Source: Planctomycetota bacterium
GTDB taxonomy: Bacteria; Planctomycetota; UBA11346
NCBI GenBank assembly: GCA_027859175.1
Contig: JAQIBG010000084.1
Coordinates: 1-61,235, forward strand
Length of the DNA stretch: 61,235 nucleotides
Direction: 5' to 3'
This document shows positions 1 to 61,235 of this stretch, piece by piece. Under the pieces are notes generated by a model. It did not search any database and had not been told where the DNA came from. It worked only from the letters and a program-made list of their open reading frames with translations. Numbering within the stretch: position 1 is the first letter of the stretch; each line of letters begins with the position of its first letter. The position numbers and the translations under genes are program-made.

Positions 1-1
1 C

Positions 2-574
2 GCCACCATCCCCCTCGCCACCGCCCTGCGCTGGGGCCTAGCCGAGAGCGCCATGGCCGAACTGATGCGCGGCGCCTTCCTGATGGCTCCCGAGCCAACC
101 CCCATCGACGCCGCCCTCGCCGAACAATGGGCGCGCGATCGCAGCAGCGGCATCGATCAAGAAACCACCCGGCTTGAAATTCAAGCCCGCCTGCGCCGCC
201 TGTGCGCAAGCGCCAAAGAAGTCAGCGACGATGGCTCTACCGACGTGGTCGCGCGCATGGCCAGTTGGCTCGCCGACCACCACCAAGACGACTGCAGCCT
301 CGATGACCTAGCGCGAGACGTTGGCCTGCACCCCAAATACGCATCAACACGCTTTCGCCAAGCCTGCGGCATGAGTCCATGGCAATACTTGATGCGCCTG
401 CGCATCGCCACCGCCCAGCGCCTGATGCTGACCAGCACCCACACCGTGCTCGCCATCGCGCAACAGGCCGGCTTCGGCTCCCAAGCCCGCTTCTACGCCG
501 CCTTCAAAGACGTGTGCGGCGAAGCCCCCGGCCAATGGCGCCGCCGCTACCGCGCCAAGGCGGACCATTCATAG
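2..574 (+). CDS. AraC family transcriptional regulator (5'-truncated by the window)
   Basis: Frame is open from position 2. C-terminal double HTH: SLDDLARDVGLHPKYASTRFRQACGMSP...IAQQAGFGSQARFYAAFKDVCGEAPGQWR. Confidence 0.9.
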   Translation, partial: ATIPLATALRWGLAESAMAELMRGAFLMAPEPTPIDAALAEQWARDRSSGIDQETTRLEIQARLRRLCASAKEVSDDGSTDVVARMASWLADHHQDDCSLDDLARDVGLHPKYASTRFRQACGMSPWQYLMRLRIATAQRLMLTSTHTVLAIAQQAGFGSQARFYAAFKDVCGEAPGQWRRRYRAKADHS

Positions 575-606
575 CCAAGGTTTGTGAGTGCACCGAGGCG
601 CATCGC

Positions 607-1539
607 CTAGCCAGACGGCGGCACCGACGGGTCAGCCGAAAACCGGCCAATACGCGAGGGGTCGTCTTGCTCGGCTGGTTCGAGGTGCACGATGACATCT
701 TCGATCGGCAGTTCGCTGGCCATCAGGCGGTCTTGCACCTGGTGCCCGATCCGGTGGCCTTCAAATACGCTGGTGGCACCGGGCACCTGGACGTGAATAT
801 CGAGGTGCAGGCCAAGGCCGGCCTTACGCACACGGCATTTCTCAACCCGCACCACGCCCTCATGACTGCCTGCGATTGACCGCACCTCAGCCACCAGGCC
901 AGGATCGGCACTGCGATCCATCAAGTCATCGAGGGCGCGTTTGAGCAGACGCATGCCGTTCGCGAAAATCACACCACAGGCCAACAAGGCGGCCCAGTCG
1001 TCGGCCTGCGCGTAGTCCTCGCCGCCGATCACGGCAATCGTAATCCCGATAAACGCGGCGGCCGAGGTAATCGCGTCACCGCGGTGATGCCAGGCTTCGG
1101 CCAGCAGGCTGCGGCTGTCGAGGCGCTCACCCAGATGGCGCAGCCACCGGTACATGACTTCCTTAATGACAATCACCCCTGCCAACACGTACAGGGTCCA
1201 ACTGGCGGGCATTTCCTGCGGCACCGCGATTTCACGCACCGCCTGCACGGCGATCAGCACACCGGCACCGATAATCAATAAGGACACCGCCGCGGCCGAC
1301 AGCGTCTCAGCCTTGCCATGGCCGTAGGGGTGATCTTCGTCGGCAGGGCGTGACGCGATACGCAAGCCGCTCCACACCACCAAACCACCGAGAATATCGA
1401 CGCTGGATTCGATACCGTCGGCAACCAGCGCCCAGGACGTGCCCCACCAGCCCGCTGCCACTTTGACAACAGCGAGTACGGCGCTGATCGCGATCACCGC
1501 CCGCATCGTTCTCCGCGCTACCCGTTCCACGCGCGCCAT
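607..1539 (-). CDS. Cation diffusion facilitator (FieF-like) metal efflux transporter
   Basis: SWALVADGIESSVD, PADEDHPYGHGKAE, AWHHRGD, C-terminal dimerisation domain ending VIVHLEP. Confidence 0.92.
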   Translation of the reverse strand: MARVERVARRTMRAVIAISAVLAVVKVAAGWWGTSWALVADGIESSVDILGGLVVWSGLRIASRPADEDHPYGHGKAETLSAAAVSLLIIGAGVLIAVQAVREIAVPQEMPASWTLYVLAGVIVIKEVMYRWLRHLGERLDSRSLLAEAWHHRGDAITSAAAFIGITIAVIGGEDYAQADDWAALLACGVIFANGMRLLKRALDDLMDRSADPGLVAEVRSIAGSHEGVVRVEKCRVRKAGLGLHLDIHVQVPGATSVFEGHRIGHQVQDRLMASELPIEDVIVHLEPAEQDDPSRIGRFSADPSVPPSG

Positions 1540-1628
1540 CCTGGACCGATGCGGGCCAGCGCAAGCGTGCGGCGTTGCACCGCAACAGGGCGGGCTACCG
1601 TTGCATCCTACCTGTGAAGGAATGCACC

Positions 1629-2624
1629 ATGGATTACCTCCCTGCTGACGAACGTTATGACGGCCGCATGGCCTACCGCCGCTGCGGCCACTCAGGACTG
1701 CACCTGCCGGCGGTGTCGCTGGGGCTGTGGCACAACTTCGGCGGGGTCGACACCCGCTCGACTGCGCGCGCCATGCTGCTGCGCGCCTTTGACCTCGGCA
1801 TCACCCATTTTGACCTAGCCAACAACTACGGCCCGCCTCCCGGATCGGCCGAAGAATGCTTTGGCGCCGTCTATGCCGCCGACCTCAAACCCTGGCGTGA
1901 CGAGTTGGTCATCTCCAGCAAGGCCGGCTACCGGATGTGGCCCGGCCCCTACGGCGAATGGGGCTCGCGCAAATACCTGGTAGCCAGCTGCGACCAAAGC
2001 CTCAAACGGATGGGGCTCGACTACCTCGATATTTTCTACCATCACCGGCCCGACCCCAACACGCCGCTGGAAGAAACCATGCAGGCGCTCGACTACATCG
2101 TGCGCTCTGGCCGCGCGCTCTACGCTGGGATCTCAAGCTACAATCCCGAGCAGACCCGCGAAGCAGCCCGCATCCTCAAAGACCTGGGCACGCCCTGCCT
2201 GATCCACCAGCCCAGCTACAGCATGCTCAACCGCTGGGTTGAAGACGGCCTCCTCACCGCGCTCGACGACACCGGCATGGGCTCAATCGTGTTCTCACCG
2301 CTGGCCCAAGGCCTGCTGACCAACAAATACCTCGGCGGTATCCCGGCCGACAGCCGCGCCAAAAAGGCCCACGGCTTCCTCAAAGAAGACCGCATCACGC
2401 CGGAACTCCTGCGCACCATCACCACCCTCAATGCCATCGCCGAAGCCCGCCAGGCCAGCCTAGCCCAACTCGCGATCCTCTGGGTCTTGCGTCACCCCCA
2501 AGTCACCAGCGCCCTGATCGGCGCGAGCAAAGTCAGCCAAATCGAAGACATCGCCGCCATCTGCCAACAAGACCCCCTCAGCAACGACGAATGCGCCGCC
2601 ATCGAAGCCGCCCTTAAAGCCTGA
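1629..2624 (+). CDS. gpr: Aldo/keto reductase, L-glyceraldehyde 3-phosphate reductase (Gpr/YghZ) type
   Basis: SLGLWHNFG, FDLANNYGPPPGSAE, MWPGPYGEWGSRKYL, IFYHHRPDP, FSPLAQGLLTNKYL; ATG at 1629 chosen. Confidence 0.9.
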   Translation: MDYLPADERYDGRMAYRRCGHSGLHLPAVSLGLWHNFGGVDTRSTARAMLLRAFDLGITHFDLANNYGPPPGSAEECFGAVYAADLKPWRDELVISSKAGYRMWPGPYGEWGSRKYLVASCDQSLKRMGLDYLDIFYHHRPDPNTPLEETMQALDYIVRSGRALYAGISSYNPEQTREAARILKDLGTPCLIHQPSYSMLNRWVEDGLLTALDDTGMGSIVFSPLAQGLLTNKYLGGIPADSRAKKAHGFLKEDRITPELLRTITTLNAIAEARQASLAQLAILWVLRHPQVTSALIGASKVSQIEDIAAICQQDPLSNDECAAIEAALKA

Positions 2625-2630
2625 GCCTAT

Positions 2631-2960
2631 AGTCCTGAGTCATGCCCGGTTGTTTTACGCCAGGGCGCCAGGGCGCCAGGGCGCCAGGGCGCCAGAGGAT
2701 TGAGAGTTGGGGACAGCTCGGGTATGGTCCCGGAGTCTGCAGCGCGACATTCGTTATGGATGCGCCCACAAAGCCTGATCCTACTGCCCGGTGATTCTAC
2801 GCCAGGGCGCCAGGGGTTGAGGGCCGGGAATAGCTCGGGCATGGTCCGGGGTCTGCAGCGCGGCGATCATTATCGATGCCACCTCAACGCCCGATCGACG
2901 CGCAGACCTCAACCACACTACTCCCCTGGCGTCCTGGCGCCCTGGCGTCCTGGCGTAAAA
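2631..2960. repeat. Intergenic element with inverted (CGCCAGGG)n arms and an internal ~110-130 bp imperfect duplication
   Basis: TTTTA(CGCCAGGG)x4+ at 2653-2695 is the near reverse complement of (YCCTGGCG)x4 TAAAA at 2924-2960; 2631-2763 resembles 2772-2879. Confidence 0.85.
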
Positions 2961-3733
2961 TCTGAGGAACTACCATCGCTCAGCCCATAGCGTCGTATGG
3001 GGAGGATGAGGCTTGCGAGGAAGCTCCAGGGGGCGCCGGGGAGGCCGATGCGGACGGTGCTTTGATTGGCGATGGATAGGCTGCGGTGGAGGCGGTCCCA
3101 GCACGAGAGCACCACGCCGTAGTTGGCGTCGCCTTCGTGGCGTTGCTCTGAGTGGTGGCTGCCGTGGATGGCGGGGGTCACCAGCACGACTTGCAGAACT
3201 CGTTCGAGGCGCGCGCCCAGGCGCCAGTTGGCGTGGTGGAACAACACCGCAGCCTGGAAAATACTTTCGTAGATCAGGTAGGCGTCGAGCGCGATGCCGA
3301 TCAGGGCGATCTGGGCAATGCGCACAGCGGCCGACAGGGCCAGTTCGCCGATGTGAAAGCGCAGCGCGGTGCTGACACCACAATCGGGATCGGCGTGGTG
3401 CATGGCGTGAAAGCGCCACAGCAGCGGCACGCGATGGTTAGCGCGGTGCCACCAGTAGAAGGTCCAGTCGAGCAGCAGCGCACCGAGCACACCCTCTACC
3501 ACCGGATGCCACTGCACGAGGCCGAGGAGTCCGCCGGCGCCCGGCTGCGTGGCCAAGGTCCAATTCGCCACCGGCTTGACTAGCAATGCCGCCACCGCCA
3601 CCGCGAGCATGGCCAAGGCGGCGTTGGTTACCGCTCGGCGCCACCATGGGCCACGCCACGGGCGGGCCGGCCAGCGCCATTGCAGCAGCAATAAGGCACA
3701 GGCCCAGACTGCGATGACAAGCGGCGCCCACAT
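2918..3733 (-). CDS. Sterol desaturase / fatty acid hydroxylase superfamily membrane protein
   Basis: His boxes YWWHRANH, FHAMHH, HGSHHS; NYGVVLSCWDRL; start set at MWAPLV (3733). Confidence 0.85.
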   Translation of the reverse strand: MWAPLVIAVWACALLLLQWRWPARPWRGPWWRRAVTNAALAMLAVAVAALLVKPVANWTLATQPGAGGLLGLVQWHPVVEGVLGALLLDWTFYWWHRANHRVPLLWRFHAMHHADPDCGVSTALRFHIGELALSAAVRIAQIALIGIALDAYLIYESIFQAAVLFHHANWRLGARLERVLQVVLVTPAIHGSHHSEQRHEGDANYGVVLSCWDRLHRSLSIANQSTVRIGLPGAPWSFLASLILPIRRYGLSDGSSSDFTPGRQGARTPGE

Positions 3734-3841
3734 GGGCACCGGTATACGTGACGCCACGCGCAGTCCCAACACGATCCTGCGTGCATAGCGATGAACGCAC
3801 CCAGCCCACGAGCGCGTAGCATGGGTGGCTGGAGCATCAGC

Positions 3842-5110
3842 ATGAAACTCGTTGTCCTTGGCGCCGGAAGCTACGTCTTTGCCCCCACCGTGATCATTGA
3901 TGCTTATGCCCGGCTTGGGCGCGGCGATATCGACCTGGCCCTGGTTGATCTCAACCACCAAGCAGCCACCACCATAGCCGGCGTAGCCACGCGCATTGCC
4001 GCCAACGCCGGACTGAATCCGCGCATCAGCGCGCACACCCAGATCGCCGAAGCCCTGCCCGGGGCTGACATGGTGATCTGCTGTGCCGCGATTCAGGGCC
4101 AACAACGCTTCGCGCGCGATGCCGCTCTGCTTCAGGCGCATGGCCTCGGCGGTCTCGCCTATAGCCTGCGCTCGATCCACCTAGTTCTCGACCTGTGCGC
4201 GCAAATGTGGCAGTTGTGCCCCCAGGCCTGGTTGCTCGACGTCACCAATCCGATGCCGCGCGTGGTCACCGCCGCGTGGCGCTACGGCGGCGTACGCAGC
4301 ATTGGCTTTAGTAACGCCGCCTGGGGCAGCAGCACCGGCCACCAGCGACCGGCAACCGCACTCGGACGCAGCCCCGATGAATTAATCACCACCAGCGCCG
4401 GGCTCAATCATTTCGCGTGGCTACTGGACCTACGCGAGCGCGCCACCGGTCGCGACCTGCTCGGCGAGCTCGAGCACCTGGTAGCCAGCGGTACCACTAC
4501 CGCCTTCGGTAAGGGTGAGATCGCCAGTCAATGGCTGCAGCGTTACGGCGCCATAGCGATGTCGGGCACAAGTCATCAGAGCGAGTGGATCAGCGACGCC
4601 GCAGCCAGTGCTCACAGTCCTTTCCATGGCGATCCCGCTGAGCGCGAAGCCGCCTGGGCCGACCTCGCCGCCATCGCCGCCGGCACCCGCAGCTGGCAAG
4701 ACGCTGCGATCACGCATAGCTGGGAACACCCGGTGGCCGTAGCCTGCGCCCTGCACGATGGCACCGACCTGAGCATCGACATGGCCAACGTGCCTAATGA
4801 CGGACACCTGCCGCAATTGCCGGCGGGGGCCATCATCGAAGCACCGATCAGCTGTGCCGGCGGCAGCCTAAGCCCAGGCACTGGACTCCGCCTCCCAGGC
4901 CAAGTGGCCGCCATCTGCCAGCAGGTTAGCGCGGTTCATGAGCTGTTAGCCGAGGGTGCGGCACGCGCCAGCATCACCCACCTGCATCAGGCTATCAACC
5001 GCGACCCGGCCATTCCCGAGACTCAGCGTGACGCCGCGCACACCGTTCTCCCACTCCTGGTCCGCGAGCATGCCGACATCCTTGGCTGGGAACCAAGCCT
5101 GAGCGCATGA
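3842..5110 (+). CDS. Family 4 glycoside hydrolase (NAD+/Mn2+-dependent), possibly degenerate
   Basis: Rossmann start KLVVLGAGS, VTNPM, AGLNHFAW, NVPNDGHLPQLP..AIIE; expected Cys is Ser (GFSN). Confidence 0.8.
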   Translation: MKLVVLGAGSYVFAPTVIIDAYARLGRGDIDLALVDLNHQAATTIAGVATRIAANAGLNPRISAHTQIAEALPGADMVICCAAIQGQQRFARDAALLQAHGLGGLAYSLRSIHLVLDLCAQMWQLCPQAWLLDVTNPMPRVVTAAWRYGGVRSIGFSNAAWGSSTGHQRPATALGRSPDELITTSAGLNHFAWLLDLRERATGRDLLGELEHLVASGTTTAFGKGEIASQWLQRYGAIAMSGTSHQSEWISDAAASAHSPFHGDPAEREAAWADLAAIAAGTRSWQDAAITHSWEHPVAVACALHDGTDLSIDMANVPNDGHLPQLPAGAIIEAPISCAGGSLSPGTGLRLPGQVAAICQQVSAVHELLAEGAARASITHLHQAINRDPAIPETQRDAAHTVLPLLVREHADILGWEPSLSA

Positions 5111-5235
5111 GAGTAGACGCCTTAGCCGCGTCAGAATCCAACGCGCTGGAAAAGGTGTTCTTGAGCCAACGCCCCCATTCAACAGGCGGCAAGAAGCCGC
5201 CTTGCCCTCGCCGCAGGCGGTGATCCGATTCAGGG

Positions 5236-6099
5236 ATGCCGCGCAAGGCGCTCCCCGCCGCACTGATCAACATCCCGCACATCGCCGCTGGCCCAGCGCT
5301 ATTGGCCAGCGCCGGCTATCACGGCTTTGGCACCGCCATCGTGTCGCATCCGCGCACGGCCACATGTTGGCATATTATTTGTCAACTCGAGCGGCCCGCG
5401 CGCTGGTGCCATAACGATGGCACCCTCCTGCTCCGGCCCGGGCACCTGTGCGTGATTGAACCGGGGCACACTTTTCACGGCGCCGACGGGATTGACCATC
5501 CCAACGCCCATTGTTGGTTCAATGTCGACCCCACGGTCGCCAGCCGTCACGATCGCAGCGTGCTGCACGGTGCCGACCGCCACGCCTTGCATGCCGCCTT
5601 GCGCGCAGGCGCGGGGCGCTGCCATCCCTTTACCGGTGATCTCGCCCAGGCCCTGCGTGACCTGGTGGGCCTGTTACCACCAAGCGCCACGCCCTATGCC
5701 AAGGCCACGTTGAACCTTGCCCTCGACCGAGTGCTCGTGGGCATTGCCGTGAGTCTGGGTGGCGAGGCGCCGCCCAGCGCCGACCACGCGGTGCAAACGG
5801 CGCTCGGTATTATTGAACACAACGTCCTATTGGGTGAGAAGGTTTCGGTCAGCGACCTCGCGGCGGCCAGCAAACTCAGCGCCACCGTGTTTTCGCGCCG
5901 CTTCAAGGCCGCAACCGGCCGCCCACCGGCCGAGTTTGTGATCTGGCGCCGCGCGCGCCTCGCCATCGCCCATCCGCAACGCGGGGCCACGGTCACCGCC
6001 GCAGCTATCGACACCGGCTTTAGCTCCTCACAACACTTCGCAACCTGCTGCCGCCGCTTATTCAGGCGCAGCCCCAGCGCACTGGCACAAGAACCATGA
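5236..6099 (+). CDS. AraC family transcriptional regulator
   Basis: Cupin-like N-terminus; VSDLAAASKLSATVFSRRFKAATGRPP, GFSSSQHFATCCRRLFRRSPS. Confidence 0.88.
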   Translation: MPRKALPAALINIPHIAAGPALLASAGYHGFGTAIVSHPRTATCWHIICQLERPARWCHNDGTLLLRPGHLCVIEPGHTFHGADGIDHPNAHCWFNVDPTVASRHDRSVLHGADRHALHAALRAGAGRCHPFTGDLAQALRDLVGLLPPSATPYAKATLNLALDRVLVGIAVSLGGEAPPSADHAVQTALGIIEHNVLLGEKVSVSDLAAASKLSATVFSRRFKAATGRPPAEFVIWRRARLAIAHPQRGATVTAAAIDTGFSSSQHFATCCRRLFRRSPSALAQEP

Positions 6100-7336
6100 G
6101 CATGAAGCACTGTCTTCTGTCCGCTGTGCTGTGCTCGGGTATCAGCGCCGCCGAAACCGATGTGCCGTTGAGCGGTGGCGGCAATGGCTGGGCATTATTA
6201 CCGCACGCCTTCTACACCGATTCTTACGGACTCGCTGGCGGCGGCGCTGGCATTCACACCACGAACGATTCGCCGAGTGCCGGTTCATCACCGCCTTGGC
6301 TGGCACTAACGACACGGTGGCGGCCTATGCCGGTATCGTCGACTATCGCCCCTTCGCCGAGAGCGATCCCGGCCTCGATGTCAGCGCCTTGGGCGGCCGG
6401 GGCAACTTCGGCACGCAACGTATCTACACCAGCGCCAACCCAATGCCACGCGCCGATCGTGCCGGCACCAATGAATCAAACCGCGATAATCGCCTCGAAG
6501 GCAGTGGGCATGACGGATTCGCCGAAGGCCAAATCCGTTGGTTGCTGCCGCTGCTCGACGGCACCCACAACCGCATAGGCAATCTTCACGATCGCGGTGG
6601 CACCGCTCCACCCCCGATCCGGGCCGGTTTGATCCGCGGCCAAGCTGAGATATTCACCCGCGACCTGTCGGTGGCTGACGAGGGCCAGACTCAAAGTTTT
6701 GCGACCTTCGGCGGACGCCTCAACCTGAGCTTCGACACCCGCGATAACGAACTCAATCCCACCCGTGGCATTCTTCTGCAGACAGGAGTCAGCGCCGATC
6801 CGGGCTGGGCCGATGACGGCGATTCGTGGTGGACGCTTGAAGGCGAGGCCAGCGGCTTTGCCCCGCTGCCACTTGGTCAGTCGTTTCTCCGGCGCCTGGT
6901 GATCGGCGCCGGACTGTGGACCATCGACACGCCAAGCTGGGATGAGGCGCCCGACGGCACCATCACGCATCGCCCACCGCCTTTCGACGGCGCCAAACTC
7001 GGCGGCTTCGACCACCTCCGCGCCTATAGTTTCAACCGTTTCAATGATCGCGCTGCTTGGCACTTCACCCTCGAACTGCGCGCCATGCCTGACTTCGATC
7101 CTGAAATCCGCCTGCCCTACATCGGCTCTATCGGCATTGTTTGGTGGCTAGTGGTGCTGTTTACCGAAATCGGCCGCGTTGCTCCCGAGTGGAACCCAGA
7201 AACCTTCATCGACGACCCGCGCATGGACATTGGCCTCGGACTGCGCGCCTTGGTGTTTGGCGGCTTACTACGTGGCGACCTCGCCTATGGCGACGAAGGC
7301 GTTGGCCTCAAATTCATGGTCGGTCACGCGTTCTAG
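6096..7336 (+). pseudogene. BamA/TamA (Omp85 surface-antigen-like) outer membrane beta-barrel, frameshifted near 6255-6275
   Basis: Signal peptide and LPHAFYTDSYGLAGG are in the 6096 frame; the barrel body (FDTRDNELNPTRG, LGGFDHLRAYSFNRF, DIGLGLRA, terminal VGHAF) is in the 6131 frame. A sequencing error is possible. Confidence 0.7.
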
Positions 7337-8484
7337 TCTTCAAATAATTCGGCGATCCCAATCGCCTCTTCGCCGCAGCCGGTGTAGAGCAGGTACAGGC
7401 GCCCCTCTTCCTCATAGAGGCACGGGTCGCGCAATTGGTTAACGCCCTCGGCACTGCCACTGCGCGAGATCCTGATACTGCCATCTGGTTCAAGAATACC
7501 GGCACCCTCCCAGGGCATTTCGGGCGCGAGTATCTCCAGGTCACGCGCCAGCAGCTGCCAGCGCGCTGGATCGGGCTCGCTCGCGTCGATCTGCGCCAAT
7601 TGAATGCGCTCAGGTGCATCGGGGCGACAAGAATAGAACACATCAATCCGAGTACCAACCAGGCGGAATGCCACATGGCGCGGCAGATGCTTCGCATCAT
7701 GCGCGCCCGCGGGCACCGGGTCGCGCTGGAATGACGCAGCCAAGGCCATCGGCACCAACTGCCACACACGTTCGCCGCCGGGATGCGGCTCGGCCTGCCA
7801 CAGCGCATCATCAACAATGTGGCGCGGTGCCTGTGGCGCTAACCAGAGCTCACCACAGACACTGACCGCCCACGTGCGGCCATGCAAGGCGAACACCCGA
7901 AGATACGGGCGGCCCAAAACGTAGGAACGCAAGCCATGTCCGTCAGCGCGCGCATTGGCCACGCCGTTGAAGTCAAGACCATCGGCACTAGTCGCCACAA
8001 AGCTCTGCTGACCATGACTGGCATCCTGCCACCGGCACGGAGCGTGCAGATACATCACGATGCGCTGCTGCTCGTCGTCGACATGAACATCCGGCGACGC
8101 AAGGTGCTCGATCATGGTTAATCCCAGCGCCAAATGCACCTGAGCCTTTCCTCCAAGGGCACGGCGCTCGGGATTATGACAGTCCATGTCCAACACTCCG
8201 CGCTGCTCACCCACGGCCACACCGGTGCGATAGAGCTGCCATGGACCCGTGAGATCCTCAGCCCAAGCCATCCGAATATATTCACCCTGATGATGGGCAA
8301 AATAGCAGTAGTAGCGAGCCCGTGGGTCAGCCCTGCGTTCAGGCGTAATCCAATCGGGCACCTTGATCAGGCTCGGACCGTTAACGTTGCGGGCCTCGTG
8401 CTCGTCGCCGCCGGCAGCGCGCACCATGGCGCGGGTGATGATCGGCTCGCCTTCATTGAGCCGCTGGGCACGGTAGACACTCAT
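7333..8484 (-). CDS. Putative five-bladed beta-propeller glycoside hydrolase-like protein (GH43/GH130-like superfamily)
   Basis: NGPSLIKVP, YYCYFAHH, ASPDVHVD, NQLRDPCLYEEEGRLYLLYT..GEEAIGIAEL. Confidence 0.6.
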   Translation of the reverse strand: MSVYRAQRLNEGEPIITRAMVRAAGGDEHEARNVNGPSLIKVPDWITPERRADPRARYYCYFAHHQGEYIRMAWAEDLTGPWQLYRTGVAVGEQRGVLDMDCHNPERRALGGKAQVHLALGLTMIEHLASPDVHVDDEQQRIVMYLHAPCRWQDASHGQQSFVATSADGLDFNGVANARADGHGLRSYVLGRPYLRVFALHGRTWAVSVCGELWLAPQAPRHIVDDALWQAEPHPGGERVWQLVPMALAASFQRDPVPAGAHDAKHLPRHVAFRLVGTRIDVFYSCRPDAPERIQLAQIDASEPDPARWQLLARDLEILAPEMPWEGAGILEPDGSIRISRSGSAEGVNQLRDPCLYEEEGRLYLLYTGCGEEAIGIAELFED

Positions 8485-8559
8485 AGAAGGTGAGTCTGCG
8501 CGAGCACACAGTCGAGACTAGCCGAAGATGCCAAAGTGCCGACCGTGCTGCCACACAAG

Positions 8560-8592
8560 GAAGCCGCCCTGCGGCTTGCGTAGAGCGGCTTC
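8560..8592 (-). terminator. Probable terminator hairpin after the beta-helix gene
   Basis: GAAGCCGC...GCGGCTTC stem about 30 nt after the stop at 8624; weak U tract. Confidence 0.5.
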
Positions 8593-8623
8593 AGCAGTGC
8601 TGGGGTGATGCTGCGGCGGACTC

Positions 8624-11206
8624 CTAACGCCCGGTTTCCCCAGTCACAATCACATCGTCGACCTCACTACGCACATCACTGGCGTGCCAGCCCGCAGCCC
8701 GGTAGGCCCGCAGTTCAGCCAGCGCACTCGCGCTGAGCTGCCACTGCGGCGTCTTGGCTTGAGCCAGGGGGCAATCCGGTTCCGAGCGCAGGTCGTATTT
8801 GGCCGGATCTATAAAGTGCGGTGCAAGCCAGCGGCTGCCCTCTGCGGCCACTCGCTGCGACCAGTTCGCATAATCTACCGTCGCGCACACTGGTGGCTTG
8901 CTGCGCCAGTTGTCGTAGTAGCTCTTGCGAATGCCAAACGCATCGTCGCGCGACGCATACCACAGCGTGCCCACATCTTTGACGCCTTGATTCACATAAG
9001 TCTCAAACCAATCCGGATTGCCGTGACCCTGATAGAACACATAGGGTGACCAGCCAGCATCGTAGACACCGTTATGGCTATTGGTGCCGCGCGAATCGCT
9101 GGGTTGATCCCAGCTTACAATCGCGCAATCGCGCAACTCCAAACGATCGAGTTTGTAGGACCTTGGCAAACGATCGAGCCCGGCCACGGCAAAGTTCCAG
9201 CTATCGACCTCGCGATCGCCAGCCTGGAAAGTGAGAAGACCGATAGCAGGAGATCCTGCCATCAGACACCGTTCAAACACCACATCCTCGCCACTCACAA
9301 TCGCAGCCGCAGTTTTGTGATCATCCACGAATACGCTATCGCGCACCAGTACGCCATTCGAGATTTCCCAGTCGAAGCTCATCTTGTTGTCGACACCAAG
9401 CATCTCCTCAACCAACACATCACCACAAGCGACGTCGTACCACAAGCCGGTACCATTATTGCCAATCGCCGTATGCCGGCGCGTAATCATATCGGTAGTA
9501 CGATGAATTTTCACCCCGCCAGACGACCAGCCGCCATCAACGCGCCAGTTATTGAACGCAGCGCGGGTATCCTCCCACAGCACGTTATGAATCGTGCCCA
9601 TGGAGATGCCGCCGTAGCCGCCGTAGTTGGCCTCAACCTTGCGCACGGTTACGTTAGAGAAACTGCGAATGCTCAACTGGTTACTGTTATTATGAATAAA
9701 GCGACAGTTCTCGACCAGCGCATTGCGATTCACGATGGTCTTTCTTGGCTGATACCAGTGCCCCAGCATCACTGCGGCATGCGCTTCAATCCGGCCCGCC
9801 GCGGCCCTAAAATCTAGATTCCGCAACACCACCTCGCCCTTGCGGTGCACCCACAGGTGATAGCGACGCACCGCCACCTCCACCGAGGCGGTAGCGGGGT
9901 CAACGCCCGGAGCCGGCTTCCACACCAGCTTGTCACCATTCTCTGGACGCTCGAACACACCAAACGAGCCGGCCGGCAATTGCGCCGGGTCGGTGGCGCC
10001 GAGGTAGGTATAGGTGCCATATTTTCCAACATTCTGCGGCACGCCCGGGAATGCATCGGTCACCCCATCGGGATCTACTGCCTTGAAGCGATACAGCTCC
10101 ATCAGCACCTGCCGCTGCGGAACACCATCAACGAACATCAATTCAGACCGATGCTCATAGGGCTGCTTTGGGTTGTGTTGTTTCCAGCCACCCGGGTTGA
10201 AACCAAAGTCGTGCGGCCAATCGTGCTCATACCACACGGCGCCATCGGCTCCGCTTACTTTGCGCCAGTCGCTGAACTGATCAGTGCCAGTTATCGTCAC
10301 GGCGCCTGGCGCAGCGCCCTCAATAACCAGCAGGGTCTGCTTGGCCTTGCCGCCAATATCGTCACCCCTGATCACCCATTCGCCTTCACGATAGAGCCCG
10401 GCCGCAATACTGATTTTGGTTGGCACACCATCCTTCAGCAACTGCTTCGCCCGCTCAATACCCGCGGTGATGCTGCGAAAGGGTGTCGCGGCGCTGCCGT
10501 CGCCCTCGGCCACGGCAGCTTGGTCCACATGAAGCACAGCCTGAACCTGCGACTCATTGATCTGTGCGCCCGTGACACGACTCCAGTCAAGACTCGCTAC
10601 GCGACTGGGCAGATCTCGCTGCAGCGCGCGGGCACTGCGCCCGGTGCTTGTGCCGCCTGTCACCACAACCTGCACATCGGCGAAATCGGCGCTGCCAGAC
10701 TTGGCTTTTGACCCAAGGGTACAGCGCACGGTCTGGGCCCCGGCCGGCACCGCATAGGCTCGCTCAACCACCTCCCAGCCCGTGGTGTTGGTCGGCAGCC
10801 AGATCGACCGTTTCCAGTCGTCGAGCGGTTTGCCAGCAGCGTCAAAGAACGCCAACTCCGCACCCGGCACCTGCCAGGGCTTGTCGCCAGGCACAATGTC
10901 GGCGCGGCGCGACTGCAGGCGCAGGGTCAGCTCCTGCCACCCCTTATCGAGGATGCGTTCAACCATGATCTGGCCATGCGGCTCGGCAATGCGGACAAAG
11001 CTGGTGTCACCCTCAGCCATCACCGTGAAGCGATCCCGCATCCAGGCCTGCTCCGGATCCGCTGCCGCCCAACCAGCCGGACGGCCTTGATCCTGGTCGT
11101 GACTGCTGAACTGCCCTTCGGGCAGCACATTCTCGGCCGCTGGAAGGGTAAAGGCACAGCCGAGCGTCAGCAGCAGGCCAGTGAGAGCGGTTCGTACGAT
11201 TTGCAT
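8624..11206 (-). CDS. Secreted protein: N-terminal CBM-like jelly-roll plus right-handed parallel beta-helix (pectin-lyase-like fold)
   Basis: AAGGAG RBS before ATG 11206; signal peptide; GDGSAATPFRSI and IAAGLYRE motifs; beta-helix repeats NNWR..GGWSSGGVKI, NNGTGLWYD. Confidence 0.75.
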   Translation of the reverse strand: MQIVRTALTGLLLTLGCAFTLPAAENVLPEGQFSSHDQDQGRPAGWAAADPEQAWMRDRFTVMAEGDTSFVRIAEPHGQIMVERILDKGWQELTLRLQSRRADIVPGDKPWQVPGAELAFFDAAGKPLDDWKRSIWLPTNTTGWEVVERAYAVPAGAQTVRCTLGSKAKSGSADFADVQVVVTGGTSTGRSARALQRDLPSRVASLDWSRVTGAQINESQVQAVLHVDQAAVAEGDGSAATPFRSITAGIERAKQLLKDGVPTKISIAAGLYREGEWVIRGDDIGGKAKQTLLVIEGAAPGAVTITGTDQFSDWRKVSGADGAVWYEHDWPHDFGFNPGGWKQHNPKQPYEHRSELMFVDGVPQRQVLMELYRFKAVDPDGVTDAFPGVPQNVGKYGTYTYLGATDPAQLPAGSFGVFERPENGDKLVWKPAPGVDPATASVEVAVRRYHLWVHRKGEVVLRNLDFRAAAGRIEAHAAVMLGHWYQPRKTIVNRNALVENCRFIHNNSNQLSIRSFSNVTVRKVEANYGGYGGISMGTIHNVLWEDTRAAFNNWRVDGGWSSGGVKIHRTTDMITRRHTAIGNNGTGLWYDVACGDVLVEEMLGVDNKMSFDWEISNGVLVRDSVFVDDHKTAAAIVSGEDVVFERCLMAGSPAIGLLTFQAGDREVDSWNFAVAGLDRLPRSYKLDRLELRDCAIVSWDQPSDSRGTNSHNGVYDAGWSPYVFYQGHGNPDWFETYVNQGVKDVGTLWYASRDDAFGIRKSYYDNWRSKPPVCATVDYANWSQRVAAEGSRWLAPHFIDPAKYDLRSEPDCPLAQAKTPQWQLSASALAELRAYRAAGWHASDVRSEVDDVIVTGETGR

Positions 11207-11223
11207 GGGTCTCCTTGTGGCGC

Positions 11224-11249
11224 ACATATTGCACGCGCGTGCAGTATGT
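11224..11249. promoter_or_regulatory. 26-bp near-perfect palindrome in the divergent promoter region
   Basis: ACATATTGCACGCGCGTGCAGTATGT, one mismatched pair. Confidence 0.5.
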
Positions 11250-11322
11250 ACTGTGCAGGCATGACCTGCGTTGAGCGGTGCCTGCCACGCTGAGGGATCC
11301 ACCCCGGATGCGGCGCTGCCCA

Positions 11323-11411
11323 TGGTCTGACAAGCACTTATGCTAGAACGGTGACCGCCTTATGGTGGACAAACAAAATACACTCAACGGGATTGTCCAC
11401 CAGTTGTACAA
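11323..11411. promoter_or_regulatory. Putative GntR-type operator array between the two divergent CAZyme-like genes
   Basis: TGGTGGACAA (11363-11372) and TTGTCCACCA (11393-11402) form a perfect inverted repeat; related TGGTCTGACAA at 11323 and TTGTACAA at 11404. Confidence 0.55.
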
Positions 11412-11439
11412 TAGCTGTCCAATCTACGGAGTTCCCCCT

Positions 11440-14400
11440 ATGCCCAAGTTCGTCCTTCTCGCCCTGCTTGCCGCCAGCTGTGCCCTGGCCGCAACCGAGC
11501 CTGCCGTCACGGCGCTCGACGCCAAACGCTGGATCGTCCAGCCCGGTGCCACGCTTGACGTCAGTGCAACCGTCACCGGCCAAGCCGGTCAGGCCCTCAT
11601 CGTGCGCGCCGAGCTCAGCACGATCAAGGGTGATGCGGTGTGGGTGCAGGAGCAGACGATCACGCTGGATGCCGCCAAGAAGAAGCTGCGCTTCGCGGTC
11701 GACACCGCCAAACAGGCGCCCGGCGATCACAGCGTGCGCGTGAGCGTGCGCACCGAGCCCGCCGGCAAACCGGTCGCCGCCCGCGAGCGCGCCCTGATGC
11801 TCGCCCTGCCTGGCGACTTGGTCATCCTGTTCGACCAGAAGCCCGAGGCCCAGGGCATCCGCTTTAATGGCACCGGCATCCGCGCCGAGCAGATCACCGT
11901 TGAGGGCGCGCAGACCTGGGTCCACCTGCTGCAGGAAAATTCGCGGCAGGGCGCCGAGGGCTGGTGGCGCTCGATGCTGCTCACCCTCGACAACGAGGCC
12001 TACCGCAATGGCCAGCGACCCATTGCCGACGTCCAAGTGGTCTACCGCCACACCGAAGACGCGCCGGTTGAACTGGTGGCCGATACCGCTGAGGGCCCGC
12101 GCACCGTGGCCAAGGGCTGGGGCCGCAATCCCAAGTGGCAGCGCCTGAGCGCCTCACTTGGTGACGCCCGTTTCGCCGCCCCCGACCTCGATATCGACCC
12201 GAAGAAGCGCGCCACCGACGGCTGCGACCTGCGCTTCAATATGTGCAATGGCCTGGGCGCGATTCGCTCAGTTCGGATCCACGCGCCCGACGCGCGCAGT
12301 CCGCAAGACTGGAGCCGCTTCCTCAGCGCCGCGTCTTTTAGCTCTGACAAGGGTTGGATCGTGGAGCCAGGCCAGAGCGATGACATCGCCATCACCATCA
12401 CCAATAAGGCCCTCGGCGCCTATAAAGGCCAATTGATCGTTGAGCGCTGCAAAGCCAATGGCGACGTGCTCGAGAAGCGCGAACACCAAGTCACCATCAA
12501 GCCGGGTAGCGATCTGACCCACACCGAAGGCTTTGGCTCCGACCAAGCCACCGGTGAACAACTGCTGCGCTGGCGCCTGGTGCGCAAGGGCAAGCTTGAC
12601 GCCGGCTGGGAACACTCGCGTATGGTCGCCACCGACGATCAGATCTTCATCCTCTTCGAGCGTGAAATTATTGCGCGCGGCATCGAACTGGCCCCGGATC
12701 AAAATAATATCCGCGCCACCACCGTCACCACTCACGGCCTCGAGCGCAGCATGTGGACGGCTACCCATGGATCGGCCGAGGTGGGTTGGTGGAACAGCGT
12801 CAAGATGAACGTCACCGACGAGCGCTTCAACAATGGCGCGATGCCGGTTGCTGATATTGCCATGATGTTCCGCCAGGTATCCGACGCTCCGGTCAGCATC
12901 AGCGCCGACACCGCCAAGGGCGGCGGCCAGGTTGGTAATAGCTGGGGTGGCCGCGGCCCCAATTACGCACCCGACCCCCCAATCAAAGCGGTCACGGCGC
13001 ACCTCGATGACGCCGTATTCGGCCGCACCGAGCACACCGGCAAACCCGACCAACTGCTGACCAACGGCTATGACCTGCGCTACAACAGCTGCAGTTCGCC
13101 GGCCCTGATCCGCAGCGCGATTGTCACCGGTTACGCCCGCACCAAGGGCGTCGACTGGGCCCGCATGCTGCGCAAGTTGGGTGAAGACCTTGGCAAAGAC
13201 CGCTACGTGTTTACGCCCGGCGAAACCATCCAAGCCCAGATCAAGGTTGCCAATCGCGCCGCCATCGCCTGGACCGGCACCACCAAGGTCAGCCTCAGCA
13301 CTGATCTCGACAAAGTCCTGTGGAGCAAAGACCTCCCGACCGAACTCGCCGCGAATAGCGAAGACGGCATCCTCATTCCGATCGACACCGCAGACTTCCC
13401 CCACGGCGTCTACGTGTTGCGCGTCAACCTGGGCGGCCACATCGAAACCAAAACCTTCTTCGCCGTCAGCGACAACACGCCGCTGCCCAAGGCCGCCGAG
13501 GGTGAATTCTTGTTCGGCATGGACATGGGCAGCAGCAGCCCGCTCCAACTCGACTGGGCCGACTACATGGGCGTTGACATGTTCCGCAACTGTGGCCGTC
13601 AGGGTCGCAGCCTGGATGCCCTCACCACCGCAATCACCGCGCTCAAGGAACGCGGCTTCCGCGGCCACCTGATGTGGGATCCGCCGTGGCACCCCGACGC
13701 CACCAAGCGCGCCGAAATGATTCGCGATCACGTCGCCCGCATGGGAGCCGTGGCCGAAACCCATGGCGACTTTCTGCACTGGTACGAACTCGGTAACGAG
13801 CCCGACCTACCGTTCTTCTACGCCGGGCCGATTGACGCCTACATGGAAGGCTACGTTCCACTGTACGACGTCATCAAATCGAAAGATCCCACAGCCGTGG
13901 TGATGAACGGCGGCCTGTGCTTCCACGGGAAAGCCGGCTGGGACCGCGCCCACGAACTGATCCGCAAGATGCCCAAAGATAAGATCGACGCCTGGGCCTA
14001 CCACGGCCACGGCCCCGGCGCCCAGGCCGAACGCAACGCTTGGAACCGGCAACACAAGGCCGTGAGCGCGGTTGGGCTTGATGGTATCGATTATGTCGAA
14101 ACCGAATCTGGCGTCACCGGCAACGATGCCACTACCCTCCGCGGCCAGGCCCGCACCATCGTCCAGAAGCTCGTGTTTGCGCAATCCAAGCAGATGCCCG
14201 TGTTCTTCTGGTTCACCTTCGGCACCGGCACCGACGGCCGCTTTGCCTGGGGCATCTGCGAGAATGGTCGCGAGCCGCGCCCGGCGGTGTTGGCCCACCG
14301 CGCGATGGTGCAACGCCTGCGCGGCCTGCATTACTACGGCGCGCTCGACCTGCAGGCCGATCAAGCCGAGGCCCACCTATTTGCTGCCGACGACGGCCGG

Positions 14401-15846
14401 CGGGTGCTGGTGTCGTGGAGCCCACGCGGCGAACTGTCGCGCACCATCGCGGTTGGTCCCGGCATCAGTGATCTCACTGCGCACGACCTGTTCGGCAATC
14501 CGATCGCCATCGCCGAAGCCGCCCCCGGCTTGGTACCGGTGGCGATGAACGCCGATCCGGTGTGGGTCAGCTGGACCACCAGCGACGCTGCGTTCGAGGT
14601 CAGCGTGCCCCCAGCACCGATCGTGCTTCCGGCACGCCTCGCTGTAGTGCCGGGTCGCGAGGCCCACCTACCCACCACCCTGCGCAACACCACGGCGGGT
14701 GACATCACGGCTACGCTGAGCCTCACCACCACCGGTGAAACCCCGCTGCGCATCGCCGAAGCCAAGCAAGACGTGGTGGTGGCAGCCAACACAAGCAATG
14801 AGCTGACCGTGAAGATCCCGGTGGCCGACGTCGAGGCCAGCATCTGGCCGCGCCAATGGACGGTGTTCGCACCCATCAAGGGCTCGATAGATGCCAGCAC
14901 CTACACCAGCATCCCGAGCGTATTGAGCGTCAATAACATGGAGTATCCAGCCGCTTTCAGCAGCGACACTGGCCACGGTCTCGACATCGCCGCCGTTGCC
15001 GGTGGCCATGCCGAGAAGAAACAGGCCCTGTGTTTCGCCAGCATCGAACTCGACGCGCCACGCAGCATCGAAGTAGGCGCCAGCGCCGACTGGTGGATGC
15101 AGTGGTTTGTCAACGGCACCGAGGTGTACTCGACCATGAGCACCGGCAACCGGGGTGGCAAAGATCTCACGCGCCACACCTTCACCGTCGATCTCAAGGC
15201 CGGCACCAATATTATTGCGGTGCGCGTGCTGTCTGGCTCCGATGGCTGGAAACTGTTTAGCACGGGTCCGCAAGGTCTGGAAAGTGAGCGCCGGGCCAAG
15301 CGCGGCGAGCGCGATGCGCTGCGGGTAGAACTGCATGTTGGCGCCAACATGTTGGCGCGCGAAGACATCCCGGTCACCGTGCTCACGCCGGTTGATCAAG
15401 GCAGCACCGAACACAGCCACTTGACGGCACCCGATGGCCTGCTGGGCAATGTTGACAACCTGTTCATGGCGCAACCCGAACAGAGTCGCTGGTACCACGG
15501 CGACAAGGATCTGTCAGGCCGCTACTTTGTGCGCGACACCGGCACCGAGTTGGCTGTGATCGTGGCCGTGCGCGACGACACCGCCAAGCCCGGCGACCGC
15601 ACCATCGTGCACCTCGCCACCGGCGCCGACCTGGCCACACGGCACGAGTTCACGCCAAACGGCCAACGCGATGCCGCAAGCGGCCTCACCTGGTACGAAG
15701 CACGCATCCCACGCGCCACCATCGGCGCCGACCGCTTCGCGCTGCGCATCGTAGTGGAAGACGACGACTGGGGCGAACTCAAGCAGCGCGCCACCAGCAG
15801 CGCCGAAGATGAGCCAGAAACCTGGCTGCAAAGCTGGCTGCGGTAA
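11440..15846 (+). CDS. Large secreted multidomain glycoside hydrolase (clan GH-A, GH39-like) with Ig-like, duplicated jelly-roll-like and C-terminal CBM-like domains
   Basis: Signal peptide MPKFVLLALLAASCALA; acid/base motif WYELGNEPD; DAWAYHGH; nucleophile-like YVETESG. Confidence 0.75.
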   Translation: MPKFVLLALLAASCALAATEPAVTALDAKRWIVQPGATLDVSATVTGQAGQALIVRAELSTIKGDAVWVQEQTITLDAAKKKLRFAVDTAKQAPGDHSVRVSVRTEPAGKPVAARERALMLALPGDLVILFDQKPEAQGIRFNGTGIRAEQITVEGAQTWVHLLQENSRQGAEGWWRSMLLTLDNEAYRNGQRPIADVQVVYRHTEDAPVELVADTAEGPRTVAKGWGRNPKWQRLSASLGDARFAAPDLDIDPKKRATDGCDLRFNMCNGLGAIRSVRIHAPDARSPQDWSRFLSAASFSSDKGWIVEPGQSDDIAITITNKALGAYKGQLIVERCKANGDVLEKREHQVTIKPGSDLTHTEGFGSDQATGEQLLRWRLVRKGKLDAGWEHSRMVATDDQIFILFEREIIARGIELAPDQNNIRATTVTTHGLERSMWTATHGSAEVGWWNSVKMNVTDERFNNGAMPVADIAMMFRQVSDAPVSISADTAKGGGQVGNSWGGRGPNYAPDPPIKAVTAHLDDAVFGRTEHTGKPDQLLTNGYDLRYNSCSSPALIRSAIVTGYARTKGVDWARMLRKLGEDLGKDRYVFTPGETIQAQIKVANRAAIAWTGTTKVSLSTDLDKVLWSKDLPTELAANSEDGILIPIDTADFPHGVYVLRVNLGGHIETKTFFAVSDNTPLPKAAEGEFLFGMDMGSSSPLQLDWADYMGVDMFRNCGRQGRSLDALTTAITALKERGFRGHLMWDPPWHPDATKRAEMIRDHVARMGAVAETHGDFLHWYELGNEPDLPFFYAGPIDAYMEGYVPLYDVIKSKDPTAVVMNGGLCFHGKAGWDRAHELIRKMPKDKIDAWAYHGHGPGAQAERNAWNRQHKAVSAVGLDGIDYVETESGVTGNDATTLRGQARTIVQKLVFAQSKQMPVFFWFTFGTGTDGRFAWGICENGREPRPAVLAHRAMVQRLRGLHYYGALDLQADQAEAHLFAADDGRRVLVSWSPRGELSRTIAVGPGISDLTAHDLFGNPIAIAEAAPGLVPVAMNADPVWVSWTTSDAAFEVSVPPAPIVLPARLAVVPGREAHLPTTLRNTTAGDITATLSLTTTGETPLRIAEAKQDVVVAANTSNELTVKIPVADVEASIWPRQWTVFAPIKGSIDASTYTSIPSVLSVNNMEYPAAFSSDTGHGLDIAAVAGGHAEKKQALCFASIELDAPRSIEVGASADWWMQWFVNGTEVYSTMSTGNRGGKDLTRHTFTVDLKAGTNIIAVRVLSGSDGWKLFSTGPQGLESERRAKRGERDALRVELHVGANMLAREDIPVTVLTPVDQGSTEHSHLTAPDGLLGNVDNLFMAQPEQSRWYHGDKDLSGRYFVRDTGTELAVIVAVRDDTAKPGDRTIVHLATGADLATRHEFTPNGQRDAASGLTWYEARIPRATIGADRFALRIVVEDDDWGELKQRATSSAEDEPETWLQSWLR

Positions 15847-15883
15847 GGCGAGCACATCACGGGCGCGCCCACCTGCGCCCGCC

Positions 15884-15922
15884 AACACAAAGGGCTCCGC
15901 ACCACGCGGAGCCCTTTGTGTT
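15884..15922 (+). terminator. Rho-independent terminator (possibly bidirectional)
   Basis: AACACAAAGGGCTCCGC-ACCAC-GCGGAGCCCTTTGTGTT perfect stem downstream of the stop at 15846. Confidence 0.85.
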
Positions 15923-16036
15923 TGGTGACGACTCGCGTGCTGAGGCAGGCACATCTTACCATCCAAGACATAACGGCCTCTCACTGGCGAGGATGTTCCA
16001 AATTTCTATGCGATACTGGAGCAATAGGAGCCGCTC

Positions 16037-17137
16037 ATGCCCCAGGCACCCACTTACGACCTGCCCGCCCTTGATGACTTTGCCGCTACCTGCCAGCGCT
16101 TTGAGGCGTGGTGGAACTGCGAGGTCACCGATCGGCCGCCGGTTACGCTCTACACCTGTGATCAGCCAGCGCGGCCACCGGGCCCGGCAGCGCCGACCTA
16201 CGCAGATCACCGCGCGCGCTGGTTTGACATCGAGCAGCGCCTGGCTGCGCACGCCCACGCGGTTTCCCATACGCGCTATGTCGGCGACACCGTCCCCACT
16301 TTTATGCCCAACCTTGGCCCCGAAGTGGTGGCCACCTGCTACGGCGCCGAGCTGACCTTCACTGATTCCACCTCTTGGGCCGAGCCCTGCTGCGCTTCGG
16401 CGGCCGAGGTCTGCCAACGCCAACTCAGCCGCGATGGCGCGTACTGGCAATGGATTTTGAACGCCACCAAACGCTCGCTCGAATTGGGCGCCGGCAAGTG
16501 GCTGACCGCCGGCACCGACCTGCACACCAGTGGTGACCTGATTGCCGCACTACGCGACCCACAAGAAATTTTGCTTGAGATGGCGCTCGATGACGCCGCT
16601 GTCGACACCGCCATGCACCATCTGGCGGGCATCTTCGAACCGCTGTATCGCGATCAGGCCGATCCGATCCGCGCGATTGGCCAGCCGATGCTGTCGTGGA
16701 CCAACTGCCTGTGCGATGGCTTTGGCGGCGTGGTTCAATGCGATCTGATCTGCATGCTGTCGCCCGCACACTTCCAGCGCTTCATCTTGCCGCTGCTGCA
16801 AGAAGAGATGGCCTTCCTCGACCGTAGCCTGTTTCATCTCGACGGCCCGGGCGCGCTGCGGCATCTCGATGACTTCATCGCCTGCGATGATTTGGACGCG
16901 ATTCAGTGGGTTTACGGCGCCGGTGGCGGCAAGGCCAGCGATTGGACCGAGGTTTACCAACGCATTCAGGCCGGGGGCAAGGCCATGCACATTGTGTGCG
17001 CCGATCTCAACGACGCGCGTGGCGTGATGCAAGCCATCGGCCCCGCTGGCGCCTGGTTTGAAATCCACGGCAGCTACCCCATGGCCGAAGTCGACGCCTT
17101 CCTTAAAGAAGTGACCGAGTGGCGGGCGCCGCGTTAA
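16037..17137 (+). CDS. Uroporphyrinogen decarboxylase / corrinoid methyltransferase (URO-D/CIMS) superfamily protein
   Basis: AGGAG RBS; DLHTSGDLIAALRDPQEILL, QCDLICMLSP, FHLDGPGALRHLD, IQWVYGAG. Confidence 0.75.
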   Translation: MPQAPTYDLPALDDFAATCQRFEAWWNCEVTDRPPVTLYTCDQPARPPGPAAPTYADHRARWFDIEQRLAAHAHAVSHTRYVGDTVPTFMPNLGPEVVATCYGAELTFTDSTSWAEPCCASAAEVCQRQLSRDGAYWQWILNATKRSLELGAGKWLTAGTDLHTSGDLIAALRDPQEILLEMALDDAAVDTAMHHLAGIFEPLYRDQADPIRAIGQPMLSWTNCLCDGFGGVVQCDLICMLSPAHFQRFILPLLQEEMAFLDRSLFHLDGPGALRHLDDFIACDDLDAIQWVYGAGGGKASDWTEVYQRIQAGGKAMHIVCADLNDARGVMQAIGPAGAWFEIHGSYPMAEVDAFLKEVTEWRAPR

Positions 17138-17165
17138 TCCCCGCTTCGCACTTCGCCTCAAAACG

Positions 17166-17197
17166 ATGGACCTCGGCGTTGACGCGCCGAGGTCCAT
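17166..17197. terminator. Hairpin between convergent genes, probable terminator
   Basis: ATGGACCTCGGCG-TTGACG-CGCCGAGGTCCAT 13-bp stem followed by an AT-rich run. Confidence 0.7.
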
Positions 17198-17246
17198 TAA
17201 TTATTGATACCATGGAGGCCGTTGAAGGCCGTGGCGCAAGCGCTCG

Positions 17247-17984
17247 TTACGGCGTGCTGCCCGGATCGGCTATGCCATACCACAGCACCATGGGCTTCAC
17301 CGCCGCCACGTGCATATCGCAGTAGAGAGCGTTGCTGCCACTGCCGTGGCGATCGGGCTCAGTGTAGGTATAGGTATCACCGTTTTTATCGAATTCACCA
17401 GGCTCACTGTACTTGGCGTTGGCAAACCAGTTGCGGCTCTCACCCACCAAAACGCGCTGGGTTTGCCGAGTCAGCTCGTCTTGATGCAGGATGCGCCACT
17501 GGAAGCCCTGCTCGATGCCATCGAAGGGGTCGTCGTTAACCCAGGCATCGGGCCGGGTCAGGTACAAGCTGCGGCCATAGCCGGTGTAGCCCGCATTGAG
17601 ATTCCACTTGTTGTTGCCGCCCACCCCGGCGCCCTGCCATTCGGGGCAACCCCACAACACACCACGCTTGACCGTGTCGCCAAACTGACTGCTTTCGATC
17701 TCCACATAGGCCTGGATCAGGTCGTGCCAATGCACGCCATAGGGGTAGCTGGCCGGGTCGTGGTCAGTCCACGTGGTCGGCACTTTGCCTGGCACCATCT
17801 GGCCGTCGTAGTCGCTGACATAACCCTGGATTGCCATGCCGGCCTGGCGCAGATTGGACAGGCACTGCGTTTTGCGCGCCGCACTCCGGGCCAAACCAAT
17901 CGCCGGCAGCAGCAGGGCAGCCAGCACCGCGATAATGGAAATCACCACCAGGAGTTCGATCAGGGTAAAGCCACGACGTTGCAT
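17247..17984 (-). CDS. Prepilin-type N-terminal cleavage/methylation protein, DUF1559-like
   Basis: GGAGG RBS; [26 protein letters not shown]...[12 protein letters not shown]; C-terminal H-X9-D motif [15 protein letters not shown]. Confidence 0.9.
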
Positions 17985-18067
17985 CTGGGCACCTCCAGAA
18001 GCCATTGTAGCGCAGGCCATCGTTGCGGCCCACATCCTTTGTAAGTGATGTTACCACAAGGACCCGA

Positions 18068-18126
18068 GCGCAACGTTGCGCAACGCGGGGGCTCACACCC
18101 GCCGCTTTTGCGAAACCGTTGCGCAA
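18068..18126. promoter_or_regulatory. Two LacI-family-type operator palindromes upstream of the prepilin-like gene
   Basis: GCGCAACGTTGCGC (18068-18081, perfect) and TTGCGAAACCGTTGCGCAA (18108-18126, imperfect). Confidence 0.6.
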
Positions 18127-18146
18127 GCCTGGGCGGCGCCCCCGAC

Positions 18147-19013
18147 CTAGCCCGCCACCGTACAGCGCAGGCTCAGATCGAGCGCGATGACTGAATGCGT
18201 CAGGGCGCCAACCGAGATACGGTCGACCCCGGTTTCGGCCACGGCGCGGAGCGTGTCCATGGTGATGCCACCAGAGGCTTCCAGCAACACAGCTCGGTCG
18301 CCACGAATCGCCACCGCCTCGCGCAGCAGGTCGGGGCCCATGTTATCGAGCAGCACCATGTTGGCGCTGGCTTCGATCACGGGCTCCAAGTCGGCCAGAT
18401 GTTCGATCTCAACCTGCACGATTTTATCAGGCCCTACCGCCGCACGGCAGCGCCGCACCGCCTCAGCTGGCCCCGACGCACCCATCAGCGCAATGTGGTT
18501 CTCTTTGATCAGCACCTGATCGTACAATCCCATCCGATGGTTGACGCCGCCGCCCACCGCCACCGCGTGTTTCTCCAGCAGGCGCAGACCTGGCGTGGTC
18601 TTGCGGGTATCGAGCACCTTGGCCGTGGTTCCGGCAACGGTGTCGGCATAGCGCCGCGTGACGCTAGCGCTGCCCGATAGGCGCTGCATCAAGTTCAGCG
18701 CGGTGCGCTCGGCGATTAGGATGGTTCGAGCCGAGCCCGTTGCGCGCAGCACCACGGTACCGGGCGTCACCGCGTCACCGTCGGCCGCCACCGCCTCTAC
18801 CTGTACCGTGCCCGGCGCCACTGCCTCGCAGACCTGCGCGAACAAGGGCACCCCACATACCACCCCCGCCGCCTTGGCGCTCAGCACCGCATCGAGGCGG
18901 CCGTCAGCGGGCACGCAACTGGCCACGGTCAGGTCGTCGGCACCGGCGAGGTCTTCCTCAAGGGCGCGGCGGATCAAGGTGTCGGTGCTGGGATCGGCGT
19001 AGGGGTTGGACAT
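18147..19013 (-). CDS. nadC: Nicotinate-nucleotide diphosphorylase (quinolinate phosphoribosyltransferase)
   Basis: ALEED, ERTALNLMQRLSG, DTRKTTPGLR, NHRMGLYD, LIKENH, LLDNM, EASGGI, ISVGALTHS. Confidence 0.96.
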   Translation of the reverse strand: MSNPYADPSTDTLIRRALEEDLAGADDLTVASCVPADGRLDAVLSAKAAGVVCGVPLFAQVCEAVAPGTVQVEAVAADGDAVTPGTVVLRATGSARTILIAERTALNLMQRLSGSASVTRRYADTVAGTTAKVLDTRKTTPGLRLLEKHAVAVGGGVNHRMGLYDQVLIKENHIALMGASGPAEAVRRCRAAVGPDKIVQVEIEHLADLEPVIEASANMVLLDNMGPDLLREAVAIRGDRAVLLEASGGITMDTLRAVAETGVDRISVGALTHSVIALDLSLRCTVAG

Positions 19014-19118
19014 GGGCAGGGATTGTGCGACCGAGCGGCCCCTGCCCAGCATCGTTTGCCGGTGCGGGCCTCCAATTTCGCATTCCGTATCCAAAGCAGG
19101 CAACAGGATCATCGCCCC

Positions 19119-19949
19119 ATGCGGATCGGGCCCTACCTGCATCTGATGCGAACCGCCTTCCTCAAGCTGATGGCGTATCGCATGCGCTACGTCACCGGGA
19201 TCGCGACCTACGCGATCTTCGTGGGTGTGCAGTATTTCATCTGGAAGGCCGTGTTCGCAGCACGCGAGATGGCCCCAGGCGAGCAACTCGCCGGGCTCGA
19301 TTTCCCTAGCCTCGTCACCTACATCGCCATTGGCTACATCGCCCGTGCCGCCTACTACAACAACCTTGATAGCGAGATTGCGGCGCGCTTCCAAAACGGC
19401 CAAGTGGTGATGGACCTACTCCGGCCACTATCGTTCCACGGCAATTTCCTCGCTCAGGCCGCCGGCGAAACGGCATTCCGCGTCCTTTTCTTTGCGCTGC
19501 CGATGAGCCTGCTGATCTTCCCGCTGTTTGGGGTACACCCACCGGGTGCCGATGGGTGGTGGCAGTTCCCATTGCTGTTTTTGCTCGCGTTTTGGATCAA
19601 CGCTGAGTTCAACCTCCTAGTTGGCACCTGCGCGTTCTTCCTCGAAGACATCACCGGCCTGATGAGCCTGAAGCGTAACCTCGTCATGCTTGCCTCTGGC
19701 CTGCTGGTTCCGCTCCACTTCATGCGCGACCTGCTCGGCGACACCGCGATCAAGGTGATCACCGCATTACCCTTTGCCCTGATCGGCTATTATCCCGTGC
19801 TGGCCTACGTGGGCCAACTCGGCATCGATGGCACCCCTGGCTTCAGCGACGCACTGATGCTCGGTCTCATTTGGGGCCTGGGCTTTCGCTGCCTTAATCT
19901 CGCAATGTGGGCCTGGGCCAAACGGCGACTCGAAATCCAAGGCGGCTAA
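19119..19949 (+). CDS. ABC-2 family transporter permease (DUF990-like)
   Basis: MAYR, IWKAVF, NGQVVMDLLRP, ASGLLVPL, LPF..IGYYP, terminal EIQGG. Confidence 0.85.
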   Translation: MRIGPYLHLMRTAFLKLMAYRMRYVTGIATYAIFVGVQYFIWKAVFAAREMAPGEQLAGLDFPSLVTYIAIGYIARAAYYNNLDSEIAARFQNGQVVMDLLRPLSFHGNFLAQAAGETAFRVLFFALPMSLLIFPLFGVHPPGADGWWQFPLLFLLAFWINAEFNLLVGTCAFFLEDITGLMSLKRNLVMLASGLLVPLHFMRDLLGDTAIKVITALPFALIGYYPVLAYVGQLGIDGTPGFSDALMLGLIWGLGFRCLNLAMWAWAKRRLEIQGG

Positions 19950-19951
19950 GT

Positions 19952-20449
19952 ATGCGTCCTCTCTTGTTCATCATCACCATGCTCACGCTTGTGGCGTGCA
20001 CGCCCCAGGAGCACCTCAACGAGCTCGACCCCGCAATGCGCCAGGAGGTAGACACTGCGCTGCGCAGTTGCTACGCCGAACTCGACCTGAGCGATGACCA
20101 ACTCCCACCCGAACGCGAGACCCGCTGGCAAGTCGAGCTCATGGCCCAGGCCGCGCGCAATGCCGCGCCCGCCTTGGCGCAGATTCGCGCCGGCACCATG
20201 AGCGACGAGCAACTCCGCAGCCTCGGCACGGCAATCATCACCATGTTGAAACAGCGCGACGGCGACGACACCGAGGCGCCACTCATCCTGCAACACCTGC
20301 TCGACCCCAAAACCGATCTCAGCCCCGCCAAACGCGTGCTCCTGCTCGGCGCAATCAATCGCGTTGTAACGGAAAATTTCTTAAACATCAGCCCTGAGCA
20401 GACGCAGCTTCTCGGGAAGCCTGAACGCCAGACCAGGCCTGGTGGGTAG
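19952..20449 (+). CDS. Hypothetical lipoprotein
   Basis: MRPLLFIITMLTLVAC lipobox; starts 2 nt after the permease stop. Confidence 0.7.
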   Translation: MRPLLFIITMLTLVACTPQEHLNELDPAMRQEVDTALRSCYAELDLSDDQLPPERETRWQVELMAQAARNAAPALAQIRAGTMSDEQLRSLGTAIITMLKQRDGDDTEAPLILQHLLDPKTDLSPAKRVLLLGAINRVVTENFLNISPEQTQLLGKPERQTRPGG

Positions 20450-20451
20450 TC

Positions 20452-20617
20452 GGGTTCCTGGTTCCTGGTTCCTAGTGCGCGCTTCGCGCGTTGGATGCCG
20501 GCAGGTGCTCGCGAGCGGGAAACTCTGGCATCCTACGCCGCCGGTCGGGAGCAGTGACCACGCCCACGACGCGCCGCAGGCGCGCACCAGGAACCAGGAA
20601 CTAGGAACCAGGAACCC
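20452..20617. repeat. Intergenic element with inverted (GGTTCCT)n / (AGGAACC)n heptamer arms
   Basis: GGGTTCCTGGTTCCTGGTTCCTAGTGCGCGC ... GCGCGCACCAGGAACCAGGAACTAGGAACCAGGAACCC; inner GGATGCC..GGCATCC stem. Confidence 0.88.
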
Positions 20618-20626
20618 CAGGCTTAA

Positions 20627-21067
20627 CTAAGCGGGCACCCCAGACACAAAGTAAGCAAGAACCGCGAGAACGTAGGCGGACAGGCCAACCACCAGCACCG
20701 AGAGCTGAAATAAATACATGCGGGTTTTGCGATCGCGGTAGGCGATAGCGGTGGCCAAGGAGCCGGGGTCGGTGACAAGTTGGGTCATCCAGCGAATGCG
20801 CAGGGTGCCAAGCAGGATCAAAATTACTGAGATCAACACCACCGCGAGGCCAATGACCAAAGACCACCGCGCGAGCTCGCCTGATGCGGCAATACGGGGG
20901 CCCGAGAAACCGGTAATGGTCAGGGTAATTGTGGCCAGGGTCAGCAACAGCTGACTGCGTGATTGCAGCACGCCGAATTGCCGCGTCAGCACGTCCAAGC
21001 AACGGCTCAGATCACCCTCGTACAGCACCATCAAGTGGCGCGCTTCGTTCGCGGCGTCCATCGTCAC
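20627..21067 (-). CDS. Hypothetical 3-TM membrane protein
   Basis: Three hydrophobic segments; start overlaps the UDG stop codon. Confidence 0.75.
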   Translation of the reverse strand: MTMDAANEARHLMVLYEGDLSRCLDVLTRQFGVLQSRSQLLLTLATITLTITGFSGPRIAASGELARWSLVIGLAVVLISVILILLGTLRIRWMTQLVTDPGSLATAIAYRDRKTRMYLFQLSVLVVGLSAYVLAVLAYFVSGVPA

Positions 21068-21873
21068 TATCCTCGCTTCGGCGGTTCTTTACCCAAGAAC
21101 GCAAGCACCGCCTTGAGATCTTCCCAGCATGGCTTCTTGCCCGCGTCATTGCGCAGCAGGTAGCTCGGATGGAAAGTCGGAATCACGGTATAGCCACGAT
21201 ACTCAAAGGGCTTGCCGCGCAGCCGCGTGATGCCGGCCTGGGGGTTGCCACTCAGGGCGCGTAACGGCGTATTGCCCAGGGTGCAGATGACTTTGGGCTG
21301 CAGCGCCTCGATCTGCCGCTCGAGGTAGGGCAGGCAGTCGGCCACTTCGCCAGGCTCGGGGGCGCGGTTGCCGGGCGGGCGGCATTTCACCACGTTGGCG
21401 ATGTAAACCTGCTCGCGCGCGTAGCCCATCGCCACGATCATGCGATCCAGGAGCTGCCCGGCGGCACCAACGAAGGGGCGCCCCTGGCGATCCTCATCGG
21501 CCCCAGGGCCTTCACCAATGAACAGGATGTCTGGCTGCGCGGCACCCTCACCCGGCACCACCTTGGTGCGCTTGGCACACAGACCGCACCGCTCGCAGGC
21601 GCTGATCCGCTCCACGATGGCAGCGAGGACCTCGGCGCCGTGCACGGTGCTGGGAATATCAGCAACCGGGTGCGGCTTGACCGACGGCGCCGGCGAAGCC
21701 ACGGCAGGCGCTTCATCAGCCCCACGCTTGGCGCCCACGCCACCAGGACGCTGGGCCGGGGCCGGCTGTTCTGATTCCGGCGGCTTGGGCAGCGATTCGA
21801 CACCAAACCAGTGGTCGGCCTCCAGCAACTGCTTGAGGTTCCGCAACAGATCGACTGGCCGATCATCGTCCAT
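21067..21873 (-). CDS. Uracil-DNA glycosylase, family 4 (4Fe-4S)
   Basis: CERCGLC, FIGEGPGADED..GRPFVGAAG, NVVKCRPP.NR, TFHPSYLLR. Confidence 0.95.
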   Translation of the reverse strand: MDDDRPVDLLRNLKQLLEADHWFGVESLPKPPESEQPAPAQRPGGVGAKRGADEAPAVASPAPSVKPHPVADIPSTVHGAEVLAAIVERISACERCGLCAKRTKVVPGEGAAQPDILFIGEGPGADEDRQGRPFVGAAGQLLDRMIVAMGYAREQVYIANVVKCRPPGNRAPEPGEVADCLPYLERQIEALQPKVICTLGNTPLRALSGNPQAGITRLRGKPFEYRGYTVIPTFHPSYLLRNDAGKKPCWEDLKAVLAFLGKEPPKRG

Positions 21874-21984
21874 GCCCGGATGTTAACGGCGCTCGCGAAA
21901 ACAACAGTCGAGGCTCGGGGCCTGCGACCAGCTGCCCAAACCGAGGATTGCCGCCACTCACCTACGCTCCATACTGACCCCCTC

Positions 21985-23094
21985 ATGCCCGACGCCGCCG
22001 CCTATCTCCGCCTGGCTCTCGTTCCCGGCCTGGGTTCGATCACGGCCCACCGCCTGCTCGATATCGTCGATACGCCGGCTGAGGTATTCAATCTCCCGAT
22101 GCGCAACCTGCAGGCCGTTGATGGCATTGGCGGCGAACGGGCGCGCCGCATCGTTGATCCGCGAGGCAACGAAACTGTGGAGGCCGAACAGGCCCGCTGT
22201 CACCAACTAGGCCTGCGTATCGTCACCCTGGCTGACCCAGACTACCCCAAGGCCCTGCGTGCGCTGTCGGATCCGCCGCTCGCCCTGTGGATCAAGGGCA
22301 GCTACGAAGAGCAAGACCGGGTTGGCATCGCGGTGGTGGGTCCACGCACGCCGTCATCCTACGGTCACCGTCAGGCGCGCCTGTTCAGCCAAGGCCTGGC
22401 GCGCGGCGGAGCCACCGTGATCTCCGGCCTGGCCCGGGGCATCGATACCGTTGCCCACGAAGCAGCGCTCGCGGTCAACGGACGCACCATCGCCGTGATC
22501 GGTTCTGGCTTCGATCATCTGTATCCCAAAGAAAATGCCGACCTGGCCGAGCGTATTGCCGACGGCCACGGCTGCGTGTTATCTGAATTCCCCTGCGCTA
22601 CGCGCCCTAACCAGGGCACCTTCCCGCGCCGCAATCGCGTGGTCGCAGCGCTGGCCCTGGCCACCCTGGTGATCGAGGCCGGGCAGCGCTCGGGCGCCCT
22701 GATTACCGCGCGCTTGTCGGGCGAGCTCGGCAAAGAAGCGCTGGTGCTGCCGGGCCCAATCGATCGGCCCGAACACGTCGGTTCAAACAAACTGCTGCGC
22801 GATGGTGCAACCCTGATCACCAGCCTCGACGACGTCTACCAGGAACTACCGCCCTTGGCGACCATGGCCGCAGCCAGCACCGCCGGCCCGGCCGACGAGA
22901 ACAACAGCCACACCACCAGTCTCAGTCAACGCGAGCGCGACATCTACAAACTGCTGTCCGACGATCCGCGCAGCGTTGATGACCTGCAACGGGTATGCCA
23001 ACTGCCCAGCTCCCAGGTCACAGCCACGATGATCTCGCTCGAGCTGCGCCGCCTTGCCAGGAAGACGCCCGGCGGGTACGTGCGGGCTTTGTAA
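21985..23094 (+). CDS. dprA: DNA-processing protein DprA
   Basis: YPKALRALSDPP, AVVGPR, ISGLARGIDTVAH, FPRRNR, VIEAGQRSGALITA, C-terminal winged helix. Confidence 0.95.
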   Translation: MPDAAAYLRLALVPGLGSITAHRLLDIVDTPAEVFNLPMRNLQAVDGIGGERARRIVDPRGNETVEAEQARCHQLGLRIVTLADPDYPKALRALSDPPLALWIKGSYEEQDRVGIAVVGPRTPSSYGHRQARLFSQGLARGGATVISGLARGIDTVAHEAALAVNGRTIAVIGSGFDHLYPKENADLAERIADGHGCVLSEFPCATRPNQGTFPRRNRVVAALALATLVIEAGQRSGALITARLSGELGKEALVLPGPIDRPEHVGSNKLLRDGATLITSLDDVYQELPPLATMAAASTAGPADENNSHTTSLSQRERDIYKLLSDDPRSVDDLQRVCQLPSSQVTATMISLELRRLARKTPGGYVRAL

Positions 23095-23096
23095 AT

Positions 23097-23374
23097 AGGT
23101 CCTGGGTCCTGGGACGCGCCTGGCGGCGCTTGGGTCGTGGGGACGGCCGGCCGTACTACGCGGTCATTTGGACAGGGCACGCCTAAGACTGCTTGCAGGC
23201 AGACCGGACCCAAGGACCAGGATGTGAAATAGAGGTCCTGGGTCCTGGGACGCGCTTGGCGGCGCTTGGGTCGTGGGGGACAGCCAGCCGCACTGCACGG
23301 TCATTTGGGCAGGGCACGGGGCAGCCAGCCCCGCGCCTAAGCCTGCTTGCAGGCGGACCAGGACCCAGGACCAG
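23097..23374. repeat. Two tandem copies (~135 bp) of an element with GGTCCTG / CAGGACC heptamer arms
   Basis: Copies start at 23097 and 23233 with AGGTCCTGGGTCCTGGGACGCGC, share CGGTCATTTGG and CTGCTTGCAGGC, and end in GGACCCA(A)GGACCAG. Confidence 0.88.
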
Positions 23375-23503
23375 TAAGACCACGCAGTGCCGAGTCCTAG
23401 AACACGTTAAGAACCATCCCCCTACAAGCGTGGCACCGCATGGCCACATGGTGCGGGTTTTTCACCTGCACGAAGGCCACCGAGCACCTAGCATACTGGC
23501 GAT

Positions 23504-24418
23504 ATGGCTCACTCTGGTCCTTCGCCCACTGTCCCCGTCTGCCTGACGATCTCGGCCGTCGACACCACCGGTGCGACCCTAGCCCAGGCTGACCTCAAAA
23601 CCTTTACCGCTCTCGGCACCTATGGCGCGATCATCGCCACCGGCGTGCTCGCCGACAGTTTTACCGGCCATGACCATAGCCAATCGGTTCCTGAGAGCCT
23701 CCTGCGCGAAACGCTCGAGAAGATCGACGACTGCTTCACCGTGAGCGCGGTCAAGGTGGGCATGGTCCCCACCCCTGGCCAGATCCGCGTGGTCGGCCGC
23801 TGGCTGCGCGCTCACCCCACCATCCCGGTGGTGATCGACCCCGTCCTCACCGACCAAGTCGGCATCCCACAGATGGCCCCGGAAGTCATCCTCGCCATGC
23901 AGGGCGAACTCCTGCCGCGGGCCGCCTTGATCACGCCCAACCGTTTCGAGGCAGCCCAATTGGCCGGCTTCGAAGAGGTCCTGATCGAAGAAGACATGAT
24001 CACCGTGGCCAAGCAGCTGTTTAACACCTACGGCTGCCAAACCGTGGTGACCGGCGGCGGCCTTGGCGAAACCAGCCTCGACGTATTCGCCGGCATGGAC
24101 GGCGTGCGCCGCTTCACCGCGCCTGCGGTCACCATGGCCGATGGCAAGGTGGTTGGCGCCGGCTGCACCTACGCCGCCGCGATCACCGCCCAATTGGCAC
24201 GCGGCGAGTCGATGCGCGAATCGATTCAGGCAGCCAAGAGCTACGTGCTCGCGCTGATTCGCGCCACGGCGCCCTTGTGTACCGACAACTTGGCCCACCC
24301 GCTGTGCCACTTCATGGCGGTAGACAGCCTCGCCCAGGCCGACGGCGTTGGCATTTCGGCTGCGAGTTCGAGCGACCGGCTGCAAATTCCGAAGACCGAT
24401 CGCCACCAGCGCCGCTGA
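23504..24418 (+). CDS. ThiD-like hydroxymethylpyrimidine/phosphomethylpyrimidine kinase family protein (divergent)
   Basis: QADLKTF, AVKVGM, VVIDPV, ITPNRFEA, GAGCTYAAAITAQLARG. Confidence 0.8.
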   Translation: MAHSGPSPTVPVCLTISAVDTTGATLAQADLKTFTALGTYGAIIATGVLADSFTGHDHSQSVPESLLRETLEKIDDCFTVSAVKVGMVPTPGQIRVVGRWLRAHPTIPVVIDPVLTDQVGIPQMAPEVILAMQGELLPRAALITPNRFEAAQLAGFEEVLIEEDMITVAKQLFNTYGCQTVVTGGGLGETSLDVFAGMDGVRRFTAPAVTMADGKVVGAGCTYAAAITAQLARGESMRESIQAAKSYVLALIRATAPLCTDNLAHPLCHFMAVDSLAQADGVGISAASSSDRLQIPKTDRHQRR

Positions 24419-24480
24419 GCCTTCCTGGCACGGGCTAGGCCTGAGCACCTTCAACCTGGGCCAAGCCAGCTCAGCCAGAG

Positions 24481-25437
24481 CTAACGTTTCTGCAGTTGGT
24501 AGCGCAATTCCCAGCGCTGCGTTGCGCCCGGCTCCACCTGAATCGCAACGTAGGGCTCTGGGCACACCACCTTGCCAGTGGCATAGAACTCGAAGCGATC
24601 AACAGCACCGGTTCCGCTATACACCAAGGCCACACCGGGGGCCTCAACGGTAAACGCGTTGTCGCCCGCTTGAGCCTTGGGGAATGGCGTCCACAGGGTG
24701 CGCTTCAAGGGCGCTGGGAACGCGATCCGCTGATCAACCAAAGTTGTCGCACCAGCGAAATTTTTGACCCGGTCTTCGCGTGGGGTCGGATCGAAAGGCA
24801 AGGCCACTGCCAAGCCAGGGCCCACCGGATGGCCATCGATGCTAATAAAGTTGTGGGCGTAATGATCGGTCACCAGGGCGGCTTTGCCGTTGTTGGTCAG
24901 CGCATGGCTGATTACCACCGCCGGACTGTCAGCAGCCACCGTCACGCTCACCACGTAGGTATAGGCGTAGCCACCAGCCTTCAGCGTCTGCGTCGACACC
25001 ACCGCCGTATCGCTGGCCTCGTTCACCCACACCGGCACTTTGGCCAGGGCATAGCTGTTGTTGAATTTATAGTCTTTGTCATCGGGCTTGGTAATGAGCC
25101 CCACGCCCACCTTCAACGCGGTGCCACCAGGCTTGGCTTCAGCAAATCCGACCGCAGCGCGCAAACCGAATTCGGCCGCGGTTCCGATGCCGTGCTCGGG
25201 ATGGGTCGGATTATGGGGCGTCCGCCAGGGCGCGAACACCGTGTGCCCCTGCCAACGGATCTCTGAAACCATGCCGGCCCAACAAAAGCGCGAGCCGCGA
25301 TAAAAGCCCGTCTCGGCATCGGGCAGATACACGCTGGCCTCAAGCCCATCGGCACCGGTGAGCACCGCGTGCGGATACTCGCTGGCCGCAAGACCAAGGG
25401 CCAGCACGCATACACTTAAGCACGACAAAACACGCAT
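24481..25437 (-). CDS. Secreted galactose-mutarotase/aldose-epimerase-like protein
   Basis: Signal peptide; YLPDAETGFYRGSRF.W.GMV, YAHNF, VCPEPY, W...Y terminus. Confidence 0.6.
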   Translation of the reverse strand: MRVLSCLSVCVLALGLAASEYPHAVLTGADGLEASVYLPDAETGFYRGSRFCWAGMVSEIRWQGHTVFAPWRTPHNPTHPEHGIGTAAEFGLRAAVGFAEAKPGGTALKVGVGLITKPDDKDYKFNNSYALAKVPVWVNEASDTAVVSTQTLKAGGYAYTYVVSVTVAADSPAVVISHALTNNGKAALVTDHYAHNFISIDGHPVGPGLAVALPFDPTPREDRVKNFAGATTLVDQRIAFPAPLKRTLWTPFPKAQAGDNAFTVEAPGVALVYSGTGAVDRFEFYATGKVVCPEPYVAIQVEPGATQRWELRYQLQKR

Positions 25438-25454
25438 GACAATACCTAACGACC

Positions 25455-28400
25455 TCAAGGACGGTGGAACAATTGCTCGGTAGGCAGCGGCGCCTTGGGC
25501 TGACCATGGGGCCGCCAGAATGCCTCTAAATGCTCGCCGCCGCTGTTTTCAAAGAACTCAACCGCGATTGGATAGAAGCCTGGTTTGAGCGTCACGGTAC
25601 CGAAACGCTCTTCGGCACCGTGCAGGCCATCGTTATTCACAACCACCTCATCGCCAATCAGCATTCGGCTGCCATCATCCGACACCAAGGAGAAGGTGTA
25701 AAAGTTCATTTCGTCAACGCGAATATAACCCATGAAACGCAGGCCGATATGTTCGCGATGCTCGGTCACGGAAAGGTCTACCTTGGTGGTGACCCCGCTC
25801 TCGGCGATTTCGACGTTTTCAAAGTCGGGGATCTTATCCCAAGAACCCCGGAACTGATCGACCACAAGGCCGGCCGCCAATTCGCTTGGCTCCAAGCGCT
25901 CAGGTTCAGCCACGCCCTTGTGGCCCTTTGTCTCCATCACCTCGATATCACGCACCGCACCCTTGCCGTCGCGCTCAACAATATCCAACTGGAAGGTCCA
26001 GCCGCCGTTTGAGCCCATGGTCTGCTCAACCAAGATGGCGCTCCAGCCCTTGGCCAACCACACCACCGGTGGTTGCGCAAACGTGCCGCGATGAGCAGAA
26101 CCAGCAAACCGACGGTTGACCCAGATGCGCGACGGGCCGTCACCAGCAAACTCGAGCGCCACCTGACGCTGATCGGGTGACTTGACCCACACCACGGCAT
26201 ACGCGATCGAGGGTTCGAGCGGATTACCTAACCAATGCGCCAGCGGAACCCGCGCGGTTGAACACGTGAGCGGCGTCCAACTCAAAGTACGATCCGGCAT
26301 CCGGTAGCGCTCTTTGAGCGTTATCTGGCGCAAACGCGGCGGCAACGGCACACCATAATCGTACTCCTGCAGGCTCACCTGCGGGAACGGCCCCACCACG
26401 TGAAAATCGCGCACGTAGTCATGATCACGATACAACTCGGCGCGGCGGAATGCGTAGGCATCGCGCCAGGGAATCTTGGCCCGCGTCATCATCGCATCCA
26501 TCTTCGCGCGGCGTTCATTCTCGTCCGAATACACCCTGCCGGCCCGCCCCCACCATTCCTTCATGATGGTTGCTGAGCGCGGGTGATCAGGGGTCTGCGT
26601 CAAGAACAACTCCAAGGCCTCTAAGGCCGCGTCGTTATCAAGGCCACGCGCGCGAATGAGCGCCGAACAGAACCCGGCAGCGGCATAGGCCTTGCCCATG
26701 CGCGGCAGCACCTCGGTAAAGAGACGCTGCGCCTCTTCTGGGGTCAATTCTGGGCTCTCTGGCCAATCCCACTTTTCTAAGTGCCGCATGTCGGGCTTTT
26801 TCTCTGCCGTCGCGTACTTGCGATAAAATGAAACCACCGGTTCGGCGAAACCAAGCTCCTTGGCAAATTCCTCAACCTGCGGCAAAGGCTTGGCACCAGC
26901 CCTGGGTGGTGCCAATACGGTATGCAGTCGAATCAACACCATGGCGCCAAAGGCATCGGCGGTGTGACCAGCCACAACATCACGCACAAAATCTTTGCCC
27001 GCTGGCCAGTCGCCGATGTGGACCTCCATAGTGTCGATCAAGAATGTGTGGGCCTCAGACATCTTCGGCATCACGCTCGCCAGTTCGACACCGGCCTTTT
27101 CCTGGACCGGCGTGGCATGATGCAGGCGCAAGGTTGTGCGCGGCCATGCCACGCGCGGTACACCATCGCGCATTCCGGCCACAGCCAGAATAACATCATC
27201 AGCCAAACGACGCTTGGGGTCGCTAACCGAATCAATCGGTATCGCCACCTCCACCACCCAACGCTCAAGCGCTAGGTCATAGCGCATCGCCGCCTGGGTT
27301 TCCTTCGGCACAGTACCGCGCAATGCCACCTGACCATCGGCGCCAATGCCAACCGCAATGATGCGATCAATGTCATCGCCGTCTTTGCCGGGGTACTCGT
27401 TGCCGCGCACTTGTAGTTCAATCCACTCGCCACCGCCGCCGTAACGCCCCGCTCCAATCAGATTCCGCCCTTCGGCACCATCCCATTGCACGCCAATCAG
27501 CAGGTTATCGCGATCATGGGTAACGCGAAGCACGCCATTGCGCACCTCGCGTTGGTAATGCGCGAAGTCAGACCACTCATCCAGATCACCGTCCAAGGCC
27601 AAGCGCGTATCCAACGGAAAAGCGACGCCAATCTCGTGGCCCGCGCGGCCCTCGCCAATCGGAACCTGTGTGTAATCAACCCGGCGCACTTCACCCGGGC
27701 CGCTCACCCAGGCATAGCCATCACGCCACAAGATCTGGTTGCTCCACTTCGGACGGGCGACACCGGGCGGTTGATTCTTATCGTCACTACGGAAGTCCCA
27801 GGTGTGCGGCGCCAGATCTGGCAAGGACAGGCGGCCCAGATGAGCCCCATCAGCGCCAAATCGATCAATCGCCAGGTGATCAGCATCATTGGGCGCCCCT
27901 TCGGCCGCCTGCCAGCGCCCGCGACTGCTCACCATGAGGCGGTGGCGGCGACTGAGCACCAAGAGTTCTTTGCCAAGCGCGTGCCATTCCCTGGGCTCAA
28001 ACTCGTGCCCGGCAACGCTGCGCGGGAAGTCAAATCGCTTCTGCTCTTTGAAGTCATCACCGATACGGATCAGCAGGTCGCGCTGCGCGCGATAGAAACC
28101 GGCATCTGCGGCGACATAGTTCTCGTCATTATTCTCATGGATCTTCAAGGGTTTGTCGCGGTCGTGACGGAAGAAGCCCCACATATCATTCTTCTGCTTG
28201 GAGTGGTTGTACCCACGCCCAATCAGGGCCACAGCGCGCTGACCAGCAACCGACCACCGCAGGCTAGAATTGCGATCCCGAAGGAAATGCATGTCAGACC
28301 CATGATTGACCACCTTGCCCTTGGCCAGATCTACCGACACCACCTCGCCATTGGTTAAGCCAGTCCAGAAGATCGAATCCTCTTGCTTGGTCGCTTTGCT

Positions 28401-31301
28401 CCAGGCCTCTCCCTTCCAAGCCGCAATTTCCTCACCGGGCCGCTCTTTACCGTCTTCACCCAAAGTGAGCAGCTCAAAGAAGCTTCGCTTCTTGTCACGG
28501 TGGACGTGATGCATCAACACCATCACTTTGCTGTTCGTGCGCTGCCAAGCCACCGGGTGATACCAATGGCCCCATTGGTCTGAGGTTTGAATCAGATGGC
28601 GCATGGTCTCTTTACCGCTAGCTGCCTGCACATAGCGCACCTCACGCTTGTCGCTTGCAGCGTATAGCACCACAATGGCACCCTCAGCGTCGGCGCGCCA
28701 ACCGGCAACCCGGTTGTCAAAACGATGACTGACCGAGCGCTTACCGTCGGCAATATTGACCACATCCAAACCACGACTCGACAGCAGTAACACCTTATCG
28801 CCGCACAGGGCCGCCTGCCAGAGATCCACGGCACGCTGCCGAGTCCACACCACGGAGCCGCGCGCCAGATCGATCAACTCAACACGGCCCGATGAGAACA
28901 ACACCGCGTGCTTATCACTCTCCGCTGCGATCCGCGGCGTCTCGCGATGCACGTGGTCGTGAGTCGCCTTTGAACTGCTACGATACTGTGGCGCAACCAT
29001 CAGTAATTTATCATCAAGCACGGCCACGTCTGCCTGCGGGGCTCCGCCAGGCAAGCTACGTCGTTCGATCTCAACACCGCTAATCGATGCCATCCTAATC
29101 AACTGGTCGCCAGCAACAAACACCAGGTCCTGACCGCGGTACGCGACCTCGCCCTTGATCTCCAGATCCAGTTGCCGAGTCCACAATACGTCACCAGTGG
29201 TTATCGCCAAACCGGTGAGGCGATCACGCTCACGAATAACCAGTACACGCGCGTCGCCACCAACAATTGAGGCCGCGGGGACCATGGGGTTCGACCACCG
29301 AACCGATCCGTTTTGCCGGTCGAGTGCCACCACACCATGGCGATCGCGTGCCACCACGGCAATCAGGCCATCGGCCACCAGGGGCGCCGATCCTGGGCGC
29401 CACATCTCAGCATCTTTGGCCTCATAGTCATGGCGCCACAGCACCAAGCCGTCGCGCGGGTCGATAGCGACCACGAAACCAGCCGATGACGACCAGTACA
29501 TCAAGCCATCGGCAAACACCGGGGGTGCGCCCATCAGGCTTGGATTGAAAGCAACACCGGAGCGCTCGCGAGAGCCACCGGTGGCATAATCGGTAGCGAA
29601 ACCAATTTCACGATGCCACAAGGCGCGACCATCGAACAGGTCCAAGCACGCCAGGGCAAAGCGATAGTTCTGGCCCTCAGGAACTTTGACCACTACGTAG
29701 ACACGGTTTCCATCTATGACCGGGTCGCAGACCGGCACCCAGTTGCCAAGGGCCATAGTGTCATCGGTCGACCAGCGCATCTCGCCATCGTCAACCGAGA
29801 ACGCCGCAATTGATCCCGGCACCTGGCGCAGGGCACGAACATTGCGCCGTAGCGCCAAATCAGCCCGTGCAGGATCATTACGCAGGATGACTTCAGGGCT
29901 CGCCCAGCGCTGAACGATAAGCCCATCGGCCACGGCCGGCTGCCAAGCGCCCGGCCCAACCAAAAACCGGCCACTACTGCCAACGTGTTCAGGGTCCCAC
30001 TCGGCCGGAGCATCGCGCATCCATAACGGGCGACCCGGCTTGGCGGCATCAAAGCCTACGATGAGATTCGGTGCACTGCCAATAATGCGATCGCCAATGC
30101 GCTGATAGCGCAAGCCCGGCGCAGTGCGGGCGGCAAAGTCCCACGGGTCCCACCAGTCACCAAACAAGGCTGGCGACCAAGCGGCGCGCGCCGGTACCAG
30201 CACCGCCGTTGGTTTGACGTCTGACAAGGCCACACTGGGTTCGGCCGGCTCTTGCAGTTTGGCCAGCACATCGCTGCGCTTGGCCTCCTTGGCGCCCCAG
30301 GGAAAGCTTTCGGGCAAAGCGGCGGCGACGTCTTCGGCCGCGGCGCGTTTGTCCTGGGCAATCAGGCACAGCAACAACCCACGTTGGGCCTGTTGCAGCA
30401 TCGCAGGGTCAGCAGCGCTGGCGATGAGATCACGGAAGCAGGCTTCCGATTGGTGAATAGCGCCGCGCGCCACGGCAGCCTCGGCCTGCGCCAGCAGTCC
30501 TTGTTGCGTGCGCGCGTCAAATGGCGCGGCCCGCCACTGGGCCACCGCTGAAGCGAGGTCCTCAGCCAGACGGCCCTTACTGGTCACAGTTATTTCGGCA
30601 CGCTTCTCGGCTGCCAGCGTCGCGAAGCGCAAGCGCAGGGCCCACCAAGCCTGCACAGCAGTGCCAGGATCTTCATTGGTACCAATGCCGACCTCAGCCG
30701 AATCGGGCGCCGCGAGTGCCGCCTCCATCGCTTCGGGCACGGCTGCTTCGGCAAGATCATCGGCGCGGACCCGATCTAATGCCGCCTGCATGGTCTTGTC
30801 TTCATAGAACCACTTGGCGTGACCATTGACGACTTTATCGGTGTGATACCACGCCAAACGCGTCGCGTATGGGCTATAGAGACGCGCCGCTGTGCTGCGG
30901 TCTCCACTCTTGAACAGCAAGCCGATGGCAACCAGGCGATTCTCAACACTCGCCGGGTAGATCATCTGCAGACCGGCCAACGGGATGCTGGCGCTGAACA
31001 AAGCGCCACGGTCGGAGTGCCGGTAGCGCAGCGCGCGCAACTCATTCACCAAACGCTCGTCTTGCCCGGTAATCGCCCCCATGCGCACCAAGGCCACTAA
31101 GGAACTGGCCGCCTGGTCAGACCAGGGCTCCGGCGCGTCTGCCAGCAAACGCAGCAGGCGCGGATAGGCATACGACACATCACCCGGACGCGCATCGATC
31201 TCAGCAGAAAGCGCCGCCCAATCAGGCTCGACCTTCTCTTCACCGAGCACACAGCCGACACACAGGCAGCAGGCAATTAACACACGGATCGCGCTCACCA
31301 C
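25455..31301 (-). CDS. 1948-aa secreted protein: helical N-terminus, PQQ/BamB-like beta-propeller repeats, CBM9-like domain, helical region, jelly-roll and PA14 domains
   Basis: Repeated AxDxxxGxxxW blades (AIDPRDGLVLW, ALDRQNGSVRW); LDGDLDEW; PA14 motifs FSLVSDDGSRM, NDGLHG, FFENSGG. Confidence 0.8.
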   Translation of the reverse strand: MVSAIRVLIACCLCVGCVLGEEKVEPDWAALSAEIDARPGDVSYAYPRLLRLLADAPEPWSDQAASSLVALVRMGAITGQDERLVNELRALRYRHSDRGALFSASIPLAGLQMIYPASVENRLVAIGLLFKSGDRSTAARLYSPYATRLAWYHTDKVVNGHAKWFYEDKTMQAALDRVRADDLAEAAVPEAMEAALAAPDSAEVGIGTNEDPGTAVQAWWALRLRFATLAAEKRAEITVTSKGRLAEDLASAVAQWRAAPFDARTQQGLLAQAEAAVARGAIHQSEACFRDLIASAADPAMLQQAQRGLLLCLIAQDKRAAAEDVAAALPESFPWGAKEAKRSDVLAKLQEPAEPSVALSDVKPTAVLVPARAAWSPALFGDWWDPWDFAARTAPGLRYQRIGDRIIGSAPNLIVGFDAAKPGRPLWMRDAPAEWDPEHVGSSGRFLVGPGAWQPAVADGLIVQRWASPEVILRNDPARADLALRRNVRALRQVPGSIAAFSVDDGEMRWSTDDTMALGNWVPVCDPVIDGNRVYVVVKVPEGQNYRFALACLDLFDGRALWHREIGFATDYATGGSRERSGVAFNPSLMGAPPVFADGLMYWSSSAGFVVAIDPRDGLVLWRHDYEAKDAEMWRPGSAPLVADGLIAVVARDRHGVVALDRQNGSVRWSNPMVPAASIVGGDARVLVIRERDRLTGLAITTGDVLWTRQLDLEIKGEVAYRGQDLVFVAGDQLIRMASISGVEIERRSLPGGAPQADVAVLDDKLLMVAPQYRSSSKATHDHVHRETPRIAAESDKHAVLFSSGRVELIDLARGSVVWTRQRAVDLWQAALCGDKVLLLSSRGLDVVNIADGKRSVSHRFDNRVAGWRADAEGAIVVLYAASDKREVRYVQAASGKETMRHLIQTSDQWGHWYHPVAWQRTNSKVMVLMHHVHRDKKRSFFELLTLGEDGKERPGEEIAAWKGEAWSKATKQEDSIFWTGLTNGEVVSVDLAKGKVVNHGSDMHFLRDRNSSLRWSVAGQRAVALIGRGYNHSKQKNDMWGFFRHDRDKPLKIHENNDENYVAADAGFYRAQRDLLIRIGDDFKEQKRFDFPRSVAGHEFEPREWHALGKELLVLSRRHRLMVSSRGRWQAAEGAPNDADHLAIDRFGADGAHLGRLSLPDLAPHTWDFRSDDKNQPPGVARPKWSNQILWRDGYAWVSGPGEVRRVDYTQVPIGEGRAGHEIGVAFPLDTRLALDGDLDEWSDFAHYQREVRNGVLRVTHDRDNLLIGVQWDGAEGRNLIGAGRYGGGGEWIELQVRGNEYPGKDGDDIDRIIAVGIGADGQVALRGTVPKETQAAMRYDLALERWVVEVAIPIDSVSDPKRRLADDVILAVAGMRDGVPRVAWPRTTLRLHHATPVQEKAGVELASVMPKMSEAHTFLIDTMEVHIGDWPAGKDFVRDVVAGHTADAFGAMVLIRLHTVLAPPRAGAKPLPQVEEFAKELGFAEPVVSFYRKYATAEKKPDMRHLEKWDWPESPELTPEEAQRLFTEVLPRMGKAYAAAGFCSALIRARGLDNDAALEALELFLTQTPDHPRSATIMKEWWGRAGRVYSDENERRAKMDAMMTRAKIPWRDAYAFRRAELYRDHDYVRDFHVVGPFPQVSLQEYDYGVPLPPRLRQITLKERYRMPDRTLSWTPLTCSTARVPLAHWLGNPLEPSIAYAVVWVKSPDQRQVALEFAGDGPSRIWVNRRFAGSAHRGTFAQPPVVWLAKGWSAILVEQTMGSNGGWTFQLDIVERDGKGAVRDIEVMETKGHKGVAEPERLEPSELAAGLVVDQFRGSWDKIPDFENVEIAESGVTTKVDLSVTEHREHIGLRFMGYIRVDEMNFYTFSLVSDDGSRMLIGDEVVVNNDGLHGAEERFGTVTLKPGFYPIAVEFFENSGGEHLEAFWRPHGQPKAPLPTEQLFHRP

Positions 31302-33175
31302 TCCACCTCCACAGCCTTATCGTCTTGATCCATCAAGCGCACCCGCAGCCACCAATAAATGTCAAGGTTGCTGCACTTCACCAAGATGGTGTTTCGACCT
31401 TGCTGCAGGGTCACGGTCGCCTTGCCAGTCACCGCAGGATACGACGACCCACGCTTCTTCGACTCACCATCCCACCACTTACGGCGATCGCGCCGCGACT
31501 TGTCCATATTCTGAGCGACACTATCGGCCCCCTCGGTGATCACGCGCTGCCCATTGAGCCACACGGCCACGGCATCATCAGCCTCCACTTCCATCACCAC
31601 CTCGCGCTCCATATCGGCCGCAAATTCGGTGTAGGCATAGGCGGTAGCAAATTCTACTGGCGGGGGGAAAATGTTATGCAGCCGCAAGTACCCACTCGAT
31701 CCGGTAATTTGCTCAGACCAACTCAAGCTAGGCATATTGGCGGCTGCCCAGCGGTCCGGTACCGGATAGGTGGCAGTGAGATCGACGCGATCCTCCGGTG
31801 GATGACTGACTCGGAAGCCAGCATTCTCCTGGTCGTTCTCCCACGGGCCAATCACGCGCCAGCGCGGCATAAAACCAGTCAGGGCCGCTACCCGCCAAGA
31901 CTGGCCGCCCTGCCCTGCTTCGGCCAGAGTGGCCCGCGATTCTGCTCGTACATATTTATTCTCGCTGTTCAGTAAAGGTCGCAGCAACGCTATGCCCGCG
32001 TCGATCTCTTCTTCACTGAGGCGACCACGCAGCAGGCGTAGGCCCTGGAGAAGGAAATCGGTATTGCCCCGCTCGAGCAAGGGCGCGACATAGGGCACCA
32101 TGCCGCCGGAGGGAACCGCGTCGAACTCGGCCCGGATGATTCGCACTGCTTCGCGAACGACATCGATATGACTATCAGAAATTGCTGGGCGCAGAATTTC
32201 CAGACCACGCTCGGGATCGTCAAATCCGGCCAGCAAGCGCACGGCACTCATGCGAACGAGGCGGTCGTCCGCCACGACGTAGCGCTCAACCACCGCCGGG
32301 AAGCTCTGGTCGACCTGAACCCGCAACAGATCAATGCCGTGACGCGCCACGTTTGCGTCTTTAATACCGATCTCAAGCAAGCGTGCGATTGCAGCAGTGC
32401 CCTGGGCATCGGGGCGCTCCAGCATCAGCAGCATGGCCGTCATATGCAGACTGTCGGCACTGGGCTGCGTGCAGCGCGCCAACAAAGCCGCATAGGCATC
32501 ATCACTCAAGCCGAGGGCCGCGGTGCGCGCCACGCTGCGGATTGCGCCATCTTCGTCCAACAGGAAGCGCTCAATGCGCAACATCCAGCGCTCACCCTGA
32601 GCCAGGGCCAAACTGCGCACCAAGTCACGTTTGACCGGTGCTTCGGCCGTCGTGTAAAAATCATCAAAGCGACTTGCGGCAGCGCTCGAACCGACCGCGC
32701 ACAAAATGCGACCTTGGATCTCAGCACGTTCCGGGATCAGCTTTTCCACCGTTGGCCGCAGCGCGCGCCAGGCGCCATCGCCTTCATGTTTGGCAACGGC
32801 CCAGGCTGCGGCATAGCGTACCGCTTCGTCTTTATCTGCGAGCAAGTCAGTGGCCAAATCACGTGCCTGACGCGTGCCCAAGATGACGCAGGCGTCGGCC
32901 GCCGCCAAGCGCAAGGCTGGGTCAGCAGACGTAGCAAAGGCCGCTAACTCTTTACCAATGCGGTCGGGAGCATGCCGCGCCAGAGCCACCAAGGCTCGAC
33001 CGCGCAACCAAGGCGCTTGATCACCAGCGACAATCGCCGCCACCGCATTGGCGCCGACGTCATCACCAGCCTGGAGTTCGAGGGCGTCCCACTGGCGGAT
33101 CCAATCCGCCGCTGGCAGGCTTACGATCCCGAGCAGTACAAGGCTCAAGACGCTAACCGGGATACGCGTGCGCAT
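31295..33175 (-). CDS. Secreted HEAT-repeat protein with C-terminal galactose-binding/PA14-like jelly-roll
   Basis: GGAGG RBS at ATG 33175; signal peptide; HEAT units DPALRLAAA, DEAVRYAAAWA, DRLVRMSAV; WRVIGPW...ADDAVAVWLNG...GRNTILVK. Confidence 0.8.
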   Translation of the reverse strand: MRTRIPVSVLSLVLLGIVSLPAADWIRQWDALELQAGDDVGANAVAAIVAGDQAPWLRGRALVALARHAPDRIGKELAAFATSADPALRLAAADACVILGTRQARDLATDLLADKDEAVRYAAAWAVAKHEGDGAWRALRPTVEKLIPERAEIQGRILCAVGSSAAASRFDDFYTTAEAPVKRDLVRSLALAQGERWMLRIERFLLDEDGAIRSVARTAALGLSDDAYAALLARCTQPSADSLHMTAMLLMLERPDAQGTAAIARLLEIGIKDANVARHGIDLLRVQVDQSFPAVVERYVVADDRLVRMSAVRLLAGFDDPERGLEILRPAISDSHIDVVREAVRIIRAEFDAVPSGGMVPYVAPLLERGNTDFLLQGLRLLRGRLSEEEIDAGIALLRPLLNSENKYVRAESRATLAEAGQGGQSWRVAALTGFMPRWRVIGPWENDQENAGFRVSHPPEDRVDLTATYPVPDRWAAANMPSLSWSEQITGSSGYLRLHNIFPPPVEFATAYAYTEFAADMEREVVMEVEADDAVAVWLNGQRVITEGADSVAQNMDKSRRDRRKWWDGESKKRGSSYPAVTGKATVTLQQGRNTILVKCSNLDIYWWLRVRLMDQDDKAVEVEW

Positions 33176-33198
33176 GCGCAGCCTCCCCTTCTCTGGTA

Positions 33199-34215
33199 TC
33201 ACCGTTGGTAGATCGGCAGGAATCGATACGGCACCCCAAGAATTAGGATCGCCACCGAGGTATTAAAGCTGGGATGAATCTTGCCGCCATCGCTGCCACC
33301 CCACGACCCGTCCTGCTTCTGCTTACCCACCAAGTGTTGGGCGATCTTCGGATACCAGTGTTGGATATCCTTATCACCCGCCTGATAGCAGGCCTGGACG
33401 CAATAAAAGTGGGTCATGAAATAGTGACGAGTTTTGGAAAATTCTTTATCAGGGGTGTCACGCAAAGCGTGCAGGCCACGCTGAAGCTGGGGCGAGTTGC
33501 GGTCACCACTGAGCATGAGGATCAGATTACCAGCGCCGGTCCGGTAGGTTGATTCATCGTCATTGCGCCGGGTATAGCCGAAGTGTCCTTCGATCGGGTC
33601 CTGGACTTTATGGGTAAACTTGATTGCTTTCTCGAGCACCTCATCCGGCACAAAAATGCCAGCCTCCTTGGCCGACACGAGGGCCTGCACGGCGCAGACC
33701 GTCACCGAGGTATCGCCATGCCCCTTCGGCTTGGGCTCGTAGCCCCAGCGGCCATCCTTGTACTGCGAACGCAGCAAAATATCGACCGCCTGCTTGACTA
33801 CAGGCCGCAACTCGGGGCGCTTGGCTTGGCCCCAGGCTTCGGCCAAGGCCATGGTTGCATAGCAATGCTGATACATGGTGGCGCTCGACGGGTCGGCAAA
33901 GTAGCCGTTGTGGGCCCGCGACCGCGATACTAGGTAATCGATGCCACGATCCATCGAACGGCCGTAGGTGCCCTCGCCCGGAACATGGCCCTGAACCATA
34001 AACGCCAGCAGCGCCATCGCGGTATGCGTGACCTGATACTTGTTGCCCCAACTGCCATCTTTGTTCTGAACGCGAGCGACATAGGCGAGCCCGCGATTAA
34101 TCGCCAGCTCAGCCTTGGGCGGGAGATCGAGAGTCGACACGCGTTCGGCCGGCGGCTGCGAAGCTGGCAAGAGCTGCAGCATCAGGCACAAAGCTAAAGT
34201 TAAAGCGCTTCGCAT
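33199..34215 (-). CDS. Secreted prenyltransferase/squalene-oxidase-repeat (alpha/alpha barrel) protein
   Basis: QW-like repeats QNKDGSWG, QYKDGRWGY, QKQDGSWG; MYQHCYATMALAE; GDTSVT; terminal LPIYQR. Confidence 0.85.
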   Translation of the reverse strand: MRSALTLALCLMLQLLPASQPPAERVSTLDLPPKAELAINRGLAYVARVQNKDGSWGNKYQVTHTAMALLAFMVQGHVPGEGTYGRSMDRGIDYLVSRSRAHNGYFADPSSATMYQHCYATMALAEAWGQAKRPELRPVVKQAVDILLRSQYKDGRWGYEPKPKGHGDTSVTVCAVQALVSAKEAGIFVPDEVLEKAIKFTHKVQDPIEGHFGYTRRNDDESTYRTGAGNLILMLSGDRNSPQLQRGLHALRDTPDKEFSKTRHYFMTHFYCVQACYQAGDKDIQHWYPKIAQHLVGKQKQDGSWGGSDGGKIHPSFNTSVAILILGVPYRFLPIYQR

Positions 34216-34243
34216 GTCGATCTCTCCTCACGCGTGATCAAGA

Positions 34244-36316
34244 TCATTCGCCGGCGGCGAGGATCTCGAAATACTCCTGAGCCATCCCACGATACTCGGG
34301 CGGCAACTGTCGTTCGTAGTTCTGCTTCACCTTACCGCGCTCGAGCTGGGCAAGACTCTCGATGTCAGAGCTGGTACCGGTGGGGCGTTCGCCCGACACC
34401 TGGGTACTGCCGCCAACTTCCTTGTCTTCGCTGCTCTCAACCCAGGGCATGTCCTGCGGATTATCCGAGGCCATCATCGGCTCACCGACTTGCGGCATGC
34501 CAGGCATACCAGGCTGGGGCGGAGCCGGCTGGCCGGGATGACCAGGCTGGGGCGGGGCCGGCTGACCGGGCTGACCAGGCATGCCGGGCTGAGGCGGCGT
34601 TGGCTGACCGGGAGCACCGGGCTCGCCGGGCGCTGCAGCCAGTTGCTCGCCAGGTTCACCGGGCGCGCCAGGCGCCGCGGGCTCAGGAGCACCAGGCTCA
34701 CCCGGGGCACCGGGCGCTGCAGCCTCAGGAGCGCCAGGCTCACCGCCGGCTGGCGTTTCGGCCGAGGCCTGCTGGTCACCAGGAGGCGCCATGCCTTCGC
34801 CGGGCGGAGTCATACCAGCCGGCGGCTCGGCACCCTCCCCGGGAGGACCACCCGCATCGGCGGTTTCTTCACCAAACTCGCTCGGTGCACCAAAGTCGTC
34901 AGACGTCTGTTCGCCGGCCCCCATCGGGTCGCTTTCGCCGCCCGCCATCTGCTCGCCGGTTTCACCAGACTCACCCGGTTCGCCGCTCTCGCCTTGCTGC
35001 TGTTCGCCGGGCGGAGTATCGGCTCCGGCTTGGCTCTCTGGCGAGCTGCCGCTTTCACCGCTGTCGTCAGACATCAGCGGATCGCTACTGTCGCCAGTCG
35101 GCTGGTTGCCCGAAATGGCATCCAGCGCGTCTTGAATTGCGCCCAGGGCATCTTCCTGCTTCTTCAGTGCCGCCATCGGATCGCCGTCTGCAATCGCGTC
35201 CTCAGCTCCGGCCTGCTTGTCAGACGCATCGTTGCTGCCGGGCTCGGCACCACCTTCAGGTTGCGCACCGGCATCGGCCTGTTCGCTGCCACCTTCAGGC
35301 TGCGCACCGGCGTCGGCCTGTTCGCTGCCACCTTCAGGTTGCGCACCGGCATCGGCCTGTTCGCTCCCACCCTCGGGCTGCGCACCAGCATCAGCTTGTT
35401 CGCTGCCACCTTCAGGCTGCGCACCAGCATCGGCCTGTTCACTGCCACCTTCGGGCTGCGCACCGGCGTCGGCTTGTTCGCTGCCACCTTCGGGCTGCGC
35501 ACCAGCATCGGCTTGTTCGCTGCCACCTTCAGGCTGTGCTCCGGCGTCGGCCTGCTTGTCGCCACCCTCGGGCTGAGTGCCGGCGTCGGCCTGCTTGTCG
35601 CCACCCTCAGGCGGGGTGCCGGCTTCGCCCTGCGCATCGGCACTATCCTTTTGCCCGAGCGCATCTGCGGCGTCTGTCAGCAGGCCGCGTGCGGCCTCGT
35701 CCTCTTCCCTGTTTGCGTCTTTGGCGATCGCATCTGCCAAGGCAGTCAAGCGTTCGCGCAAGGCCTTTTGACGCGCCTCAAGCTCCTCTTGGAGGGCATC
35801 GGCAGCCTCGGGGGCTGTCACCTGAAGGCGGCCCCAGTTCTTGGTTGCCGCAATCAGGCTGCGTTGCTCAGCCGCCATCTGTGCCAGCATGTTTTTATAG
35901 CCGGCCACTTTACGCCGCGCATCCACGTCGCGCGAGAGCCTGTCGAGGCGCCTGAGCACCTTCTTAATCTCGGCGTCGGCGCTGGTAAGCGCAGCGCCGC
36001 GATTGTTTTTATCGGTACTCGCTTTGCCGAGGATTTCTCCGATGACCGGCACCTGCTCGCTGCTCATGGTGTTGAGCTGGCCATGCGCGTCTTTGATGCC
36101 GGCGCCGTCTTCTTTGAGCAAGCCGTTCGACCGCAGATCAGCCATGATCTGCTCGAGCTCGCCAACCGACGACTGCATGCCGGTACCAACCACCATCTGG
36201 TCGCGGCGCAGGTCAGCGATCTTGTCGCCAACCTCATCTTCCGCGATCGCCGGGCTGAGCATACCCAGCGCCAACATGGTTGAGGGAAGCAGACTACGTA
36301 GAGGGAAACGTGCCAT
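34244..36316 (-). CDS. Secreted coiled-coil protein with acidic/Pro-Gly low-complexity region (DUF4175-like C-terminus)
   Basis: Signal peptide; heptad-rich N-half; terminal LPPEYRGMAQEYFEILA motif. Confidence 0.75.
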   Translation of the reverse strand: MARFPLRSLLPSTMLALGMLSPAIAEDEVGDKIADLRRDQMVVGTGMQSSVGELEQIMADLRSNGLLKEDGAGIKDAHGQLNTMSSEQVPVIGEILGKASTDKNNRGAALTSADAEIKKVLRRLDRLSRDVDARRKVAGYKNMLAQMAAEQRSLIAATKNWGRLQVTAPEAADALQEELEARQKALRERLTALADAIAKDANREEDEAARGLLTDAADALGQKDSADAQGEAGTPPEGGDKQADAGTQPEGGDKQADAGAQPEGGSEQADAGAQPEGGSEQADAGAQPEGGSEQADAGAQPEGGSEQADAGAQPEGGSEQADAGAQPEGGSEQADAGAQPEGGSEQADAGAQPEGGAEPGSNDASDKQAGAEDAIADGDPMAALKKQEDALGAIQDALDAISGNQPTGDSSDPLMSDDSGESGSSPESQAGADTPPGEQQQGESGEPGESGETGEQMAGGESDPMGAGEQTSDDFGAPSEFGEETADAGGPPGEGAEPPAGMTPPGEGMAPPGDQQASAETPAGGEPGAPEAAAPGAPGEPGAPEPAAPGAPGEPGEQLAAAPGEPGAPGQPTPPQPGMPGQPGQPAPPQPGHPGQPAPPQPGMPGMPQVGEPMMASDNPQDMPWVESSEDKEVGGSTQVSGERPTGTSSDIESLAQLERGKVKQNYERQLPPEYRGMAQEYFEILAAGE
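35250..35623 (-). repeat. Coding tandem repeat, 39-bp unit (AQPEGGSEQADAG), about 9.5 copies
   Basis: 7 SEQ-type and 2 DKQ-type units plus a partial unit; synonymous variation between copies. Confidence 0.95.
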
Positions 36317-36319
36317 AAC

Positions 36320-37996
36320 TTACTCCTTGTCCTTATTCGAGCCAACCTGCTTACGCAGGGTTTCGACTTCGACTTCGATCGGTTTTTGCTTGGCCTTCAA
36401 TTCCGCGATGCGGTTTTGCACCTCGGCGAAACGTTCGGTGATGTATTGTTGGTACTCAAGCATACTCAACACGCGCACTTGCAGTTCTTGGCTGCGGCCG
36501 ACGCGCGCTTCGCCGGTAGCGGCGTGCACATCGTGGGCCTCCAACTGCAAGACGATCTCATCGCTAGACTTGAGATACGGCAGTTCGTCGCGCAAACGCC
36601 ACGCCAGGGGCCACACGCCAAAGCGAGGATAAGCGAGATGCTTCTGATCGCCCGGCTTGCTCAGCGCCGGCAAATCGACGCCGAATTCTTCGCCACCGTT
36701 AACCCGGTACACAATTTTCATGGACTCGATGCCGTAGTCGTCCTTGGCTTCAAATACCATCTCCAGCGTCTTTGCAGTGGTCACCGCAATCTCGCCAGTT
36801 GGCTGCCGTAGGGTGACCACCGGGGCGCGATCCACCTCCAGGGCGAGACGTCGCGGGGTGCCATCGAAGCTAAAGCCTTGACCCTGGGCGCTAACCTGCC
36901 AACGCACAAAGTAACTGCCGCCGATATTCGCAGTGAACTCGGCCTTCACGGCCTGGCCCTCGGCGCTGAGTTCCATCGCCTGCTCGGTGCCGTCTTCAAA
37001 TACGAGCGTTGCTTCGGTTACCGCCGAACCCAGCTGCAAGTCAAGCACCACGGTCGAACCTTCAGGTGCAGCGAAGCTCAGGTCTTCGGCCGTGCGTGGC
37101 TCCTCACCGGTATAGCGCGGCGGGGTTATCGCGATTGTGGTCTGCTTGATGTCAGGCGGGCCGACTACCTCAATGGTGCCGTGTTCATCGCGGCGATGCG
37201 TCACGGCATCGCCAACCGCAAAACGGAACGCCAGGCTGCCAGCCAAATGCGGCAGCTCGTGCTCGAAGCGATCACCGTCCAACTTATCGAGTTGAAGCTG
37301 TTGCCAGTTGGCATCCGGATCATCAAGCGGCCGCACCATCAGCGTACCGAGCAATGGCACGCGGCCAGACACTTCAGCGGCGAGCATGACCTTATCGCCA
37401 CGACGTACCAACTGATCGCCCGTAATGCTGACAAAGCGCGTTTTGGTCGGATACGGCACATCGGCGCCGAGCATGCGTTGTGCCGCGATGAGCATGTGAT
37501 CGGTGGCCAGCGCGCCAAACGCACCAAAGACCAGCACCAAGGCCAAGGCCCCGGCCATCAAGCGGCGCAGATTGGCGAACGATACCACGTTGCGGAAGTT
37601 CAACCCGTGCGCGGCATCTTCGGCTTGATTGCGCACTAGGCCCATCAACTCGGGCGAGCCACAGGCGCGCGGGCCCTGATCGCTATTCAATTCGACGTAG
37701 CTGATCAGCAGGCTGTGCAACTCGGGGTACTCGCGCTCAACGCGCACGGCCACGCGCAGCGCATTGTAGCGCTCAAGGCGGTGCCACCACAGTTTACGCA
37801 GCAACCAGGCCACGAAGCCAATGCAGACCAGCGTCATCGGAATGCGCACCAGCATCGGTAGGTCGAAGGTCCAGTCGGCGAGGAACACAAACAGGAACGC
37901 AACCACCACCCAGCTAATCAAGTGCGCGCCGCCGCGTAGGTGGGTGTGCATCCGGCCTTTGCGCCAGGTGCCGCGTAATTTACTGTCGACGCTCAT
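36320..37996 (-). CDS. Membrane-anchored DUF4175-like protein with Ig-like domains
   Basis: N-terminal TMs, VEREYPELHSLLIS, PPRYTG, DRAPVVTL, AKDDYGI; ATGA overlap with the upstream gene. Confidence 0.8.
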   Translation of the reverse strand: MSVDSKLRGTWRKGRMHTHLRGGAHLISWVVVAFLFVFLADWTFDLPMLVRIPMTLVCIGFVAWLLRKLWWHRLERYNALRVAVRVEREYPELHSLLISYVELNSDQGPRACGSPELMGLVRNQAEDAAHGLNFRNVVSFANLRRLMAGALALVLVFGAFGALATDHMLIAAQRMLGADVPYPTKTRFVSITGDQLVRRGDKVMLAAEVSGRVPLLGTLMVRPLDDPDANWQQLQLDKLDGDRFEHELPHLAGSLAFRFAVGDAVTHRRDEHGTIEVVGPPDIKQTTIAITPPRYTGEEPRTAEDLSFAAPEGSTVVLDLQLGSAVTEATLVFEDGTEQAMELSAEGQAVKAEFTANIGGSYFVRWQVSAQGQGFSFDGTPRRLALEVDRAPVVTLRQPTGEIAVTTAKTLEMVFEAKDDYGIESMKIVYRVNGGEEFGVDLPALSKPGDQKHLAYPRFGVWPLAWRLRDELPYLKSSDEIVLQLEAHDVHAATGEARVGRSQELQVRVLSMLEYQQYITERFAEVQNRIAELKAKQKPIEVEVETLRKQVGSNKDKE

Positions 37997-40323
37997 ACCA
38001 TGCGCCTCCGGCGACGGGCAAACCACTCGGCCCCAGCGCACACCAGAAGTATGACGTAGAGGATCCAGTGATCCCACAGCTCAATATCGGTGCGACGAAT
38101 CGTGACCGGCGTGCGCTCTTTGATCTGTTCAGCGAGAGAATCAATCTCGTCGAGGCGAATCGCCTTGCCGCCACTGCGCGCGGCCAATTGCTCGGCCAAC
38201 TCCCAGCGCATACCCGGCTCGCGCATCTCAACGGTCAGGTCTTCCACAACAATCTGCACTTCGTTGGCTGATTCGCGATCGGCCATCGGTGCCTTGATCA
38301 TGATCGCACCAGGGTCACGTGGCACCATGAAGCCCTGGAAGAAACCAGGCACGCCGGGCACCGCGCTCAAGCGGAGATCCTTCTCGGTGCCATCATCGCG
38401 CACCAACTTGACGGTGTATTCTTCATCGGGGATCGGCTCGAGGAATTCGTTCATGACGTCGGCAAACACCTGCACCTGTTCGCCGGTGGCATAACGCTGG
38501 CCATCAGTCTCGATGGTCACGCGGTCGTTGCCGCCAAGCAGGCGCGATAGGGTCAAGAACTGAATGGCCTGGGCCCACAGACGCTCGTGGTAACGACGGC
38601 CAACCTTGAAGCGCAAGCGCCACAGGTCTTCGGTACCAACAAACATCACCTTACCGGCACCGAAGCGGTGCCAGGCCAGCAAGGGATAGGGATCGGGGTC
38701 ATCGGTGATCGATTCGTTGAGCGACACCAAAACCGTGGCCGAGGGTTTGGCCACCACCGGCGGCAGCTTGCGCAGCGGATGCACGCGCTTCCACACCGCC
38801 ACCGAGGTGCGGATATCGGCATGCAAGTCGGCGATGCCAGACACGATGCCTTCTTCGGTCGGTTGCGGCACGGTGCCGGCCGACACGTCGATCCATTCTT
38901 TGCCACGCACCTTCACCGGCAGCAAATCGGCCAAAGCCGAGCGCTGATAGCTCATCGGCGCATGCTGCGGGCCAGCGATCATCAGCAGGGCGCCACCGCG
39001 TCGTTTAACCTGTTCGGTCATCCACTCGAGTTGTTCGCCGTTGAAATAACTGGCCGGCACATCGCCGATGATGACGAGGTCGAAGTCCCACCCGCTGCGG
39101 CCCTGTTCGGGGAAGCGAGCCAGATATTCGGTCGAATACTTGGCGAGTTCGGCGTCACCCTGGGTCATCAAGAACTTGACGTCTAAACGCTTGTCGCGCT
39201 TGAGGACCCACCGCAGATAGCGGTATTCCCAACGCGGCATGCCTTCAACAAACAAGACCTTGATCTTCTCGTCGATGATCCGAATCGGTTTTACCAAGTA
39301 GTTATTGTCGACCACCACCTCTTCCGGCAACACGTCAATCGCAACCTTCAGCGTGTGGTCACCCGGCACATCAGGCGCGGTGAACCCTGCTTCTTCGATC
39401 TGGGTTCCGCCAATCAGGCTAACGCGGCGACGCTCGATTTCGATGTCGTCCATCGTCACCACGAGGTCCACGCTCCGGGCGCGGAACTGCAGCGAGCTAT
39501 GAATCTGGACCTTCAGCGGCACGTCATCGCCGGCGAACACGTTGTCTTTGACGTGCACGGTGGCGATAGCCAGGTCGGGCGGGTTGGGCAGGCCGATGCC
39601 AACCGGGAACACCGGAATTGATCGATGGCCAAGGCGCTCGGCCATGCCAACCGGGTCACTACCCGAGTTCCAGGCCAAGTCAGACAAGATCACCACGCCG
39701 GCCACGGCCTGGCCGGAGAAGCGTTCAAGCAGATACCCCAAGGCGCTGCCGAGACCGGTATGCGCGTCATCAGCGGCAATGCCCTTGATGGTCTCCGCTT
39801 CAGCATCGGGCAGGGCGCCGGTTTCACCGCCAAAGCTGAACATGCTCAGTTCGTGGTCTTCAGCCAAGGTGGTCAGCAGGCCGACTTCCTCGTTGGTCAG
39901 CGCCGCCTGCGCCAGAGCCATACGCGTGGCATTGCCGGCGGTGCCCTCGGGCATCACCTTGTCGAGATAAGCGCGGTCTTCGGGCTTGTCGCGCGGATCT
40001 TCGATCCCCATCGACTGCGACTTATCAACCAGAATTAAGACACGGTCGGCGCTACGCGAGGAGTACTCGAGTCGCAACACCGGCTGGAATAGCATCAACA
40101 AGATGGTGACGATGCCCAACGTGCGCAGGATCGCCATCACGGTGCAATACACGGTGCCTTGCTGGCGATGGCGCCAATAGCTCCAGGCCGAGAACGCAGC
40201 AGCGCCGAGCAAGCCGGCAAACAGAACCGAACTCGGCCACGGATTGGCCAGCACCCACTCAGCGTAGGAAATCTGATCGACGTCGCTGACATCACCAAAC
40301 CACGACAACCACTCGTAACTCAT
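37993..40323 (-). CDS. Membrane protein with VWA, Ig-like and class I glutamine-amidotransferase-like domains
   Basis: LVDKSQSM MIDAS, ILSD, KVLFVEGMPRWEYRYL, GGALLMIAG, GAGKV...LWR, terminal EWFARRR. Confidence 0.85.
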   Translation of the reverse strand: MSYEWLSWFGDVSDVDQISYAEWVLANPWPSSVLFAGLLGAAAFSAWSYWRHRQQGTVYCTVMAILRTLGIVTILLMLFQPVLRLEYSSRSADRVLILVDKSQSMGIEDPRDKPEDRAYLDKVMPEGTAGNATRMALAQAALTNEEVGLLTTLAEDHELSMFSFGGETGALPDAEAETIKGIAADDAHTGLGSALGYLLERFSGQAVAGVVILSDLAWNSGSDPVGMAERLGHRSIPVFPVGIGLPNPPDLAIATVHVKDNVFAGDDVPLKVQIHSSLQFRARSVDLVVTMDDIEIERRRVSLIGGTQIEEAGFTAPDVPGDHTLKVAIDVLPEEVVVDNNYLVKPIRIIDEKIKVLFVEGMPRWEYRYLRWVLKRDKRLDVKFLMTQGDAELAKYSTEYLARFPEQGRSGWDFDLVIIGDVPASYFNGEQLEWMTEQVKRRGGALLMIAGPQHAPMSYQRSALADLLPVKVRGKEWIDVSAGTVPQPTEEGIVSGIADLHADIRTSVAVWKRVHPLRKLPPVVAKPSATVLVSLNESITDDPDPYPLLAWHRFGAGKVMFVGTEDLWRLRFKVGRRYHERLWAQAIQFLTLSRLLGGNDRVTIETDGQRYATGEQVQVFADVMNEFLEPIPDEEYTVKLVRDDGTEKDLRLSAVPGVPGFFQGFMVPRDPGAIMIKAPMADRESANEVQIVVEDLTVEMREPGMRWELAEQLAARSGGKAIRLDEIDSLAEQIKERTPVTIRRTDIELWDHWILYVILLVCAGAEWFARRRRRMV

Positions 40324-42476
40324 TGCACCACCACCCCGGCGCCGAAGCCCACCTTGATCGGGTCGGCTGCCACCTGCTTGCGGCGGGTAAACTTATCGCT
40401 GAGCCAAGCCTGGATGATAAAGCACAGCAGGCCCAGCACGAGCAGGAGGCGCCACAGTTCGGCCATGGTGTCGTTGCTCTCTTCTTCAACGGCGTCACCA
40501 GCACCCTCAACCAAAACGCCGGTATCGGCCAACACGCCGGCCAGCGCATTGCGGCCCAGAGCGCTGATTTTGCCTTCTTGCGGCTCGATGTTGACGGCAG
40601 CGTGACGCACGCCCACGTCTTCGGCCAAGCGGATGGCATAGAACCCGGGCTTGGCCAGTTCGCCAAACTGAATCGTAGCGATGGTTTCGTCGCCACCCAC
40701 GGTACCAACCACGCGATCTTCGTCGGGCGTGCTCATCACCGCCTCGGCACCAACTTCTTCAATCGGCACCGCTATGGCGAGCTCCTGGCCCACCGCCAGC
40801 GAACTGCGCTTCGACGCGGTCAGATGACCGAGCAGTTGATGCAATAAAATCGGATACACCGGCGACACCGGCAGGTTGGTCCACGCGCGGTCAATGCTGG
40901 TGGTAAGCAGCAACACCGTGCCGCGCCCAACCTGATGCTCGAGCAGAACCGGAATCCCACTCTCGGTGGTCAGCAACACGCGCGCGCCATCGGTGGGTTT
41001 GCTCGTGACCAAGCCGTTCACCGCCACCTCGTCAACATAATCGGCAACGCGGGTCAGCTCCTCAACCACCGGGTGGCCGGATTGGCCCAGGCGCAGGCTC
41101 TCGCTACTCGCCGCCCCGCTTGCCTTGCTTTCGAGCAGAGTTGCTGGCAGGAGGTCGCCGAGCGAGGCCTGAAGTCGCGCTGGATCAACTTGGTCGCCAA
41201 GCGCCACCAAGAGGTTGCCGCCGCGCTCAAGCAACTCGCGCAACTTCTCTTGTTCGGCGTCACTTACCGCGGCCACGTTAGCCAATACCACCAGGTCTTC
41301 ACGCCCGGTCAGCTCCATCTCCAAGTCAAAGAATGGCGCCACGCGCACTTCCATCCCTTGGCCAAAGCCAGAGCGATGCAGACCCAAGGCCTTAGCCAGG
41401 AAGAAGGTTTCGCTGCGTTCGATCACCGCGTTGGGGGTGCCGTCTACACACAGCACGCGCACTGCGTCGGGCACTGCCGCCACCTGGAAGCGCGCATTGT
41501 CGATAGCGAGGTCATCGTCCACCCAGGTGGCCTGAAGGCGACGATCACCGGGTTCGCGGAACGGCACGGTGAAGAAAACAAAGTCGGACGCGCCCGGATC
41601 AAGCGGACCAACGTCGCGGGTATCAACCGGGCTGCCGTCGAGGTCCAAACGCACCGCACCAGAAACCGGATCGCTGCCATGATTCACCACCTCGGCCACA
41701 TAACGCGCACTGGCGCCAACACGCAGCGCACCCGAGGCAAACTCAAACGACCGAATCGTCACATTCTCGCCACCGGCTTCGGTCACCGGCACCACATTCA
41801 CCGTGGCCAATTCGCTCAGGGCTTCGAGGCGGGTTCGGGTGGTCGGGGGCAAAGGCTCCCAGTCGCTCCCTTGGCCGTCGGTCACGATATAGACGCTGCG
41901 CTGGGGCAGAGCGATCTCTTCGGCCAACTCTGCGGCGAGGTCGAGACCTTCGTCGAGACGCAAGGGTTCGGGCAGCACTTCGAGTTCTTCGATGATGCGC
42001 TCGAATTGACGCGGGTCGTACGCGGCGGCGCGCAGCAGCACGCGCGGCATGCGCCCGAGCTGGATAAAGCTGATCGGCGAACCCGAGGGCACTTCCTCGG
42101 CCAATTCTAGCAGACGCTCCTTAGCCATATCAAAGCGCGTCTTGAGCGCGCCATGGCCCATTGAGTAGCTGCTGTCGATGACAAACACCACGCCACGGCG
42201 TTCTTGGCCAATGATGCCACCACCATCGGTGGTCAGAGCCGGGCGCAGCAGAGCCAGTGCAATCAAGAACAGCGCCAGGCAACGCAGCAGCATAACCAGC
42301 AAGTCTTCGTACTTCACTTCGCGCGAGCGGCTTTGCATGGTCCGCCGCAGCAGCTCCATTGCGCCCCACTCGATCTTTTTCGGGCGGAACTTATTGAACA
42401 AATGGATGATTATCGGCGTTGCAATGCCGATGCCACCCAGGATGCCCCACAACAATAAGGAATTAACGAAGACCAC
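40320..42476 (-). CDS. BatA-domain / VWA / GATase-like membrane protein
   Basis: PIIIHLFN..RPKKIEWGAMELL, LLRCLAL..LRP (BatA double TM); VIDSSYSM; VTDGQ; DDLAIDN. Confidence 0.88.
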   Translation of the reverse strand: MVFVNSLLLWGILGGIGIATPIIIHLFNKFRPKKIEWGAMELLRRTMQSRSREVKYEDLLVMLLRCLALFLIALALLRPALTTDGGGIIGQERRGVVFVIDSSYSMGHGALKTRFDMAKERLLELAEEVPSGSPISFIQLGRMPRVLLRAAAYDPRQFERIIEELEVLPEPLRLDEGLDLAAELAEEIALPQRSVYIVTDGQGSDWEPLPPTTRTRLEALSELATVNVVPVTEAGGENVTIRSFEFASGALRVGASARYVAEVVNHGSDPVSGAVRLDLDGSPVDTRDVGPLDPGASDFVFFTVPFREPGDRRLQATWVDDDLAIDNARFQVAAVPDAVRVLCVDGTPNAVIERSETFFLAKALGLHRSGFGQGMEVRVAPFFDLEMELTGREDLVVLANVAAVSDAEQEKLRELLERGGNLLVALGDQVDPARLQASLGDLLPATLLESKASGAASSESLRLGQSGHPVVEELTRVADYVDEVAVNGLVTSKPTDGARVLLTTESGIPVLLEHQVGRGTVLLLTTSIDRAWTNLPVSPVYPILLHQLLGHLTASKRSSLAVGQELAIAVPIEEVGAEAVMSTPDEDRVVGTVGGDETIATIQFGELAKPGFYAIRLAEDVGVRHAAVNIEPQEGKISALGRNALAGVLADTGVLVEGAGDAVEEESNDTMAELWRLLLVLGLLCFIIQAWLSDKFTRRKQVAADPIKVGFGAGVVVQ

Positions 42477-42482
42477 TCGGCC

Positions 42483-43520
42483 CTACCTCCCCACCGCATG
42501 CGGTTCATGGAGAGCGGCCTCGGCCGGCACCACGCCGCTGCCCTTGAGGGCGATCAACACGCGCTTTTTGCCTGGCACGTCAAACTGCCACAAGCGGCGC
42601 TCGCCTTCGGGCACCACCAGCTTGGCGACACTGCGCTTGTCGATAGCGGCCACTAGGCCAACGGTGCCGCGCCGGGCTTCCACCAGCATCGCCACCCGGC
42701 CCTTGTCGAGAGTCCACGTCAGCATGCTGTCGCTATGGAGCACAAGGCCGGCCGCAGGATCGGTTGGATCGATAGCGCGCGGCACCGGCACCTCGGCCAG
42801 CAAGCCCTGATGGCGCACTACCTGAGCGCTCGCGCTCAGCCACTGCACACCTTGATGCCGACGCAGACTGTGCACGGCATTCATCGGCACGGTAAGCGCG
42901 CCAAAGCGCGGGTGGGTGCAGCTCAGCTTGCCATCGGCAAGGGTCCAATCAGCGCGCAGACGGGCGCCGCCATGCAACACAAGCGTATGCGAACCAACGC
43001 CGTTAGCTGGCTCACGCCAGAGGTAGGCAACTGCGTCGCCATCATCGACTGAAAAGTCACCAAGCTGCGAGCTGACCACCACGCCGCTGCGCATGAGGCG
43101 CTTGAGATTGCCACTCACCGCCGAGGCATCACGCCGTACCAGGGCCGGCAGACTCTCAGGCGTCGCGATCGCACGCTGCGGCTGCAACAAGAGCGCGGCG
43201 AGGTCATCGGCGGCGAGTTCTAATTCGGTCCCTGGGTCGGCAGCGAAGCGCAATTGCTGGCCGTCGTAGCCAAGAATCTGACCCGGATAGCGCTCGCCAG
43301 CGCTGGTCACCACCGCATACGGCGCGAGCGGCGCACGGGCGCGCTCGCCGGCGTGAAACCAACGCAGGTCTTTCCAAGCCACTGAACTCTTACCAACCTG
43401 CAGCGTCGCACCCTTGGCCACCACCGTGCCCTCAAGCGCTTCGCCACCAGCCTGAACCACAGCCGCGCCGAGCACCGCCGGCAAAAACATCGCTATCGCA
43501 ATGGTCAGCAAGCGCGGCAT
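42483..43520 (-). CDS. Hypothetical secreted beta-rich protein of the MoxR operon
   Basis: Signal peptide MPRLLTIAIAMFLPAVLGA; TGATG overlap with the DUF58 stop. Confidence 0.7.
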   Translation of the reverse strand: MPRLLTIAIAMFLPAVLGAAVVQAGGEALEGTVVAKGATLQVGKSSVAWKDLRWFHAGERARAPLAPYAVVTSAGERYPGQILGYDGQQLRFAADPGTELELAADDLAALLLQPQRAIATPESLPALVRRDASAVSGNLKRLMRSGVVVSSQLGDFSVDDGDAVAYLWREPANGVGSHTLVLHGGARLRADWTLADGKLSCTHPRFGALTVPMNAVHSLRRHQGVQWLSASAQVVRHQGLLAEVPVPRAIDPTDPAAGLVLHSDSMLTWTLDKGRVAMLVEARRGTVGLVAAIDKRSVAKLVVPEGERRLWQFDVPGKKRVLIALKGSGVVPAEAALHEPHAVGR

Positions 43521-44428
43521 CAGATCCGGCCCCAACTCATCACGCGGCGCACGTTGAGATATTCCACCAACACTTCGCGCACTGGTCGGCGGGTGTCGAC
43601 CAGCACATAATCGGCGCCGCTACGATCGCAGGCTCGCCGATAGGTGGTGATCAATTTATTTAATTCTTCCAGATAGGCCGCGCGCACGCGGTCGGGCTGG
43701 GTTAGGATCGCCTCTTCACCCTCGAGGCCATTGAAGCGGACCTGGCCATCAAACGGGAAGGTCAGCTCGGCGTGGTCGAGAATGTGGAAAATCACCACGT
43801 TATGACCAGCAAAGCACAGCTGATTGAGGCCCTTGATGAAGCCCTCTTCGTCGTCGAGCAAATCCGAGAACAACATCACAAAGCCGCGGCGCTTGATCCG
43901 CGACGCAAAGCTCTGCAAGATGCCGCCAACGTTGGTGCGCGAATTACCTTCGGTTTTATTGAGGATCTCAACCATGTCGCCGAGCACGGCCATCGACGAA
44001 CGCGGCGGGATATAATCGCGCAGCACTTCGTCGAACACGCCGATAGCGGCGCTGTCACGCGCCTCCACCACCAAGAACGCCAAGGCCGCCGCCATGTGCT
44101 TGGCGTACTCCATCTTGGTCATGCCGTCGGACCCATAGCGCATCGAGGCCGAGGCATCGATCAGCAGGTTGGCATCGAAGTTGGTTTCAGCTTCGTACAG
44201 CTTGACGTGATAGCGGTTGGTGCGCGAGTATACGCGCCAGTCGACATGCTTTACCTCATCGCCCGGCACGTAGGGCCGGTGATGCGAGAAGGTTGTAGAC
44301 AAGCCGCGCAAGCGCGAGCGGTGGGCACCAATGCGAGCGCCTTCTACGGCACCGCGCGCCACCAGCTCGAGCTGCTTGATCTCATCGACGACATCGGCGT
44401 CGAGATACTTGGAGTTGCCGACCGCCAC
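43520..44428 (-). CDS. DUF58 (VWA-like) MoxR partner protein
   Basis: G.HRSR.RG.S..F..HRPYVPGD..KHVDWRVYSR, YEAET, IDASASM, FSDLL. Confidence 0.93.
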   Translation of the reverse strand: MAVGNSKYLDADVVDEIKQLELVARGAVEGARIGAHRSRLRGLSTTFSHHRPYVPGDEVKHVDWRVYSRTNRYHVKLYEAETNFDANLLIDASASMRYGSDGMTKMEYAKHMAAALAFLVVEARDSAAIGVFDEVLRDYIPPRSSMAVLGDMVEILNKTEGNSRTNVGGILQSFASRIKRRGFVMLFSDLLDDEEGFIKGLNQLCFAGHNVVIFHILDHAELTFPFDGQVRFNGLEGEEAILTQPDRVRAAYLEELNKLITTYRRACDRSGADYVLVDTRRPVREVLVEYLNVRRVMSWGRI

Positions 44429-44438
44429 CGATCCGCCC

Positions 44439-45500
44439 TCAGACCTCGACCGGGATGGCTTCGAGCAGCTTGCGAACCAGATCGTCGGAGGTGTAGCCTT
44501 CGGCCTGGGCGGTAAAGTTGGGGATGATGCGATGGCGCATCACCGGGAGCGCTACCGTCTGCACGTCTTCCACCGCCGCGTAGTACCGACCGTTGAGCGC
44601 GGCACGGGCCTTGGCGGCCTGAATCAGACACAAGGACGCACGCGGACCAGCACCCCAGGAGATGAACTCCTTGATGAAGTCGGGCGCTTCCTCGCGCTTC
44701 GGACGGGTGGCGCGAGCAATGCGAGTGGCATACTCGATAACCGCGTCTGCCACCACGATGTCTTTGACGATGCCCTGACCGGCGATGACGTGCTCCTGGG
44801 TCAACACCACCTCGGGGGTCCCCATGCCGTCGCTGGTCACTTTCTTGACGATCTGCACTTCTTCGTCTTCGGTCGGGTAGTCGACCACGATCTTGTACAG
44901 GAAGCGGTCTAACTGGGCTTCCGGCAAGGGGTAGGTGCCTTCTTGGTCAACCGGGTTCTGGGTTGCGAGCACGAAGAAGGGCGGGTCGAGCTTGTAGTTC
45001 TTACCACCAGCAGTGATCTGCTTCTCCTGCATCGCTTCCAGCAGGGCGGCCTGGGTTTTGGGCGGGGTACGATTGATTTCGTCAGCCAGCAGGATGTTGG
45101 TGAAAATCGGGCCCTTCTGGAACTGGAACATGCGCTTACCTGTGACCGGGTCGTCTTGCAGCAATTCCGAGCCAACGATATCCGAGGGCATCAAGTCGGG
45201 GGTGAACTGAACCCGGCGGAACTCAAGCTGCATACACTTGGCGAGCGTTGAGATGAGCAGGGTTTTAGCCAAGCCAGGTGCGCCTTCGAGCAGGCAGTGA
45301 CCTCTGGCGAAAACGGCCGTCAGCACCTCTTCGACCACGTCTTCCTGACCGACGATGACCTTGCCAAGCTCCTTCTTAAGGACGCCAAAGGCCTGGGCCA
45401 GGCTGTCTACGCGCTTTTGATGCTGATTATCGGCTTGTGTCATTGATGCCTCCGGGGGGGTAGCCGTGGCGACGTTAGCGTTGGCCGGCTGAGAGTCCAT
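44439..45500 (-). CDS. MoxR family AAA+ ATPase
   Basis: GAPGLAKT Walker A, RVQFTPDLMPSD, LLADEINRTPPKTQAALLEAMQE, ATQNP, YPLPEAQLDRF. Confidence 0.96.
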   Translation of the reverse strand: MDSQPANANVATATPPEASMTQADNQHQKRVDSLAQAFGVLKKELGKVIVGQEDVVEEVLTAVFARGHCLLEGAPGLAKTLLISTLAKCMQLEFRRVQFTPDLMPSDIVGSELLQDDPVTGKRMFQFQKGPIFTNILLADEINRTPPKTQAALLEAMQEKQITAGGKNYKLDPPFFVLATQNPVDQEGTYPLPEAQLDRFLYKIVVDYPTEDEEVQIVKKVTSDGMGTPEVVLTQEHVIAGQGIVKDIVVADAVIEYATRIARATRPKREEAPDFIKEFISWGAGPRASLCLIQAAKARAALNGRYYAAVEDVQTVALPVMRHRIIPNFTAQAEGYTSDDLVRKLLEAIPVEV

Positions 45501-45757
45501 GAACCTTACATCCTTGTCAGCACGAGTGTTGAGTGCATTGACGCACGCGCACCGGGCCTGACCACACCGCAGAGTGTGTAGTGGAAATGTGCTCCGGTAT
45601 CAACTGTGACAGGGACCCTTGGTGCACGCCCCAGCCGTGTTTGACACAGCGGGTCCTCCCCAAATCTAACCGGAAAGATACTACGCCGCGGTGCCGCCCT
45701 GCGTTGCCCCGGGCCAACCCGGTTGCGGCCACACTGTGTCAGTCGATGACTAGTCGG

Positions 45758-46762
45758 TCATACCCTGCGGCTGCGGCGTAGGACGTATTCCGCGGCCTCG
45801 TCGCCCAGCACCAAGCGCGACGTCACTCGCACCATCGGCAGCGATTCGGCCCCGTTGATCAGGGCATCAAGCCCATCGATCACGGCGACCGCGATGCCAT
45901 CCCAATCGGTGACCATGGTGGGCATCACTCGACGACCCACCTGAAGCGGGACCTCGCCAAAGCCGGCCAGACATAAATCGCGATCAGGTAGATCGCGCGG
46001 ATCAATCGCACCCACGCCGTAGTAGACCAGTGCGGTGGCCTCAGGATAATCGGCAACCCAGCCGAAATCTTCCTGTTGGGTCGGCTTGGCATGAACCGGC
46101 TTCAAGCCAGCCCCCTGCATCGCCGCACAGTAGCCCTGGTAGCGCTCGACCTTCGAGAAGTGCCGTTCCGGCCCCAGGTAGCGCTCCATATAGGCATCGC
46201 AGTACACGATGTGGCGATGCCCTGCCGCAATCAGATGCGTGACCAAGGCCTCGGCGGCCGCGCGGTCATCAGGGATCACAGCATTGCAGCTGCGCATCGC
46301 GTTCACCCACACAGCCGGCAGGCCACTGGCTTCGACCACGGCCTCCATCGCTGCAATTTGGGTGTGATAGTTGACGACCAAGCCATCGGCCAAGATCTCA
46401 CGCAGGATCTCAGGCGCACGCTCAGCGCCCTCGCCTTCTTCATGGATGCGGCTGAGAATGAGATGCCGACCGCGCTTCTCGAGCACCTGCAACAGACCAC
46501 TGACCAACTGCGGCGGGTTGTGGCTGCGGTAGCCATTCCAGTCGAGCACCAAGCCCACACAGTTGCTGCGGCCAGAGCGCATGCTGCGCGCAATGCTATT
46601 GGGCCGGTAGCCCAACTCGCGCGCCGCTAGGCGTACCCGGGTAACGGTCTCATCGCGGAACAAATCGTCACGATCCTTATTCAGAATCTGACTGACCGTC
46701 TGCAGCGAGGTGCCAGCGTGGGCAGCAACATCCTTGAGAGTGACGCGTTCTCCAGCCGGCAT
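45758..46762 (-). CDS. LacI family transcriptional regulator
   Basis: VTLKDVAAHAGTSLQTVSQILN, ELGYRPNSIARSM, periplasmic-binding-type C-domain. Confidence 0.93.
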   Translation of the reverse strand: MPAGERVTLKDVAAHAGTSLQTVSQILNKDRDDLFRDETVTRVRLAARELGYRPNSIARSMRSGRSNCVGLVLDWNGYRSHNPPQLVSGLLQVLEKRGRHLILSRIHEEGEGAERAPEILREILADGLVVNYHTQIAAMEAVVEASGLPAVWVNAMRSCNAVIPDDRAAAEALVTHLIAAGHRHIVYCDAYMERYLGPERHFSKVERYQGYCAAMQGAGLKPVHAKPTQQEDFGWVADYPEATALVYYGVGAIDPRDLPDRDLCLAGFGEVPLQVGRRVMPTMVTDWDGIAVAVIDGLDALINGAESLPMVRVTSRLVLGDEAAEYVLRRSRRV

Positions 46763-46813
46763 ATACCCATGGTCGCCCGAGCTTGTGCGAACTCCAGCGC
46801 AGATGTGGCGCAA

Positions 46814-48787
46814 CTAGCGGCGACGACGCCGCGTTGGTTCGCGCTCCTTGGTGGCCACCGCAGCCGCCTGCTTGAGACCGAACGGCCCCATCACCACGCC
46901 AACCACGGCCGCAATTGCGATTGCGGCGCCAAGCAGACAAACCAACCACAGCCGCCTACTCGCGGCCTGAAAATCTTCGGCCGAGATATCGAGCCACACC
47001 GCCACTTCACCCTCGCCAATGCGCGACTTGAAGCGCCACGCCGACACTTCGCCCGACGCGGTCGGAATCATCAGCGGGTAGCAGCTCACGTGCTCCGGCA
47101 GGCCGTCGGTAATCGCAGCGGCGCTGCTGAACACGGTGTTGCGCACCTGGCGTTCGCCAACCACGGCGCCGCCGAAGCGCCCACCCTCAACCGTGATCGA
47201 CAGAATACCGGCCTGCTCCGGATGCCCATACCAAGCGCGCGCAGCTTCGAGCGCATCGAATAACACGTGGTCTTGGCTGTCGTCGTAGTCGTCTACCAAC
47301 TCGGTGGCAGTGGTGACATGGGCCGCCAACATCTGCACCAGCTCAGCGCGGTCGTGAACGGCCTGCTTACGCAGGGCGCGCTGACCCATCCAGCCCATGG
47401 TGAGCGCCAACACCGCAATCGCGGCACAGGCAGCGCTGGCCACAATCAGACGCAAGCGCTGGCTCTGCCGCACCGCGCGCAATTGCCGCTGATGGCGCGC
47501 CTTGGCGCGACGCAAAATCGGCTCATGGGCATCGCGGTGCGAGAGATGATCACAGTCGTCAGTGAGGTCGCTGGCTTCTTCGGCCAATGACAGGGCCAGG
47601 TCGGCGCGCTGATTGTCGGTCGCCCAGCTAGCGTGCGCCACCAAGGCTTCGTAGTGCACCACGTCGGCCTCTGAACGCAGCGGCGACGAGTCTTCAACCT
47701 GACTCGCCAACAACACCGCGTTGCCGAAATGCCGAGCGGCGTTCTCTTTGCCGGTGCCGCCTTTGCGGAGCTCACTCAAAGCGCCGCGCACCAACACCCG
47801 GTCTTGCCGCTCGGTGCGATACAGGCGAATCGCAGCGGCAAAATCTTGCACGCTCTGAGTCCGCTTGGCTGGATCGGCAAACAGCGCACGCGCCAATATT
47901 TTGCCGAGCCCTGCGCGACGATCCAAGCCCTTGCGCGGCCACGGCACTTCGCCGCGGCCAGCGGCCGACAGGGCGCCGCGCACGCCGCCTTCGGAACGGC
48001 GGGTCACGTCGAACACCACTTCCATCAAACTGGTGGCCAGCAGATAAACATCAGTCCACGGGCCAAACAGGCCCAGCTCGCCACGCGCCTGCTCCGGCGC
48101 CATGTAGGCCGGGCTGCCGTGCAAGGTGCGCCCGGCATGATCGAGCCGTGGCACCAGGCCAGGCCAGTCACCGCTCATGGCATGGGCGCAGCCCCAGTCC
48201 ATCAACTGGACCTCACCAAACGAGCCCACCATCACATTCGCCGGCTTGATATCGAGATGCAGAATTCCGCGGTCGTGCGAGAACGCGAGCGCATCGCACA
48301 CCCGCAGCAAAACGTCTAGGTGGGCGTCGATGTCAAAACTGCCGTTGGTGCGCTGATCGGCCGCAAGATCGCGCCAGGTGCGACCCCGCACGCGCTTCAT
48401 CACCAACTGAATGCCACCGCCGCTGCTCTGCCGCAGTTCGTGCACCGGCACAATGTTGGGGTGCTCTAGGCCAGCCGTGACCACCGCCTCCGACAAGAAG
48501 CGCAACCAGCGTTCGCCGCCAGCATCCGCCTTCTGCAACTCCTTGACCGCCACTTCGCGCGCCAACACGGTTTGATGTGCCACCATCACGCGCGAGGTGC
48601 CACCCACGCCGAGTTCGCCGAGAATCTTCAGCTGGTCTTTGGGTAAATCGAGGGCGCCCGCTGACGGCAGTCGCGGCTTGATCGTATGCCGCGGATCAAC
48701 CGTGGCGGTTGCCGTCTCATCCCACAGCTGCTTGAGCTCTGGATCGTTGCTGCTGGGGTCGCTCTCGACGTTCACGGAAATGGCCAC
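46814..48787 (-). CDS. Membrane-bound Hanks-type Ser/Thr protein kinase with two C-terminal TM helices
   Basis: LGVGG, VAVK, LEHPNIVPVH, HLDIKPANVM, MDWG, GSPAYMAPEQ, TDVY. Confidence 0.92.
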   Translation of the reverse strand: MAISVNVESDPSSNDPELKQLWDETATATVDPRHTIKPRLPSAGALDLPKDQLKILGELGVGGTSRVMVAHQTVLAREVAVKELQKADAGGERWLRFLSEAVVTAGLEHPNIVPVHELRQSSGGGIQLVMKRVRGRTWRDLAADQRTNGSFDIDAHLDVLLRVCDALAFSHDRGILHLDIKPANVMVGSFGEVQLMDWGCAHAMSGDWPGLVPRLDHAGRTLHGSPAYMAPEQARGELGLFGPWTDVYLLATSLMEVVFDVTRRSEGGVRGALSAAGRGEVPWPRKGLDRRAGLGKILARALFADPAKRTQSVQDFAAAIRLYRTERQDRVLVRGALSELRKGGTGKENAARHFGNAVLLASQVEDSSPLRSEADVVHYEALVAHASWATDNQRADLALSLAEEASDLTDDCDHLSHRDAHEPILRRAKARHQRQLRAVRQSQRLRLIVASAACAAIAVLALTMGWMGQRALRKQAVHDRAELVQMLAAHVTTATELVDDYDDSQDHVLFDALEAARAWYGHPEQAGILSITVEGGRFGGAVVGERQVRNTVFSSAAAITDGLPEHVSCYPLMIPTASGEVSAWRFKSRIGEGEVAVWLDISAEDFQAASRRLWLVCLLGAAIAIAAVVGVVMGPFGLKQAAAVATKEREPTRRRRR

Positions 48788-48866
48788 CCTAGGTGTGCGA
48801 GCGCGGCATCACAAGGCACCCCCACTAAAGCGCAAGGGCGTGAGTGAGGCCCGGGGCCAAGGGGCC

Positions 48867-49436
48867 TCACGCGCTACGGGCGTCGTAGCGGCCAATCGGC
48901 CAACGCTCAAGGGTGCGATAGCGCCGGCCGTCACCGAGTGGATCGCTAGCCAACAAACACAGCTCCTGCGCCACGCAAGACCCCCACTCGGCCAAACCGT
49001 GGGCCTCCAACAGGCGCGGCCAAGCGTCATCACCATCACCTCGGCCACTGGGCCGACACAAGGTGATGTGCGGATGGAAATGGTGTTCGGGCCGCATCCC
49101 TAAGGCGTCATGCACATCGAGGTGGAGGTCCATGCACCAGCCCCCTGGATCGTCCACGGCGGCATACACCGTCTTGGGCTCGCGGCGGCCACCAAAGGCG
49201 CCCAGACCCGGCAGGCGCAAGTCGGGCGGACACAGGGCCGAACCCACATCAGCCACGCTCCACGGCACCGAGCGCAGCTCGGCGGCATCAATATGACCGA
49301 GGAAGCAGATGGTGATGTGGTAGTCTTCTGGATCGACCCAGCGGGCGTTGAGACCCCAGCGCTGCAAACGCTCAGCTATGGCGGCGAGGCGATCGCGCGT
49401 GGCACCATCGGGGCGGATCGCGAGGAAGTGGTTCAT
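48867..49436 (-). CDS. thpR: RNA 2',3'-cyclic phosphodiesterase (2H phosphoesterase)
   Basis: Two HxT motifs (YHITICFLG, FHPHITLCR); FLAI start and RY near the end. Confidence 0.88.
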   Translation of the reverse strand: MNHFLAIRPDGATRDRLAAIAERLQRWGLNARWVDPEDYHITICFLGHIDAAELRSVPWSVADVGSALCPPDLRLPGLGAFGGRREPKTVYAAVDDPGGWCMDLHLDVHDALGMRPEHHFHPHITLCRPSGRGDGDDAWPRLLEAHGLAEWGSCVAQELCLLASDPLGDGRRYRTLERWPIGRYDARSA

Positions 49437-49645
49437 AGCACTGCTTTCATCGCCAAAGCATCACAAAGCCCTGCCGCTAGCGATAGCCACCGAGAGGCGG
49501 AACAGCGCTTGCCAGCAAGACCGGAAAGATTCCTACCACGTTAGCGACATCAGGGCCCCCTGTCACGTATCGAAACGCTGCATCCCACGCCACTCACAGC
49601 CACGCTCACGATTGCCTTGTTCGCCCGCCGGCGAGGGGCAAAAAG

Positions 49646-50494
49646 GTGATCGTGGCCACCTTGAACGTCAACTCCTGCCTCGAAACCTGGATCGCTGCCG
49701 CCGTCAGCTCGGAGGCAATGGCGTGGCTGCACGCGGCCTGCCAGGATGCGGCCACCGGGCCCCTGCGACAGTGGATCACCACCTTCGCTCTGGTTCCCCG
49801 TCGGCTTGGCAAAGAACCGCTCGCGGTTGATCTCGCCACCGCCGAAGCGGCCCGGCCGGGCTGGCAGCCCCAGGGCCTACGAGTTGACCAGGCCGCACGC
49901 CTGCGCCTGCTCCTGGCCTGCCAGAGCGGCGACGTGTTTGATCGCTGCGAGCAGATCGCCGCCACCGCCGACAGCAACGAACTCGAAACGCTGTATCGCG
50001 GCCTCCCACTCTACCCGCAGCCTGAGCGCTACCGAGCACGTGCCGCCGAAGGTTGCCGCAGCAACATCCGCGCCCTGTTCTGCGCCGTGGCGCACCGCAA
50101 CCCCTTCCCCGCTGAGCAATTCGACGACGGCGCTTGGAACCAAATGGTGCTCAAGGCCTTGTTCATCGAAACGGCGCTGGCCCCCATCAGCGGGCTCGAC
50201 ACGCGGCGCAACCTGGCCTTGGCCACCATGCTCACCGATTACGCCGCCGAGCGCCGGGCCGCTAGCCGCCCGGTCGCGGTTGAGCTCTGGCGCTGCGTGG
50301 CGCCGTACGCCAACGAACGCGCCCTTGCCATTCTTCACGATCTGCTGCGCACCGGCACCGAGCCCGAACGCGTAGCCGCGGCACTGGCTCTCCATGAAGC
50401 CATCGGCGACGTCCCTGGTGATCCGGAGCGGGAGGCCGCCATTAGTGGCGGGACGCTGAATTGGGATCAGCTGGCCCCTGAGGAACAAACGTAG
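49646..50494 (+). CDS. eboA: EboA domain-containing protein
   Basis: DQAARLRLL, LYRGLP, EGCRSN, NPFPAEQFDDGAWNQMVLKALF, DYAAERRAASR; start codon uncertain. Confidence 0.8.
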   Translation: MIVATLNVNSCLETWIAAAVSSEAMAWLHAACQDAATGPLRQWITTFALVPRRLGKEPLAVDLATAEAARPGWQPQGLRVDQAARLRLLLACQSGDVFDRCEQIAATADSNELETLYRGLPLYPQPERYRARAAEGCRSNIRALFCAVAHRNPFPAEQFDDGAWNQMVLKALFIETALAPISGLDTRRNLALATMLTDYAAERRAASRPVAVELWRCVAPYANERALAILHDLLRTGTEPERVAAALALHEAIGDVPGDPEREAAISGGTLNWDQLAPEEQT

Positions 50495-50496
50495 GG

Positions 50497-50642
50497 GAGT
50501 TTCAGGTTTCGAGTTTGGAGTTTGGAGTTTGTGGGTCGGGCTTGGATCGGTTTTGCGATTGGGCCCATACGGCTGCGACCCCGCCTTTAGCAGGCGGGGT
50601 CGCACGGTGGCTTCCCAACTCGAAACCCGAAACTCGAAACTC
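50497..50642. repeat. Intergenic element with inverted (GAGTTTS)n / (GAAACTC)n heptamer arms and a hairpin core
   Basis: GAGTTTCAGGTTTCGAGTTTGGAGTTTGGAGTTT ... AACTCGAAACCCGAAACTCGAAACTC; core TGCGACCCCGCCT-TTAGC-AGGCGGGGTCGCA. Confidence 0.88.
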
Positions 50643-51255
50643 ACTTATCCTTCTTGCCACCCTGGTTCTGCTGGCGCTTCTGGTGCATGGCCTTGGCGCG
50701 CCGCATCTCGTCGCGATCCAGGGTGCCGTCTCCATTCTGGTCGAGCTTGGCGAACAGCTCGGGATGTTCGGCCTGAAGCTTGGCCACTCGCTCGGCGACG
50801 CGTTCTTGCACGGCCGCGCGGGCTGCCTGCCTTTCGCCCTCATCGAGCTGGCCGTCGCCGTTGGTATCAAAACGCTCGATGATTTCGTCGCGATGTTCGC
50901 CGTCTCGTTGTCCACGCTTGTCGGCAAACTGCTCACGCGCCGCGGCCCGCTCGGCCTCACTCAGGGTGCCATCGCCGTCGCTGTCTAACTGCTGCTTCTT
51001 AGCCTGCAGATGCTTGCGCGCGCCTTGCAGCTCCTCCCGGCTCAGCTGACCGTCGCCATTGCGGTCAACGCGCTCAAACACCTTCGGATGGTCTGCCAAA
51101 CGCTCGGCGATCGCCGCTGCTTGCTCGTCCGTCATCTGCTTACCGGCCTGGTGATGACCCTCGCCGCGCTGCGGGCCGTTGGATTCGGCCGCCATGACGG
51201 GCGTGATGCCGAGCAGACTGGCAAGGGCGAGGAGGCTGATGGTTTTGGTGAACAT
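50641..51255 (-). CDS. Secreted EF-hand domain protein
   Basis: GGAAGGA RBS; signal peptide; four loops DRNGDGQLSREE, DSDGDGTLSEAE, DTNGDGQLDEGE, DQNGDGTLDRDE. Confidence 0.9.
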   Translation of the reverse strand: MFTKTISLLALASLLGITPVMAAESNGPQRGEGHHQAGKQMTDEQAAAIAERLADHPKVFERVDRNGDGQLSREELQGARKHLQAKKQQLDSDGDGTLSEAERAAAREQFADKRGQRDGEHRDEIIERFDTNGDGQLDEGERQAARAAVQERVAERVAKLQAEHPELFAKLDQNGDGTLDRDEMRRAKAMHQKRQQNQGGKKDK

Positions 51256-51302
51256 GACGTTTCCTTCCGTAGGTGGGTCCGGCTTGAGGACGGTGGATTG
51301 TA

Positions 51303-51318
51303 TGCGTCAAGCGTGCCA
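51303..51318 (-). promoter_or_regulatory. Putative sigma54 (-24/-12) promoter of the EF-hand gene
   Basis: Minus strand TGGCACGCTTGACGCA: GG-N10-GC with a perfect TGGCACG box, about 48 nt before the ATG. Confidence 0.6.
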
Positions 51319-51457
51319 AACGCTAGCACCGCTTTAGGGGCCTGCCGCTGTCGGATTAGCCCTAAAAGCGTGTTGGCGTGGGGGATTCCCCGACAAGGCT
51401 TCATGCCGGCGGCCTGAAGGGCTATCCCAGCAGCGCGCGCGTGCTAAGGTCGTCAGC

Positions 51458-52201
51458 ATGGCGGACTTCGACCCCCACTCTGATCCCGCAGGCGAACCCG
51501 CCCCCGAGCCGGCGGCCGACGCGCTTAGCGAGGCCGCTGCTGCGCCCAGTACGGCCCTGCTGTCTCCATTGAGCATCCTCGGCATCATCAGCCTGGTGGT
51601 AGCAGCCGGCCTCACGGCCGCTTTATTGCTGCGTGGCGAGGGCAGCCCGGTGGTGGCCCTGGCGATCGGGGCCACCAGTACCGGTCTCCTCGGCGGCTGG
51701 CTGGTCACCTGGGGCCGGCCCGCCAAGCTGCTGTTGGCCTTGGCACTTGGCTTACTCGGCACCTCGGCATTCACCTTCAGCTTCGGCTGGTTCAACATGT
51801 CGTGGATTATCTCGGGCGCAGGCGGTGGCTGCCTGGGCGCCTGGGCCTACGCGCGGCGCCATCGTGCGGTACGCGCCACCTACACGCTGCTGGCCTCCGG
51901 CTACTTGGTGGCGGTGGCCGCGGCCCTGCTCGCCGCGATGCGCACCCAAGGCCACTGGTGGATCATCGGGCAAGGGCTTGGCTCGCTGATTCTGGGCGGC
52001 CTGCTGCTGCGCTTTGGGACCAGCGACGCCCCGGTGCATGAAGCGACTATCGGCAGCGACGCAGCCCCTGCCGTACCGCGGCAACACGGTCGCCTGCGCA
52101 TCACCGGCCGCCTCTTGATTGTGGCCGGAATTCTGCTGCCCTACCTTGGCTTGGCGCTGATGGCGCTCGGCAAAGCGATGAACCGCGCTGTAACTGGATA
52201 G
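51458..52201 (+). CDS. Hypothetical multi-pass membrane protein
   Basis: About 7 hydrophobic segments after an acidic/Pro N-terminus. Confidence 0.7.
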   Translation: MADFDPHSDPAGEPAPEPAADALSEAAAAPSTALLSPLSILGIISLVVAAGLTAALLLRGEGSPVVALAIGATSTGLLGGWLVTWGRPAKLLLALALGLLGTSAFTFSFGWFNMSWIISGAGGGCLGAWAYARRHRAVRATYTLLASGYLVAVAAALLAAMRTQGHWWIIGQGLGSLILGGLLLRFGTSDAPVHEATIGSDAAPAVPRQHGRLRITGRLLIVAGILLPYLGLALMALGKAMNRAVTG

Positions 52202-52206
52202 GCCTC

Positions 52207-52557
52207 ATGATTCCGCAAGACGTGCACAATCAGTTTGCCGCCATCGTGATGCACAAAGGCTGGGGCGACGCCGAAACGTGGCTGCGCGAGCACCACGGCG
52301 AGTGCGACGTGGCCGCAATCCGAACCCGCCTCCAAGCCGAGCTACGCTTTGAGGCCAAGGTCAGCCTTGTTGTATTAATTGTGTCGGTGGTGGCCCCGAT
52401 CCTGGTTATCGCCAGCTACTACCTTTTCGCCGCCGGCCTGCAGGCCGTGACCGGCCGCATGGCGATGCTGCTCGTCTTGGTCATCGTCGGCATCATCGCC
52501 CTTGGTGGCTTCGCCGCCTGGCAATCGATGACACGGTGTAAGGTGATGGCGCGGTAA
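52207..52557 (+). CDS. Hypothetical 2-TM membrane protein
   Basis: Starts 5 nt after the previous stop; two C-terminal TM segments. Confidence 0.7.
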   Translation: MIPQDVHNQFAAIVMHKGWGDAETWLREHHGECDVAAIRTRLQAELRFEAKVSLVVLIVSVVAPILVIASYYLFAAGLQAVTGRMAMLLVLVIVGIIALGGFAAWQSMTRCKVMAR

Positions 52558-52582
52558 TGAGCGCCCATGGGGCCATGGGCTA

Positions 52583-52752
52583 AGGTCCTGGGTCCTGGGA
52601 CGCGGCGCTTGGATCTTGGGAACAGCCGGGGAGTGTCCGGCCCAAGGGCTAGTTTTGCAGGCAAGCCCGGCTGTCCCTACGACCCACGACCCACAGCGCC
52701 CATCGGGCGCGAACCCAGGATCAGACCACAGCGCGAACCCAAAACCAAGGAC
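52583..52752. repeat. Third copy of the GGTCCTG-armed element family
   Basis: Begins AGGTCCTGGGTCCTGGGACGCG as at 23097 and 23233; ACAGCCGGG..CCCGGCTGT stem; CGACCCACGACCCA and degenerate ACCCAGGA right arm. Confidence 0.8.
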
Positions 52753-52760
52753 AGCTGACC

Positions 52761-55700
52761 TCAGTCTTGCTTGGCCTCAAACTCCGCGACTTGTGCCAGC
52801 AGGTCTTGAATGACCTCGCGGGACAAGGCGTCGCGCTGCTCCATGTCGGCGCGGGCTTTTTCGACGGCCGTTTTGGCGTCGAGCACCAATTGCCGCATCA
52901 GCGCTTCGCGCTCCTTGAAACGTGACTCGAGGCTGGTCTCTTCGCGCTCGCGCCGGTTGGCAGCCGCAAGCTTGGCCATCGGGTTCTTGTCTTTGCGGTG
53001 GGCCTGGTGCACCTCGGCCAGTTCGGCCTCGAGCTTTTCTTTTTCGGCCAACAAGCTGTTGCGCTCGGCTTCGAGTTCGGCCAAGAGCTCACTAGAGGCC
53101 TCGACTGCACTGGCACTGCGCGCTTGCTGTAACGCGCTGGCCAATTCGTCGCGCTCGCCTTCAACCTGCTCGAGGCGCGAACGCATCGAGGCGGCTTCGC
53201 CCTCTACCTCGCTGAGGCGGCGGAAGGTTTTGACGCGTTCTTCGCCGTTGTCTTCGGCAGCGGCCACACGTTGATCGAGCTTTTGCCGCTCGGCGTCGAG
53301 TTCAGCCAATTGCTGTTCCAAGTCGCCATGCGCAGTTTCGGCGCGTTCGGCGCGGGTATTGACCGCAGCAACTTGGTTGGCCAAGCGATCGCGCTCTTCG
53401 ATCACCGTGTTAAAGCGCGCCCGCGCTGTTTCGAGCTCGGCCCGCAATTTGTCGATGACCTCGTTGGCACCAGCCACCTGCTGAGCCAGCTTGTCGCTAT
53501 CAGCACCAGACTCATCGATGGCCGTGAGCTGGGTTTCCAGCTCGGCTATCCGCTCAACGCGCTCGGCCGCTTCGGCGCCGGAGCGTTCCAACTCGGCTTC
53601 GACATCGGCCAGACGGGCGGCGTCGGCGTCGGTCTCAGCCAAGCGCTTCTCAAGCGTGGCGATCTGCTCAGCGCTCTCGCTGCGCACCTGCGCCACGTGC
53701 TCTTCAGCCTGGGCGACGGCGGCGTTCAATTCGGTTTCGAGCTGCTCAATGCGTGCACGCTGTTGGGCCAACTCGGCAGCCTGCTCGCTCGCGCTGGCGC
53801 CCTGGGCCTCAGCGTTACTCCGCAATTCATCGAGCTCAGCCTGCAGCGCATCGCGCTTGCCCGCTACGTCGTCGCGCTTGGCCGCGGCTTCGTCGCGCTG
53901 GCCCTGCACCACCTGAATCCGCTGTTGCAGATCGGCGACGTGCTTGCTCTGACTCGCCAGCTGGTCTTCGAGCTCGGTACGGGTGGCTTCGAGGGCCTCG
54001 GCCGAACTACGCACCAACTCGGTTTCTTGCCGCATCGCCTCCAAGGCGCCTTGCGCATCTTTCGCCTGGCTGCTGTGTTCAGACAGCTGCTGCTCAGCCA
54101 CCGCGAGCTGCTCACGCAATTGCTCGCGCTCGGTTTCGCTGCGCGCCAGCTGTTCGGCCTTGGCGCGGTGAATCTCAAGTTCGGATGCCGTTTCACTGCG
54201 CTTGCGCTGGAGCTCTTCTTGGCCGGCCCGCAGAGCCGCCATATCGCGCTCGAGACCGGCAACCTGTTCACCACGCTCGCCGTGCTCGCGCTGCAAGGTC
54301 TCTAGTTCGGCATCGCGTTCAGCCACGCTAGCGGTGAGTGCAGCTACCTCGGCCTCGCCACTGGCCAGTTGCTGCTTCAGGGCATCGCGTTGCGCATGCG
54401 CCGCCGCCAACTCGCCCTGCAACTCGGCTTCGCGCGTCGTGAGCGCGGTGAGCCGCTCGTGAGCCGCATCGGCAGCGGCCTGCAGTTCTTCAGCAGCGCG
54501 CTCGTGCTGGGCGATATCAGCCCGCAGTTGCTCAATCGATTCGTTGAGGCGAGCGGTTTTGTCATCGGCCGAGCCGCGTGCTTCGTCGAGCTGGCTCTTG
54601 AGACCATCGCGTTCAGCTGCGGTGGCATGCAGGGCTGCGGCCTGCACCTCCAGCTGACCACGCAGCTCGGTGACCATGGTCTGGGCATCGCCGCGCTCTT
54701 GACGCAGTGCGCTGGCGGCCTGCTCGTACGCATCGGCCTCAGTGCCCAAGACCGCGATGCGCTCTTCGAGCTGGGTAATCAACTGACGCTGCTCAGCAAC
54801 GCCGGCGCGCTCGGCTTCGAGCTCGGCGGCAATGCCCTTGCTGGCATCTTCGAGCGCCGTGGCGGTGGCCTCTTGCTCAGCGAGGCGCTCACGCAGCGAT
54901 TCGATCAGTTCTTGATGCTCACTGCTTCGACGTTCGCCACTGGCCTGGGCCGCGGCTAATTGGTCGGCAGTAGCGGTGCGAGCGCGCTCGGCGGCCTCGG
55001 CCGCCGTCCGCGTTTCCTCAACGCTGGCTTGCAGCTGTTCGAGCTCAAGCTGGGCGGCGGCTAATTGATCAGCCAGTTCGGTGCGCGCCTGGCTCGCGCC
55101 TTCGGCAGCGTCACGGCTCTCGTCCAAGCCCGCACGCAAAGATTCGACTTCGGCCTGCGCCGTTGCCAGCTGCTCGCCCAAGTCGCCACGCTCTTGTTCA
55201 ACCCCAGCGGTAGCCTTGCGCCCTGATTCGAGCTCGGCTTCGAGCGTCGCAACGCGGGTTTCGGCGTCGGCCAAACGCTCGGCGGTGTCAGCGCGCACCC
55301 GATCGGCACCATCAGCCGACTCTCGCACGCTGCCAAGCTCAGATTCCAGCTCGGTGCAGCGGGCCTGAGCCGCGCTCAAGGTGTCGTGGGCCTCTTCGAG
55401 TTCGAGATCAAGCGCGGCCAAGGCGTCTTCATGAGCGCTGGCTGCCGCCGCGGTGGCTTGCTCTTGCTCGGCCACACGACCCTGCAGGGCTTCGTACTCG
55501 CTACGCAGGCTGTCTAGCTGGGCTTGGACCGCGGCGCGTTGCTCGCCAGCGGCGGCCAACTCCTGTTCCAGCTCGCCGCAGCGCGCTTGCGCAGCATCGC
55601 GCTCGACACGAAGGGTGTCGCGCGCGGTTTCGGTACCTTCGAGGCGTTCACGCAGAGCTGCACCGTCGGCCTCGGCGGCGGCTAATTTCTCAATCAGCTC

Positions 55701-57275
55701 CTGGCGCTTGCCATCCCACTCTTCGCGCTGGGCGCTGAGCGTGGCGACCACGTCTTCGCTGCCACTGCGTGCTTGGGTGAGCTCGTCTTTCAGCTCCGAG
55801 ATCGCGTCGTGCGCCGCTTCACTTTCGATCTTGAGACCGCTGAGCTCGCCGCGCAGCTCACTGATGATGCCGGCCTGCCCAGAGCGCTGCTGGTCACCAG
55901 AGGCAAGCTGCTCCTGATGATTCTGCTCATTCGCTGCCAGGGCCTGTTCAGCCTTCTCGCGCTGCTGCTCGCTACGCTCGAGCTCGAGGCGGAGCTGAGC
56001 AATCTCACCCTCGCACTCGTCGATACGCGCACGTAGGCCCAGAATCTCGTGGTCGAGGGCTTCGATGCGTTCGTCAGCGCCGCCCGCAGCCGCGCTCATA
56101 CTCGCGATTTGCTCCTCGGCCGCGGCCTTGGCCGTCGCCAACTCGGCCTCAAGCTCGGCCAGGCGCACGCGCGCCTGCTCAAGCTCGCTGCCCACGGCCT
56201 GGGAGGCGGATTCAACTGCCGCCAACTTGCCCTGACTCGCGGCCTTGGCGCCGCGTAGCTCGTCAACGGCTGCATTGGCAGCGCCGAGTTCGGTTTCCAA
56301 GCCGGCAATGCGCGCGGCGGCCTCAGACGAAGCGCTGCCGCTGGTGCCCAAGGTGGCGAGCAGAGCCATCAGAGCACCCTCGGCGCACGACAACACGCTG
56401 GCCATATCTTCGTTACGACCCAGAGCCTCACGCAGCTCGTCCATCGCCACGCCAGCCTCGTCGCCCTGACTCAGCAACTCGCCGGCGAGTGAGCGCGCTT
56501 CAGCACAATCGGTCCGCCGACCCTGGCACTCGTGATCGAGTTCAACTTGCAGCTGGGCGATTTGATAGCGTGCCGCGTCTTGCTGGTTGGCGTGCTCCTC
56601 TTGCAGCCCCACCAATTCGGCCCGCAAGGCCATCAACTCAGACTCAGCCCGCTCCATTTCCGAGCGGGCGGTTTCGACGACGTCGGCCGGGTTGGCCTTG
56701 AGCTCTTCGAGCTCGTCTTCCGCCATCGATCGCACTTCGTCGGCCTGCTCCACCATCGACAGCAGTGCCTTGAGGCGGCCGGCGGTTCGGGTGATTACAC
56801 CCTCGCACTCGGCAACCAGGGCCACGGCCTCATTGAGGCAGGCATAGGGATTGTTTTCAGGGAAGGTGTGGGGCTGGAAGCTGGAGATATCCGGCGGTAG
56901 ACCCACCGCCTCCAAGCCATGCCGCTCCAAGTCGATGGAGCGGTCGCGCAAGGACTCCATCACCGTCACCAGATCGTGGATGCCGTCGCGCAGCACCGGC
57001 GAGTCGGCGAAGGCGCCAGCGCCCACCAGCTCTTCGGCCAAATGCGCTGCCACTTCGCGCGCCACCACCAAGTCGCCAAAGATATCACCTTCGGTGGCTT
57101 GGGCCCAAAAACGATCGCCGAAGTAATCATGATCGATCCCGCGAATCACGTTCACGAGGTCGGCGTTCTGGGTCAGGTTCTGGGCCAGCCGCTTGCGCAT
57201 GTTGGCCAGATCCTCACGAATCCGGTCACGTTCGTCCTGGGTTTGAGCCAGCTTAGTCGCGAGATCCTCAGTCAT
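52761..57275 (-). CDS. 1504-aa acidic extended coiled-coil protein
   Basis: AGGAG upstream; continuous A/E/L/Q/R heptads; no Walker A, signal peptide or TM seen. Confidence 0.85.
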   Translation of the reverse strand: MTEDLATKLAQTQDERDRIREDLANMRKRLAQNLTQNADLVNVIRGIDHDYFGDRFWAQATEGDIFGDLVVAREVAAHLAEELVGAGAFADSPVLRDGIHDLVTVMESLRDRSIDLERHGLEAVGLPPDISSFQPHTFPENNPYACLNEAVALVAECEGVITRTAGRLKALLSMVEQADEVRSMAEDELEELKANPADVVETARSEMERAESELMALRAELVGLQEEHANQQDAARYQIAQLQVELDHECQGRRTDCAEARSLAGELLSQGDEAGVAMDELREALGRNEDMASVLSCAEGALMALLATLGTSGSASSEAAARIAGLETELGAANAAVDELRGAKAASQGKLAAVESASQAVGSELEQARVRLAELEAELATAKAAAEEQIASMSAAAGGADERIEALDHEILGLRARIDECEGEIAQLRLELERSEQQREKAEQALAANEQNHQEQLASGDQQRSGQAGIISELRGELSGLKIESEAAHDAISELKDELTQARSGSEDVVATLSAQREEWDGKRQELIEKLAAAEADGAALRERLEGTETARDTLRVERDAAQARCGELEQELAAAGEQRAAVQAQLDSLRSEYEALQGRVAEQEQATAAAASAHEDALAALDLELEEAHDTLSAAQARCTELESELGSVRESADGADRVRADTAERLADAETRVATLEAELESGRKATAGVEQERGDLGEQLATAQAEVESLRAGLDESRDAAEGASQARTELADQLAAAQLELEQLQASVEETRTAAEAAERARTATADQLAAAQASGERRSSEHQELIESLRERLAEQEATATALEDASKGIAAELEAERAGVAEQRQLITQLEERIAVLGTEADAYEQAASALRQERGDAQTMVTELRGQLEVQAAALHATAAERDGLKSQLDEARGSADDKTARLNESIEQLRADIAQHERAAEELQAAADAAHERLTALTTREAELQGELAAAHAQRDALKQQLASGEAEVAALTASVAERDAELETLQREHGERGEQVAGLERDMAALRAGQEELQRKRSETASELEIHRAKAEQLARSETEREQLREQLAVAEQQLSEHSSQAKDAQGALEAMRQETELVRSSAEALEATRTELEDQLASQSKHVADLQQRIQVVQGQRDEAAAKRDDVAGKRDALQAELDELRSNAEAQGASASEQAAELAQQRARIEQLETELNAAVAQAEEHVAQVRSESAEQIATLEKRLAETDADAARLADVEAELERSGAEAAERVERIAELETQLTAIDESGADSDKLAQQVAGANEVIDKLRAELETARARFNTVIEERDRLANQVAAVNTRAERAETAHGDLEQQLAELDAERQKLDQRVAAAEDNGEERVKTFRRLSEVEGEAASMRSRLEQVEGERDELASALQQARSASAVEASSELLAELEAERNSLLAEKEKLEAELAEVHQAHRKDKNPMAKLAAANRREREETSLESRFKEREALMRQLVLDAKTAVEKARADMEQRDALSREVIQDLLAQVAEFEAKQD

Positions 57276-57423
57276 GACGCTCGGCTCACCGTTCTCCTGG
57301 TAACACGCCCGCTACTCCGAGTCGATCGAAGCCTTACGGGGAGGTCACAGTGGAGCCATATGGTGCATGTGAAAGCCCGGTCGCAAGAGTCGAGCTTCGC
57401 CATCCGGACTAGGCGTGCGCCCC

Positions 57424-59526
57424 TCACCCGCCACGCCGGCGACGTCGGGGCTTGCGCAGCGGGGTAAAGGCCCGTCGCTCGGCCTCGTCAGCGTCGGCCG
57501 GTGCCTGCTGGAGCTGGGCCAGAAGCTGATCCTGAGCCTTACGGCGGGGCTCGTTAGCGGCCGGAACCCGGCGCCGATAACTGCCGTCGCTCTGCATGTC
57601 ACGGGCCGAGCAGTTGTCTTTCAGGAACAAGCTGAGCAAATCGGCCAGTTGGGCCTGCAAAGCGGGCTCGGTTATCGTGACCATGCTCTCAATGCGCCGA
57701 TCGAGGTTGCGACCCATCCAGTCGGCCGAGGCAATCGCATACACCGGCTCGCCGGCATTGGCGAAGTGGTAGATGCGGCTGTGCTCCAAAAATCGCCCGA
57801 CCACCGAGATAACCCGGATGTTCTCAGACAGGCCCGGCACCCCGGCCCGCAAAATGCACATCCCGCGCACAATCAGATCAACCTGCACCCCAGCCTGGGA
57901 CGCTGCGTACAGCTCGTCACAGATGCCGGTATCCACCAAGGAGTTGAATTTGGCGATGATACGGCCGCTGCGGCCGGCCTTGGCGTGTTCGGCCTCGCGT
58001 TGAATCCAGGTATTGAACTGGGCGCGCATACTGCGCGGCGCCACCGCCAAACGCTCCCACTCACGCGGAATCGCAAAGCCCGTCAACACGTTGAACAGAT
58101 CAGCCACATCACGACCAACGGCCTCATTGGTGGTCAGCAGACCGATATCGGTGTAGAGATTGGCGGTCTTGTCGTTGTAGTTGCCGGTGCCAAGGTGGCA
58201 GTAGCGGCGCAGGCCGTCTTCATCGCGCCGAATGATCAGCAACAACTTGGCGTGGACCTTGTAGCCCAACAGACCGTAAACCACGTGGGCGCCGGCCTGC
58301 TCCAGGCGCCGCGCCCACTGAATGTTGGCCTCTTCGTCAAAGCGCGCCTTGAGCTCCACCAGCACCGTGACCTGCTTACCGGCGCGAGCCGCCCGCATCA
58401 GGGCCGCCACCACCGGCGAACGACCCGACACCCGGTACAGGGTCTGCTTGATCGCCAGTACGTCGGGGTCTTCGGCGGCGCGCTCGACCAATTCAACGAT
58501 CGGCTGGAAGCTGTCGAAGGGATGGTGGACCATCGTGTCACCCGAGCGCATCGCCGCGAACGGGTCTTCGCGCCACACCTCAGACGGCACGCGCGGCGTG
58601 AAGGGCGGGTCCATCAGGTCAGCGCGCGGCAATAGACCGGCAACCCCAAACAGGAAGGTCAGATCCAGCGGACCTTCAATTGACACCAAGTCTTCCGCGT
58701 CGAGCTCCAAGGCCTGCATCAGCCATTCGCGTAGCGGGGCTGGGGCATCGTGCTGCAACTCGAGACGTACCGCGGGGCCGAAGGCGCGCTGGCGCACCTC
58801 TTCTTCCATCTCCTGCAAGAAGTTGGTGGCGTCTTCCTCGTCGATCTCAAGCGACCCATCCCGCGTCAAACGGAAGGTGCCAGTCATGGCGATGGTGCGC
58901 CCGGGGAACAAGCTGCCAAGGAACTGCTCAACCACATCTTCGGCGATGGCGTAGCGACCGGGTTCACCCGGCAGCGCAAACAGCCGCCGCTTGATCGGCA
59001 CCGTCACCAAGGCACGCAGCGGTTGCTCGCCGTCGGGATGATCAAGCAACACGCCGATGTGCAAACCACCACCCGACAACAAGGGGAAGGGTCGGGTGGG
59101 GTCAACCGCCAGCGGCGTGCAGGTAGGCTCAATGCGGCTGCGATACAGAGCACCCATCGCGGCCCGGTCTTGCTTGCCCCACTCGGCCAGCGGCACGATG
59201 CAGAAACCCTCATCGCGCAAGCGCGGCTCAACCTCGTCGCGCCAGCAGCGGTACTGATCGGCCACCAAGAGTTGGACCTGCTCGCGCACTCGCTCCAACT
59301 GCTGGGGCGGCGTCAAGCCGGCCGGATCCTTGGCTGACAACTTACGGCGATTGCGCAATTCCGCCAAACGCACCATCACGAACTCGTCAAGGTTCGAGGT
59401 CACAATTGCCAAAAATTTGGCCCGCTCGATCAGCGGGTTCTCGGTGCCCTGCGCTTCCTCAAGGACGCGCCGATTGAAAGCCACCCAGGTCAGCTCGCGG
59501 TTAAAATATTTGGCGCCATCAGGCAT
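57424..59526 (-). CDS. ppk1: Polyphosphate kinase 1
   Basis: YFNRELTWVAFNRRVL, SNLDEF, HHPFDSF, IKQTLYR, ELKARFDEEAN, KVHAK, GTGNYN, GRFLEHSR, SADWMGRNL. Confidence 0.97.
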   Translation of the reverse strand: MPDGAKYFNRELTWVAFNRRVLEEAQGTENPLIERAKFLAIVTSNLDEFVMVRLAELRNRRKLSAKDPAGLTPPQQLERVREQVQLLVADQYRCWRDEVEPRLRDEGFCIVPLAEWGKQDRAAMGALYRSRIEPTCTPLAVDPTRPFPLLSGGGLHIGVLLDHPDGEQPLRALVTVPIKRRLFALPGEPGRYAIAEDVVEQFLGSLFPGRTIAMTGTFRLTRDGSLEIDEEDATNFLQEMEEEVRQRAFGPAVRLELQHDAPAPLREWLMQALELDAEDLVSIEGPLDLTFLFGVAGLLPRADLMDPPFTPRVPSEVWREDPFAAMRSGDTMVHHPFDSFQPIVELVERAAEDPDVLAIKQTLYRVSGRSPVVAALMRAARAGKQVTVLVELKARFDEEANIQWARRLEQAGAHVVYGLLGYKVHAKLLLIIRRDEDGLRRYCHLGTGNYNDKTANLYTDIGLLTTNEAVGRDVADLFNVLTGFAIPREWERLAVAPRSMRAQFNTWIQREAEHAKAGRSGRIIAKFNSLVDTGICDELYAASQAGVQVDLIVRGMCILRAGVPGLSENIRVISVVGRFLEHSRIYHFANAGEPVYAIASADWMGRNLDRRIESMVTITEPALQAQLADLLSLFLKDNCSARDMQSDGSYRRRVPAANEPRRKAQDQLLAQLQQAPADADEAERRAFTPLRKPRRRRRGG

Positions 59527-61067
59527 TAGTCATCCCCTCGCGGCTTCAGCACCACGTCGAGTCCGTACACGTCGCGGAATAGCGTGCTCTTGTCTTCCAC
59601 CGACCAGCTCTCGAGTGCAATCTCGCGACGATCGGCCTCCAGCACTACCCGATCGTCGACTAGGTTGCAGCGCACCTTGCGGATGCGCTGAGCGCGTTCC
59701 ACATCAAGCGCGTAGGCCACGCGCAAAATCGCCGCTAGATGGCTGATCACCACCCGCGTGGTCCGCGGCAAGCGTTGAAACTCATTGTGGCTCGACTTGG
59801 GGGCCGAACGCCGGTGATAGCGCGCCACATGCGCCACAACGGCTTTCTCGACCTGAGACAGGCCGGCGATATCGGCGGCGTTGATCAAATAGAAGCTGTG
59901 CTTGTGACGCGACCGCACATTAATGAATGCGCCCACGTCATGGACCCAGGCCGCGAACTCGAGCAAGGTACGCTGCCGCTCACCGAGATGGTGCAACTCC
60001 TTGGTTTGATCAAATATCTGCACCGCCAACGATGCCGTGTTCTCAGCGTAACGCAGATTCATCCCGTAACGCCGGCTCAGCTCGCGGGCCGCCGCGATCA
60101 ATTGTGCACGCCCCAGATGGTGCGGCCCCTGGGCACCCGGCAAACAGTCAGCCAGCATGCCGTCGCGCAGGCGCAACTGAGGCACCAAGGCCGACTCAAC
60201 GCCAGTGCGGGCCATGACATGACGCAGCAGGCTGGCGCAGAGCATCAGCAAGCCGGCATCGTGGATGCTCGCGCCGCACTTGGCAGCGCGCCCGGGAGCA
60301 TTCAAGGCCAGCATATCGACCCACCACGCCTCAACTGCGGCACGCTCGATGACGCCAATGTTGCCGAGATCAGCCGACCCGCCGCCCGACTCGCGCAGCA
60401 AGCGGTGCAAATCGCGCATTTCGTTACCGGCCATGACCAAATTTGAGATCCGGGTACGCGGCAGCCGCGTCAGAATCATTTGCACCGCGCCTGCGGTGAT
60501 ACGATCAACCGCGTTGGCATAATCGCCAGAATCGCGCAGGCTGGAGAAATTACTTAAGACCCGCTCGGTGCCAAAGTGCTCGTCAACCGCGTGCACCAAG
60601 CGCCCGTTCTTGATCATCGCGATCACCGAGGTGCCGCTGCCAACATCCATCAACAACGCGCTACCGCGCAGGCGCTCGTTTTGCTTGGCCAGCAAGGGGC
60701 GCAGCGCGCCATGATACAAGCGCGCCTCTTCGCCGCTGTCGATAACGTCAACGGCAACGCCATACTCGGCGCGCAGGCGCTCAACCAACACGTCGCTGTT
60801 CACGGCCTCGCGCAGGGCTGCGGTGCCCACCGCGTGGATCAACTCAACGCCATAGCCACGGCCCACAGCGATGATGTCTTCAATCGCCTGTGCTACCGCA
60901 TCCATCGCGGCACGGTCAAGCCGGCCGCCTGCCAAACCGCCGGTCAAATCGACCTCGCGAACCAAGTCTTCCAGAATGCAACTGCGCTGGCCTGGGCCCA
61001 CCTCGGCCACGTAGGCGCGCACCGCGGATGAGCCACAATCGATCAGCAAAACCGGGTGGCCGCTCAT
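59526..61067 (-). CDS. ppx: Ppx/GppA exopolyphosphatase with C-terminal HD domain
   Basis: IDCGSSAVR, GTAALREAVN, SGEEARL, DVGSG, LRDG, VHDVG, RHKHSFYLI, ARYHR. Confidence 0.88.
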   Translation of the reverse strand: MSGHPVLLIDCGSSAVRAYVAEVGPGQRSCILEDLVREVDLTGGLAGGRLDRAAMDAVAQAIEDIIAVGRGYGVELIHAVGTAALREAVNSDVLVERLRAEYGVAVDVIDSGEEARLYHGALRPLLAKQNERLRGSALLMDVGSGTSVIAMIKNGRLVHAVDEHFGTERVLSNFSSLRDSGDYANAVDRITAGAVQMILTRLPRTRISNLVMAGNEMRDLHRLLRESGGGSADLGNIGVIERAAVEAWWVDMLALNAPGRAAKCGASIHDAGLLMLCASLLRHVMARTGVESALVPQLRLRDGMLADCLPGAQGPHHLGRAQLIAAARELSRRYGMNLRYAENTASLAVQIFDQTKELHHLGERQRTLLEFAAWVHDVGAFINVRSRHKHSFYLINAADIAGLSQVEKAVVAHVARYHRRSAPKSSHNEFQRLPRTTRVVISHLAAILRVAYALDVERAQRIRKVRCNLVDDRVVLEADRREIALESWSVEDKSTLFRDVYGLDVVLKPRGDD

Positions 61068-61234
61068 GCCGCACCCTGGCCGACCAAGGCGCGCGCGGCT
61101 ACGGCGGCGCCGGCTGCCACCGCGTAGTCACCAAGCTGCGCCAGCTTCACGCTCGCGCCGGCCTCAGCGAAGAACACCTGCTCGGCCATCACCGCATCAA
61201 CTTCGGCTTTGAGCTCAGCGCCCAAGGCCGCAAA
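61064..61234 (-). CDS. ROK family sugar kinase, C-terminal fragment (gene extends beyond the window)
   Basis: Not in the ORF track. Manual translation FAALGAELKAEVDAVM...AQLGDYAVAAGAA..GAA* resembles the ROK LGxxAxxxGAA motif; ATGA overlap with ppx. Confidence 0.7.
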   Translation of the reverse strand, partial: FAALGAELKAEVDAVMAEQVFFAEAGASVKLAQLGDYAVAAGAAVAARALVGQGAA

Positions 61235-61235
61235 C

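Follow-up and report, generated by a model that had tools for sequence, protein, structure and literature searches.

The 11-gene operon at 24481..45500 of the window (the whole stretch of DNA analysed, 61,235 nt of a Planctomycetota contig) is a Planctomycetota expansion of the MoxR–DUF58–BatA/vWA operon of the Bat/Cmd type, and among the members of that family the locus is unexceptional. The conserved core consists of MoxR, DUF58, two membrane vWA proteins, a DUF4175-type stalk (split here into g6 and g7), an α/α toroid and an NPCBM-type protein. We put at roughly one half the probability that the operon specifies an ATP-driven machine, anchored in the inner membrane, which builds or remodels a scaffold in the periplasm and whose lineage-specific lectin domains likely grip envelope or periplasmic glycans. 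The predicted sugar-binding tips themselves are add-ons of one lineage, not the sign of a new sugar-uptake system.

All eleven ORFs lie on the minus strand and run from 45500 to 24481 (Table 1), and both the gene order and the overlapping or <30 nt junctions described in the first-pass annotation agree with the ORF list and the computed spacing. From g1 to g11, the longest ORFs are separated by 10, -16, 6, -4, -85, 3, 28, -4, -7 and -4 nt. The largest overlap shrinks to 4 nt (ATGA) when Met28 (37996), the likely start of g6, is taken, the longest ORF beginning at 38077; by sequence inspection, the g2/g3 junction goes from -16 to -1 with g3 starting at Met6. The stretch is a genuine operon. Scans of 30000–48000 returned promoters (3 observed against 3.6 expected) and terminators (21 observed against 14.2±3.5 expected) at near-chance levels, and no convincing LacI operator was seen in the 257-nt gap that separates the operon from an upstream LacI gene. 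Contigs from RNA libraries left 26500–28500 and 45843–46499 uncovered, an uninformative observation from a check that had no silent-stretch control and did not extend to g11.

Table 1. Genes of the operon, their coordinates in the window and the match on which each assignment rests
Gene	Product	Length (aa)	Coordinates	Strand	Match
g1	MoxR (MRP-type) AAA+ ATPase	353	44439..45500	-	Pfam AAA_3, E 4e-63
g2	DUF58 vWA-fold adaptor, predicted cytoplasmic	302	43520..44428	-	Pfam DUF58, E 1e-43
g3	Secreted, degenerate NPCBM/NEW2-domain subunit		42483..43535	-	HMM of 19 syntenic NPCBM-type proteins, E 1.2e-21
g4	BatA membrane hairpin + vWA + CARDB/Ig + GATase-like + C-terminal membrane helix	718	40320..42476	-	
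g5	Membrane hairpin + vWA + Ig-like + GATase-like + C-terminal membrane helix	776	37993..40323	-	
g6	N-terminal half of DUF4175-type stalk		36320..37996	-	Pfam DUF4175, E 6e-11
g7	C-terminal half of stalk		34244..36316	-	HMM, E 7e-10 (N part), 6e-7 (tail)
g8	Secreted (α/α)6 toroid, squalene-cyclase/prenyltransferase fold		33199..34215	-	Pfam SQHop_cyclase/Prenyltrans
g9	Secreted HEAT-repeat protein + C-terminal PA14/galactose-binding-like jelly roll		31295..33202	-	Pfam HEAT_2; fold search
g10	Secreted protein	1948	25455..31301	-	Pfam PQQ_2, E 9e-23; PA14, E 3e-11
g11	Secreted protein, probable galactose-mutarotase fold		24481..25458	-	Atlas model match

The order of the core genes is conserved. 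Relatives of the toroid occur in 104 of 121 genomes of the phylum (95 of the 111 high-quality ones), some as small as 2.2–2.9 Mb. Among the best 80 of 553 loci, a sample biased to Phycisphaerae because a single Phycisphaerae toroid served as the query, the DUF4175 stalk is found in 73 and the NPCBM-type gene in 65 (by a family HMM) to 78 (by an HMM of the set itself, hence partly circular). Several paralogous clusters exist in the present genome. The DUF4159 domain, absent from the operon, is carried by paralogous cluster C311.

The operon is headed by g1, whose Walker A (GAPGLAKT) and Walker B (ILLADEINR) motifs are intact; it has neither a signal nor a membrane segment and matches bpMoxR weakly (E 6e-10), far below its AAA_3 match. 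The MIDAS of g2, D91-x-S93-x-S95/T165/D189, retains D, S, S and D in 24/24 orthologues and T in 21. The membrane topology of this and the other operon proteins is predicted from a hydropathy scan and analogy. Pfam recognizes BatA, VWA, CARDB and DUF4350/DUF7408 in g4, where the BatA domain (PF07584, E 6.5e-14; TIGR02226, E 5.7e-17) is N-terminal and accompanied by the vWA, and the GATase elbow-like stretch is without Cys; most of 14 near orthologues share its intact MIDAS, which is degenerate in the Phycisphaerae set (n=42). The g5 protein, with a weak DUF7408 match and a homologue in 30 of 31 genomes of relatives, has a MIDAS that is essentially invariant in 61 orthologues, the exceptions being two conservative S/T swaps, and that is the best conserved among the predicted periplasmic MIDAS.

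The stalk begins in g6, with three predicted membrane helices and β-rich domains, and continues in g7, with a signal peptide, a coiled coil, an acidic G/P/A linker built around about 10 copies of a 39-nt (13-aa) tandem repeat, and a conserved C-terminal motif, W-x-x-L...R...Y...YY/F..LA, in the tail alignment. Their equivalents in other genomes form a single fused protein. In-frame read-through from g6 to g7 was considered and rejected because of the TAA stop, the signal peptide of g7 itself and out-of-frame spacing in relatives (e.g., L019 and L025). Like g3 and g11, g7 has no match in the Pfam scan of the 11 operon proteins. Beyond the stalk, the g8 toroid keeps M114, Y115, E126, D168, S170, T172, R225 and Y271 invariant across 58 sequences as well as a conserved C-terminal RxLPIxQR. 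Its structure model (pLDDT 86.5) is closest to squalene-hopene cyclase 1gsz (Z 26.4, rmsd 3.0, 280 aligned), followed by GH76 (Z 23.6), epimerases (Z about 23) and complement thioester domains (Z about 19–20). Neither g8 nor the 58-sequence alignment contains DxDD, the catalytic motif of class II terpene cyclases, and D-x-S stands where the β-subunits of prenyltransferases have their D-x-C zinc motif. The toroid, with its conserved pocket, probably serves as a binding hub rather than as a terpene cyclase. Complex prediction with the g7 tail scored 0.00 in two runs with a poorly folded partner and bears neither way.

The NPCBM-type gene usually sits after the toroid gene; in this operon it has been relocated forward as g3. 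A jelly roll at the end of g9, claimed in the first-pass annotation, is supported by fold search, which returns a PA14/GH2-sugar-binding fold; it carries an EADDA motif and matches the second module of the family giant (giant HMM positions 775–874, E 1.4e-7). In g10, a helical N-terminus is followed by a PQQ/BamB-like propeller, a CBM9/DOMON-like candidate, a helical region, a degenerate PA14-like module (GDG) and a terminal PA14 with SDDG, the last being homologous to RsgI3-type PA14 structures. The CBM9-like stretch noticed earlier stays a candidate in g10 itself (ESM Atlas score 0.88), while its syntenic orthologues pass the Pfam CBM9_1 cut-off. The adjacent Asp-Asp motif, which has a role in Ca-dependent PA14 lectins, is intact in both proteins (SDDG in g10, ADDA in g9), and the g10 terminus and the g9 module, both PA14-type folds, are predicted to bind glycans. 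Together, g9 and g10 are likely a split version of the propeller giant of the family: of 18 informative family loci, 15 have a giant of 2,000–3,340 aa after the core, 7 of the 11 giants whose end was seen have PA14 there, and in five genomes the best family homologues of g10 are found 5–7 kb downstream from the orthologue of the toroid.

Searches with PA14, PA14-like and giant HMMs gave no match at any of the 80 Phycisphaerae loci; for 53 of these, the downstream sequence spans 9 kb or more. The reading that the giant is absent from Phycisphaerae was excluded by one unlinked propeller protein of 1,420–1,700 aa in each of the 5/5 complete genomes checked, three of which match the giant HMM and none of which has PA14 or PA14-like domains. 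Separate PA14 insertions occur in g5-type and stalk proteins of a paralogous cluster (C351). PA14 and PA14-like domains are lineage-specific add-ons, and glycan modules come and go as the core stays. The last gene, g11, probably has the mutarotase-like fold proposed earlier, by an Atlas match of TM 0.94 to an automatically named cluster; Pfam and a PDB sequence search with its alignment gave no match. Its H202 and E301, invariant in 14 sequences, are presumably the catalytic His and Glu of mutarotases. Homologues exist in 7 of 30 relatives, none within about 1.5 kb of operon genes, and g11 is an accessory gene that is unlinked to the operon in other genomes. The tail as a defining part of the operon, as in the first-pass annotation, is not supported: the propeller/CBM9/PA14 giant is syntenic within the family, but all 80 Phycisphaerae loci lack the glycan modules, and g11 and the HEAT part of g9 recur at 0/156 other loci.

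How might these parts work together? In the preferred reading, a MoxR hexamer would engage the DUF58 vWA adaptor in the cytoplasm, by analogy with NorQ-NorD, and the pair would pull on g4, g5 or g6 by their short, basic loops in the cytoplasm. The strain would pass to the periplasmic vWA domains, chiefly that of g5, whose invariant MIDAS would catch and release a partner. Through its long acidic tether, the stalk formed by g6 and g7 would hold the distal toroid, NPCBM-type protein and propeller giant, and in this family the PA14/CBM9-like tips would fasten the giant to glycans. Of the earlier picture, the cytoplasmic MoxR/DUF58 pair, the membrane vWA proteins, the secreted scaffold subunits and the PA14-type folds, which bear the Asp-Asp motif, are supported; a surface location is not, with 0/6 secreted subunits matching a standard lipobox.

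An NPCBM-type subunit belongs to the core and PA14 has been recruited repeatedly, which also agrees with a carbohydrate-centred function. Lectin domains could capture imported oligo- or polysaccharides within the periplasm, with ATP driving their release or remodelling of the uptake site, and the motif-bearing PA14 folds of g9 and g10, the CBM9_1 matches of orthologous giants, the NPCBM-type subunit, the conserved His/Glu of g11, the LacI neighbour, 30 sulfatase-motif ORFs in the genome and the nearness of the toroid fold to GH76 and epimerases would all suit such a hand-off. However, no β-barrel, transporter, hydrolase or sulfatase was found in the operon by Pfam or among the recurrent downstream neighbours checked, no outer-membrane channel is encoded, the lectin modules and g11 are missing from the other loci as described, a strong LacI match adjoins MoxR at just one other locus (L021), and PA14 is a commonly shuffled module in this genome, given its 13 PA14-bearing ORFs. 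With the toroid marker near-universal in the phylum, small genomes included, polysaccharide uptake as first proposed finds no backing, and we regard the capture scenario as unlikely. Bolder, and ranked lower again as a doubtful speculation, is a phylum-wide trans-envelope motor. In it, cytoplasmic MoxR would drive MIDAS domains in the periplasm to seize and let go of a toroid/propeller head on a long tether, a bacterial analogue of the integrin- or complement-like coupling of vWA, toroid and propeller; the head, lectin-tipped in this family, would pull or retain polysaccharides inside the periplasm of planctomycetes with no SusCD involved.

Alternatively, the TPR/BamB-like giant and the toroid might hold client proteins during periplasmic maturation or export until MoxR, acting along the vWA chain, frees them. 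A role as maturation chaperones is described for MoxR proteins (PMC11834572), the best solved relatives of the propeller are BamB proteins, orthologous giants show TPR matches (mostly weak, and in no window protein by Pfam), and the propeller protein is apparently kept, unlinked, where lectin tips are missing; yet the BamB similarity, 52 against a family cut-off of 285 bits, reflects generic PQQ repeats and no client gene is linked. We place this reading slightly behind glycan capture. It is improbable that the toroid is an enzyme modifying lipids, isoprenoids or sugars, with the other proteins as its delivery and activation scaffold: the polar and aromatic residues invariant across its relatives and the neighbouring terpene cyclase, GH76 and epimerase folds would accord with catalysis, but both diagnostic motifs are missing or altered and two DUF4159 paralogous clusters (L034 and L050) have no toroid in the stretches read. 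Least probable is a system for aerotolerance or periplasmic redox, the role initially suggested for Bat in Bacteroides; the BatA domain and the stress phenotypes of Riemerella moxR/batA mutants (PMC11834572) point that way, against which stand the lack of any redox domain in the 11 operon proteins (Pfam) and Leptospira bat deletions free of an oxidative-stress phenotype (PMC3557215).

Marked in about 86% of the Planctomycetota genomes sampled, and often multi-copy, the cluster makes a good candidate both for envelope architecture in planctomycetes and for trans-membrane action of MRP-type MoxR ATPases. Neither a function nor a description of the family was found in the literature searched. The locus offers natural experiments, namely a giant in two pieces, a displaced NPCBM gene and lectin tips that can be removed, which separate core from decoration, and it points to the g5 MIDAS, the toroid pocket and the g7 tail as the residues of first interest.

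Several known systems share parts of this design. SusC/SusD polysaccharide utilization loci resemble it in their carbohydrate-binding-type domains and co-oriented clustering, but comprise a TonB-dependent receptor, SusD and CAZymes, none of which is in the operon. As the first-pass annotation noted, TonB and SusD are absent from the window (no Pfam match among 40 ORFs), which says little because four TonB-dependent receptors are encoded elsewhere in the genome, where SusD was not found (87.7% complete). The MoxR–DUF58–BatA/DUF4159–membrane protein operon of Rhizobium leguminosarum (L168, which we take to be cmdA-D, RL3499-RL3502 type) has the same first genes in the same order, and BLASTP finds all four homologous, two over their full length (46% identity for g1, 27% for g2) and two partially (g4 and g5, 24–27% over 188–270 aa; E 4e-7 and 1e-12). 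It has four genes with DUF4159, and no stalk, toroid, NPCBM or propeller giant is linked in the annotated stretch. Mutants of cmdA-D show envelope and morphology defects, and BB0173, a Bat homologue of Borrelia, has its vWA domain in the periplasm, both according to PMC5700661 (the former citing Vanderlinde 2011).

Bat operons of Bacteroidota and spirochaetes (MRP-type MoxR, DUF58, BatA–E) likewise place MoxR first and have DUF58 and a BatA hairpin with vWA, whereas the operon here adds the stalk, toroid and giant, its vWA proteins bear Ig and GATase-like domains, and none of its 11 proteins has a BatC/BatD/BatE-type Pfam match (TPR, BatD, SH3) at E<=0.01. An envelope role is not universal for Bat-type operons, because Leptospira biflexa with all bat genes deleted is unchanged in growth and morphology (PMC3557215). 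Ternary conflict systems also bring MoxR, vWA and β-propeller together, although there the propeller is fused to the vWA (PMC7159879), and here it is found only in the separate secreted g10. NorQ/NorD and other MoxR–vWA pairs similarly combine a MoxR ATPase with a MIDAS-bearing vWA partner, on which NorQ pulls through the pore (PMC13036017), the source of the mechanical model used here; to that scheme the planctomycete operon adds two further vWA domains, predicted to lie across the membrane.

The eleven genes running from a MoxR ATPase (g1) to a mutarotase-like protein (g11) form a compact unit, whose order and tight junctions, as read in the first-pass annotation, were borne out: the reading frames overlap or are separated by at most 28 nt, and the sole large overlap, 85 nt between g5 and g6, is reduced to ATGA when Met28 is taken as the start of g6. 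Families assigned along the operon by Pfam and NCBIfam are MoxR, DUF58, BatA–vWA–CARDB–GATase-like, DUF4175, a squalene-cyclase-type toroid (g8), HEAT, PQQ_2 and PA14; g3, g7 and g11 have no match in these two collections. In the RNA libraries of one study, on a saline spring metagenome, contigs with matches of at least 99% occur in 21, 17 and 1 of 30 bins, and single contigs span the g7/g8 and g5/g6 junctions. Because these matches are contigs, the libraries possibly contained DNA and no silent region served as control, co-transcription is plausible only.

Coordinates of features in the window and in related loci
Feature	Location	Strand	Remarks
Eleven-gene operon	window 45500–24481	minus	g1 to g11
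RNA-library bins	window 26500–46499		30 bins
Tandem repeat in g7 linker	window 35172–35717		39 nt, ~10 copies; encodes acidic 13-residue unit
Acidic coiled-coil protein	window 52761–57275	minus	1504 aa
Carbohydrate-type neighbourhood	window 3791–17137		loose grouping
Paralogous cluster C351	L051:2–11614		window's genome (G000)
MoxR and giant, each apparently in two frames	L019:1024–2110 and 13916–20000		genome G006

Of 121 genomes of the phylum Planctomycetota, 104 match a toroid alignment at E<=1e-60 (95 of 111 among the high-quality ones); g5 homologues occur in 30 of 31 relatives, and one toroid query retrieved 553 related stretches among species genomes. In one Planctomycetota family (f28), none of six sampled genomes, each 99–100% complete, has a toroid match at E<=1e-60, reflecting either clean natural loss or strong divergence. 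In the best 80 of the 553, which are Phycisphaerae loci, the genes run DUF58–BatA–vWA–DUF4175–short tail gene–toroid–NPCBM-type gene, where the operon ends; MoxR stands at its head in the five genomes whose upstream sequence was read. None of these 80 loci, 53 of which include at least 9 kb of downstream sequence, matches HMMs for PA14, the PA14-like module or the giant, the large propeller protein encoded after the core genes in the window's family of loci. Five complete Phycisphaerae genomes each encode one TPR/propeller protein of 1,420–1,700 aa far from the operon; three of the five match the giant HMM, and none has a PA14 or CBM9 match.

Within the window's family, the NPCBM-type gene is present in the 20 fetched loci of the tally and is followed by a giant in 15 of 18, the other two stopping at a contig edge; eight of these 15 served to build the HMMs, though PQQ_2 matches independently in seven of them. 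Giants complete in a single frame measure 2,065–3,342 aa, and 7 of the 11 with a visible end terminate in PA14. The core order is shared and the giant is syntenic in the family, but the HEAT region of g9 and the whole of g11 were found in none of 156 other loci. Homologues of g11 do exist in 7 of 30 relatives, none with an operon gene within about 1.5 kb, and at only one other locus does a strong LacI match adjoin MoxR. Two loci (L157 and L161, in genomes G005 and G017) carry a permuted cluster, with toroid–NPCBM–giant upstream of MoxR and the g5 and g6 homologues on other contigs; in a further genome both MoxR and the giant are apparently split into two reading frames, by frameshift or assembly error.

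The window operon has rearranged this plan in several ways. Its NPCBM-type subunit is degenerate and relocated to g3 (HMM E 1.2e-21), and its DUF4175-type stalk consists of two halves, g6 and g7, whereas in other lineages the stalk is fused or split at different points. The C-terminus of g7 bears a conserved motif, which in shorter form is found at the end of the stalk in DUF4159-type clusters too; residues 216–615 of g7 hold 78 Asp/Glu versus 6 Lys/Arg. The g9 jelly roll corresponds to the second PA14-like module of the giant, and g10 to the propeller, third module and terminal PA14, so these two genes are likely a split giant. In five genomes the toroid orthologue is followed, at a distance of 5–7 kb downstream, by the best family homologues of g10.

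The window's genome has MoxR matches on 10 contigs and parts of several paralogous clusters. In one MoxR–DUF58–BatA cluster (C351), PA14 is inserted in a 1101-aa g5-type vWA protein and in the next, stalk-position frame of at least 1434 aa; g5 homologues are likewise enlarged in two other genomes (G004, G016). A third cluster type (C311, locus L050) comprises a double-DUF4159 gene, MoxR, DUF58, a BatA/vWA fusion of 1400 aa and a protein of 1115 aa whose C-terminus is the shorter P..Y...YY..L tail. The contig of this cluster has no toroid; DUF4159 and the toroid may stand in for each other as subunits. Elsewhere in the window, the coiled-coil gene, with generic coiled-coil Pfam matches only, lies downstream of ppx and ppk on their strand. 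The genes nadC, UDG, dprA and thiD lie between the operon and the carbohydrate-type neighbourhood, which includes GH4, an AraC regulator, an 899-aa β-helix protein, a 1494-aa secreted multi-domain protein, an Omp85-family fragment and a DUF1559 pilin-like gene.

We give roughly even odds to a MoxR/DUF58-driven machine that assembles or remodels an envelope scaffold and, in the window's family, grips glycans. MoxR, with intact Walker A and B motifs, and DUF58 would engage membrane hairpins of g4–g6 from the cytoplasmic side; the resulting force would switch a periplasmic MIDAS site in g5, and the stalk would bear a toroid/NPCBM/propeller head that works on the scaffold. Across 24 DUF58 and 61 g5 sequences the MIDAS hardly varies; its retention in g5 and degeneration in Phycisphaerae BatA proteins point to g5 as the working periplasmic site. 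No standard lipobox was found among the secreted subunits, which are therefore likely periplasmic rather than surface-exposed. The coupling steps are modelled by analogy with NorQ/NorD (PMC13036017), with the periplasmic vWA domain of Borrelia BB0173 and with the envelope defects that cmdA-D mutants of Rhizobium show (both described in PMC5700661); a search also found directly a Rhizobium operon with homology in four genes. Counting against an envelope role, growth and morphology are described as unaffected by bat deletions in Leptospira (PMC3557215).

The first-pass annotation had proposed a candidate machine for polysaccharide capture or uptake, and its lectin folds do find support. The g9 module is predicted to adopt a PA14/galactose-binding jelly roll fold, with Foldseek matches to Epa, Flo and PA14 lectins (E about 1e-4) and structural similarity to RsgI3 and GH2 sugar-binding domains at Z about 10; the terminal PA14 of g10 retains SDDG, and above-cut-off CBM9_1 matches in g10 orthologues back the CBM9-like stretch there as a lead. 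An NPCBM-type subunit belongs to the core, and PA14 has been recruited repeatedly. However, the operon lacks a channel, transporter or hydrolase, and a whole class, the Phycisphaerae, does without the lectin tips; a polysaccharide capture machine seems unlikely. Four TonB-dependent receptors lie elsewhere in the genome, in which no SusD match was found. A protein-maturation chaperone is slightly less probable still. That the toroid is an enzyme we consider improbable. In a fold search its model (pLDDT 86.5) aligned with terpene cyclases at Z 26, with GH76 and epimerases at Z 23 and with complement thioester domains at Z 19–20, which singles out no one family. It lacks a DxDD motif, though some polar and aromatic positions are invariant and the C-terminus is conserved. 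An aerotolerance system is the least probable reading, and a very remote one.

Searches of the open-access literature turned up no account of this expanded form in planctomycetes. The locus in the window is one member of the family, and its rearrangements are informative. In having MoxR, DUF58 and BatA–vWA, the operon resembles MRP-type MoxR/Bat/Cmd operons. It differs from Bat operons in lacking BatC–E, from the Rhizobium Cmd-type operon in lacking DUF4159, from SusCD loci in lacking that pair, and from MoxR–vWA–β-propeller conflict systems (PMC7159879) in that its propeller is not fused to a vWA domain.
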